Source of the DNA: Eledone cirrhosa
Taxonomy: Eukaryota
Direction: 5' to 3'
NCBI GenBank assembly: GCA_964016885.1
Contig: OZ024745.1
Coordinates: forward strand, 48,236,001 to 48,300,000
DNA length: 64,000 nucleotides
Both the position numbers and the translations under genes were made by a program. Positions 1 to 64,000 of this stretch are shown here, piece by piece (the first letter of the stretch is position 1; every line of letters begins with the position of its first letter). The notes beneath the pieces are model-generated. The model worked only from the letters and a program-made list of their open reading frames with translations, made no database searches and was not told the origin of the DNA.

Positions 1-3000
1 GACACCAACTGCTTTAGTAACCACTCATGACACCAACTGCTTTAGTAACCACTCATGACACCAACTGCTTTAGTAACCACTCATGACACCAACTGCTTTA
101 GTAACCATTCCTGACACCAACTGCTTTAGTAACCACTCATGACACCAACTGCTTTAGTAACCACTCATGACACCAACTGCTTTAGTAACCACTCTTGACA
201 CCAACTGCTTTAGTAACCACTCATGACACCAACTGCTTTAGTAACCACTCTTGACACCAACTGCTTTAGTAACCACTCTTGACACCAACTGCTTTAGTAA
301 CCACTCATGACACCAACTGCTTTAGTAACCACTCATGACACCAACTGCTTTAGTAACCACTCATGACACCAACTGCTTTAGTAACCACTCATGACACCAA
401 CTGCTTTAGTAACCACTCTTGACACCAACTGCTTTAGTAACCACTCTTGACACCAATTGCTTTAGTAACCACTCATGACACCAACTGCTTTAGTAACCAC
501 TCTTGACACCAACTGCTTTAGTAACCACTCATGACACCAACTGCTTTAGTAACCACTCATGACACCAACTGCTTTAGTAACCACTCATGACACCAACTGC
601 TTTAGTAACCACTCATGACACCAACTGCTTTAGTAACCACTCCTGACACCAACTGCTTTAGTAACCACTCATGACACCAACTGCTTTAGTAACCACTCAT
701 GACACCAACTGCTTTAGTAACCACTCATGACACCAACTGCTTTAGTAACCATTCCTGACACCAACTGCTTTAGTAACCACTCATGACACCAACTGCTTTA
801 GTAACCACTCATGACACCAACTGCTTTAGTAACCACTCCTGACACCAACTGCTTTAGTAACCACTCATGATACCAACTGCTTTAGTAACCACTCATGACA
901 CCAACTGCTTTAGTAACCACTCATGACACCAACTGTTTTAGTAACCACTCATGACACCAACTGCTTTAGTAACCACTCCTGACACCAACTGCTTTAGTAA
1001 CCACTCATGACACCAACTGCTTTAGTAACCACTCCTGACACCAACTGCTTTAGTAACTACTCATGACACCAACTGCTTTAGTAACCACTCCTGACACCAA
1101 CTGCTTTAGTAACCACTCATGACAACAACTGCTTTAGTAACCATTCCTGACACCAACTGCTTTAGTAACCACTCCTGACACCAACTGCTTTAGTAACCAC
1201 TCATGACACCAACTGCTTTAGTAACCACTCATGACACCAACTGCTTTAGTAACCATTCCTGACACCAACTGCTTTAGTAACCACTCATGACACCAACTGC
1301 TTTAGTAACCACTCATGACACCAACTGCTTTAGTAACCACTCATGACACCAACTGCTTTAGTAACCACTCATGACACCAACTGCTTTAGTAACCACTCAT
1401 GACACCAACTGCTTTAGTAACCACTCCTGACACCAACTGCTTTAGTAACGACTCATGACACCAACTGCTTTAGTAACCACTCATGACACCAACTGCTTTA
1501 GTAACCATTCCTGACACCAACTGCTTTAGTAACCACTCATGACAACAACTGCTTTAGTAACCATTCCTGCACCAACTGCTTTAGTAACCACTCATGACAC
1601 CAACTGCTTTAGTAACCATTCCTGACACCAACTGCTTTAGTAACCACTCCTGACACCAACTGCTTTAGTAACCACTCATGACACCAACTGCTTTAGTAAC
1701 CACTCATGACACCAACTGCTTTAGTAACCACTCCTGACACCAACTGCTTTAGTAACCATTCCTGACACCAACTGCTTTAGTAACCACTCATGACACCAAC
1801 TGCTTTAGTAACCACTCATGACACCAACTGCTTTAGTAACCACTCATGACACCAACTGCTTTAGTAACCACTCATGACACCAACTGCTTTAGTAACCACT
1901 CCTGACACCAACTGCTTTAGTAACCACTCCTGACACCAACTGCTTTAGTAACCACTCATGACACCAACTGCTTTAGTAACCACTCATGACACCAACTGCT
2001 TTAGTAACCATTCCTGACACCAACTGCTTTAGTAACCACTCATGACACCAACTGCTTTAGTAACCATTCCTGACACCAACTGCTTTAGTAACCATTCCTG
2101 ACACCAACTGCTTTAGTAACCACTCATGACACCAACTGCTTTAGTAACCATTCCTGACACCAACTGCTTTAGTAACCATTCCTGACACCAACTGCTTTAG
2201 TAACCATTCCTGACACCAACTGCTTTAGTAACCACTCATGACACCAACTGCTTTAGTAACCACTCATGACACCAACTGCTTTAGTAACCATTCCTGACAC
2301 CAACTGCTTTCGTAACCACTCATGACACCAACTGCTTTAGTAACCACTCATGACACCAACTGCTTTAGTAACCACTCCTGACACCAACTGCTTTAGTAAC
2401 CACTCATGATACCAACTGCTTTAGTAACCACTCATGACACCAACTGCTTTAGTAACCACTCATGACACCAACTGCTTTAGTAACCACTCATGACACCAAC
2501 TGCTTTAGTAACCACTCATGACACCAACTGCTTTAGTAACCACTCATGACACCAACTGTTTTAGTAACCACTCATGACACCAACTGCTTTAGTAACCACT
2601 CATGACACCAACTGCTTTAGTAACCACTCATGACACCAACTGCTTTAGTAACCACTCATGACACCAACTGCTTTAGTAACCACTCATGACACCAACTGCT
2701 TTAGTAACCATTCCTGACACTAACTGCTTTAGTAACCACTCCTGACACCAACTGCTTTAGTAACCACTCATGACACCAACTGCTTTAGTAACCACTCATG
2801 ATACCATCTGCTTTAGTAACCACTCATGACACCAACTGCTTTAGTAACCATTCCTGACACCAACTGCTTTAGTAACCACTCCTGACACCAACTGCTTTAG
2901 TAACCACTCATGACACCAACTGCTTTAGTAACCACTCATGATACCATCTGCTTTAGTAACCACTCATGACACCAACTGCTTTAGTAACCATTCCTGACAC

Positions 3001-6000
3001 CAACTGCTTTAGTAACCACTCCTGACACCAACTGCTTTAGTAACCACTCATGACACCAACTGCTTTAGTAACCATTCCTGACACCAACTGCTTTAGTAAC
3101 CACTCCTGACACCAACTGCTTTAGTAACCACTCCTGACACCAACTGCTTTAGTAACCACTCATGACACCAACTGCTTTAGTAACCACTCATGACACCAAC
3201 TGCTTTAGTAACCACTCATGACACCAACTGCTTTAGTAACCACTCATGACACCAACTGTTTTAGTAACCACTCATGACACCAACTGCTTTAGTAACCACT
3301 CATGACACCAACTGCTTTAGTAACCACTCCTGACACCAACTGCTTTAGTAACCACTCATGACACCAACTGCTTTAGTAACCACTCCTGACACCAACTGCT
3401 TTAGTAACCACTCATGAGACCAACTGCTTTAGTAACCATTCCTGACACCAACTGCTTTAGTAACCACTCCTGACACCAACTGCTTTAGTAACCACTCATG
3501 ACACCAACTGCTTTAGTAACCACTCCTGACACCAACTGCTTTAGTAACCATTCCTGACACCAACTGCTTTAGTAACCACTCATGACACCAACTGCTTTAG
3601 TAACCACTCATGACACCAACTGCTTTAGTAACCACTCATGACACCAACGGCTTTAGTAACCACTCATGACACCAACTGCTTTAGTAACCACTCATGACAC
3701 CAACTGCTTTAGTAACCACTCCTGACACCAACTGCTTTAGTAACCACTCCTGACACCAACTGCTTTAGTAACCACTCCTGACACCAACTGCTTTAGTAAC
3801 CACTCATGACACCAACTGCTTTAGTAACCACTCATGACACCAACTGCTTTAGTAACCATTCCTGACACCAACTGCTTTAGTAACCACTCATGACACCAAC
3901 TGCTTTAGTAACCATTCCTGACACCAACTGCTTTAGTAACCACTCATGACACCAACTGCTTTAGTAACCACTCATGACACCAACTGCTTTAGTAACCACT
4001 CATGACACCAACTGCTTTAGTAACCACTCCTGACACCAACTGCTTTAGTAACCACTCATGATACCAACTGCTTTAGTAACCACTCATGACACCAACTGCT
4101 TTAGTAACCACTCATGACACCAACTGCTTTAGTAACCACTCATGACACCAACTGCTTTAGTAACCACTCATGACACCAACTGTTTTAGTAACCACTCATG
4201 ACACCAACTGCTTTAGTAACCACTCATGACACCAACTGCTTTAGTAACCACTCATGACACCAACTGCTTTAGTAACCACTCATGACACCAACTGCTTTAG
4301 TAACCATTCCTGACACCAACTGCTTTAGTAACCACTCCTGACACCAATTGCTTTAGTAACCACTCATGACACCAACTGCTTTAGTAACCACTCATGACAC
4401 CAACTGCTTTAGTAACCATTCCTGACACCAACTGCTTTAGTAACCACTCATGACACCAACTGCTTTAGTAACCACTCATGACACCAACTGCTTTAGTAAC
4501 CACTCATGACACCAACTGCTTTAGTAACCACTCATGACACCAACTGCTTTAGTAACCACTCATGATACCAACTGCTTTAGTAACCACTCATGACACCAAC
4601 TGCTTTAGTAACCACTCATGACACCAACTGTTTTAATAACCACTCATGACACCAACTGCTTTAGTAACCACTCCTGACACCAACTGCTTTAGTAACCACT
4701 CATGACACCAACTGCTTTAGTAACCACTCATGACACCAACTGCTTTAGTAACCATTCCTGACACCAACTGCTTTAGTAACCACTCATGACACCAACTGCT
4801 TTAGTAACCACTCATGACACCAACTGCTTTAGTAACCACTCATGACACCAACTGCTTTAGTAACCATTCCTGACACCAACTGCTTTAGTAACCACTCCTG
4901 ACACCAATTGCTTTAGTAACCACTCATGACACCAACTGCTTTAGTAACCACTCATGACACCAACTGCTTTAGTAACCATTCCTGACACCAACTGCTTTAG
5001 TAACCACTCATGACACCAACTGCTTTAGTAACCACTCATGACACCAACTGCTTTAGTAACCACTCATGACACCAACTGCTTTAGTAACCACTCATGACAC
5101 CAACTGCTTTAGTAACCACTCATGATACCAACTGCTTTAGTAACCACCAACTGCTTTAGTAACCACTCATGACACCAACTGCTTTAGTAACCACTCCTGA
5201 CACCAACTGCTTTAGTAACCACTCATGACACCAACTGCTTTAGTAACCATTCCTGACACCAACTGCTTTAGTAACCACTCATGACACCAACTGCTTTAGT
5301 AACCACTCCTGACACCAACTGCTTTAGTAACCACTACTGACACCAACTGCTTTAGTAACCACTCATGACACCAACTGCTTTAGTAACCACTCATGACACC
5401 AACTGCTTTAGTAACCACTCATGACACCAACTGCTTTAGTAACCACTCATGACACCAACTGCTTTAGTAACCATTCCTGACACCAACTGCTTTAGTAACC
5501 ACTCCTGACACCAACTGCTTTAGTAACCATTCCTGCACTAACTGCTTTAGTAACCACTCATGACACCAACTGCTTTAGTAACCATTCCTGCACTAACTGC
5601 TTTAGTAACCACTCCTGACACCAACTGCTTTAGTAACCATTCCTGCACTAACTGCTTTAGTAACCACTCCTGACACCAACTGCTTTAGTAACCATTCCTG
5701 CACCAACTGCTTTAGTAACCACTCATGACACCAACTGCTTTAGTAACCATTCCTGACACCAACTGCTTTAGTAACCACTCATGACACCAACTGCTTTAGT
5801 AACCACTCATGACACCAACTGCTTTAGTAACCACTCATGACACCAACTGCTTTAGTAACCATTCCTGACACCAACTGCTTTAGTAACCACTCCTGACACC
5901 AACTGCTTTAGTAACCATTCCTGCACTAACTGCTTTAGTAACCACTCATGACACCAACTGCTTTAGTAACCATTCCTGACACCAACTGCTTTAGTAACCA

Positions 6001-9000
6001 CTCATGACACCAACTGCTTTAGTAACCACTCATGACACCAACTGCTTTAGTAACCACTCATGACACCAACTGCTTTAGTAACCATTCCTGACACTAACTG
6101 CTTTAGTAACCATTCCTGACACCAACTGCTTTAGTAACCACTCATGACACCAACTGCTTTAGTAACCACTACTGACACCAGCTGCTTTAGTAACCACTCA
6201 TGACACCAACTGCTTTAGTAACCACTCCTGACACCAACTGCTTTAGTAACCACTCATGACACCAACTGCTTTAGTAACCACAACTGACACCAACTGCTTT
6301 AGTAACCACTCATGACACCAACTGCTTTAGTAACCATTCCTGCACTAACTGCTTTAGTAACCACTCATGACACCAACTGCTTTAGTAACCATTCCTGACA
6401 CCAACTGCTTTAGTAACCACTCCTGACACCAACTGCTTTAGTAACCATTCCTGCACCAACTGCTTTAGTAACCACTCCTGACACCAACTGCTTTAGTAAC
6501 CACTCCTGACACCAACTGCTTTAGTAACCACTCATGACACCAACTGCTTTAGTAACCACTCATGACACCAACTGCTTTAGTAACCACTCCTGACACCAAC
6601 TGCTTTAGTAACCACTCATGACACCAACTGCTTTAGTAACCACTCCTGACACCAACTGCTTTAGTAACCACTCATGACACCAACTGCTTTAGTAACCATT
6701 CCTGACACCAACTGCTTTAGTAACCACTCATGACACCAACTGCTTTAGTAACCACTCCTGACACCAACTGCTTTAGTAACCACTACTGACACCAACTGCT
6801 TTAGTAACCACTCATGACACCAACTGCTTTAGTAACCACTCATGACACCAACTGCTTTAGTAACCACTCATGACACCAACTGCTTTAGTAACCACTCATG
6901 ACACCAACTGCTTTAGTAACCATTCCTGACACCAACTGCTTTAGTAACCACTCCTGACACCAACTGCTTTAGTAACCATTCCTGCACTAACTGCTTTAGT
7001 AACCACTCATGACACCAACTGCTTTAGTAACCATTCCTGCACTAACTGCTTTAGTAACCACTCCTGACACCAACTGCTTTAGTAACCATTCCTGCACCAA
7101 CTGCTTTAGTAACCACTCATGACACCAACTGCTTTAGTAACCACTCCTGACACCAACTGCTTTAGTAACCACTCATGACACCAACTGCTTTAGTAACCAC
7201 TCATGACACCAACTGCTTTAGTAACCACTCATGACACCAACTGCTTTAGTAACCATTCCTGACACCAACTGCTTTAGTAACCACTCCTGACACCAACTGC
7301 TTTAGTAACCATTCCTGCACTAACTGCTTTAGTAACCACTCATGACACCAACTGCTTTAGTAACCATTCCTGACACCAACTGCTTTAGTAACCACTCATG
7401 ACACCAACTGCTTTAGTAACCACTCATGACACCAACTGCTTTAGTAACCACTCATGACACCAACTGCTTTAGTAACCACTCATGACACCAACTGCTTTAG
7501 TAACCATTCCTGACACCAACTGCTTTAGTAACGACTCCTGACACCAACTGCTTTAGTAACCATTCCTGCACTAACTGCTTTAGTAACCACTCATGACACC
7601 AACTGCTTTAGTAACCATTCCTGACACCAACTGCTTTAGTAACCATTCCTGCACTAACTGCTTTAGTAACCATTCCTGACACCAACTGCTTTAGTAACCA
7701 CTCATGACACCAACTGCTTTAGTAACCACTCATGACACCAACTGCTTTAGTAACCATTCCTGACACCAACTGCTTTAGTAACCATTCCTGACACCAACTG
7801 CTTTAGTAACCATTCCTGACACCAACTGCTTTAGTAACCATTCCTGCACTAACTGCGTTAGTAACCACTCATGACACCAACTGCTTTAGTAACCACTCAT
7901 GACACCAACTGCTTTAGTAACCACTCATGACACCAACTGCTTTAGTAACCATTCCTGACACCAACTGCTTTAGTAACCATTCCTGACACCAAATGCTTTA
8001 GTAACCATTCCTGACACCAACTGCTTTAGTAACCACTCATGACACCAACTGCTTTAGTAACCACTCATGACACCAACTGCTTTAGTAACCATTCCTGCAC
8101 TAACTGCTTTAGTAACCATTCCTGACACCAACTGCTTTAGTAACCACTCCTGACACCAACTGCTTTAGTAACCATTCCTGACACCAACTGCTTTAGTAAC
8201 CATTCCTGCACTAACTGCTTTAGTAACCACTCATGACACCAACTGCTTTAGTAACCACTCCTGACACCAACTGCTTTAGTAACCACTCATGACACCAACT
8301 GCTTTAGTAACCATTCCTGACACCAACTGCTTTAGTAACCATTCCTGCACTAACTGCTTTAGTAACCACTCATGACACCAACTGCTTTAGTAACCACTCA
8401 TGACACCAACTGCTTTAGTAACCACTCATGACACCAACTGCTTTAGTAACCATTCCTGACACCAACTGCTTTAGTAACCATTCCTGACACCAACTGCTTT
8501 AGTAACCATTCCTGACACCAACTGCTTTAGTAACCACTCATGACACCAACTGCTTTAGTAACCACTCATGACACCAACTGCTTTAGTAACCATTCCTGCA
8601 CTAACTGCTTTAGTAACCATTCCTGACACCAACTGCTTTAGTAACCATTCCTGACACCAACTGCTTTAGTAACCACTCATGACACCAACTGCTTTAGTAA
8701 CCACTCATGACACCAACTGCTTTAGTAACCACTCATGACACCAACTGCTTTAGTAACCACTCATGACACCAACTGCTTTAGTAACCATTCCTGACACCAA
8801 CTGCTTTAGTAACCACTCCTGACACCAACTGCTTTAGTAACCATTCCTGCACTAACTGCTTTAGTAACCACTCATGACACCAACTGCTTTAGTAACCACT
8901 CCTGACACCAACTGCTTTAGTAACCACTCATGACACCAACTGCTTTAGTAACCATTCCTGACACCAACTGCTTTAGTAACCATTCCTGACACCAACTGCT

Positions 9001-12000
9001 TTAGTAACCATTCCTGACACCAATTGCTTTAGTAACCACTCATGACACCAACTGCTTTAGTAACCACTCATGACACCAACTGCTTTAGTAACCATTCCTG
9101 CACTAACTGCTTTAGTAACCATTCCTGACACCAACTGCTTTAGTAACCACTCCTGACACCAACTGCTTTAGTAACCACTCCTGACACCAACTGCTTTAGT
9201 AACCATTCCTGCACTAACTGCTTTAGTAACCACTCATGACACCAACTGCTTTAGTAACCACTCCTGACACCAACTGCTTTAGTAACCATTCCTGACACCA
9301 ACTGCTTTAGTAACCACTCATGACACCAACTGATTTAGTAACCACTACTGACACCAACTGCTTTAGTAACCACTCCTGACACCAACTGCTTTAGTAACCA
9401 CTCTTGACACCAACTGCTTTAGTAACCACTACTGACACCAACTGCTTTAGTAACCATTCATGACACCAACTGCTTTAGTAACCATTCCTGACACCAACTG
9501 CTTTAGTAACCACTCCTGACACCAACTGCTTTAGTAACCACTCCTGACACCAACTGCTTTAGTAACCACTCCTGACACCAACTGCTTTAGTAACCACTCC
9601 TGACACCAACTGCTTTAGTAACCACTCCTGACACCAACTGCTTTAGTAACCACTCCTGACACCAACTGCTTTAGTAACCACTCCTGACACCAACTGCTTT
9701 AGTAACCACTCCTGACACCAACTGCTTTAGTAACCACTCCTGACACCAACTGCTTTAGTAACCACTCCTGACACCAACTGCTTTAGTAACCACTCCTGAC
9801 ACCAACTGCTTTAGTAACCACTCCTGACACCAACTGCTTTAGTAACCACTCCTGACACCAACTGCTTTAGTAACCACTACTGACACCAACTGCTTTAGTA
9901 ACCATTCATGACACCAACTGCTTTAGTAACCACTCCTGACACCAACTGCTTTAGTAACCATTCATGACACCAACTGCTTTAGTAACCACTCCTGACACCA
10001 ACTGCTTTAGTAACCACTCATGACACCAACTGCTTTAGTAACCACTCATGACACCAACTGCTTTAGTAACCATTCATGACACCAACTGCTTTAGTAACCA
10101 CTACTGACACCAACTGCTTTAGTAACCACTACTGACACCAACTGCTTTAGTAACCACTCCTGACACCAACTGCTTTAGTAACCATTCCTGCACCAACTGC
10201 TTTAGTAACCACTCCTGACACCAACTGCTTTAGTAACCACTCCTGACACCAACTGCTTTAGTAACCACTCCTGACACCAACTGCTTTAGTAACCACTCAT
10301 GACACCAACTGCTTTAGTAACCACTCATGACACCAACTGCTTTAGTAACCACTCATGACACCAACTGCTTTAGTAACCATTCATGACACCAACTGCTTTA
10401 GTAACCACTCATGACACCAACTACTTTAGTAACCACTCATGACACCAACTACTTTAGTAACCACTCCTGACACCAACTGCTTTAGTAACCACTCCTGACA
10501 CCAACTGCTTTAGTAACCACTCCTGACACCAACTGCTTTAGTAACCACTCCTGACACCAACTGCTTTAGTAACCACACCTGACACCAACTGCTTTAGTAA
10601 CCACTCATGACACCAACTGCTTTAGTAACCACTCATGACACCAACTGCTTTAGTAACCACTCATGACACCAACTGCTTTAGTAACCACTCATGACACCAA
10701 CTGCTTTAGTAACCACTCATGACACCAACTGCTTTAGTAACCACTCATGACACCAACTGCTTTAGTAACCACTCATGACACCAACTGCTTTAGTAACCAC
10801 TCTTGACACCAACTGCTTTAGTAACCACTCCTGACACCAACTGCTTTAGTAACCACTCCTGACACCAACTGCTTTAGTAACCACTCCTGACACCAACTGC
10901 TTTAGTAACCACTCCTGACACCAACTGCTTTAGTAACCACTCCTGACACCAACTGCTTTAGTAACCACTCCTGACACCAACTGCTTTAGTAACCACTCCT
11001 GACACCAACTGCTTTAGTAACCACTCCTGACACCAACTGCTTTAGTAACCACTCCTGACACCAACTGCTTTAGTAACCACTCATGACACCAACTGCTTTA
11101 GTAACCACTCATGACACCAACTGCTTTAGTAACCACTCCTGACACCAACTGCTTTAGTAACCACTCCTGACACCAACTGCTTTAGTAACCACTCCTGACA
11201 CCAACTGCTTTAGTAACCACTCCTGACACCAACTGCTTTAGTAACCACTCCTGACACCAACTGCTTTAGTAACCACTCCTGACACCAACTGCTTTAGTAA
11301 CCACTCATGACACCAACTGCTTTAGTAACCACTCCTGACACCAACTGCTTTAGTAACCACTCCTGACACCAACTGCTTTAGTAACCACTCCTGACACCAA
11401 CTGCTTTAGTAACCACTCATGACACCAACTGCTTTAGTAACCATTCCTGCACTAACTGCTTTAGTAACCACTCATGACACCAACTGCTTTAGTAACCATT
11501 CCTGACACCAACTGCTTTAGTAACCACTCTTGACACCAACTGCTTTAGTAACCACTCTTGACACCAACTGCTTTAGTAACCATTCCTGACACCAACTGCT
11601 TTAGTAACCATTCCTGACACCAACTGCTTTAGTAACCATTCCTGACACCAACTGCTTTAGTAACCACTCCTGACACCAACTGCTTTAGTAACCACTCCTG
11701 ACACCAACTGCTTTAGTAACCACTCATGACACCAACTGCTTTAGTAACCATTCCTGCACCAACTGCTTTAGTAACCACTCATGACACCAACTGCTTTAGT
11801 AACCACTCCTGACACCAACAGCTTTAGTAACCACTCATGACACCAACTGCTTTAGTAACCATTCCTGACACCAACTGCTTTAGTAACCACTCCTGACACC
11901 AACTGCTTTAGTAACCATTCCTGCACCAACTGCTTTAGTAACCACTCCTGACACCAACTGCTTTAGTAACCACTCCTGACACCAACTGCTTTAGTAACCA

Positions 12001-15000
12001 CTCCTGACACCAACTGCTTTAGTAACCACTCATGACACCAACTGCTTTAGTAACCACTCATGACACCAACTGCTTTAGTAACCACTCCTGACACCAACTG
12101 CTTTAGTAACCACTCCTGACACCAACTGCTTTAGTAACCACTCATGACACCAACTGCTTTAGTAACCATTCCTGACACCAACTGCTTTAGTAACCACTCT
12201 TGACACCAACTGCTTTAGTAACCACTCATGACACCAACTGCTTTAGTAACCATTCCTGACACCAACTGCTTTAGTAACCACTCATGACACCAACTGCTTT
12301 AGTAACCATTCCTGACACCAACTGCTTTAGTAACCATTCCTGACACCAACTGCTTTAGTAACCACTCCTGACACCAACTGCTTTAGTAACCACTCCTGAC
12401 ACCAACTGCTTTAGTAACCACTCATGACACCAACTGCTTTAGTAACCATTCCTGCACCAACTGCTTTAGTAACCACTCATGACACCAACTGCTTTAGTAA
12501 CCACTCCTGACACCAACTGCTTTAGTAACCACTCATGACACCAACTGCTTTAGTAACCATTCCTGACACCAACTGCTTTAGTAACCACTCCTGACACCAA
12601 CTGCTTTAGTAACCATTCCTGCACCAACTGCTTTAGTAACCACTCCTGACACCAACTGCTTTAGTAACCACTCCTGACACCAACTGCTTTAGTAACCACT
12701 CATGACACCAACTGCTTTAGTAACCACTCATGACACCAACTGCTTTAGTAACCACTCCTGACACCAACTGCTTTAGTAACCACTCATGACACCAACTGCT
12801 TTAGTAACCACTCCTGACACCAACTGCTTTAGTAACCACTCATGACACCAACTGCTTTAGTAACCATTCCTGACACCAACTGCTTTAGTAACCACTCCTG
12901 ACACCAACTGATTTAGTAACCACTACTGACACCAACTGCTTTAGTAACCACTCATGACACCAACTGCTTTAGTAACCACTCATGACACCAACTGCTTTAG
13001 TAACCACTGATGACACCAACTGCTTTAGTAACCACTCATGACACCAACTGCTTTAGTAACCACTCCTGACACCAACTGCTTTAGTAACCATTCCTGCACT
13101 AACTGCTTTAGTAACCACTCATGACACCAACTGCTTTAGTAACCATTCCTGCACTAACTGCTTTAGTAACCACTCCTGACACCAACTGCTTTAGTAACCA
13201 TTCCTGCACTAACTGCTTTAGTAACCACTCCTGACACCAACTGCTTTAGTAACCATTCCTGCACCAACTGCTTTAGTAACCACTCATGACACCAACTGCT
13301 TTAGTAACCACTCTTGACACCAACTGCTTTAGTAACCACTCCTGACACCAACTGCTTTAGTAACCACTCCTGACACCAACTGCTTTAGTAACCACTCCTG
13401 ACACCAACTGCTTTAGTAACCACTCCTGACACCAACTGCTTTAGTAACCACTCCTGACACCAACTGCTTTAGTAACCACTCCTGACACCAACTGCTTTAG
13501 TAACCACTCCTGACACCAACTGCTTTAGTAACCACTCCTGACACCAACTGCTTTAGTAACCACTCCTGACACCAACTGCTTTAGTAACCACTCATGACAC
13601 CAACTGCTTTAGTAACCACTCCTGACACCAACTGCTTTAGTAACCACTCCTGACACCAACTGCTTTAGTAACCACTCCTGACACCAACTGCTTTAGTAAC
13701 CACTCCTGACACCAACTGCTTTAGTAACCACTCCTGACACCAACTGCTTTAGTAACCACTCCTGACACCAACTGCTTTAGTAACCACTCCTGACACCAAC
13801 TGCTTTAGTAACCACTCCTGACACCAACTGCTTTAGTAACCACTCATGACACCAACTGCTTTAGTAACCACTCCTGACACCAACTGCTTTAGTAACCACT
13901 CCTGACACCAACTGCTTTAGTAACCACTCCTGACACCAACTGCTTTAGTAACCACTCATGACACCAACTGCTTTAGTAACCATTCCTGCACTAACTGCTT
14001 TAGTAACCACTCATGACACCAACTGCTTTAGTAACCATTCCTGACACCAACTGCTTTAGTAACCACTCTTGACACCAACTGCTTTAGTAACCACTCTTGA
14101 CACCAACTGCTTTAGTAACCATTCCTGACACCAACTGCTTTAGTAACCATTCCTGACACCAACTGCTTTAGTAACCATTCCTGACACCAACTGCTTTAGT
14201 AACCACTCCTGACACCAACTGCTTTAGTAACCACTCCTGACACCAACTGCTTTAGTAACCACTCATGACACCAACTGCTTTAGTAACCATTCCTGCACCA
14301 ACTGCTTTAGTAACCACTCATGACACCAACTGCTTTAGTAACCACTCCTGACACCAACAGCTTTAGTAACCACTCATGACACCAACTGCTTTAGTAACCA
14401 TTCCTGACACCAACTGCTTTAGTAACCACTCCTGACACCAACTGCTTTAGTAACCATTCCTGCACCAACTGCTTTAGTAACCACTCCTGACACCAACTGC
14501 TTTAGTAACCACTCCTGACACCAACTGCTTTAGTAACCACTCATGACACCAACTGCTTTAGTAACCACTCATGACACCAACTGCTTTAGTAACCACTCCT
14601 GACACCAACTGCTTTAGTAACCACTCCTGACACCAACTGCTTTAGTAACCACTCATGACACCAACTGCTTTAGTAACCATTCCTGACACCAACTGCTTTA
14701 GTAACCACTCTTGACACCAACTGCTTTAGTAACCACTCATGACACCAACTGCTTTAGTAACCATTCCTGACACCAACTGCTTTAGTAACCACTCATGACA
14801 CCAACTGCTTTAGTAACCATTCCTGACACCAACTGCTTTAGTAACCATTCCTGACACCAACTGCTTTAGTAACCACTCCTGACACCAACTGCTTTAGTAA
14901 CCACTCCTGACACCAACTGCTTTAGTAACCACTCATGACACCAACTGCTTTAGTAACCATTCCTGCACCAACTGCTTTAGTAACCACTCATGACACCAAC

Positions 15001-18000
15001 TGCTTTAGTAACCACTCCTGACACCAACTGCTTTAGTAACCACTCATGACACCAACTGCTTTAGTAACCATTCCTGACACCAACTGCTTTAGTAACCACT
15101 CCTGACACCAACTGCTTTAGTAACCATTCCTGCACCAACTGCTTTAGTAACCACTCCTGACACCAACTGCTTTAGTAACCACTCCTGACACCAACTGCTT
15201 TAGTAACCACTCATGACACCAACTGCTTTAGTAACCACTCATGACACCAACTGCTTTAGTAACCACTCCTGACACCAACTGCTTTAGTAACCACTCATGA
15301 CACCAACTGCTTTAGTAACCATTCCTGACACCAACTGCTTTAGTAACCACTCCTGACACCAACTGCTTTAGTAACCACTACTGACACCAACTGCTTTAGT
15401 AACCACTCATGACACCAACTGCTTTAGTAACCACTCATGACACCAACTGCTTTAGTAACCACTCATGACACCAACTGCTTTAGTAACCACTCATGACACC
15501 AACTGCTTTAGTAACCACTCCTGACACCAACTGCTTTAGTAACCATTCCTGCACTAACTGCTTTAGTAACCACTCATGACACCAACTGCTTTAGTAACCA
15601 TTCCTGCACTAACTGCTTTAGTAACCACTCCTGACACCAACTGCTTTAGTAACCATTCCTGCACTAACTGCTTTAGTAACCACTCCTGACACCAACTGCT
15701 TTAGTAACCATTCCTGCACCAACTGCTTTAGTAACCATTCCTGCACCAACTGCTTTAGTAACCACTCATGACACCAACTGCTTTAGTAACCACTCCTGAC
15801 ACCAACTGCTTTAGTAACCACTCATGACACCAACTGCTTTAGTAACCACTGATGACACCAACTGCTTTAGTAACCACTCATGACACCAACTGCTTTAGTA
15901 ACCATTCCTGACACCAACTGCTTTAGTAACCACTCATGACACCAACTGCTTTAGTAACCACTCATGACACCAACTGCTTTAGTAACCACTCATGACACCA
16001 ACTGCTTTAGTAACCATTCCTGACACCAACTGCTTTAGTAACCACTCCTGACACCAACTGCTTTAGTAACCATTCCTGCACTAACTGCTTTAGTAACCAC
16101 TCATGACACCAACTGCTTTAGTAACCATTCCTGACACCAACTGCTTTAGTAACCACTCATGACACCAACTGCTTTAGTAACCACTCATGACACCAACTGC
16201 TTTAGTAACCACTCATGACACCAACTGCTTTAGTAACCATTCCTGACACCAACTGCTTTAGTAACCACTCCTGACACCAACTGCTTTAGTAACCATTCCT
16301 GCACTAACTGCTTTAGTAACCACTCATGACACCAACTGCTTTAGTAACCATTCCTGACACCAACTGCTTTAGTAACCACTCATGACACCAACTGCTTTAG
16401 TAACCACTCATGACACCAACTGCTTTAGTAACCACTCATGACACCAACTGCTTTAGTAACCATTCCTGACACCAACTGCTTTAGTAACCATTCCTGACAC
16501 CAACTGCTTTAGTAACCACTCATGACACCAACTGCTTTAGTAACCACTACTGACACCAACTGCTTTAGTAACCACTCATGACACCAACTGCTTTAGTAAC
16601 CATTCCTGCACTAACTGCTTTAGTAACCACTCATGACACCAACTGCTTTAGTAACCATTCCTGACACCAACTGCTTTAGTAACCACTCCTGACACCAACT
16701 GCTTTAGTAACCATTCCTGCACCAACTGCTTTAGTAACCACTCCTGACACCAACTGCTTTAGTAACCACTCCTGACACCAACTGCTTTAGTAACCACTCA
16801 TGACACCAACTGCTTTAGTAACCACTCATGACACCAACTGCTTTAGTAACCACTCCTGACACCAACTGCTTTAGTAACCACTCATGACACCAACTGCTTT
16901 AGTAACCACTCCTGACACCAACTGCTTTAGTAACCACTCATGACACCAACTGCTTTAGTAACCATTCCTGACACCAACTGCTTTAGTAACCACTCATGAC
17001 ACCAACTGCTTTAGTAACCACTCCTGACACCAACTGCTTTAGTAACCACTACTGACACCAACTGCTTTAGTAACCACTCATGACACCAACTGCTTTAGTA
17101 ACCACTCATGACACCAACTGCTTTAGTAACCACTCATGACACCAACTGCTTTAGTAACCACTCATGACACCAACTGCTTTAGTAACCATTCCTGACACCA
17201 ACTGCTTTAGTAACCACTCCTGACACCAACTGCTTTAGTAACCATTCGTGCACTAACTGCTTTAGTAACCACTCATGACACCAACTGCTTTAGTAACCAT
17301 TCCTGCACTAACTGCTTTAGTAACCACTCCTGACACCAACTGCTTTAGTAACCATTCCTGCACTAACTGCTTTAGTAACCACTCCTGACACCAACTGCTT
17401 TAGTAACCATTCCTGCACCAACTGCTTTAGTAACCACTCATGACACCAACTGCTTTAGTAACCACTCCTGACACCAACTGCTTTAGTAACCACTCATGAC
17501 ACCAACTGCTTTAGTAACCACTCATGACACCAACTGCTTTAGTAACCACTCATGACACCAACTGCTTTAGTAACCATTCCTGACACCAACTGCTTTAGTA
17601 ACCACTCCTGACACCAACTGCTTTAGTAACCATTCCTGCACTAACTGCTTTAGTAACCACTCATGACACCAACTGCTTTAGTAACCATTCCTGACACCAA
17701 CTGCTTTAGTAACCACTCATGACACCAACTGCTTTAGTAACCACTCATGACACCAACTGCTTTAGTAACCACTCATGACACCAACTGCTTTAGTAACCAC
17801 TCATGACACCAACTGCTTTAGTAACCATTCCTGACACCAACTGCTTTAGTAACCACTCCTGACACCAACTGCTTTAGTAACCATTCCTGCACTAACTGCT
17901 TTAGTAACCACTCATGACACCAACTGCTTTAGTAACCATTCCTGACACCAACTGCTTTAGTAACCATTCCTGCACTAACTGCTTTAGTAACCATTCCTGA

Positions 18001-21000
18001 CACCAACTGCTTTAGTAACCACTCATGACACCAACTGCTTTAGTAACCACTCATGACACCAACTGCTTTAGTAACCACTCATGACACCAACTGCTTTAGT
18101 AACCATTCCTGACACCAACTGCTTTAGTAACCACTCCTGACACCAACTGCTTTAGTAACCATTCCTGCACTAACTGCTTTAGTAACCACTCATGACACCA
18201 ACTGCTTTAGTAACCACTCATGACACCAACTGCTTTAGTAACCACTCATGACACCAACTGCTTTAGTAACCATTCCTGACACCAACTGCTTTAGTAACCA
18301 TTCCTGACACCAACTGCTTTAGTAACCATTCCTGACACCAACTGCTTTAGTAACCACTCATGACACCAACTGCTTTAGTAACCATTCCTGCACTAACTGC
18401 TTTAGTAACCATTCCTGACACCAACTGCTTTAGTAACCACTCCTGACACCAACTGCTTTAGTAACCACTCATGACACCAACTGCTTTAGTAACCACTCAT
18501 GACACCAACTGCTTTAGTAACCATTCCTGACACCAACTGCTTTAGTAACCACTCCTGACACCAACTGCTTTAGTAACCATTCCTGCACCAACTGCTTTAG
18601 TAACCATTCCTGACACCAACTGCTTTAGTAACCACTCTTGACACCAACTGCTTTAGTAACCACTCTTGACACCAACTGCTTTAGTAACCATTCCTGACAC
18701 CAACTGCTTTAGTAACCATTCCTGACACCAACTGCTTTAGTAACCATTCCTGACACCAACTGCTTTAGTAACCACTCCTGACACCAACTGCTTTAGTAAC
18801 CACTCCTGACACCAACTGCTTTAGTAACCACTCATGACACCAACTGCTTTAGTAACCATTCCTGCACCAACTGCTTTAGTAACCACTCATGACACCAACT
18901 GCTTTAGTAACCACTCCTGACACCAACAGCTTTAGTAACCACTCATGACACCAACTGCTTTAGTAACCATTCCTGACACCAACTGCTTTAGTAACCACTC
19001 CTGACACCAACTGCTTTAGTAACCATTCCTGCACCAACTGCTTTAGTAACCACTCCTGACACCAACTGCTTTAGTAACCACTCCTGACACCAACTGCTTT
19101 AGTAACCATTCCTGACACCAACTGCTTTAGTAACCATTCCTGCACTAACTGCTTTAGTAACCATTCCTGACACCAACTGCTTTAGTAACCACTCATGACA
19201 CCAACTGCTTTAGTAACCACTCATGACACCAACTGCTTTAGTAACCACTCATGACACCAACTGCTTTAGTAACCATTCCTGACACCAACTGCTTTAGTAA
19301 CCACTCCTGACACCAACTGCTTTAGTAACCATTCCTGCACTAACTGCTTTAGTAACCACTCATGACACCAACTGCTTTAGTAACCACTCATGACACCAAC
19401 TGCTTTAGTAACCACTCATGACACCAACTGCTTTAGTAACCATTCCTGACACCAACTGCTTTAGTAACCATTCCTGACACCAACTGCTTTAGTAACCATT
19501 CCTGACACCAACTGCTTTAGTAACCACTCATGACACCAACTGCTTTAGTAACCATTCCTGCACTAACTGCTTTAGTAACCATTCCTGACACCAACTGCTT
19601 TAGTAACCACTCCTGACACCAACTGCTTTAGTAACCACTCATGACACCAACTGCTTTAGTAACCACTCATGACACCAACTGCTTTAGTAACCATTCCTGA
19701 CACCAACTGCTTTAGTAACCACTCCTGACACCAACTGCTTTAGTAACCATTCCTGCACCAACTGCTTTAGTAACCATTCCTGACACCAACTGCTTTAGTA
19801 ACCACTCTTGACACCAACTGCTTTAGTAACCACTCTTGACACCAACTGCTTTAGTAACCATTCCTGACACCAACTGCTTTAGTAACCATTCCTGACACCA
19901 ACTGCTTTAGTAACCACTCCTGACACCAACTGCTTTAGTAACCACTCCTGACACCAACTGCTTTAGTAACCACTCATGACACCAACTGCTTTAGTAACCA
20001 TTCCTGCACCAACTGCTTTAGTAACCACTCATGACACCAACTGCTTTAGTAACCACTCCTGACACCAACAGCTTTAGTAACCACTCATGACACCAACTGC
20101 TTTAGTAACCATTCCTGACACCAACTGCTTTAGTAACCACTCCTGACACCAACTGCTTTAGTAACCATTCCTGCACCAACTGCTTTAGTAACCACTCCTG
20201 ACACCAACCGCTTTAGTAACCACTCCTGACACCAACTGCTTTAGTAACCACTCATGACACCAACTGCTTTAGTAACCACTCATGACACCAACTGCTTTAG
20301 TAACCACTCCTGACACCAACTGCTTTAGTAACCACTCCTGACACCAACTGCTTTAGTAACCACTCATGACACCAACTGCTTTAGTAACCATTCCTGACAC
20401 CAACTGCTTTAGTAACCACTCTTGACACCAACTGCTTTAGTAACCACTCATGACACCAACTGCTTTAGTAACCATTCCTGACACCAACTGCTTTAGTAAC
20501 CACTCATGACACCAACTGCTTTAGTAACCATTCCTGACACAAACTGCTTTAGTAACCATTCCTGACACCAACTGCTTTAGTAACCACTCCTGACACCAAC
20601 TGCTTTAGTAACCACTCCTGACACCAACTGCTTTAGTAACCACTCATGACACCAACTGCTTTAGTAACCATTCCTGCACCAACTGCTTTAGTAACCACTC
20701 ATGACACCAACTGCTTTAGTAACCACTCCTGACACCAACTGCTTTAGTAACCACTCATGACACCAACTGCTTTAGTAACCATTCCTGACACCAACTGCTT
20801 TAGTAACCACTCCTGACACCAACTGCTTTAGTAACCATTCCTGCACCAACTGCTTTAGTAACCACTCCTGACACCAACTGCTTTAGTAACCACTCCTGAC
20901 ACCAACTGCTTTAGTAACCACTCATGACACCAACTGCTTTAGTAACCACTCATGACACCAACTGCTTTAGTAACCACTCCTGACACCAACTGCTTTAGTA

Positions 21001-24000
21001 ACCACTCATGACACCAACTGCTTTAGTAACCACTCCTGACACCAACTGCTTTAGTAACCACTCATGACACCAACTGCTTTAGTAACCATTCCTGACACCA
21101 ACTGCTTTAGTAACCACTCCTGACACCAACTGCTTTAGTAACCACTACTGACACCAACTGCTTTAGTAACCACTCATGACACCAACTGCTTTAGTAACCA
21201 CTCATGACACCAACTGCTTTAGTAACCACTCATGACACCAACTGCTTTAGTAACCACTCATGACACCAACTGCTTTAGTAACCATTCCTGACACCAACTG
21301 CTTTAGTAACCACTCATGACACCAACTGCTTTAGTAACCACTCATGACACCAACTGCTTTAGTAACCACTCATGACACCAACTGCTTTAGTAACCATTCC
21401 TGACACCAACTGCTTTAGTAACCACTCCTGACACCAACTGCTTTAGTAACCATTCCTGCACTAACTGCTTTAGTAACCACTCATGACACCAACTGCTTTA
21501 GTAACCACTCATGACACCAACTGCTTTAGTAACCACTCATGACACCAACTGCTTTAGTAACCATTCCTGACACCAACTGCTTTAGTAACCATTCCTGACA
21601 CCAACTGCTTTAGTAACCATTCCTGACACCAACTGCTTTAGTAACCACTCATGACACCAACTGCTTTAGTAACCATTCCTGCACTAACTGCTTTAGTAAC
21701 CATTCCTGACACCAACTGCTTTAGTAACCACTCCTGACACCAACTGCTTTAGTAACCACTCATGACACCAACTGCTTTAGTAACCACTCATGACACCAAC
21801 TGCTTTAGTAACCATTCCTGACACCAACTGCTTTAGTAACCACTCCTGACACCAACTGCTTTAGTAACCATTCCTGCACCAACTGCTTTAGTAACCATTC
21901 CTGACACCAACTGCTTTAGTAACCACTCTTGACACCAACTGCTTTAGTAACCACTCTTGACACCAACTGCTTTAGTAACCATTCCTGACACCAACTGCTT
22001 TAGTAACCATTCCTGACACCAACTGCTTTAGTAACCATTCCTGACACCAACTGCTTTAGTAACCACTCCTGACACCAACTGCTTTAGTAACCACTCCTGA
22101 CACCAACTGCTTTAGTAACCACTCATGACACCAACTGCTTTAGTAACCATTCCTGCACCAACTGCTTTAGTAACCACTCATGACACCAACTGCTTTAGTA
22201 ACCACTCCTGACACCAACAGCTTTAGTAACCACTCATGACACCAACTGCTTTAGTAACCATTCCTGACACCAACTGCTTTAGTAACCACTCCTGACACCA
22301 ACTGCTTTAGTAACCATTCCTGCACCAACTGCTTTAGTAACCACTCCTGACACCAACTGCTTTAGTAACCACTCCTGACACCAACTGCTTTAGTAACCAT
22401 TCCTGACACCAACTGCTTTAGTAACCATTCCTGCACTAACTGCTTTAGTAACCATTCCTGACACCAACTGCTTTAGTAACCACTCATGACACCAACTGCT
22501 TTAGTAACCACTCATGACACCAACTGCTTTAGTAACCACTCATGACACCAACTGCTTTAGTAACCATTCCTGACACCAACTGCTTTAGTAACCACTCCTG
22601 ACACCAACTGCTTTAGTAACCATTCCTGCACTAACTGCTTTAGTAACCACTCATGACACCAACTGCTTTAGTAACCACTCCTGACACCAACTGCTTTAGT
22701 AACCACTCATGACACCAACTGCTTTAGTAACCACTCATGACACCAACTGCTTTAGTAACCATTCCTGACACCAACTGCTTTAGTAACCACTCCTGACACC
22801 AACTGCTTTAGTAACCATTCCTGCACCAACTGCTTTAGTAACCATTCCTGACACCAACTGCTTTAGTAACCACTCTTGACACCAACTGCTTTAGTAACCA
22901 CTCTTGACACCAACTGCTTTAGTAACCATTCCTGACACCAACTGCTTTAGTAACCATTCCTGACACCAACTGCTTTAGTAACCATTCCTGACACCAACTG
23001 CTTTAGTAACCACTCCTGACACCAACTGCTTTAGTAACCACTCCTGACACCAACTGCTTTAGTAACCACTCATGACACCAACTGCTTTAGTAACCATTCC
23101 TGCACCAACTGCTTTAGTAACCACTCATGACACCAACTGCTTTAGTAACCACTCCTGACACCAACAGCTTTAGTAACCACTCATGACACCAACTGCTTTA
23201 GTAACCATTCCTGACACCAACTGCTTTAGTAACCACTCCTGACACCAACTGCTTTAGTAACCATTCCTGCACCAACTGCTTTAGTAACCACTCCTGACAC
23301 CAACTGCTTTAGTAACCACTCCTGACACCAACTGCTTTAGTAACCACTCATGACACCAACTGCTTTAGTAACCACTCATGACACCAACTGCTTTAGTAAC
23401 CACTCCTGACACCAACTGCTTTAGTAACCACTCCTGACACCAACTGCTTTAGTAACCACTCATGACACCAACTGCTTTAGTAACCATTCCTGACACCAAC
23501 TGCTTTAGTAACCACTCTTGACACCAACTGCTTTAGTAACCACTCATGACACCAACTGCTTTAGTAACCATTCCTGACACCAACTGCTTTAGTAACCACT
23601 CATGACACCAACTGCTTTAGTAACCATTCCTGACACCAACTGCTTTAGTAACCATTCCTGACACCAACTGCTTTAGTAACCACTCCTGACACCAACTGCT
23701 TTAGTAACCACTCCTGACACCAACTGCTTTAGTAACCACTCATGACACCAACTGCTTTAGTAACCATTCCTGCACCAACTGCTTTAGTAACCACTCATGA
23801 CACCAACTGCTTTAGTAACCACTCCTGACACCAACTGCTTTAGTAACCACTCATGACACCAACTGCTTTAGTAACCATTCCTGACACCAACTGCTTTAGT
23901 AACCACTCCTGACACCAACTGCTTTAGTAACCATTCCTGCACCAACTGCTTTAGTAACCACTCCTGACACCAACTGCTTTAGTAACCACTCCTGACACCA

Positions 24001-27000
24001 ACTGCTTTAGTAACCACTCATGACACCAACTGCTTTAGTAACCACTCATGACACCAACTGCTTTAGTAACCACTCCTGACACCAACTGCTTTAGTAACCA
24101 CTCATGACACCAACTGCTTTAGTAACCACTCCTGACACCAACTGCTTTAGTAACCACTCATGACACCAACTGCTTTAGTAACCATTCCTGACACCAACTG
24201 CTTTAGTAACCACTCCTGACACCAACTGCTTTAGTAACCACTACTGACACCAACTGCTTTAGTAACCACTCATGACACCAACTGCTTTAGTAACCACTCA
24301 TGACACCAACTGCTTTAGTAACCACTCATGACACCAACTGCTTTAGTAACCACTCATGACACCAACTGCTTTAGTAACCACTCCTGACACCAACTGCTTT
24401 AGTAACCATTCCTGCACTAACTGCTTTAGTAACCACTCATGACACCAACTGCTTTAGTAACCATTCCTGCACTAACTGCTTTAGTAACCACTCCTGACAC
24501 CAACTGCTTTAGTAACCATTCCTGCACTAACTGCTTTAGTAACCACTCCTGACACCAACTGCTTTAGTAACCATTCCTGCACCAACTGCTTTAGTAACCA
24601 TTCCTGCACCAACTGCTTTAGTAACCACTCATGACACCAACTGCTTTAGTAACCACTCCTGACACCAACTGCTTTAGTAACCACTCATGACACCAACTGC
24701 TTTAGTAACCACTGATGACACCAACTGCTTTAGTAACCACTCATGACACCAACTGCTTTAGTAACCATTCCTGACACCAACTGCTTTAGTAACCACTCAT
24801 GACACCAACTGCTTTAGTAACCACTCATGACACCAACTGCTTTAGTAACCACTCATGACACCAACTGCTTTAGTAACCATTCCTGACACCAACTGCTTTA
24901 GTAACCACTCCTGACACCAACTGCTTTAGTAACCATTCCTGCACTAACTGCTTTAGTAACCACTCATGACACCAACTGCTTTAGTAACCATTCCTGACAC
25001 CAACTGCTTTAGTAACCACTCATGACACCAACTGCTTTAGTAACCACTCATGACACCAACTGCTTTAGTAACCACTCATGACACCAACTGCTTTAGTAAC
25101 CATTCCTGACACCAACTGCTTTAGTAACCACTCCTGACACCAACTGCTTTAGTAACCATTCCTGCACTAACTGCTTTAGTAACCACTCATGACACCAACT
25201 GCTTTAGTAACCATTCCTGACACCAACTGCTTTAGTAACCACTCATGACACCAACTGCTTTAGTAACCACTCATGACACCAACTGCTTTAGTAACCACTC
25301 ATGACACCAACTGCTTTAGTAACCATTCCTGACACCAACTGCTTTAGTAACCATTCCTGACACCAACTGCTTTAGTAACCACTCATGACACCAACTGCTT
25401 TAGTAACCACTACTGACACCAACTGCTTTAGTAACCACTCATGACACCAACTGCTTTAGTAACCATTCCTGCACTAACTGCTTTAGTAACCACTCATGAC
25501 ACCAACTGCTTTAGTAACCATTCCTGACACCAACTGCTTTAGTAACCACTCCTGACACCAACTGCTTTAGTAACCATTCCTGCACCAACTGCTTTAGTAA
25601 CCACTCCTGACACCAACTGCTTTAGTAACCACTCCTGACACCAACTGCTTTAGTAACCACTCATGACACCAACTGCTTTAGTAACCACTCATGACACCAA
25701 CTGCTTTAGTAACCACTCCTGACACCAACTGCTTTAGTAACCACTCATGACACCAACTGCTTTAGTAACCACTCCTGACACCAACTGCTTTAGTAACCAC
25801 TCATGACACCAACTGCTTTAGTAACCATTCCTGACACCAACTGCTTTAGTAACCACTCATGACACCAGCTGCTTTAGTAACCACTCCTGACACCAACTGC
25901 TTTAGTAACCACTACTGACACCAACTGCTTTAGTAACCACTCATGACACCAACTGCTTTAGTAACCACTCATGACACCAACTGCTTTAGTAACCACTCAT
26001 GACACCAACTGCTTTAGTAACCACTCATGACACCAACTGCTTTAGTAACCATTCCTGACACCAACTGCTTTAGTAACCACTCCTGACACCAACTGCTTTA
26101 GTAACCATTCGTGCACTAACTGCTTTAGTAACCACTCATGACACCAACTGCTTTAGTAACCATTCCTGCACTAACTGCTTTAGTAACCACTCCTGACACC
26201 AACTGCTTTAGTAACCATTCCTGCACTAACTGCTTTAGTAACCACTCCTGACACCAACTGCTTTAGTAACCATTCCTGCACCAACTGCTTTAGTAACCAC
26301 TCATGACACCAACTGCTTTAGTAACCACTCCTGACACCAACTGCTTTAGTAACCACTCATGACACCAACTGCTTTAGTAACCACTCATGACACCAACTGC
26401 TTTAGTAACCATTCCTGCACCAACTGCTTTAGTAACCACTCATGACACCAACTGCTTTAGTAACCATTCCTGACACCAACTGCTTTAGTAACCACTCCTG
26501 ACACCAACTGCTTTAGTAACCATTCCTGCACTAACTGCTTTAGTAACCACTCATGACACCAACTGCTTTAGTAACCATTCCTGACACCAACTGCTTTAGT
26601 AACCACTCATGACACCAACTGCTTTAGTAACCACTCATGACACCAACTGCTTTAGTAACCACTCATGACACCAACTGCTTTAGTAACCACTCATGACACC
26701 AACTGCTTTAGTAACCATTCCTGACACCAACTGCTTTAGTAACCACTCCTGACACCAACTGCTTTAGTAACCATTCCTGCACTAACTGCTTTAGTAACCA
26801 CTCATGACACCAACTGCTTTAGTAACCATTCCTGACACCAACTGCTTTAGTAACCATTCCTGCACTAACTGCTTTAGTAACCATTCCTGACACCAACTGC
26901 TTTAGTAACCACTCATGACACCAACTGCTTTAGTAACCACTCATGACACCAACTGCTTTAGTAACCACTCATGACACCAACTGCTTTAGTAACCATTCCT

Positions 27001-30000
27001 GACACCAACTGCTTTAGTAACCACTCCTGACACCAACTGCTTTAGTAACCATTCCTGCACTAACTGCTTTAGTAACCACTCATGACACCAACTGCTTTAG
27101 TAACCACTCATGACACCAACTGCTTTAGTAACCACTCATGACACCAACTGCTTTAGTAACCATTCCTGACACCAACTGCTTTAGTAACCATTCCTGACAC
27201 CAACTGCTTTAGTAACCATTCCTGACACCAACTGCTTTAGTAACCACTCATGACACCAACTGCTTTAGTAACCATTCCTGCACTAACTGCTTTAGTAACC
27301 ATTCCTGACACCAACTGCTTTAGTAACCACTCCTGACACCAACTGCTTTAGTAACCACTCATGACACCAACTGCTTTAGTAACCACTCATGACACCAACT
27401 GCTTTAGTAACCATTCCTGACACCAACTGCTTTAGTAACCACTCCTGACACCAACTGCTTTAGTAACCATTCCTGCACTAACTGCTTTAGTAACCACTCA
27501 TGACACCAACTGCTTTAGTAACCACTCCTGACACCAACTGCTTTAGTAACCACTCATGACACCAACTGCTTTAGTAACCATTCCTGACACCAACTGCTTT
27601 AGTAACCATTCCTGCACTAACTGCTTTAGTAACCACTCATGACACCAACTGCTTTAGTAACCACTCATGACACCAACTGCTTTAGTAACCACTCATGACA
27701 CCAACTGCTTTAGTAACCATTCCTGACACCAACTGCTTTAGTAACCATTCCTGACACCAACTGCTTTAGTAACCATTCCTGACACCAACTGCTTTAGTAA
27801 CCACTCATGACACCAACTGCTTTAGTAACCACTCATGACACCAACTGCTTTAGTAACCATTCCTGCACTAACTGCTTTAGTAACCATTCCTGACACCAAC
27901 TGCTTTAGTAACCACTCATGACACCAACTGCTTTAGTAACCACTCATGACACCAACTGCTTTAGTAACCACTCATGACACCAACTGCTTTAGTAACCATT
28001 CCTGACACCAACTGCTTTAGTAACCACTCCTGACACCAACTGCTTTAGTAACCATTCCTGCACTAACTGCTTTAGTAACCACTCATGACACCAACTGCTT
28101 TAGTAACCACTCCTGACACCAACTGCTTTAGTAACCACTCATGACACCAACTGCTTTAGTAACCATTCCTGACACCAACTGCTTTAGTAACCATTCCTGA
28201 CACCAACTGCTTTAGTAACCATTCCTGACACCAACTGCTTTAGTAACCACTCATGACACCAACTGCTTTAGTAACCACTCATGACACCAACTGCTTTAGT
28301 AACCATTCCTGACACCAACTGCTTTAGTAACCATTCCTGACACCAACTGCTTTAGTAACCACTCATGACACCAACTGCTTTAGTAACCACTCATGACACC
28401 AACTGCTTTAGTAACCATTCCTGCACTAACTGCTTTAGTAACCACTCCTGACACCAACTGCTTTAGTAACCATTCCTGACACCAACTGCTTTAGTAACCA
28501 CTCATGACACCAACTGCTTTAGTAACCACTCATGACACCAACTGCTTTAGTAACCACTACTGACACCAACTGCTTTAGTAACCACTCCTGACACCAACTG
28601 CTTTAGTAACCACTCTTGACACCAACTGCTTTAGTAACCACTACTGACACCAACTGCTTTAGTAACCATTCATGACACCAACTGCTTTAGTAACCATTCC
28701 TGACACCAACTGCTTTAGTAACCACTCCTGACACCAACTGCTTTAGTAACCACTCCTGACACCAACTGCTTTAGTAACCACTCCTGACACCAACTGCTTT
28801 AGTAACCACTCCTGACACCAACTGCTTTAGTAACCACTCCTGACACCAACTGCTTTAGTAACCACTCCTGACACCAACTGCTTTAGTAACCACTCCTGAC
28901 ACCAACTGCTTTAGTAACCACTACTGACACCAACTGCTTTAGTAACCACTCCTGACACCAACTGCTTTAGTAACCACTCCTGACACCAACTGCTTTAGTA
29001 ACCACTCCTGACACCAACTGCTTTAGTAACCACTCCTGACACCAACTGCTTTAGTAACCACTCCTGACACCAACTGCTTTAGTAACCATTCCTGACACCA
29101 ACTGCTTTAGTAACCACTCCTGACACCAACTGCTTTAGTAACCACTCCTGACACCAACTGCTTTAGTAACCACTACTGACACCAACTGCTTTAGTAACCA
29201 CTCATGACACCAACTGCTTTAGTAACCACTCCTGACACCAACTGCTTTAGTAACCACTCCTGACACCAACTGCTTTAGTAACCACTCCTGACACCAACTG
29301 CTTTAGTAACCACTCCTGACACCAACTGCTTTAGTAACCACTCCTGACACCAACTGCTTTAGTAACCACTCCTGACACCAACTGCTTTAGTAACCACTCC
29401 TGACACCAACTGCTTTAGTAACCATTCCTGACACCAACTGCTTTAGTAACCACTCCTGACACCAACTGCTTTAGTAACCACTCCTGACACCAACTGCTTT
29501 AGTAACCACTCCTGACACCAACTGCTTTAGTAACCACTCCTGACACCAACTGCTTTAGTAACCACTCCTGACACCAACTGCTTTAGTAACCACTCCTGAC
29601 ACCAACTGCTTTAGTAACCACTCCTGACACCAACTGCTTTAGTAACCACTCCTGACACCAACTGCTTTAGTAACCACTCCTGACACCAACTGCTTTAGTA
29701 ACCACTCCTGACACCAACTGCTTTAGTAACCACTCCTGACACCAACTGCTTTAGTAACCATTCCTGACACCAACTGCTTTAGTAACCACTCCTGACACCA
29801 ACTGCTTTAGTAACCACTACTGACACCAACTGCTTTAGTAACCACTACTGACACCAACTGCTTTAGTAACCACTCATGACACCAACTGCTTTAGTAACCA
29901 CTCCTGACACCAACTGCTTTAGTAACCACTCCTGACACCAACTGCTTTAGTAACCACTCCTGACACCAACTGCTTTAGTAACCATTCCTGACACCAACTG

Positions 30001-33000
30001 CTTTAGTAACCACTCCTGACACCAACTGCTTTAGTAACCACTCCTGACACCAACTGCTTTAGTAACCACTACTGACACCAACTGCTTTAGTAACCACTCC
30101 TGACACCAACTGCTTTAGTAACCACTCCTGACACCAACTGCTTTAGTAACCACTCCTGACACCAACTGCTTTAGTAACCACTCCTGACACCAACTGCTTT
30201 AGTAACCACTACTGACACCAACTGCTTTAGTAACCATTCATGACACCAACTGCTTTAGTAACCACTCCTGACACCAACTGCTTTAGTAACCACTCATGAC
30301 ACCAACTGCTTTAGTAACCACTCCTGACACCAACTGCTTTAGTAACCACTCATGACACCAACTGCTTTAGTAACCATTCATGACACCAACTGCTTTAGTA
30401 ACCACTACTGACACCAACTGCTTTAGTAACCATTCATGACACCAACTGCTTTAGTAACCATTCATGACACCAACTGCTTTAGTAACCACTCATGACACCA
30501 ACTGCTTTAGTAACCACTCATGACACCAACTGCTTTAGTAACCACTCCTGACACCAACTGCTTTAGTAACCATTCATGACACCAACTGCTTTAGTAACCA
30601 CTCATGACACCAACTGCTTTTGTAACCACTCCTGACACCAACTGCTTTAGTAACCACTCCTGACACCAACTGCTTTAGTAACCACTCATGACACCAACTG
30701 CTTTAGTAACCACTCATGACACCAACTGCTTTAGTAACCACTCATGACACCAACTGCTTTAGTAACCACTCATGACACCAACTGCTTTAGTAACCATTCC
30801 TGACACCAACTGCTTTAGTAACCACTCATGACACCAACTGCTTTAGTAACCATTCATGACACCAACTGCTTTAGTAACCACTCATGACACCAACTGCTTT
30901 AGTAACCATTCATGACACCAACTGCTTTAGTAACCACTCATGACACCAACTGCTTTAGTAACCACTCATGACACCAACTGCTTTAGTAACCATTCATGAC
31001 ACCAACTGCTTTAGTAACCATTCCTGACACCAACTGCTTTAGTAACCACTCATGACACCAACTGCTTTAGTAACCATTCCTGACACCAACTGCTTTAGTA
31101 ACCACTCATGACACCAACTGCTTTAGTAACCACTCCTGACACCAACTGCTTTAGTAACCACTCATGACACCAACTGCTTTAGTAACCACTCATGACACCA
31201 ACTGCTTTAGTAACCACTCATGACACCAACTGCTTTAGTAACCACTCCTGACACCAACTGCTTTAGTAACCACTCCTGACACCAACTGCTTTAGTAACCA
31301 CTCCTGACACCAACTGCTTTAGTAACCACTCCTGACACCAACTGCTTTAGTAACCATTCCTGACACCAACTGCTTTAGTAACCACTCCTGACACCAACTG
31401 CTTTAGTAACCACTCCTGACACCAACTGCTTTAGTAACCACTCCTGACACCAACTGCTTTAGTAACCACTCCTGACACCAACTGCTTTAGTAACCACTCC
31501 TGACACCAACTGCTTTAGTAACCACTCCTGACACCAACTGCTTTAGTAACCACTCCTGACACCAACTGCTTTAGTAACCACTCCTGACACCAACTGCTTT
31601 AGTAACCATTCCTGACACCAACTGCTTTAGTAACCACTCCTGACACCAACTGCTTTAGTAACCACTACTGACACCAACTGCTTTAGTAACCACTACTGAC
31701 ACCAACTGCTTTAGTAACCACTACTGACACCAACTGCTTTAGTAACCACTCATGACACCAACTGCTTTAGTAACCACTCCTGACACCAACTGCTTTAGTA
31801 ACCACTCCTGACACCAACTGCTTTAGTAACCACTCCTGACACCAACTGCTTTAGTAACCATTCCTGACACCAACTGCTTTAGTAACCACTCCTGACACCA
31901 ACTGCTTTAGTAACCACTCCTGACACCAACTGCTTTAGTAACCACTCCTGACACCAACTGCTTTAGTAACCACTCCTGACACCAACTGCTTTAGTAACCA
32001 CTCCTGACACCAACTGCTTTAGTAACCACTCCTGACACCAACTGCTTTAGTAACCATTCCTGACACCAACTGCTTTAGTAACCACTCCTGACACCAACTG
32101 CTTTAGTAACCACTACTGACACCAACTGCTTTAGTAACCACTACTGACACCAACTGCTTTAGTAACCACTCATGACACCAACTGCTTTAGTAACCACTCC
32201 TGACACCAACTGCTTTAGTAACCACTCCTGACACCAACTGCTTTAGTAACCACTCCTGACACCAACTGCTTTAGTAACCATTCCTGACACCAACTGCTTT
32301 AGTAACCACTCCTGACACCAACTGCTTTAGTAACCACTCCTGACACCAACTGCTTTAGTAACCACTACTGACACCAACTGCTTTAGTAACCACTCCTGAC
32401 ACCAACTGCTTTAGTAACCACTCCTGACACCAACTGCTTTAGTAACCACTCCTGACACCAACTGCTTTAGTAACCACTCCTGACACCAACTGCTTTAGTA
32501 ACCACTACTGACACCAACTGCTTTAGTAACCATTCATGACACCAACTGCTTTAGTAACCACTCCTGACACCAACTGCTTTAGTAACCACTCATGACACCA
32601 ACTGCTTTAGTAACCACTCCTGACACCAACTGCTTTAGTAACCACTCATGACACCAACTGCTTTAGTAACCATTCATGACACCAACTGCTTTAGTAACCA
32701 CTACTGACACCAACTGCTTTAGTAACCATTCATGACACCAACTGCTTTAGTAACCATTCATGACACCAACTGCTTTAGTAACCACTCATGACACCAACTG
32801 CTTTAGTAACCACTCATGACACCAACTGCTTTAGTAACCACTCCTGACACCAACTGCTTTAGTAACCATTCATGACACCAACTGCTTTAGTAACCACTCA
32901 TGACACCAACTGCTTTTGTAACCACTCCTGACACCAACTGCTTTAGTAACCACTCCTGACACCAACTGCTTTAGTAACCACTCATGACACCAACTGCTTT

Positions 33001-34330
33001 AGTAACCACTCATGACACCAACTGCTTTAGTAACCACTCATGACACCAACTGCTTTAGTAACCACTCATGACACCAACTGCTTTAGTAACCATTCCTGAC
33101 ACCAACTGCTTTAGTAACCACTCATGACACCAACTGCTTTAGTAACCATTCATGACACCAACTGCTTTAGTAACCACTCATGACACCAACTGCTTTAGTA
33201 ACCATTCATGACACCAACTGCTTTAGTAACCACTCATGACACCAACTGCTTTAGTAACCACTCATGACACCAACTGCTTTAGTAACCATTCATGACACCA
33301 ACTGCTTTAGTAACCATTCCTGACACCAACTGCTTTAGTAACCACTCATGACACCAACTGCTTTAGTAACCATTCCTGACACCAACTGCTTTAGTAACCA
33401 CTCATGACACCAACTGCTTTAGTAACCACTCCTGACACCAACTGCTTTAGTAACCACTCCTGACACCAACTGCTTTAGTAACCACTCATGACACCAACTG
33501 CTTTAGTAACCACTCCTGACACCAACTGCTTTAGTAACCACTCATGACACCAACTGCTTTAGTAACCATTCATGACACCAACTGCTTTAGTAACCACTCC
33601 TGACACCAACTGCTTTAGTAACCACTCATGACACCAACTGCTTTAGTAACCACTCCTGACACCAACTGCTTTAGTAACCACTCCTGACACCAACTGCTTT
33701 AGTAACCACTCATGACACCAACTGCTTTAGTAACCACTCATGACACCAACTGCTTTAGTAACCACTCCTGCACCAACTGCTTTAGTAACCACTCATGACA
33801 CCAACTGCTTTAGTAACCACTCATGACACCAACTGCTTTAGTAACCACTCCTGACACCAACTGCTTTAGTAACCACTAATGACACCAACTGCTTTAGTAA
33901 CCATTCATGACACCAACTGCTTTAGTAACCACTCCTGACACCAACTGCTTTAGTAACCACTCATGACACCAACTGCTTTAGTAACCACTCATGACACCAA
34001 CTGCTTTAGTAACCACTCATGACACCAACTGCTTTAGTAACCACTCCTGACACCAACTGCTTTAGTAACCACTCATGACACCAACTGCTTTAGTAACCAT
34101 TCATGACACCAACTGCTTTAGTAACCACTCCTGACACCAACTGCTTTAGTAACCACTAATGACACCAACTGCTTTAGTAACCACTCCTGACACCAACTGC
34201 TTTAGTAACCACTCCTGACACCAACTGCTTTAGTAACCACTCATGACACCAACTGCTTTAGTAACCACTCATGACACCAACTGCTTTAGTAACCACTCCT
34301 GCACCAACTGCTTTAGTAACCACTCATGAC
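1..34330. repeat. 28-bp tandem satellite, consensus GACACCAACTGCTTTAGTAACCACTCAT, about 1,230 units, continuing beyond the left edge
   Basis: Seen directly. Variation is mostly in the last 6 nt (ACTCAT, ACTCCT, ATTCCT, ACTCTT, ACTACT, ATTCAT), plus 27-bp deletion variants (TCCTGCACCAAC, TCCTGCACTAAC). The unit has stop codons on both strands and is not a multiple of 3, so it is non-coding. Confidence 0.99.
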
Positions 34331-34349
34331 CCTAACCCTACCCTTACCC

Positions 34350-35190
34350 CACCACCACCATCATCATGATCCCCTCCACCATCATCATGATCCCCTCCAC
34401 CATCATCATGATCCCCTCCACCATCATCATGATCCCCACCACCATCATCATGATCCCCTCCACCACCATGATCCCCTCCACCATCATCATCATGATCCCC
34501 ACCACCATCATCATGATCCCCACCACCATCATGATCCCCACCACCATCATCATGATCCCCACCACCATCATCATGATCCCCACCACCATCATCATGATCC
34601 CCTCCACCATCATCATGATCCCCTCCACCATCATCATGATCCCCTCCACCATCATCATGATCCCCTCCACCATCATCATGATCCCCTCCACCATCATCAT
34701 GATCCCCACCACCATCATCATGATCCCCTCCACCACCATCATCATGATCCCCTCCACCACCATCATCATGATCCCCTCCACCACCATGATCCCCACCACC
34801 ATCATCATGATCCCCACCACCATCATCATGATCCCCACCACCATCATCATGATCCCCTCCACCATCATCATCATGATCCCCTCCACCATCATCATGATCC
34901 CCTCCACCATCATCATGATCCCCTCCACCATCATCATGATCCCCACCACCATCATCATGATCCCCTCCACCATCATCATGATCCCCACCACCACCATCAT
35001 CATGGTCCCCTCCACCATCATCATGGTCCCCTCCACCATCATCATGATCCCCACCACCATCATCATGATCCCCTCCACCATCATCATGATCCCCACCACC
35101 ATCATCATGATCCCCTCCACCACCATCATCATGATCCCCTCCACCACCATCATCATGATCCCCTCCACCATCATCATAATCATTATCACC
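34350..35190. repeat. 18-24 bp CAT/CAC-rich minisatellite (core CATCATCATGATCCCC[T/A]CCAC), probably an expanded (CAT)n retroposon tail
   Basis: Tandem units differ by whole trinucleotides. The array runs directly into a minus-strand retroposon 3' end (ATCACCGTTTGATGTCTATTTTCTATGCTTGCATGAGTTAG). Confidence 0.93.
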
Positions 35191-35450
35191 GTTTGATGTC
35201 TATTTTCTATGCTTGCATGAGTTAGAAGGCTGTCACAATTGAGCTCTGACTGGTCATTCTGTTTGGGGCTTGGTTTCTGTGGCTAGATGCCCTTCCTAAT
35301 GACAACTACTTTACAGTATGTACTGGTAGTATTTTATTGTGATATAAGCACTATCCTATTACAGTGTAGACAGAGTACTTTTGTCATGGTACCAGCACAA
35401 CCATCTTACAGGTGAACTGGATGCTTTTCACCATGGCACAAACACTTCCA
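35186..35450 (-). mobile_element. Degenerate 3' UTR/tail of the RTE-LINE/SINE family
   Basis: Contains GGCTAGATGCCCTTCCTAATGACAACTACTTTACAGT and ~45-bp internal sub-repeats. Similar copies occur at 45060-45425, 55730-56040 and 58981-59220. Confidence 0.75.
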
Positions 35451-35518
35451 TCTTATCAACAAAACAGAATATTGAAATATTACTGTATCTAACTATCAAT
35501 CTTATAATCTTTTACTAG

Positions 35519-35645
35519 GTCCTATTTTCAATGAGAAAATGAACCAAAATATAACTATTCAAAATGGTGACTGCTTTTGTCCAGATTTCATTAAAGGAAC
35601 AGAATATTTGATTATGACCAATAAATATTACGAGACTGAGTCTGG
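35519..35645 (+). CDS. Penultimate coding exon of an NTR/C345C-domain protein (complement C3/C4/C5-like): (G)PIFNEKMNQNITIQNGDCFCPDFIKGTEYLIMTNKYYETES(G)
   Basis: Branch-like CTAAC at ~35489, acceptor TTTTACTAG|, 127-nt open exon (phase 1 in, phase 2 out), strong donor |GTAAGT at 35646. CxCP....G.EYLIM is the NTR/C345C core motif. Confidence 0.8.
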
Positions 35646-35822
35646 GTAAGTATTCCAGTAATTTCAAATTAATTTTAATTCTCTTAAGTTTGTAATTTAT
35701 GCTTTAAACCTTTTGATAAGAACCGCTAGATATCACCCCTTGTTCTATGGTACAAAGCTTTTTGTTTTAAAATATTTATAATTGTCTGAAAACCTTCCAT
35801 CATAATTTTTATGTTGTTTTAA

Positions 35823-36028
35823 CCCTTTAGCATTTAAACCGGCTGTATCTGGCCAGAATTTTCATATCTTTCTTTTCAAACCGGCCATGACTGGCCATTC
35901 ATATCCATGTTAAGGTATTGTTCTCAAAATAAATAATATCAAAATCTCATAGATTCGATATTATGTGAGATAAAACCTTTACAATGAAAATAGAATAGTA
36001 AATATAGAGTAATATAAATGCTAATGGG
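35823..36028 (+). mobile_element. piggyBac-like MITE family A
   Basis: TTAA|CCCTTTAGCATTTA...TAAATGCTAATGGG|TTAA terminal inverted repeats with TTAA duplication. Other copies at 36689 and 43587. Confidence 0.85.
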
Positions 36029-36110
36029 TTAAACACAAGATTAATAATAAGAAAGTTAGTTACATTACTAAATCTTACCAAATTCTTGATTATTTGAAAA
36101 TCATATGCAG

Positions 36111-36455
36111 AGTTTCAGGAAACAAAGCATAAAGGTCTGACTTCACTCGTGCTGCAATGATTCTTATGAAACTCAGGCTTAAACCAACCACATCAGTTGT
36201 CAGGTCAAGAGTGCTTAAACTGTACGGTCAAATCAAAAGATCAACTCATGGTGTGAGTAAATTATGCCTAGAAGGAAAGTTGGCTGATAAGAGAAGCAGA
36301 GGTCGACAGCCAAAATGATGGCTTCACAATGTCAACTTATGGACTGGACTTGACTTTTCCTCTTTAAACTCTGCTGTTGGTGATGGAACTTTGTGGAGAA
36401 AAATATCTCATGTTGATGCGCAGTCTGCAACTGGCTGAGTTTAGCGTCTGGATAT
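36111..36455 (+). mobile_element. 5'-truncated RTE-clade LINE 3' end
   Basis: Translates to ...RVLKLYGQIKRS...CLEGKLADKRSRGRQPK*WLHNV..., the typical RTE C-terminal GKRSRGRP..RW motif. Flanked by an 8-bp direct repeat ATATGCAG (36103-36110, 36456-36463). Confidence 0.8.
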
Positions 36456-36688
36456 ATATGCAGTCTTCTATTAGAAATATGGTAATGAAGGGGTTAAACT
36501 GAATAACATTATGACATTTAGATTTAGATTAATAAATTATGGATGATTTAGATCCTACTATTGCTAATATGTGTTTTCTTGTGTAATGAGAATAATTTGG
36601 AGAAGTTAACCAATAAAATATTTTGTATTACATTTGATGTATTTGCCTTGCAGATCTCCACTAGTTTTACTGTATTTCTATAGTTTAA

Positions 36689-36895
36689 TCCTTTAGCATT
36701 TACATTACTTTATATTTACAATTGTATTTTTGTGGTAAAGGCTTTACCTCACATAATATCGAATCTATGAGATTTTGATGCTATTTATTTTGAGACAATA
36801 CCTTATCATTGGTATGAGTGGCCAGTTACAGCTGGTTTGAACAGAAAGAGGTGAGAAAATTCTGGCCGGATGTGGTCGGTTTAAATGCTAAAGGG
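36689..36895 (-). mobile_element. piggyBac-like MITE family A, inverted relative to the 35823 copy
   Basis: TTAA|TCCTTTAGCATTTA...TAAATGCTAAAGGG|TTAA. Internal sequence is the reverse complement of the 35823 copy. Confidence 0.85.
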
Positions 36896-37501
36896 TTAAT
36901 CTAGCCATGAAGTTTGTTACATTGTACTCTTCCCACTAAATTATAAATGTCTTTAGGGACATTCAAACATGATGGCATAAAAAACCTGTTGGAAATTATA
37001 ACAATCTTTTCTCCCTTCAAATTGTAAAAACCTTCTAAGTGATTAGTAGAATGATTCTGAATAGCTAGATCTACTCTGATGTTTCATACCTGGAGAACTT
37101 TAGCTTTTGACAACATTTAGCATGAAAGCTTCTATAAAAGTTACTTACTCTCTTGGGAGATCTCTATGAAACTATTCATACCTGTATACAATAGCGACAA
37201 GCATTTTAAGGCCATTTTTTCTGCTAAAGTAGGGATTAGCCTTGCAGGCTCAATTAGACTCATTGTGGAATCCTTTTTAAGACAATGTTTTATAGCCAGA
37301 TGCCTTTCCTGACACTAACCCTTTTAGTTGCCTCCTACAACATACAAGGATGTACTTCACAGTTGTGGTTTACATAAGAAAGATTATACGAACATGATAA
37401 ATGTTCGTATAATAGATCATGAAAATTTGAAGTTGGCAAAATAAATTCAAAAAGAAAAAGCAGAAGAAAATAAGGAAAAACCAGAATTAAATTAAATATA
37501 A

Positions 37502-37846
37502 TGGAGGCACATGGCTTAGTGGTTAGAGCACTGGGCTTGCAATCGAAAGGTTGTGAGTTCAATTCTCAGACCGGGTGATGTGTTGTTTCCTTGAGCAAGA
37601 CACTTTATTTCACATTGCTCCAGTTTACTCAGCTGTAGAAATGATATGATAGGGACTGGGGTCCATATCATTCCACTGCAAAGTGGTCGTGGAGGTGCCA
37701 CGGCAAAAAAGCACCCAGCACTCACTGTAAATGAGGTTGGTGTTAGGAAGGGTATCCAGCTGTAGAAATCAAGCCAGAATCAGTTCCTGTCCCACTCTTG
37801 CAAGCAGGGAAAAAGTGGACGTAAAATGAAATGATGATGATGATGA
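37502..37846 (+). mobile_element. tRNA-derived SINE with central conserved domain and RTE-type 3' tail ending (GAT)n
   Basis: A box TGGCTTAGTGG, B box GAGTTCAATTC, central TCCTTGAGCAAGACACTT...TTGCTCCAGT domain, tail GTTGGTGTTAGGAAGGGTATCCAGCTGTAGAAA...GATGATGAT. The matching empty site is at ~41355. Confidence 0.85.
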
Positions 37847-38651
37847 TAAAAGAAATTTCAATTTGTTATTTGATATTAACTACCAGGCATATGATGTAAA
37901 ATAGTTTACATGTCTTGTATCTAATATATCTTATAGAACAAACTTTTGTAAGTCTATAGTTTACAGTTCTTAAATATAATAACAAAATTTTGTAATTCTA
38001 TATTTTACAGTTCTCATATGTAATATAGTGTATGTATGTATGTATGTGTATATGTCGCCAAAAGGCTCTGGAATGGTGTGTCCTTGAGGAAAATGGATTT
38101 AATTTTTGAAATCTGTGTCCCAAGGAGAAGGTTTGGGGACATGTGGAGTTCAAAAAGAATAAAAGAACCCCACCCTCAAAAAAAAAGAAAAAGAAAAGGA
38201 TACTATCAATCATTGTTACTGTGACAATTTATGTAGTCTGGCTTTTATTGATTGTCTTCTGCATTCCTTCAATATGGCCTTATTATTCCATTCATCCATG
38301 CCATGAGCAGGGGGAGTTGTCACTATGAGGCAGAAAGTTGTCCTCACAGAGGTCACCTGAAGATACTCACACTAAAGTATACCACAAGCCATTGATACCA
38401 CTTCAACATACAGCTTAAATGAGTAATTTTCCATAGAAACAACCTTAGGGACAATCGATTATTCATGGGGATGGGCCCTGAGGAATAAATAATGTGATGA
38501 AGCATGGGGGAAACATGGTCTGACATGGAATAAAAAAAGATGAAAGAAAGGTATTCTATTGTGAAAATTGCCCAGTAACGATTAGATAGTCTGCTACAAA
38601 CTTTTGTAATTTGATTTTCATTAACAATATTTTTTCAAACATTTTTTTCAG

Positions 38652-38781
38652 ATACAAATTTCTAATTGACCGTTATGGAATGTTTATTAAAAGGAATAAT
38701 GATGTGAACAACATACGCTCCATCATAAATAGATTTGGCAAAAAAATCAGAGCTATAACAAACCTTTGCCATAAATGGTAA
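38652..38781 (+). CDS. Terminal coding exon of the NTR/C345C-domain protein: (G)YKFLIDRYGMFIKRNNDVNNIRSIINRFGKKIRAITNLCHKW*
   Basis: Acceptor TTTTTTTCAG| gives a phase-2 join with 35645 (GG|A = Gly). Frame is open to TAA at 38779-38781, with an amphipathic helix and C-terminal Cys as in NTR modules. ATTAAA at 38795. Confidence 0.72.
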
Positions 38782-39164
38782 AGATATGGATTTCATTAAA
38801 ATAATAATCTGCAACTGTCTGTATATATTTCTTTCAAATCTTTCATATACAATTTCTTCAAATTCACTATTTAATACTTTTTATTTCTCACTAAAGAAAA
38901 CATTTTAATTTAATTGTGTGATATTTATTTTTTATTGTTTTCAATTGTTAATAGATTCTGGAATATGTTCTTTTACATAATTGTATATAATAATTTATTA
39001 TACTGTCCTTATTTGTCTTTCAAAGGATTTTATATCATTCAGAAAAACACTGAGTTATCAAGACAAAATATGTATAAGTCTTACTTTTTTTTTAAAGATA
39101 TTAATTAAGACAAAAACTAAATCTAATGATGCATATGCAAATTTGATGTGGATGTACCATGGCC

Positions 39165-39470
39165 AAATGTTTAAGAAGTTCCAAATTAAGTCTCACTCTG
39201 TGGCATTTTGGGTGAGTGTCTTTTACCATAGCTTCAGGTCAACCCAAATTTTGTGAGTGAAATTGAGTAGACAGAATCTGTTTGGAAGTGCATCAGATGG
39301 ACTATACCTGTAACTCAAAGAGCCAGTCTTGTCATACACTATTTCATGCTGAATATCTCTCAGAATTATGTTAAGGGTGTATATGTCTGTGGAATACTCA
39401 ACTACTTGCATGTTAATTTAATAAGTAGGCCATATATTGACTGAATAACTGGAACACTTCATCATCAAAT
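39165..39470 (+). mobile_element. Degenerate SINE (same family as 60264)
   Basis: CTCACTCTGTGGCATTTTGGGTGAGTGTCTTTTACCATAGC resembles CCCACTGCGTGGCAAGTGTGTTTTACTGTAGCC at 60325. Confidence 0.5.
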
Positions 39471-39849
39471 ACAATGAAGATCCATTTAGTTGGTTTTAAC
39501 TTGTACATATTTGGGAATATAATTGGATGGTCATTACATTCAGTAAGCACAATTTTTGTCTAGTCTTTTTTTTTTCCTGATACTTTTTCTGTATCATTTA
39601 ACTCTATTGATATGATCTTATTGGCTGTTTTTTAAACTGAAGTAATATTTCTTTGTCAAGGTATACTGTTATTCCCTGTCTTGTGTATGATATCTTAGAT
39701 GTCTGACAGGGATATTATTGTTCTTTAAGCTATCTATAATAAAGCCCTTCATTCATCACACTATATATCCATGTGTTACTCAGCCCTTCATGATTGCTCC
39801 AGGGGGGAATTAGTGTAACATACAGAAACAATGCATTTAATTAATGGAA

Positions 39850-40630
39850 CCTATCCAATACAGATGACAACTTTGATACCAATCAAACCAGTTGTATCAA
39901 AGAGTTTTACACCTTGCAGTGATATTTGATGCCCCAGTGACAATAGGGGTCACAATTTAAATCATTCAAGCTGTTTGATGTGTTGCTTGGATATTGTCTA
40001 GGATACACAGCCATACAGGGCAATTGTATCAGTGACTGTCTAACATCTGGTAGACATGTTCATGCTTTTTGTGGTTCACCCCACAGGAGCACAGGCAACC
40101 AAATGACCAACTAGCTTTTACAGATTTCAACTGTTATTACCCTGTTCAGAGAATACTGAGAAAAAAAGGAAATCTCAAGCAATTTGAAAGAAACAACAAT
40201 AGCCAATTTTGGAGTATTGGGATTTTAGATAAAATCATTGTTGAGACTTATATAAATCAGGCTGAATTTTCATGTTGTCCAGATAAATGGAGGGTATAAA
40301 GGACCAAGAAGCTTAGGAAATTTATCAGCAATAATTTAAGAGTTAAAATTTGAATATGCTATGAGAGAATTATCATCAATAAACACTGTAAACAATGCCT
40401 TTTGGATTTGCTTCTGAAACACATTAGTCCATGTAGTATGTGCAGAGGTCCAGTCTGCATCTCATGTATATTCCTTGATCAAAATTATGCAGAGTATGGA
40501 TCTTATAACATATGTAAAGAAAACCATTTGACAAGTCAGATATCATGGCATGCCGTGGTTGTACATGGTACATGTTCAGTATGTATATGTGGAAGACTTA
40601 TGCATGATTTTATAAATTTCACACAATGAT
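39850..40630 (+). pseudogene. Heavily decayed piggyBac (PGBD-like) transposase remnant
   Basis: Broken frames give FKSFKLFDVLLGYCLGYTAIQG (like GIK.Y.LCD..TGY....IY.G), ILDKIIVETYI, and a Cys-rich end TCSVCICGRLMHDFINF. Recognised by eye only. Confidence 0.45.
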
Positions 40631-40934
40631 TGTTTTATAACAAACTGCTAAATTTTATATGAAGTGTGTTTAATAAATTTTTCAAACCTTCTCAGAATTT
40701 ACTTATTTTTTAATTGATTTCAAACTTTTCTATCTTTAGTTAGATAAGGTAAATTACTTGAACTTTTAAACTGAACATATCTCAAATAACTCTCATTAAA
40801 ACTTCACAATATAATCAATTAATTATTGCTAGGAACCTTATAAATATAATACACAAAAATATATAATAAAAAAGAAGAGAAAAAAACCATTAATTCAACA
40901 CTAAGTGCATCAATCAGTCACACACCATAGGGTC

Positions 40935-41205
40935 AATGGAAATTTTTGAGACAAGCCAACAAACTCGCAGCATTACCATGGGTGATGGGGAGGCTAAAGT
41001 ACTAAAACAACCAAGCACCCTCCTGGGTGTAACCTGACACCTCGGTAAGGTGAGCCACTAATGGTGTCAAGAACTTCTCTGATCGCTACAGGCTGGAAAG
41101 AATAGTTAGTTGATAATTCCCAGTATTTTAGGATTCTATTACGTTTGGCTACGGAAGCAGTGACCTTCACATTTACAACAGCATCCAGGATGTGGGAGGG
41201 AGCAA
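40935..41205 (-). mobile_element. CRE-like non-LTR retrotransposon C-terminal restriction-like endonuclease remnant
   Basis: Minus strand gives APSHIL...KRNRILKYWELSTNYSFQPVAI (K..KY..L...Y.F.P.A.E motif), followed by SLPITHGNAASLLACL (like QRGNAAS). Confidence 0.6.
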
Positions 41206-41519
41206 AAGAGTAATTGAATGGTTTAAATAACAAAGATTATCCAAACGTAAAAAAAATGTTCCTTTAATACATTATGAAAATTTGAAGTTTGCAAAACAAA
41301 TTCAAAAAGAAAAGGCAGAAGAAATTATGTAAAATAAGGAAAAACAAGAAATGAATTAAATATAAAAGAAGTTTCAAATTACTTGATATTTCTTCTGGTA
41401 AATATCAACAACCAGATGTGTTTAAGTGTGACGTAAAATATTTTACATCTCTCATCTATAATATATGTTATACAAGAAACTTTTGTAATTCTATATTTGA
41501 CAGTTCTCATTTATAATAT

Positions 41520-42428
41520 ACTAGCAGTGGTACCCGGGCGTTGCACGGGATAAGGTATTTTGGAACGCGGGCCACCAACAGACCTAATTATGGAAAAACT
41601 GCATGCCTGGACAATATGTAAAGAAAATAAACCGAATACTCTGATGGCTGGATAATCTTTAAGATTTTCCTCGATGAAGCAGGAAAAATGCAGGTTTTCA
41701 CCAAATGCGGGCCCTAGGGGATCAAGAAAATGAATTTTTTTAATGTGCATAATATGCCTTGAAATTTCGGGGAAATTGGCTAGACATAACGCCTCAAAAA
41801 AGCCCTAAAAAGCTGAAAAAATGAAGTTTTTCACCTAAAGCGGGCCCTAGGCCATAAACAAATTGGATTTTCTTTGCTCGCTATATGAAGAAGAGACTGA
41901 CTAATACATAGTTACAATTTCAAGGAAATCGGTCTGATGTAACGCCTCAAAAAAACCCTAAAAAGTTTTTAAAAAACGCAGTTTTTCACCTAATGCGAGC
42001 CCTAGATCAAAAAGTTGAATTTTATGTGCATAACACTCCCTGAAACATAATACACATGTAAAGTTTGAATAAAATCGGTTGGGTACTTCTCGAGTTTTAG
42101 GGATTCAAACTCTCACACACACACACACACACACATCTTCAGGGAAGTGACGTAATGCAGACAGCCAGACATACAGACAGATATTATACGTTATATGTAT
42201 GTATCTATTTAAAAAGAGAAAGACTAAGAATTATAGAGAGAGATCGCTAAATCGCCTAATGTGGTCCTTATGGCATTGAAAATTTGAATTTGTTTTTGCA
42301 GAACACTCCCTGAAACATATGTATTACATGTGTAAAGTTTGAAAACAGTCGGTTGGGTGGTTCTCGAGTTTTAGGGATTCAAACTCACACACACACACAG
42401 ACAGACATCCTCAGTTTTATATATATAG
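41520..42428 (+). mobile_element. Non-autonomous Helitron/Helentron-associated (HINE/DINE-1-like) element with internal core repeats
   Basis: Starts ACTAGCAGTGGTACCCGGGCGTTGCACGGG with a subterminal hairpin. Three ~135-155 bp spaced cores (TTTTCACC..ATGCGGGCCCTAG), a duplicated end block with (CA)n, ending CAGACAGACATCCTCAGTTTTATATATATAG. Confidence 0.65.
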
Positions 42429-42506
42429 ACTAGCAGAAAACCGCCCATGGGTGGTTTTCTGCTAGTATATATATATATTACACACACAGAAATGTATATA
42501 TATTTC

Positions 42507-42551
<45 letters not shown>

Positions 42552-42997
42552 CACACACACAGAAATGTATATATGTTTCTGTAGCACTCCTCAATTCCTC
42601 CCTCTCTCCCTCCCGCTATCCCCCTCTTGTAGTCTGTCTCTTTCTTTCACTCTCTCTCTATGCGTGCGCAAAAAACATTCGCACGCGCGCACATGTTTTA
42701 GCATCTATTCACTCTCTCTCCCTCTCTCCCTCCCGCTATCCCCCTCTCGTAGTCTGTCTCTTTCTTTCACTCTACGCATGCGCAAAAAACATTCGCACGC
42801 GCGCACGTGTTTTAGCGTCTATTCACTCTCTCTCTCTCTCTCTCTCCCTCTCTCCCTCCCGCTATCCCCCTCTCGTAGTCTGTCTCTTTCTTTCACTCTC
42901 ACTCTACGCGTGCACAAAAAACATTCGCACGCGCGTACGTGTTTCCACTGTCGGACAGACAGACAGAGAAATTGCTGGTTATATATTATAAGGAGAT
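42429..42997 (+). mobile_element. Second HINE-like element with three ~120-bp CT-rich core repeats
   Basis: Starts with the ACTAGCAG palindrome. Three copies of CCCTCTCTCCCTCCCGCTATCCCCCTCT...AAACATTCGCACGCGCG (42600-42945). Ends GACAGACAGACAGAG...TATATATTATAAGGAGAT. Confidence 0.55.
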
Positions 42998-43172
42998 AAT
43001 ACAAACTTTTGCAATATTACATTTTTGAAAGGTGAATATAAAGCTTATTAAAGATTAGGATAAGGAGTGTATTACATATATAGTAGTAGCAACAACAGTA
43101 GCATTATTAGTAGTAACTGTAGCAGTGGAGACTTCTGACATTCTTGGCCCCCATCTCACATCATTACTTATC

Positions 43173-43361
43173 GGTGAATTGGCAGTATCGGTAGAGGGTC
43201 GGACGCCATGCTTTCCAGCATAGGTTACACTCTTTTATGGTCTGAGTTCAAATCCCGTCGAGGTTAACTTTGCCTTTCATCCTTACGGGGTCGATAAAAT
43301 AAAGTACCAGTAATGCACTGATATAATTGCTGGCCTTGTGCCTATAGTAGAAACAATTATT
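43173..43361 (+). mobile_element. tRNA-derived SINE family 1
   Basis: A box TGGCAGTATCGG, B box GAGTTCAAATCCC, body TTTGCCTTTCATCCTTACGGGGTCGATAAAATAAAGTACCAGT, tail GAAACAATTATT. Many copies in the window. Confidence 0.9.
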
Positions 43362-43586
43362 GGATACTCTGCAAATTGGAATGGCTTTTTCAATGTGTCT
43401 CCCTCGTTATTCTCTTGGGTAACATTTTCTCCATTCTCTCTGCATGTCAAAGGGCATTCCCCCAGCTTATATCATTGACATCTGTCCCCACAGTACAATA
43501 CAGAACACTTCTTGAAGCTAAAAGAACACACAATGATGTTTATAAGTGTTTATTAAGCAGCTGAGTGTGTATTATTACTCCCTTGA

Positions 43587-43797
43587 CCCTTTAGCATTTA
43601 AACTGGCTGTATCTGGCCAGAATTCTCTTACCTCTTTCTGTTAAAACCAGCTGTAACCTTAACAGATGTTAAGGTATTGTTCTCGAAAGAAATATCAAAA
43701 TCTCATAGATTAGATATTATGAGAGATAATTATGTGCGGTAAAGCCTTTACCATGAAAATATAATAGTAAATATAGAGTAATATAAATGCTAAAAGG
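43587..43797 (+). mobile_element. piggyBac-like MITE family A
   Basis: CCCTTTAGCATTTA...TAAATGCTAAAAGG|TTAA, colinear with 35823-36028. Confidence 0.85.
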
Positions 43798-44079
43798 TTA
43801 AAACACAACAAACATTAACACAGTCACTGTAAGCAAGAGAGCCATTTAATATACAGCTGAACTGGCTAAACTGATAAATAATCAAAACCTTAAATCTATC
43901 AAAAATAGAAATGAAATTCCATCCTGAATATAAATGTTATTTTAAGTTCTAATCAGGCCAAACCAAAGGTAGAGACTAGTTGCCCTTCGATTTTGAGTGG
44001 GCTGGCTCTCCTTGAGTTCTAGCTTTTTAATTCAATTTTACTGCTTGCAAGTACACCATGTACATAACATAAGTGCATG

Positions 44080-44208
44080 TGTGTTGAGTAGACTAAATCA
44101 TCATGAAATAAAGAGTCTTGCTCAAGGAGAGAATGTGCTACTGGGAATTGAACTCATGATGTTACAATTGTGAGCTGAACATCCTAATCACTAATCCATG
44201 TGCCTTCA
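44080..44208 (-). mobile_element. 5' half of the 37502-type SINE
   Basis: Reverse complement of the tRNA head and CTTGAGCAAGAC domain. Confidence 0.7.
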
Positions 44209-44399
44209 CACACAACACATACATGTGGTAAGGACAGATAATTAAAATATTTAATGAGCAATTTGAAATAGGGCTTATATTTCACACATGGCCTGGATCT
44301 ACTGTCAACTTTGGAGACCTACAACTTACATCCAACCTGAGCCTATTACCAGCTTTGCATTGGCCTGGTTGTAATTACAGATTGCAACTATTAGTTCTA

Positions 44400-45425
44400 C
44401 ATTTATAAGTTTGTATGTATGAACAGCAATGCTATATGGAAGTGAGACTTTGGCAATATATGTTTAGGACATAGGCAGATTGGAAAGGAATGAAGCTTGT
44501 TTGCTTTGATTGATATGTAATAGAATGGAAAAGTGTCAATGAACTGAGAGAGAAACTGGACATAAGAGGAGGTCAGATTCAGTGTGCAGGAGAGAAGATT
44601 GTGGTGGTATGGAGGATGACAGCTATATAAAAAGATGCAGGATGCTCAGTCAATGGAAACTATGAAAGGAAGACCTAGGAGAGCTTCGGATGAAATTATA
44701 AAAGCCGATCTTGCCCAATTAAAACCCTCAAAGGAGATGATACAGGATCAAGATCTTTGGCATCATGTACTGCAGAAGACCCACCTTCTCTCCCACATGC
44801 ACAGGATGAAACAAATGTGCAGAGGACACTAGCCTGCACCAATCTTCTCTTTACCCTTTCTCCATTCATCCGCCCCAGTCTTAATACCCCCGCCCCATCA
44901 GGTAAATATCCAACTCACCTCATCCATGTTGAACTTATTACATGTTCCCCCTCGCAAATCCTTACTCCCCCCCCCCTTCTCCCACCAATATACCTCACCT
45001 ACCCAACCCATGCATATAAGCATTGAAATCTGGACATGCTCTACTTCTGATCTCCCATAATGCTACTGCCACAACAAAAAAGTATGAAGTCCACTCTGTA
45101 TAGTGATCTGGTGCCATGATGACAAAAGCACCCAGTCCACCTTGTAAGGAGGTCATTTTGGTGAACCAACAAAAAGCACTCAGTCCATTATGTAAGTGGT
45201 TGTGCTGGTGACATGATGAAAAGCACCTAGTCCAATCTTTTAGATGGTTGTTTTAGTGCCACAATAAAAAACACCCAGTCTACACAGTAATATGGTTGAC
45301 ATTAGGAAGGACATCTAGCCATAGAAGCCAAGCTTAAATATAGATCCGTCTGAGCAAGACGTGAATGTATAACCCATCTAACCCATGCAAGCATGGAAAA
45401 ATAGACGTTAAACGATAATGATGAT
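44400..45425 (+). mobile_element. Decayed RTE LINE 3' end with its 3' UTR and (GAT)n tail
   Basis: TAMLYGSETLA..RLERNEA and KGRPRRASDEIIKADL motifs. The UTR matches 55530-56040 and ends AAATAGACGTTAAACGATAATGATGAT. Confidence 0.8.
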
Positions 45426-45881
45426 ATGGTATAAGCTACAAAAACTGATTTGATGTAGTCAAAAACTGTTGTATAAGCATCCTGACATCATCATCATCAA
45501 TATCGTTTATCATCTATCTTCCATGCAAAACTATTTGATGTAGTCATTTCTTGTTCTGTCACTTGTCTTTCTGATATAGAAAAGAAAGGAAAAGAGCCGA
45601 TCATCAGATATGACTAAGAAAACAATGTTTCCATCAGTATCTTCATTGCTGGTACTATCTGCAAATTGTAACTTCTGGCAGAGGAGGTGGAATTTAGACT
45701 CAAAATTACCAGAACTGAATCAGATACCACAAAGCCTCCCATCCAACTCTTTAACAATTCTGCCAATCTACCATCCCTGGACTGGTACTTTATTTTATCG
45801 ATCCTCAAAAGATGAGAGACTAAGTTGACTTCTGCGGGATTTGAACTCACAGCACAGTAAACCAGAACAAATAGTGAGGTA

Positions 45882-46310
45882 CTTAATCCGACACTCTAGT
45901 GACTCTAGCAATTTAATCTGACACCCTAGTGACTACCAATTTAATCTGACACCCTAGTGACTCTACCAATTTAATCCGACACTCTAGTGACTCTACCAAT
46001 TTAATCTGACACTCTAGTGACTACCAATTTAATCTGACACCCTAGTGACTCTACCAATTTAATCCGACACTCTGGTGACTCTACCAATTTAATCTGACAC
46101 CCTAGTAACTCTACCAATTTAATCTGACACTCTAGTGACTACCAATTTAATCTGACACCCTAGTGACTACCAATTTAATCTGACACCCTAGTGACTCTAC
46201 CAATTTAATCTGACACTCTGGTGACTCTACCAATTTAATCTGACACCCTAGTGACTCTACCAATTTAATCTGACACCCTAGTGACTCTACCAATTTAATC
46301 TGACTCTAGT
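45882..46310. repeat. 28/30-bp minisatellite (CTCTACCAATTTAATCTGACACCCTAGTGA), about 14 units, inside a minus-strand SINE (from ~45775)
   Basis: Tandem units seen directly. The preceding sequence is SINE family 1 on the minus strand. Confidence 0.92.
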
Positions 46311-46574
46311 AATTGCAATTTCACTGTCTTAATAATAACGAACATTTCATTCATGTTAACTAGAGAAATACTAGAGAAGTTATTTAAAAGTTATGAACTA
46401 CTTCATTTTTAAATAATAGATAAGTTGGGTTATTCAAACAACAATTGACAGTGAATGAAATTACACAATTGCAGACCTTGCTAACCTCTAAAAACGCAAA
46501 CGAGAAGTACCATGAAAAAAAGTGCCCCTAAACGGGGGGAGGGGGAGGCAAAATAGGGAGATTTTACATAATGA

Positions 46575-46791
46575 TTTCGGATTTAGGCACAAGGCCAGCA
46601 ATTTTGGGGGAGGGGGGAAAGTCGATTAAATCGACCTCCAGTGCATTACTGGTGCTTTATTTTATCGACCCCGTAAGGATGGAAGGCAAAGCTAACCTCG
46701 GCGGAATTTGAACTCATAACGTAAAGGGCCGTAACTCTCTGCCACAAAGCAGGGTGTGCGACGTTCTACCGATACTGCCAATCCACCGCCC
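46575..46791 (-). mobile_element. tRNA-derived SINE family 1, full length
   Basis: Full reverse-complement copy with flanking direct repeat ACATAATGA (46566-46574, 46794-46802). Confidence 0.9.
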
Positions 46792-47549
46792 AAACATAAT
46801 GAAAGCTATACCCATTTCGCAAGAGAATACATCTCTCCCCGTCGGACGGGGAGAGTTGACAGGTCTGCAATTGTGATACTTCTGTTGTTCCATATTTAAA
46901 GAAAGGCAAGATAATCTTTATCATGAACAACTAAACTGTAGAGAAATTCTTTCAATCTCTATGGACATATTCCTTTGCCAGAATTATATTCACTTATATA
47001 AGTTCTACTTTTTGCTTAATAAAGAGACTTATCTAAACGTGTCTCCCCTTACCCACTCCAATCCCGTAGCATTATGAAAAAAAAGGTTCTCTTCCACTCT
47101 ACATTTAAAGGATCTACCAACCACAGAGATACTCCAGTACATGGAGGCTAAGAAAAGATTCAGCTACAGAAACGTTTAGTTGCTTCACCCCCGTCCTTAT
47201 TTTTTTTAATTTCTGCTTCTTTTCTCTTTCTCTCTCTTGTTATTATTTCTTAGTTTTAAGGCGTATTAAATACTTCTCATAGACTGTCATGGCTTACTGA
47301 CTCTATACGGACGTTTAAATTGAATAAATAAATAAATAATATACAAACAGAATTCAATAGAAATTGATCAGCGAATGCTGATGTTTCCCTCTTACAAGTA
47401 TAAGCGGAACAATTCCTTAACTTTAACCCTTTTTGAAAATATAACGACATTATGCTATATCTTATGAAGAATTTCAATTAAAAAAATATGAAAACACTAA
47501 ATATATAAATATATAATTATATTTAAAAATAAAGAAGTCATTGTTTAGT

Positions 47550-47650
47550 TAATTCGGAAATGTAAAATAGTCTGAAGGGAAGTTATCGTTCTTGGTTGTT
47601 CACGTGACTTGGTGTTGATAATCAGACGATGCAAGAAATGTAGTCGCAGT
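47550..47650 (+). promoter_or_regulatory. Probable MOSMO proximal promoter
   Basis: Locally CpG-enriched. TCACGTGAC E-box (47600-47608), CGGAAAT Ets-like site (~47555), GACTACATTTC-like motif on the minus strand (47635-47645), 160-250 bp upstream of the ATG. Confidence 0.45.
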
Positions 47651-47807
47651 TTTCTTTAATCAAGACTGTTAAATGACAGTTTTAAAACGGGCAACTAAGT
47701 TTTTTTTTCCATCTAGAAATATATTAAACCAAAAATAACACATAGAGTTTTTAAAAGCCCCCCTCTCCCCAGAAATTTTGCGGATTTGGAAATAACAAAG
47801 TAAGAAA

Positions 47808-47910
47808 ATGGATAAGCTGAGCATAATTTCAATGGCATTTTTTTTCGCAGCAGATCTTTTAGCAGTAGCCAGCATTACAATGCCAAACTGGATAGTGTCA
47901 GAAATAGGAG
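47808..47910 (+). CDS. MOSMO: Modulator of Smoothened (C16orf52/ATTHOG ortholog), coding exon 1
   Basis: MDKLSIISMAFFFAADLLAVASITMPNWIVSEIG matches the MOSMO N-terminus (MDKLTIIS..LFLAAD.FAIAS...PDWI). Donor G|GTAAGT, phase 1. Confidence 0.93.
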
Positions 47911-48714
47911 GTAAGTATTATCTGAATGTTCATTGGAATATATCGTTAAAAGCGAAGAATTATATATTATGTAATTTGATTCATAGAAACACTCGTTCAA
48001 GGCGAGTATTGTGTTTGTTGTTAAATACACACTATGGCGATTTTTCAATTTTATCATGATATCCATCTCATTTTTTATCTACAAAATAATTACAAAAATT
48101 TGCCAAGGGAAATAAAATGAGAGAATATAATATATAATCGATAATATTATGATTGCTAATATTCTATTATTTTCTGTATGTTTATACATATGGATATATA
48201 TATATAATTAATCTTCAGTTTTATTTAAATTAACTCCCTTTGATTTAACACAAATTTAGATTAATGAAGAGATTTAAATTATGTTTATTTTTGGAAATGT
48301 GATTTGTCGAAGATGAGTTTAGATGAATTGTGTCTTCATCAGTAAACTCATTCTGCTGGTAATTAAACATTTATCTTTTAACGTAATATTTCGTGTAACT
48401 AGAAGTTTTTGTCCAAAAGCGGGTAGTGAGAGAGAATTTATTCTTTTAAATACAATTTCTTATAGAAATATATATATTTTAATTGTTTGTTTCAATCCTA
48501 AATAATTTGCATCAAAGCAATTTATGCGTATTTGCTATGTGAAACAAGTCATGTTTATGTTCAACCTAAATCATCATCATCATATATCCGTATTCCAAAT
48601 TGGCATGGGTTTTGAGGGATCATCATGGTCCGAGATTTGACATGTTTGAGAATAACGTCTTGCTCATACGATCCATAATTTGGTATGATTTAATAATAAT
48701 AATAATGATTTCTT

Positions 48715-50109
48715 TATATAATACTAATGAAATTATTGTGTACAGTGCTCAGATACACTACAACTCATCAAAGGTGCATGTATAGTACATAGAATAATTG
48801 TTTATACTTTTGGCACAAGGCCTGCAATTACCCAGTGTATTACTGGTACTTTATTTTATCGACCCCGTAAGGATGAAAGGCAAAGTCAACCTTGGCGGGA
48901 TTTGAACTCAGATCGTAAAGGGAAGTAACCATGCTGGAAAGCATGGCGTCCGACCCTCTACCGATCAATGTACAAATGTCAGGAAAATGAACAGTGTACG
49001 AGTCATGAAATACATGTGTACGTGTGTATGGAGGGGGGACATCAGGTGTTGGCGAATCTCAGGAAGCATGGAGGTTTTAAAGGATGCAGTGTCTCGACAG
49101 CTAACAACTGATGCAGGTAGTTTGTTCCATACTTCAGCAACTCTAAGCGTGAAAAAATGTTTCCGAAAGTCATGGGAACTGTGCTGTTTTCTGACTTTGT
49201 GGGCATGCCCACGTGTGTTAGACACATGGAAATCAAAAAGGTGCTCAGGGTTGTTGTTGGCAAGATGGTTAATAATTTTGTGGATGTTTACCAAGTCAGT
49301 TGCCAGACGTCGGAGCTTCAATGTATCCATGCCCAGGGAAGCAAGGTGTTCAGAGTATGGTAGATGCCTGATGGAGGGTATTCGCTTGGTTGCACATCTC
49401 TGAACAGTTTCCAGGCAGTCAATGTTCTGAGCAAGATAGGGGTACCAGACTGGTGATGCAAATTCTAAGTGTGGCCACATCATAGCTATATACAGCTTTA
49501 TATAGATAGCTGGAGAGCGGCTGACAAAGTTCTTGCTGAGTGATGCTAAGACACCCTCGGACTTCATGACAATTTTAGAGACATGCTTCGTCCAACGCAA
49601 ATCGCTGCTGACAGTAATGCCCAGGTCACGTTCACAAGAAGACTTCTTGATATTAGTATTGTGGAGGGAGTATGTGGACGCTGGATTTTTACTCTCAAAA
49701 TGCATGGTGGTACACTTGTCCACAGCCAACTTCAGTTGCGAGTCCGTGATCCATTGTTGCATTGTGTCCAGGTCTGATTGCAGGAAAGATCTATAGTGTT
49801 CAGGATCTGTCCTTTTTATCTCAAGGTACAGCTTGATGTCATCTGCATATTTCAGTACTGTGACATTCTTTAAGTTGGCATCTAAGTCATTAATATATGC
49901 CACAAACAAAAGGGGGCCAAGAACAGATCCCTGTGGTACACCAGATGACATCTCATATGGTGAGGAATGCTACCCTAGAACCGTGACTACCTCTCTTCGA
50001 CTGAGAATGAAGGACTTCAACCAGTTAAAAAGATCATCCTTCACACCCATTGCAGAGAGTTTTGCCATAAGTCTTTTGTGTGGCACAGAATTGAAAGCTT
50101 TACTGAAGG
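48715..50109 (-). mobile_element. 5'-truncated CR1/L2-group LINE (RT C-terminal half plus 3' UTR), antisense in MOSMO intron 1
   Basis: FSKAFNSVPH, GVPQGSVLGPLLF, YADD, ERDLG, PHLEFASPVW, TRGH motifs. In-frame stop at ~49970. The 3' UTR is split by a SINE at 48792-48965. Confidence 0.93.
48792..48965 (-). mobile_element. SINE family 1 (slightly 5'-truncated) nested in the LINE 3' UTR
   Basis: Reverse complement of the SINE body. The LINE tail (GAGCACTGTACACAATAATTTCATT on minus) resumes beyond it. Confidence 0.9.
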
Positions 50110-50794
50110 TATTTGGTGTATTTTATTGTGGCACCAGTACCACGATAAAATGGTACTTAACATTCTGAGTTCAAATCCAAGAATAACTTTGCCTTTCAGT
50201 CTTCGGGAGCCGATAAATAAAGTACCACTCAAGTACTAGTGTTCATTTAATCAACTTTGCTAGCCCCCCATTGAATGTTTGCAACATGGTGAAATCAAAG
50301 ACACCCAAGAATGAAATGTTAGAAGTTTGGGATGGGAGGTATGATTGGGAAAGTGGGCCACTACTTCAGATTGAACTAAATAAAGGGTCAGCTACTAAAG
50401 TCAAATTAAGTTTGGGGTCATATGCTACTTAATTACTTAGTTAACCAGGAAGGTGTTATCCCCACGGTTGGTACAGTAGTATTATAGGTAATTGATATAA
50501 GAGCAGAGAAGATGCTTAGTAAGAAGCCTGAAACTATCGAAATGAAATTGACCAATTTTTTAAAGGAGTTGAGAGAGTTAGCTTCAGGTTTGTGTCAGAT
50601 CAGGAAACCACTTAAGCCATATTTCCTGCTAAAATTAAAACCACTCTATGGGGTGAGTCAAGTAACTGGACAGTCCAACATTTATATTCCAAGTGACAAT
50701 ATTTACTAAAATTTTGGTCATACAGTATGAAATTATAAATATCAAACAAAAGTTGTTAAAAATATCACATACAAATAAGCAGGTGTTCAAAAGA

Positions 50795-50888
50795 TTTGCC
50801 TTTCATCCTTACGGGGGTCGATAAAATAAAGTACCAGTAATACACTGGGATAATTGCTGGCCTTGTGCCAAAAGTAGAAACAATTATT
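50795..50888 (+). mobile_element. 3' half of SINE family 1
   Basis: TTTGCCTTTCATCCTTACGGGGGTCGATAAAATAAAGTACC...GAAACAATTATT. Confidence 0.88.
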
Positions 50889-51499
50889 AATAAGTTGTCT
50901 GACAAACCTATCTAATCTCTCTCTATCTATGTATGGTTTGTGTTTAGCAAAGTTAGATTTGGCAGAGCCAAATTTATTGTTCAGGTAGGTAGGTGTACAC
51001 TAGGGCTCTGTCCACAGACCTCTTTTAATTAATATAATTCTTGAGATTATAACCCAAGGACCCAGGACTTGAGATCTTTTACATGCTGATTACCTAGATC
51101 TCATAGAATCTATCAAAGAGTCACAGTGAAAGTTCCACACTTGGAAGCATGGTTTGGATTTCAAAGACTACATTATAAGCTTATAACAACAGAAAGCACA
51201 ACATCCTTGAGAAGTGGCCTAGTTCAATAAGTAGGATCTCAATATGGCATATACATTGCCAAAAAAAAAAGGGGGGGGGGCTATGCCAAGGTGTAGTGGG
51301 ACCTCTGATACACAGAAGCAGGGTTTCAGATATAATAGATGCACACAAGTCATTCGCAATCAGAGTATGTCTTTTGTTTTTCTTTATGATTCGGTTTTAT
51401 TACTATTGTTTATATGTAACATTAAGTGACTATAGTTTATGTGTTATAATTGTTTTTTTCATTATTTGTTTTGTTCAACTGAATTTCATTTTCATTTAG

Positions 51500-51715
51500 G
51501 TGCAACCTCTATTGGATTATTGAAAACCTGTCTTACAATATATGAAAGAGCAACTGTATGTTACAACCCAGAACCTCCACGAGCTGAATGGTTCATTACT
51601 TTCATTTGCATAGTACTTGGGATTGGTGCAATAACATCTACTATTTTACTCCTTTGGTTTTCTTTCTGGCACTATAGAGCAATTAAATTTGCTCGTTGGC
51701 TTGGTTTCATTGCAA
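51500..51715 (+). CDS. MOSMO: MOSMO coding exon 2
   Basis: Acceptor TTCATTTAG|, 216 nt, ATSIGLLKTCLTIYERATVCYNPEPPRAEWFITF...ARWLGFIA with the claudin-like GL...C..C motif. Donor A|GTAAGT. Confidence 0.93.
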
Positions 51716-51726
51716 GTAAGTATTAA

Positions 51727-51969
51727 CTCTTTTGATACGAAACTATCCTTGGTTCTATGATATAAAGCTGTTTGTTTTAAAGTGTTTATGTTTATCTAAA
51801 AGTTTTCCATCATAATTCTATGTAAAAACGTTTAAATTATGTTTGAAACAGCAGCTTAATAATGAGTAGGTTAGTTTTATCACTAAATCCGTCCAAATTC
51901 TTGATTATTTTCAAAATTATTTGAAAAACATTGGCAGTATCTTTCATTTGAAATTTGATAATGAAAGAG
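51727..51969 (+). mobile_element. piggyBac-like MITE family B in MOSMO intron 2
   Basis: TTAA|CTCTTTTGATA...TAATGAAAGAG|TTAA. Confidence 0.75.
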
Positions 51970-52403
51970 TTAAATAAAAGTAGTTTTATGATTCTTTCTT
52001 TCATAAATGATCTTTTGAAAATTCTAAATGTTTTTATATCCATGTTTCTATAAGTATAAGTATTGTTTTACAAATTCACATCTTTTTATTAAAATAATGA
52101 GTACCAGCAGTAGCTGGGAGTTGACCCTGTGATAGACTGGTATCCAGTACAGGAGAGTGTTTTGTACTCTTAGTCTCTGAGGAAACAGGGAGAAGTACTG
52201 GCTTGGTGAGAATCCAGGCTTGGGATAAACTTTAAATTAATGAAGAAATTATATAACAAATTTTATCTGCAATTTATATGTGAATATGAATATATTAATG
52301 AGTAAGGAAAAATAAGGATATATGTATAATTGTACATTTTTCTTCATTATTTCATAAGCAATGAAACTAATAACAATGTTTTATATATTTTTTTTTTAAT
52401 TAG

Positions 52404-52591
52404 TGATCTTATTCTGTATGGCTGCTGTCATCTTCCCAATTGGCTTTAACATGGACCAGATAGGTGGATTACCTTATCAACTTCCTCACAACTTTCAAGT
52501 TGGAATTTCATATATATTTTTCGTTCTTGCATTGTGGATTACAGTTGTCTCGGAACTCTTTGTTGGAAAAGTATGTGTGCCGCATTTGTGA
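52404..52591 (+). CDS. MOSMO: MOSMO coding exon 3 (spliced CDS 507 nt, 168 aa tetraspan)
   Basis: Poly-T acceptor TAG|. A|TG restores MILFCMAAVIFPIGF...GGLPYQLP...GISYIFFVLALWITVVSELFVGKVCVPHL*. AATAAA at 52655. Confidence 0.94.
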
Positions 52592-52854
52592 AAAAAAAAA
52601 AAAAATCTCTACAACTCATGTATAAAACATTGTCTTTCATTTTCGAAAAGCTGAAATAAACTATTTCAAATATAGACTTAAAATATTAGAATGTGATTCG
52701 TTCTTTCAGAGTGTAATTTGTCTACAGTAGACATTAAATATTTCTCTATTATTTCATATATGTAATGTTTATTTTTGATTGTTTAAGAATAGCAGCAGCA
52801 TATCCTTGAAGTGTATGGCAACAACAAAGTCAATTCTGAACTTCAAGTTCCCAT

Positions 52855-53090
52855 ATCTAGTGCTGGTACTACAAAAAGCACCCAGTCCACCCTGTAAGAC
52901 GGTTGTGGGTTGTGCTGGTTCCTCGACAAAAAAGCACCTTGTTGAACCTCTACAATGGTAGAGTTGGATAAAATGCTCCCAATATATGCTTTAAAGTAGT
53001 TGGCAATGAGTAAAACATGGTTACCTGATTGGTCTAGCTGTAGAACATGACAATTCAATTAACTCATGCAAGCATAGAAAATGGAATGAA
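52855..53090 (+). mobile_element. Degenerate RTE 3' UTR/tail fragment
   Basis: AAAAGCACCCAGTCCACCCTGTAAG sub-repeats and AACTCATGCAAGCATAGAAAATGG end. Confidence 0.65.
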
Positions 53091-55529
53091 ACACAAAGTT
53101 GACTTCGGTTGGGTTTGAAATCAAAACCTAGAAAGATGAAATTCTGTTATGTATAAAATCTGACCCATTGTTACAGTGATTCCCTATCTTTTCACTATGA
53201 ACGACTCGATTTATCTAAATGAATTTTTTCACTGACTTCTGGCTTTTGAAAAGGCTCTCTGTTCAACAAGCTATTTTTGCAGACCCTCAAGTTTGAGAAC
53301 TGTTTGCTGCATTGCTATTTCAAAATTGTAATAATAATTCCTACTTTGGTGGTCTTCAGACAGAGGAATACTAGCCACCCATCCCTCCCAACAGCTGATG
53401 GTGAGTCAATTTTCATGATGGCCAGATCTGTCCTACATGACAGCAGCTGTTCAACACAAACCCTTAAATTGGTAATGTACAGATACTGAATAAGTGCATG
53501 CAGGACATTTTTGTCTCCCAGTATGAAATTGAAATAGGTTCAGATGCTGGTGCTTCTGTGACTATAAAGCTTGTCTCAAATCGATAATGTTCCTCATTGT
53601 CAGGCCCAAAAATTTCAGAAGTTGTCTATAATTCCAGTCTCCAGAATAGACTGCTTAAACTGTCCCTGCCGACACCCAGAATTATTACCAGGCCATTGTT
53701 ACCCACTATTAAGCCTGTATAGAATGTGAGTGTTGTCTTTCTGCTAACCACACTGTCCAGCCGACAGAGTACAGTGAGCACTTGGCAGCATTCCAGATGC
53801 CAAATGCCCGACCTTGGTCTATGCTACTTATGGCTACTTGGTCAGAGGTAAACTTCAGAAAGGTGTGTCACATGTATGGTACCTACATCAGTTTACCTTT
53901 ATTATCAGGTATTCATATACTTCATATACTGCATCTTGTTATAATTAATGTTTACACTGTATTTGAAGGGATGATTGGTAAACACTTGTGGACATATATT
54001 ATAAGCAGCCTGTTGAATATAACTGGTCTGGAATGGCGGTGTATTTTATAATCTTTAACAAGTACTATCGCTATCATCATTATTTTATTATCAGGCTCTG
54101 AATTATTTAACTAAATAATTAAATGAGATGGTTCTCTTAAAGGCAAAATACTATTTTCCCCTTGATTATGCCTGCTGTGCACCTTCCTGTTACTTGATTT
54201 ATCTGAGGGTGTATAACTAATTATAAATTCATTTCTAAATCTAAGAAACAGGAGGCCACCCAATTTAAGGGAAGCAAATCCTCTCGCATGTAAAATATGA
54301 CTAACATGTGTAAAAACCCTAATCATTATCTCTATATTCTGTTCAATGATTAATAATGTCATTTAATGATGTTATTTTCCAAAAATAACATAATCAGTGT
54401 AAATTGTTCAGTATTTTATAAATTAACGTAATTTACAGCTAAAATATCAATAAATTCATTGATGATGGATTTAAAGTCATCATCATTCTGTCTGCTTTCC
54501 ATGCTGGCATGTGTTAGAATGGTCGTCACAGTCCGTGTAAGTTCTTATTCAGAGTTACTGCCGTCCTAAATAGTTTTGGGAGCTACTATGTCAAGTGTAG
54601 CTAAAGTGTGAGAAGAGTTGCTTCCCTTGATTTTACACTGTTACTTCAGTGTTTTTTTGAAGAGAGTAAGGTATGACTGAAGATTTGGCTGTTATTTCTA
54701 GAAAATCAAGCGTCTGTGTAGAGGTTCTTGTTGACTTATATGTGTTTGTATGTGGGGAGAGAGAGGATATAGGTAAACCAAAAGTTTTCTTTAAAACAGA
54801 TTTCTTGATTAAAATACGTTAATTATCTTGGATGTGTTTTACACCTTCAAAGTAAAACAGCATTAGAGAAATGATTGGGTACACTTTTGAACAGAGTAGT
54901 AGCTTCTGCATTTATGAAGAAGTCAACACTTTCATTATACAAATATATAAAGCCTGATATATGTATTGTTTTTTTAGTCCAAGTTCTTGAATCTGTAAAC
55001 GGCATTCCAACCGATAATTTTTTTTTTTTTTTTTTTTTTTTTCAAAGTGTATCAAATTAAATTTTACAATGGCAGACATTAATAAAGTGTGAGAGGAGTA
55101 CCTTTGCCTGCAATATCTTTGTTTATGTTTCTTTGTTACCTCCCTTGTGGGAAATTGGCATAGTTATTTCAACGTGTCTTAGTTGCAATATTCTGGAATA
55201 ACACATTCTCTATTTTGTCCGCTGGGATCATGAAGTGATATGGGCTTGGGATTCTGCATAGCAGAAATCATTCTCCCACATTCTCCAGGGATCATCCTTG
55301 TTAGTGCAGTAATGCAAGCATGTTTAATGCCAGCATAATTGATGTGACACATTTTCTAAAATTAGTCAAACAAGTTAGGAAATCAACAAGCGATTATGTT
55401 CACTTTTTCTGTCTCTAGGGGTTTATATGTTCAACTTGTTCAGCTATTTTATAGTTAAACCTGTGTTGCAGCAGCTTACACTAAGTCAAATACTTTCCAA
55501 ATGAAATAATTAATAATTTTAGTAAATCC

Positions 55530-56040
55530 TTCCCATGTACACAGGATGAAACAAACATGTAGAGGAAAACAGTTAGCACCAATCTTCTACCTACCCCTTC
55601 CAATTCACCCTTCATTGTCTTAACACCGCTCTCCCACCAATTAAATACCCCACTCACCTTGCCTATGTCCAATTCATGCTTATAAGCATTGAAAGCTGGG
55701 CACACTACATTTGTTCCCTCATGATACTGCTTCCATGGCAAAAAAAAATCACTACGTCCACCCTGTATGGTGATCTGGTTTCACAACAAAAGCATCCAGT
55801 CCACCCTGTAAGGTGTTTGTGTTGGTGACCTGACAAAAACAAATCACCCAGTCCACCCTGTACTGTGGTTGGTGTTAGGAAGGGCATCCAGCTGTAGAAA
55901 CTAAACCAAAATACAGATTTATATGAGCAAGACATGGTCATATAAATGTTATGGCTGTCATGTTATGGACTTGTCTCATAACATGACAGCCCGTCTAACC
56001 CATGCACGCTTGGAAAATTGGATGTTAAACAATACTGATG
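55530..56040 (+). mobile_element. RTE 3' UTR copy
   Basis: Colinear with 44790-45425. Confidence 0.8.
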
Positions 56041-56448
56041 AAATCCCTCAAGGTTTTAACTGATTAATTAGTTAATTGAAATGCTGTGTAATTCATTAAA
56101 AACCTGATCCTGATGTTCATTGTAGTAACCTTATACAACCGAACTCTGATGAAACATAATGAAAGAACAAGCCTCTTTTCTATGAACTTATTAATGTACT
56201 TTTCCATTGCCTCTACTCTCATTAATATATTTGGAGTGGACATATGGAAGAAAAGACATCATGAATTAATCAGTTTCTTCTTATTCTTTATTTTAACTAC
56301 CTTTTCTTTATTTTCTGCTTTCTACTACATCCAGTACATAAAGGCTACAAAAGGAGTCAACAACAGAATCTTTTAGTTGCTTTATGGCTCGCCTACTTGT
56401 TTTCCTCCTGTTTTCACCCTCCCCCCTCTTTCTTGTTTTCTGTTTCTG

Positions 56449-56635
56449 AACAAACTACCTGCATCAGTTGTTAACTGTCGAGACACTGCATCCTTTAAAA
56501 CCTCCATGCTTCCTGAGATTCGCCAACACTACACCTGATGTCCCACTCCATACACACACACACATGTATATCATGACTCATGATGAGTTGTAGTGCACCT
56601 GAGCACTGTACACAATAATTTCATTATTATTATAA
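56449..56635 (+). mobile_element. Short 3' end of the same CR1/L2 LINE
   Basis: Near-identical to the reverse complement of ~49000-49128, followed by the same (ATT)n tail. Confidence 0.9.
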
Positions 56636-56642
56636 TTAATAA

Positions 56643-56968
56643 TTAACTTTGCCTTTCATTCTTACGGGGTTGATAAAATAAAGTACCAGTAATGTACTGG
56701 ATAATTGCTGGCCTTGTGCCTAAAGTAGAAACAATTATTATTATTATTATTATTATTATTAATAGGGCGGTGGATTGGCAGTACTGGTAAAGGGTTGGAC
56801 GCCATGCTTTGCAGCATAAGTTACGGCCCTTTATGAGCTGAGTTCAAATCCCGCCGAGGTTAACTTTGCCTTTCATCCTTACGGGGTCGATAAAATAAAG
56901 TACCAGTAATGAACTGGGTAATTGCTGGACTTGTGCCTAAAGTAGAAACAATTATTATTATTATTATT
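56643..56968 (+). mobile_element. Two tandem SINE family 1 copies (3' half at 56643-56760; full copy at 56765-56968)
   Basis: A/B boxes in the second copy; both end in (ATT)n. Confidence 0.9.
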
Positions 56969-57528
56969 AATTGTAAGGTGTATTAGATAGCTCACCTACT
57001 CAGTCATGGCTTACCAGCTCTATAAAAACATTTAAAATTTATTAGATAAATGAATAAATAAATAATATACTCTGGGAGGAAAGAGAGCAGTGTTCATGAC
57101 CTCAGAGACCTGTGGGAGAAAGAGAGAAGGTATCCTCAAACTGAAGATCTAGCTTGAATATTTGCAACTGAGTGGACTCAGCTGAAAGCACACAAGAGAC
57201 AGATGGTGGTGCTAAAATGGGAGTCAGATTAAGTCCACAACCTTGGTAGACTTCAGCACTTAGAATGCAAAGAGCCAGAACAAATACCACAAGGTATTAT
57301 GCACAACTCTCTATCAATTCTACCAATCCACCACCTTGGACTGGTACATTAGTTTATCAACCCCAATAGAATGACACTCAGCAGGATTTGAAGTCAGGAT
57401 GCAGAGAGCTAGAACAAATACCACTAAGTATTTTATACTACACTCCAACTTCTTAGTGAGTTCTCCCCCATTGGTGGCGATTACTTTGAATCATTATTGT
57501 CTCATTCATGGCCTCATCAAACCCAACA

Positions 57529-57616
57529 TGGTACACTTTATAGGATAATCTAGAGTGGCACACTTTATAGGATAATCTAGAGTGGCACACTTTATAGATA
57601 ATCTGATATGGCACAC
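57529..57616. repeat. 27-bp tandem repeat, about 3 copies (TGGCACACTTTATAGGATAATCTAGAG)
   Basis: Seen directly, at the 5' junction of the RTE fragment. Confidence 0.85.
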
Positions 57617-58980
57617 CTAGATTTGAAAGGCTTAAAAGTAAATTTAGCAACGAAGACTGGAAGGTTATACCATCAGGGAAATGGCCTTGTTCGATGTGTC
57701 AGAAAGGGGTGGGCAGAAATTCCATAAGGTGCACTCAATGTAACCTATGAATACACAAGAGATATAGTGAGATTGCAAGCAGGCTAATGGAAAAGATAGA
57801 CTTTACATGCGAAAGATGCACTGGGGAAGTGAGCACAAAGAGCTCACATAAAATAGATTCTCTCAGCTGCCAGGAGGGCTCCATAGAAGTTGTTGACAGT
57901 GTTCACTACTTAGGCGATCAAATTAGCAGTGGGGGGACAATGCACTCAAAGTGTGATATCTAGGATCAGAACAGGCTGAAAGAAGTTTAGAGATCTATTA
58001 CTGCTGTTAACAACAAAATGCTTTTCTCTCAGAGTGAAGGGTAAACTGTATCATGCCTGTGTGCAAACTGCAATGTTACATGGCAGTGAAACATGGCCCT
58101 TGACTACAGAAGACCTGCCAAGGCTAGAAAAAAATGAGCCGAGTATGCTCCGAATGATGTGTAATGTTAGTGTGCATGAGTGACATAGCATAAGCAACCT
58201 GAGAGAAAAACTTGGTATAAGAGGAATTGAATGTAGTGAAGACTACATTGGTATGGACATGTGATGTGCATGGAAGATAACAACTGCATAACGAAATGCA
58301 GAGAAACCCCAGTTGCTGGGACCCATGTAAGACCTAGGAAGACATGGGATGAGGTGAAGGCTGACCTTAAGAAACTAAAGCTCAACAGAAATGACTAAAG
58401 ATTGTGAGGATTGGCACTATGTGGTGCCAAAGTTGAACTGACCTGCAACTACAATTTGGTCTGACCCCACTTCTTCCACCACAGCTCACCAACAGCTATC
58501 CTTGACATCACTACAACCCTCACCCTCACCGCACACACACCATGCCTCTTCCCTACACACACTCCTAACTGCTGTCCCCTTGTGAAGTGGTTGGTGATGT
58601 GAAGGACATCCAGCAAGGGAGGACCTGCCCAATAAAGGGTTGGGAGGACCCTTCAATCATGCCAAGGCATGACAGCTTCCCTAGTATTTGGTGACCTACA
58701 CGATAAATGCACCTGGTACATGCTGTAAAGTGGTTGGTGATAGGAAGAGCATCCAGCTGTAGAAAGTTTGCCAAACAAAGGGCTGGGAGGACCCTCAGTT
58801 GTGTCAAATACATGACAACCTCCATTGTGTACAACTGTACATAAGTGAGACAACAGATCCCGCGCTTGTCTGGGAGATCAGTAGCCACCGCTTCAGTACT
58901 GACTTGGTCTATGTAGACCCCTTCAATACTTGCTAGCAGGAAAAGCAGACGATATGATGATGATAATGATGATGATGATC
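57617..58980 (+). mobile_element. Decayed RTE LINE 3' portion with UTR and (GAT)n tail
   Basis: WPCSMCQKGVGRNSIRCTQC, EVVDSVHYLGDQISSG, GKLYHACVQTAMLHGSETWP...RLEKNEPSMLRMMC and RPRKTWDEVKADL, with stops and frameshifts. Confidence 0.88.
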
Positions 58981-58998
58981 ATCATCACCGTTTTACGT

Positions 58999-59408
58999 CC
59001 GTTCTTCCACGCTAGCATGGGTTAGACGGGTTGTCCTGTTGTGGGCAGTGTCTGGTCGGCTGACCATGCCTTGCTCATACAGGAACTGATTTGGCTTGAT
59101 TTCTACAGTTGGATGCCCTTCCTAACACCAACCTCATTTACAGTGAGTGCTGGGTGCTTTTTCGTGGCGCCTACACGTCCACTTTACAGTGTGGGCTGGG
59201 TGCTTTTTTACCGTGGCACCTCCACGACCACGATGATGATATATATATATATATATATATCACTGTAAATGAGGTTGGTGTTAGGAAGGGCATCCAGCTG
59301 TAGAAATCAAGCCAGAATCAGTTCCCGTATGAGCAAGGCATGGTCAGCTGACCGGACACTGCCCACAACAGGACAACCCGTCTAACCCATGCTAGCATGG
59401 AAGAACGG
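58999..59408. repeat. Long inverted repeat of two RTE/SINE tail copies (arms 58999-59146 and 59260-59408)
   Basis: Arms are reverse complements with 5 substitutions and 1 indel (eye count); spacer is 113 bp. Confidence 0.93.
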
Positions 59409-60263
59409 TGATGATGATGATATACACACATATTTCACATTTGAAATCCAGAAGTAAAAAATAAACCTCTTATCCATATCATTATTATAGACAAATGGGA
59501 TGTTGTGACAGCCATACCTTACCTAAGGAGTGCAGTGATATAATATAAATAGTTACTTTTGTAAATAAAAATTAAGTCCCAAACCCAGTTTGCAAGGCAG
59601 CTTGTTCCTGCAATAAGCTGCCTTCCATAGAGATTTCACAAATAAATAATCTAAATGCAATTTTATCTTATGAAAATATTTTCTTTTATAATCATACATA
59701 ATTTTGCCAGTTCTTACAGCTTACACTTGTTCACCTTGCATATACAGTGTCTATCGACCTACCCTGTGTTATAGAGGAAGTTTGCCAAATGCTGATGTAA
59801 GAAATGGTGGCAGTTGCCTCATTACATATGTATCTTCTGCATCAACAATTACACATCATCGTAAAACTAAAATTTCATTCAGATACTTTCCTTCTCATGT
59901 TTTCATAAGCTATACTATAGGGATTAGCACTCTATAATTGTCACTTTCTCTAATACACTACCCTTGACTTGCATATAATAGTCATTAATCTAACAGCTTA
60001 ATCTTATTAAGCTAAGCAGTTAATTAACATTGCCTCTATCCATCCTGATACTTTCACCATCTTAGCAGCTATCCTTGAAAGAAGTCTTACAACTTTACTA
60101 GGCTTCATCTCATTAATTACTTAGCAGATTTCTAAAGTAATATTTTTTCCTAATTACCTTAACTTATTATTTCATATAATTATACACCAACAAAGGAGCC
60201 ACCACATGGTTACTCAACCTGCTATAATTGTGGCCAAAATATTTTCAAATTTTACCCTACTAT

Positions 60264-60449
60264 GTGCAGGCATGGCTGCTTGGTCAAGGAGTCTGCTTTG
60301 CAAGCTTGTGCTTTTAGGTTCAGTCCCACTGCGTGGCAAGTGTGTTTTACTGTAGCCTTGGATTGGTCAATGTACTGCAAGGGAAATTTGGTAAACAAAA
60401 CCTGTGCAGAAGCCAAATATTTGTATGTAAGTGTATTTCTGTGTGTGTA

Positions 60450-60480
<31 letters not shown>

Positions 60481-60670
60481 CTGAGTTTACATATACTATT
60501 TGCCTGTATCCTGTAACTTAGTTCATCAAATAGACATCGATAAAATAAGTTCCAGACTTCAACAATAAAGTACTGCAGTTGATAGGATTGACTAATTTCC
60601 TTGAAGGTAGTAGTGGCCTAGCTGCAGTATAGCTGCAGTACAGCTGCAGTCAAATGACTAACCAATAAAA
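60264..60670 (+). mobile_element. Degenerate tRNA-derived SINE with internal (TG)n
   Basis: GCAGGCATGGCTGCTTGGTCAAG head, GGTTCAGTCCCACTGCGTGGC B-box region, GATAAAATAAGTTCCAG tail. Confidence 0.65.
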
Positions 60671-60938
60671 GAATTAAAAAATACTGTCTAAAAAATGTAT
60701 TAAATAACACAGATCTGTCATTTGAAGCTAGTCAATGAGCCAACAAACTATATACCATAGAACAGATCTGAACTGACCTGGGGCCACACAACAACTTTTA
60801 TATCCAGTCCTTCATATCAGGAATATAAGAACAGTATAGAATAGGTTTATAAATAAATGAATAAACTGAATATAAAATTAATAGACAATAATGGTTAATT
60901 ACTTATAAATAAGAAACATGTATAAGTAAATAGTATTT

Positions 60939-61100
60939 CAGTATCGGTAGAGGGTCGGACGCCATGCTTTGCAGCATAGAGTTACGCACCTTTACGGTCT
61001 GAGTTCAAATCCCGCCATGGTTAACTTTTTCTTTCATCCTTACGGGGTCGATAAAATAAAGTACCAGTAATGTACTGGAATAATTGCTGGCCTTGTGCCA
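60939..61100 (+). mobile_element. SINE family 1
   Basis: CAGTATCGGTAGAGGGTCGGACGCC...GAAACAATTATT. Confidence 0.9.
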
Positions 61101-61394
61101 CAAGTAGAAACAATTATTATATATTTTTCATTTTTTATACAAATGTCAGATTTTGACTAAAAGTTCAACCAAGCCCCTGTGTAGTCACATTCACATCTGA
61201 TTTAGCTTCATATCAGATTTAGCTCATGTGATTGAGAAGACCTATGATCAAAGGTTTAGCTCCATATCAGCTTCAATTGAAAAGTCCTATAATCAAAGGT
61301 TTATATCCATATCAGCTCTGATTGATCAAAGGTGATCAGATCATCTTTTTTTTCAAACACAGTTTATCTAAGGGCCACATTATTCAATTTTTTA

Positions 61395-61598
61395 CCCTTT
61401 CATTACTGTATCTCTAATAAAATACACTGCCTATCTATGTGTTTAAATTAATTTTGAAAATAGCAAAGTATTTCCTGTCAGAAGTAACTATCTCCAACTA
61501 GATCCCCCAAGTGAAACCAGCCAAGCTCATGGAAAGCGTGCTTGTGGACTCTGCCCCCACAAACCTCAAAAATAAGCGGATGAAGAAGAAGAAGGCAA

Positions 61599-61643
<45 letters not shown>

Positions 61644-61779
61644 AGTTTCATTAGTAAGGACATTACTCTAAAATTTCCAAAATAAAATTAAAGTTAAAGG
61701 ATTTAATATATTTTTTTAAAAGAGCAGTTTTATATATCATTAATTTCGACCAATTTCAGGCAGTTTGGTATCAAAAGAG
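61395..61779 (-). mobile_element. MITE family B, interrupted by a short probable LINE 3' end with (GAA)/(GTA)n tail (~61473-61645)
   Basis: CCCTTTCATTAC...GTATCAAAAGAG|TTAA ends. Confidence 0.6.
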
Positions 61780-62239
61780 TTAAAACAGTTGGACATGATA
61801 TGAGGAAGAATTGGCTGCAATTTCTAGAAGACTGAATAACCATATAGGATCTCTTCCATTTGCACAGTTACACATTATTTAAAGAGTTTCTGGTTCAACA
61901 AGTTCAAATTCAGCTTTCATTTGTTTTACAAGGTTGATTAACTATAATAGGACAGTGATATATATATATAGTACATTTACTTTGATCCATTTTTCCACAA
62001 TAAATACTGTTGTACTTAGTCAAAAGAAATCCTTGTTATATTGGTCTCCATTCAACCATCTATAATCATTTACTTAGAGAAATCAATATTCTTGTGTATA
62101 TAACTCTCATTATATAACTGTATACAAGTATATATGTAAAACATTAAGTGCATCTTCAAATCTTTATTGTTTTCCATATAATATATATGTGCATGTGTGT
62201 ATATATGCATATATATGTTTGTGTGTGTGTGTGTGTATA

Positions 62240-62339
62240 CAGGGTGTCCCAAAAAATGTATATACACTTTGATTACCTGTACAGGTAATATCTATTAGAA
62301 TGCTGTTGAAGTGAGTATACATTTTTTGGGGACACCATG
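62240..62339 (+). mobile_element. 100-bp Tc1/mariner-like MITE
   Basis: TA|CAGGGTGTCCCAAAAAATGTATA...TATACATTTTTTGGGGACACCATG terminal inverted repeats, inserted in TA/TG microsatellite. Confidence 0.8.
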
Positions 62340-62614
62340 TGTGTGTGTATATATATATATATATATAGTAATAAGTAGGAGAAAGTTCATTAAGTTTATT
62401 CAGGTGTGACATGCGTTTTGCGATTGATCAGCTCAAGGTTTGATTTGTATTGGTTAGGCTTTGTGTCATTAGATTGGTATGTCCTTTAGGGAGGATGTGT
62501 TGTGGAACCTCACCATGGTGTTCTAGGTAACAGCTTGACTTGAGTAGGAGCTTGTAGCTTAATGTATAGTAACCTTATGTTACTATACATTAAGATATAA
62601 ATATATATATATAA

Positions 62615-62813
62615 CAGTTTCTGATTTAGCCACAATTTTGGGGTGGAGAAAGTCAATTAAATCCACCCCAGTGCGTTACTGGTACTTTATTTTATCAACA
62701 CCGTAAGGCAAAGCTAACCTCGGTGGGATTTGAACCCAGAACGTAAAGGGTCGCAACTCTATGCCATTAAGCATGTTGTCCGACACTCTACCAATACTGC
62801 CAATCCACCGCCC
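62615..62813 (-). mobile_element. SINE family 1
   Basis: Colinear with 46575-46791. Confidence 0.85.
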
Positions 62814-62935
62814 TTAATATATATTTAATAATAAGGAAAGGATTTAGGTCAATAACCTGTGATTTCGATCTCATTTACAATTTGCTCAACAAAGTCATTT
62901 GGAGCGTATGCCTAGGAGTAATTGTACTATTTGTA

Positions 62936-62978
<43 letters not shown>

Positions 62979-62981
<3 letters not shown>

Positions 62982-63078
62982 GGTGTCCCAAAAAATGTAT
63001 ACACATTTCAACAGCATTCTAATAAATATTGCCTGTACAGGTAATCAAAGTGTGTATACATTTTGGGGGGACTCCTCG
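62979..63078 (-). mobile_element. Second copy of the 100-bp Tc1/mariner-like MITE, inverted
   Basis: Same terminal repeats. Internal sequence is the reverse complement of 62240-62339. Confidence 0.8.
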
Positions 63079-63237
63079 TATAAATATATATATATCAATA
63101 TATGTGATCTGATTAAATATAAACTAACATTTCCAGATCCAATGAATAAAAGGTTTTTTTTTTCTTTTTTAACATATTTAATTATTTCAGTATTTAAGTA
63201 TAGTATATTTTTATGATTCAGTGAACGAGATACAGGT

Positions 63238-64000
63238 TGTGGTTACATGCCACATTGCTACTGAATGGACCATGTGGTTACATGCCACATTGCTACTGAA
63301 TGGACCATGTGGTTACATGTCAGATTGCTACTGAATGGACCATGAGGTTACATGCCACATTGCTACTGAATGGACCATGTGGTTACATGCCACATTGCTA
63401 CTGAATGGACCATGTGGTTACATGCCACATTGCTACTGAATGGACCATGTTGTTACATGCCAGATTTCTACTGAATGGACCATGTGGTTACATGCCACAT
63501 TGCTACTGAATGAACCATGTGGTTACATGTCAGATTGCTACTGAATGGACCATGTGGTTACATGCCACATTGCTACTGAATGGACCATGTGGTTACATAC
63601 CACATTGCTACTGAATGGACCTTGTGGTTACATGCCACATTGCTACTGAATGGACCATGTGGTTACATGCCACATTGCTACTGAATGGACCATGTGGTTA
63701 CATGCCAGATTGCTACTGAATAGACCATGTGGTTACATGCCACATTGCTACTGAATGGACCATGTGGTTACACGCCAGATTGCTACCGAATGGACCATGT
63801 GGTTACATACCAGATTGCTACTGAATGGACCATGTGGTTACATACCAGATTGCTACTGAATGGACCATGTGGTTACATGCCACATTGCTACTGAATGGAC
63901 CATGTGGTTACATGCCACATTGCTACTGAATGGACCATGTGGTTACATACCAGATTGCTACTGAATGGACCATGTGGTTACATGCCAGATTGCTACTGAA
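63238..64000. repeat. 35-bp tandem satellite (CATGTGGTTACATGCCACATTGCTACTGAATGGAC), about 22 units, continuing past the right edge
   Basis: Seen directly, with GCCACA/GCCAGA/ACCAGA/GTCAGA variants. Confidence 0.98.

Follow-up and report, generated by a model that had tools for sequence, protein, structure and literature searches.

A locus-specific 28-bp array occupies a late intron of a C3-related gene lacking the thioester cysteine in the octopod Eledone cirrhosa

The left part of the window (the whole 64,000-nt stretch analysed here, E. cirrhosa contig OZ024745.1, positions 48,236,001 to 48,300,000) consists almost entirely of a short tandem repeat, and the question raised by the locus is whether this repeat lies within an intron of an expressed immune gene and, if so, whether it matters to that gene. 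The first-pass annotation had proposed that two exons to the right of the repeat splice in phase and encode the end of a complement C3-like protein. The features concerned are as follows; coordinates prefixed C5 refer to the contig that holds the window and the others to the window itself.

C5:48234117-48234185, exon 35, left of the window
35519..35645, + strand, exon 36 (127 nt; acceptor ...TTTTACTAG, donor GTAAGT), which encodes the central part of the C345C/NTR domain
35646..38651, + strand, intron 36 (3,006 bp, phase 2)
38652..38781, + strand, exon 37, the last coding exon, with the C-terminal helix, the last Cys and the stop codon at 38779-81 (acceptor ...TTTTTCAG)
38782..40697, + strand, 3′ UTR up to the limit of the X4 contig (AATAAA at 40672; the true RNA end is not fixed by the contig)

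Both 3′ exons are real. A contig assembled from run X4 (3,457 nt, depth 18.1) covered 35510-35644 and 38651-40697 at adjoining record positions, spanning the junction 35645/38652, and the predicted peptide was reproduced. Exon 35, which lies 1.8 kb beyond the left end of the window, was matched by an X4 contig of identical length and depth, the loose ends of which led to exon 35519 and to the preceding exon, respectively; entry into 35519 from an exon outside the window was thereby observed, and the flanking exons were collinear and on the same strand as the transcript, not elsewhere in the genome. Run X4, which no record lists as RNA, was taken to be such solely because its contig is spliced, and the transcript evidence consists of this single contig from a single sample; the DNA runs come from the same study. 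The contig covers the last 3 introns of the host gene, the remaining 33 being drawn from homology and the open frame. A retrocopy as the origin of the spliced contig was rejected, since the exon region had one full match in the assembly and the DNA-like runs X1 and X2 were unspliced across exon 35.

The host gene spans 190 kb and has 37 exons with an open frame of 1,447 aa, and its introns (36 of 36 GT-AG) sum to 184 kb. Of two candidate start codons, one broke the frame, and the open frame begins at an ATG 77 bp beyond it. The main landmarks of the gene and the repeats are listed below.

C5:48086044, start codon of the host gene
C5:48117312-48156772, intron 3, 39,461 bp
C5:48201938-48202126, the GSGEQ exon
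C5:48234186-48271518 (window part 1..35518), + strand, intron 35, phase 1, GT..AG, 37,333 bp, 95% tandem repeat
231 bp left of the window..34330, + strand, 28-bp minisatellite array (1,238 copies, 34,562 bp, 41 unit variants)
34355..35181, + strand, second array, 21-bp unit (39 copies)

Because the X4 contig joins 35519 to the exon left of the window, intron 35 is 37,333 bp long. The earlier estimate of an intron of at least 35.5 kb, almost all satellite, was thus right as to content, one 28-bp array making up 93% of it, whereas the intron is not open-ended. No exon was found within 1-35518, and the unit spacing of 19-30 throughout the array excluded upstream exons concealed in it. That transcription crosses more than 1,200 repeats was also borne out, as the spliced contig joins both sides of the 1,238 copies.

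Locus-specific intronic minisatellite (VNTR) arrays are characterized by a single-locus unit, interspersed variants, block duplications and a dispersed-repeat origin, and the array in intron 35 resembles them in all four respects. Its units matched by 95% and formed nested block duplications, the longest exact re-used run of unit variants being 64 units, compared with 7-9 in 5 shuffles. All 743 genomic occurrences of an exact 26-mer of the unit fell within the region, meaning that the unit is private to the locus, and the left flank of the array, just outside the window, is a dispersed-repeat remnant whose end supplies the 28-bp unit. Compared with such arrays the present one is long (34.6 kb), yet its size is common in the E. 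cirrhosa genome, where 10 of 60 sampled 10-kb stretches (about 17%, 8-29%) lay wholly within other arrays of unrelated units. A search covering mainly the main texts of open-access papers found no account of extended locus-private arrays in assembled octopus genomes.

A single assembly underlies the array length, and 34.6 kb of units so alike can outrun single reads, exact repeats reaching up to 64 units (1.8 kb), so that the array might have been misplaced or given a wrong length. Against this, the 264-kb region around the array contained no N, the flanking exons followed transcript order and strand, and the left flank and the adjoining unit formed a single continuous copy of the dispersed repeat, the unit occurring nowhere else in the assembly. 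Misplacement is therefore unlikely and the assembled length may be off; as an account of the locus, an artefact of assembly seems to us very improbable.

A stronger claim had been that this is a giant intron like those of the Drosophila Y-loops, in which case the array would be an obstacle needing RNA-binding proteins or recursive splicing, and would time or limit expression of an immune gene. Reports on kl-3 and kl-5 (PMC6508621, PMC11207136) describe introns that are likewise nearly all tandem repeat and transcribed through; in intron 35, too, a single satellite predominates and is crossed by the transcript, and the intron is about 21 times the median of the host gene (1.8 kb), about 7 times the mean intron of O. 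minor (5.4 kb) and 60 times its 620-bp counterpart in the canonical C3 gene on contig C18. Nevertheless, these reports give hundreds of kb to Mb for gigantic introns, and by the criterion of that size and >1000x the typical length intron 35 falls short, being tens to a hundred times shorter than the Y-loop introns. It is only the second longest intron of its own gene, after intron 3 and ahead of intron 1 (28 kb), the array accounts for 18% of the gene span, and arrays of more than 10 kb turned up in the genome sample described above. In addition, its repeat is a private 28-mer, not one of the shared simple satellites, and a dedicated binding protein is unlikely because of this privacy.

Sequence signals pointed the same way. 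In the sense strand of the array AATAAA, ATTAAA and AGGT were each found 0 times, and when sites were scored with a matrix built from 35 introns of the host gene, none of 1,243 AG and 2 of 1,245 GT came up to the 10th percentile of real sites in that gene. The flanks of intron 35 contained four AGGT, with acceptor scores of -16.8 to 0.0 compared with mostly 3-14 for real acceptors; thus, no strong AG-GT ratchet point for recursive splicing was present by sequence within the intron. The Y-loop comparison was therefore not upheld, and we regard an obstacle of that kind as quite unlikely.

It is also conceivable that the array acts in cis as a length-variable dial, its copy number delaying or lowering the mRNA that bears the C345C region or favouring a short form ending before the array. 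The block duplications imply that the array is unstable, and the stretch of intron 35 that precedes the array contains two AATAAA, at 1,089 and 543 bp outside the left edge of the window, so that a C345C-truncated form is possible. On the other hand, the donor of exon 35 was left by no X4 contig other than the one that ran on unbranched into 35519, a weak point because contigs drop rare forms. Such a dial appears very unlikely to us.

We therefore consider it likely that the 1,238 copies arose by amplification in place of 28 bp from a dispersed repeat, within intron 35 of an octopod C3 duplicate that is itself intact, and that the array is a neutral passenger, transcribed and spliced out with its intron. 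Growth would have proceeded by unequal exchange or slippage. Since the array has in its sense strand neither a poly(A) signal nor an AG-GT ratchet, and its splice sites are weak, the intron would be read through without special machinery, and the short flanking exons are likely recognised by exon definition, given that only weak sites compete within the array. That the array is probably harmless is suggested by the longer intron in the same gene and by the commonness of such arrays in the genome.

As to the identity of the host gene, the proposal of an NTR/C345C module in its tail held up. Exon 35519 alone matched Pfam NTR (PF01759) with E=7.7e-4 and 19.7 bits, below the 21.9 cut-off, exon 38652 alone gave no match to this family, and scanning the genome with PF01759 brought up two NTR loci, neither of them the host locus. 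The best profile match of the tail was the C345C of human complement C5 (residues 1523-1626, E=4.6e-5 and 2.6e-4), and hhalign gave E=2.8e-4 against a C3/C4 alignment versus 0.5 against an A2M/CD109 alignment. With a weak model of the Argonauta orthologue (pLDDT 59), all of the Foldseek matches listed were complement chains or their venom-factor homologue, and a C345C HMM that we built from non-cephalopod C3s scored the tail weakly, at 8.3 bits versus 7.2 for the best of 200 shuffles.

The phase-1 and phase-2 introns had been said to fit the C3 family, and the same phases are found at the two final introns of the canonical C3 gene on contig C18, with which the host gene shares 30 of its 36 intron positions. 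In a quick, midpoint-rooted tree of 21 rows, with C5 and snail sequences left out and 2 CD109 rows that were both long-branched and incomplete, the host gene was sister to cephalopod C3 with an SH-aLRT of 100, as was also obtained for the complement clade. Homologues were found with the TED exon as query, the 43-aa NTR exon yielding no candidate, and orthologues from Argonauta and three Octopus species were 53-65% identical to the host protein. The host-gene clade comprises O. vulgaris CAI9718465-7 (‘complement component 3’), O. sinensis XP_029658479.2 and O. bimaculoides XP_014770266.1 (‘CD109 antigen-like’), and Argonauta P0001. These automatic names conflict; CD109 identity was rejected, as it went against the tree and the C345C tail, and the maximal 19-residue hydropathy of the tail was 0.17, with no GPI-signal-like tail.

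The annotation as a C3-like immune gene needs qualification, in that membership of the complement family and the C345C tail stand, whereas the gene is not C3 itself. The thioester exon sought upstream was found, at C5:48201938-48202126, with the motif GSGEQ instead of GCGEQ. Comparison with the canonical cephalopod C3 (C18:37.29-37.33 Mb, 1,676 aa, total intron length 32.5 kb; Argonauta GAB1607029.1, P0004), which is alike in the C345C tail, the tetrabasic site and intron positions and phases, revealed that 1) GSGEQ is present in the host protein and 3 aligned orthologues, whereas the C18 C3 and P0004 have GCGEQ, 2) the catalytic His column, about 110 residues past the thioester, has Tyr in the host protein, neither residue in P0029, and His in the C18 C3, P0004, P0025, P0050, P0028 and P0026, 3) the linker and ANATO columns hold 0 Cys, compared with 8 in the C18 C3, leaving no six-cysteine anaphylatoxin domain (judged by cysteine count because Pfam ANATO also misses P0004), and 4) the MG4 columns hold 25 residues versus 100 in canonical C3, none of the 5 orthologues scanned matching PF17789 (MG4). 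The octopod orthologues share GSGEQ, the Tyr, the missing MG4 match and the lack of ANATO cysteines. With these features gone, the gene is a disarmed C3 duplicate. Retained are a predicted tetrabasic beta-alpha processing site (RKKR near residue 545) and the first, thioester-side half of the TED, which is 85% identical to that of the Argonauta orthologue versus 45-64% in most other parts.

Vertebrate C5 is a C3 paralogue without the thioester that has kept its anaphylatoxin and MG4 domains; the host protein differs in lacking both and in grouping with cephalopod C3, in a tree with no C5 row. The C3-likes of Biomphalaria glabrata have kept C345C with a mutated thioester, and the anaphylatoxin domain was not recovered in 2 of 3 (PMC7016707, PMC9363628); compared with these, the octopod gene has a tetrabasic site and a true deletion of about 75 of 100 MG4 residues. 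The octopod loss is likely separate from that of the snail, since the octopod gene groups with cephalopod C3 (snails being outside the tree). A search covering mainly the main texts of open-access papers found none that deals with this octopod paralogue.

We predict that the host protein is secreted, that it is cut into two chains at the tetrabasic site and that it cannot attach covalently, with Ser for the thioester Cys and Tyr for His. By analogy with the proposed behaviour of C5 and the thioester-less snail C3-likes, its binding to targets or partners is probably non-covalent, as the strong conservation of the thioester-side TED half would suggest; its immune role is putative, being deduced solely from descent. 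More tentatively, and with rather less than even confidence, we suggest a broader picture, in which octopods possess a second, rebuilt C3 that shed thioester, anaphylatoxin and MG4 exon-wise while the thioester-side TED half stayed 85-89% identical, and whose role towards canonical C3 would be that of a non-covalent decoy, a regulator or a C5-like partner, and in which about one-sixth of the genome is long private arrays that genes routinely read through.

The array-filled intron is thus real and mostly ordinary; of greater interest is the C3 duplicate with its lost parts. Intron 35 illustrates that an expressed gene can tolerate a private repeat of 35 kb, and the 28-mer provides a single-locus FISH probe for nascent RNA. 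Transcript alignments for one octopus genome were limited to introns of 20 kb (PMC9795677), and introns of 28-39 kb would break alignments so limited. Beside their canonical C3, octopods carry a second complement gene, the disarmed duplicate, which is conserved among them; this bears on the wiring of complement in cephalopods.

The two window exons (35519-35645 and 38652-38781) have proper acceptors and a proper donor, and their in-phase join gives the peptide of the first-pass annotation. This splicing was borne out in X4, a run of one sample whose study also supplied the DNA runs (library not on record; contigs totalling 88 million letters), where a contig of 3,457 nt (depth 18.1) covers 35510-35644 and 38651-40697 at adjoining record positions. 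A contig of equal length and depth exactly covers the upstream exon within a 197-bp stretch, its loose ends leading behind to the start of exon 35519 and before to the end of the previous exon; the DNA-like runs X1 and X2 are unspliced there. The contig thereby shows both the 35645/38652 junction and the predicted entry into 35519 from an exon left of the window. Because one X4 contig joins three consecutive GT-AG introns, X4 is likely RNA. A retrocopy could also yield a spliced contig, but is unlikely since the exon region has a single full match in the assembly.

Upstream complement-family exons had been expected on the same strand, and TED-domain exons were found there at -34 to -20 kb (negative coordinates lie left of the window, 0 being the base next to its left end). 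Search with a TED exon revealed orthologues labelled CD109 antigen-like in Argonauta, O. bimaculoides and O. sinensis. Their cluster-mates from O. vulgaris carry the name complement component 3. Orthologues of this duplicate are already present in databases. No paper on this octopod paralogue was found in a search that most subscription papers and supplements lay outside. The window spans G000:C5:48236001-48300000 in a 3.0-Gb genome whose proteins group it with octopods. The features are as follows.

-149956 to 38781, same strand as the window exons: host gene, 37 exons, orthologue-guided
-1814 to 35518: satellite intron (intron 35), 37,333 bp
1-34330, starting 231 bp left of the window: 28-bp array, 1,238 copies, 34,562 bp
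34355-35181: 21-bp array, after the 28-bp array
G000:C18:37295000-37333000 (37.29-37.33 Mb; L036-L039), minus strand: canonical complement C3, orthologue of Argonauta C3

All 36 host gene introns are GT-AG (the transcript check covers the last three of the 36), and the open frame encodes 1,447 aa with 53-65% identity to the orthologues. The canonical C3 on C18 has 1,676 aa, GCGEQ, His and anaphylatoxin-type cysteines, and 38 introns (median 770 bp, summing to 32.5 kb). The two genes have 30 of 36 introns in common, with equal phase and at most 3 alignment columns apart (25 exact); the satellite intron is among these 30, its counterpart being 620 bp. A quick tree was computed with IQ-TREE for 21 proteins, a selection of named matches with P0008 trimmed to its first 1,330 aa; in it, the host gene and three orthologues group within the complement clade as sister to two cephalopod C3s, each of these placements at SH-aLRT 100. 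The O. sinensis orthologue scored 253 bits with human CD109 versus 239 with C3 and 232 with C5 over the whole protein, which may explain the database name; C3, C5 and their close homologue alone align into its tail. Further thioester-protein loci lie at C1:441.60, C1:441.96, C4:281.60, C4:281.98, C1:325.8, C18:42.6 and C18:43.4 Mb, with GCGEQ among the fetched pieces at C4:281.98 Mb only; the C1 pair near 441 Mb, with nearly identical exon-by-exon scores, would represent a recent duplicate or an uncollapsed haplotype.

The assignment of the tail to an NTR/C345C module was upheld. Taken singly, exon 35519-35645 hits Pfam NTR slightly below the cut-off (E=7.7e-4), and the last exon gave no match to that family. 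A profile built from four cephalopod tails plus the two window exons matched human C5 1523-1626 (E=4.6e-5) and 1xwe, the structure of a 151-residue C5 fragment (E=2.6e-4), C5 accounting for 7 of 8 matches; it reached E=2.8e-4 against a C3/C4 alignment versus E=0.5 (no alignment) against A2M/CD109. With a profile of ten non-cephalopod C3 tails, by contrast, the host tail was barely apart from shuffles. All structure matches shown for the Argonauta tail, whose model is weak (pLDDT 59), were complement chains or their venom-factor homologue. By profile and model, the host tail is C345C. In X5, a run of a relative, 13 substitutions are listed in the 127-nt exon 35519-35645, consistent with a fast-changing C345C tail.

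The thioester GCGEQ expected by the first-pass annotation is GSGEQ in the host protein, and Tyr replaces the catalytic His. The linker and anaphylatoxin columns hold 0 cysteines versus 8 in the C18 C3, MG4 has 25 residues versus 100, and the first CUB half 31 versus 70; the N-terminus is still hydrophobic, and the tetrabasic site near residue 545 and nine tail cysteines are also retained. Snail C3-likes similarly have a mutated thioester and no anaphylatoxin (PMC7016707; also, numbered differently, in PMC9363628), so this kind of protein is already known. Identity of the first TED half is 85% to the Argonauta and 89% to the O. sinensis orthologue, versus 45-64% and 50-75%, respectively, outside TED (17% in one 30-residue stretch); this conservation suggests that the protein may still serve in binding, but non-covalently.

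The intron preceding exon 35519, put at 35.5 kb or more and almost all satellite, is indeed mostly array, but is bounded at 37,333 bp. Its likening to Y-loop gigantic introns did not hold, as it is shorter than the 39,461-bp intron 3 of the same gene, and gigantic introns span hundreds of kb to Mb (PMC11207136). Two other introns are 28,339 and 10,908 bp, the rest being below 5.6 kb (median 1.8 kb), and the 28-bp array makes up 18% of the gene span; the mean intron in O. minor is 5.4 kb (PMC6279123). Intron 3 contains an 11.2-kb TA-rich simple-repeat array (G000:C5:48136134-48147316, left of the window).

No N gaps were found in the array region (window plus 200 kb upstream). Of a 26-letter part of the unit, the genome has 743 exact copies, and every one falls in the host region. 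The left flank plus first unit match dispersed copies on many contigs, and the five that were inspected each contain a single unit-like stretch, not followed by an array. The 1,237 units comprise 41 variants, and exactly re-used runs reach 64 units (7-9 in shuffles), e.g. at an offset of 318 units; the array likely grew in place through repeated block duplication. Elsewhere in the window are a 30-bp array (45883-46304, 14 copies), a 35-bp array (63238-64000, continuing past the right end) and, on the minus strand at 48968-49969, a 334-codon open frame that encodes part of a reverse transcriptase (PF00078, E=2.3e-17) and probably derives from a LINE.

Sampling five contigs at 60 evenly spaced 10-kb stretches gave 10 that were wholly tandem array (95% interval 8-29%; L062, L072, L074, L075, L079, L088, L091, L101, L107 and L119), with mutually unrelated units (16-101 bp), and arrays of at least 1 kb hold 22% of sampled bases. 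Ends of long arrays occur in only about 3 samples, so typical lengths may, roughly, be several tens of kb. No paper on long arrays in octopus assemblies was found, again with most subscription papers and supplements outside the search.

Every unit holds a TTTAG and a GT, and no AATAAA, ATTAAA or AGGT occurs on the array sense strand. With matrices built from the other 35 host introns, the 10th percentile of real sites was reached by 0 of 1,243 AG and 2 of 1,245 GT sites in the array, versus 77 of 1,326 and 748 of 2,994 in intron 3. Given the missing signals and low scores, the array is quieter as a substrate than the DNA of ordinary introns; the satellite intron is likely removed in one step through exon definition. 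Intron 35 also has two AATAAA left of the array (L009:8911 and L009:9457, 1,089 and 543 bp before the window), where a C345C-truncated transcript could end; neither end was seen in the one X4 contig.

Taken together, the first-pass observation is confirmed and its interpretation partly supported: the intron, though long, is not gigantic; the array in it is an ordinary minisatellite private to this locus, and the host gene is a disarmed duplicate of C3.
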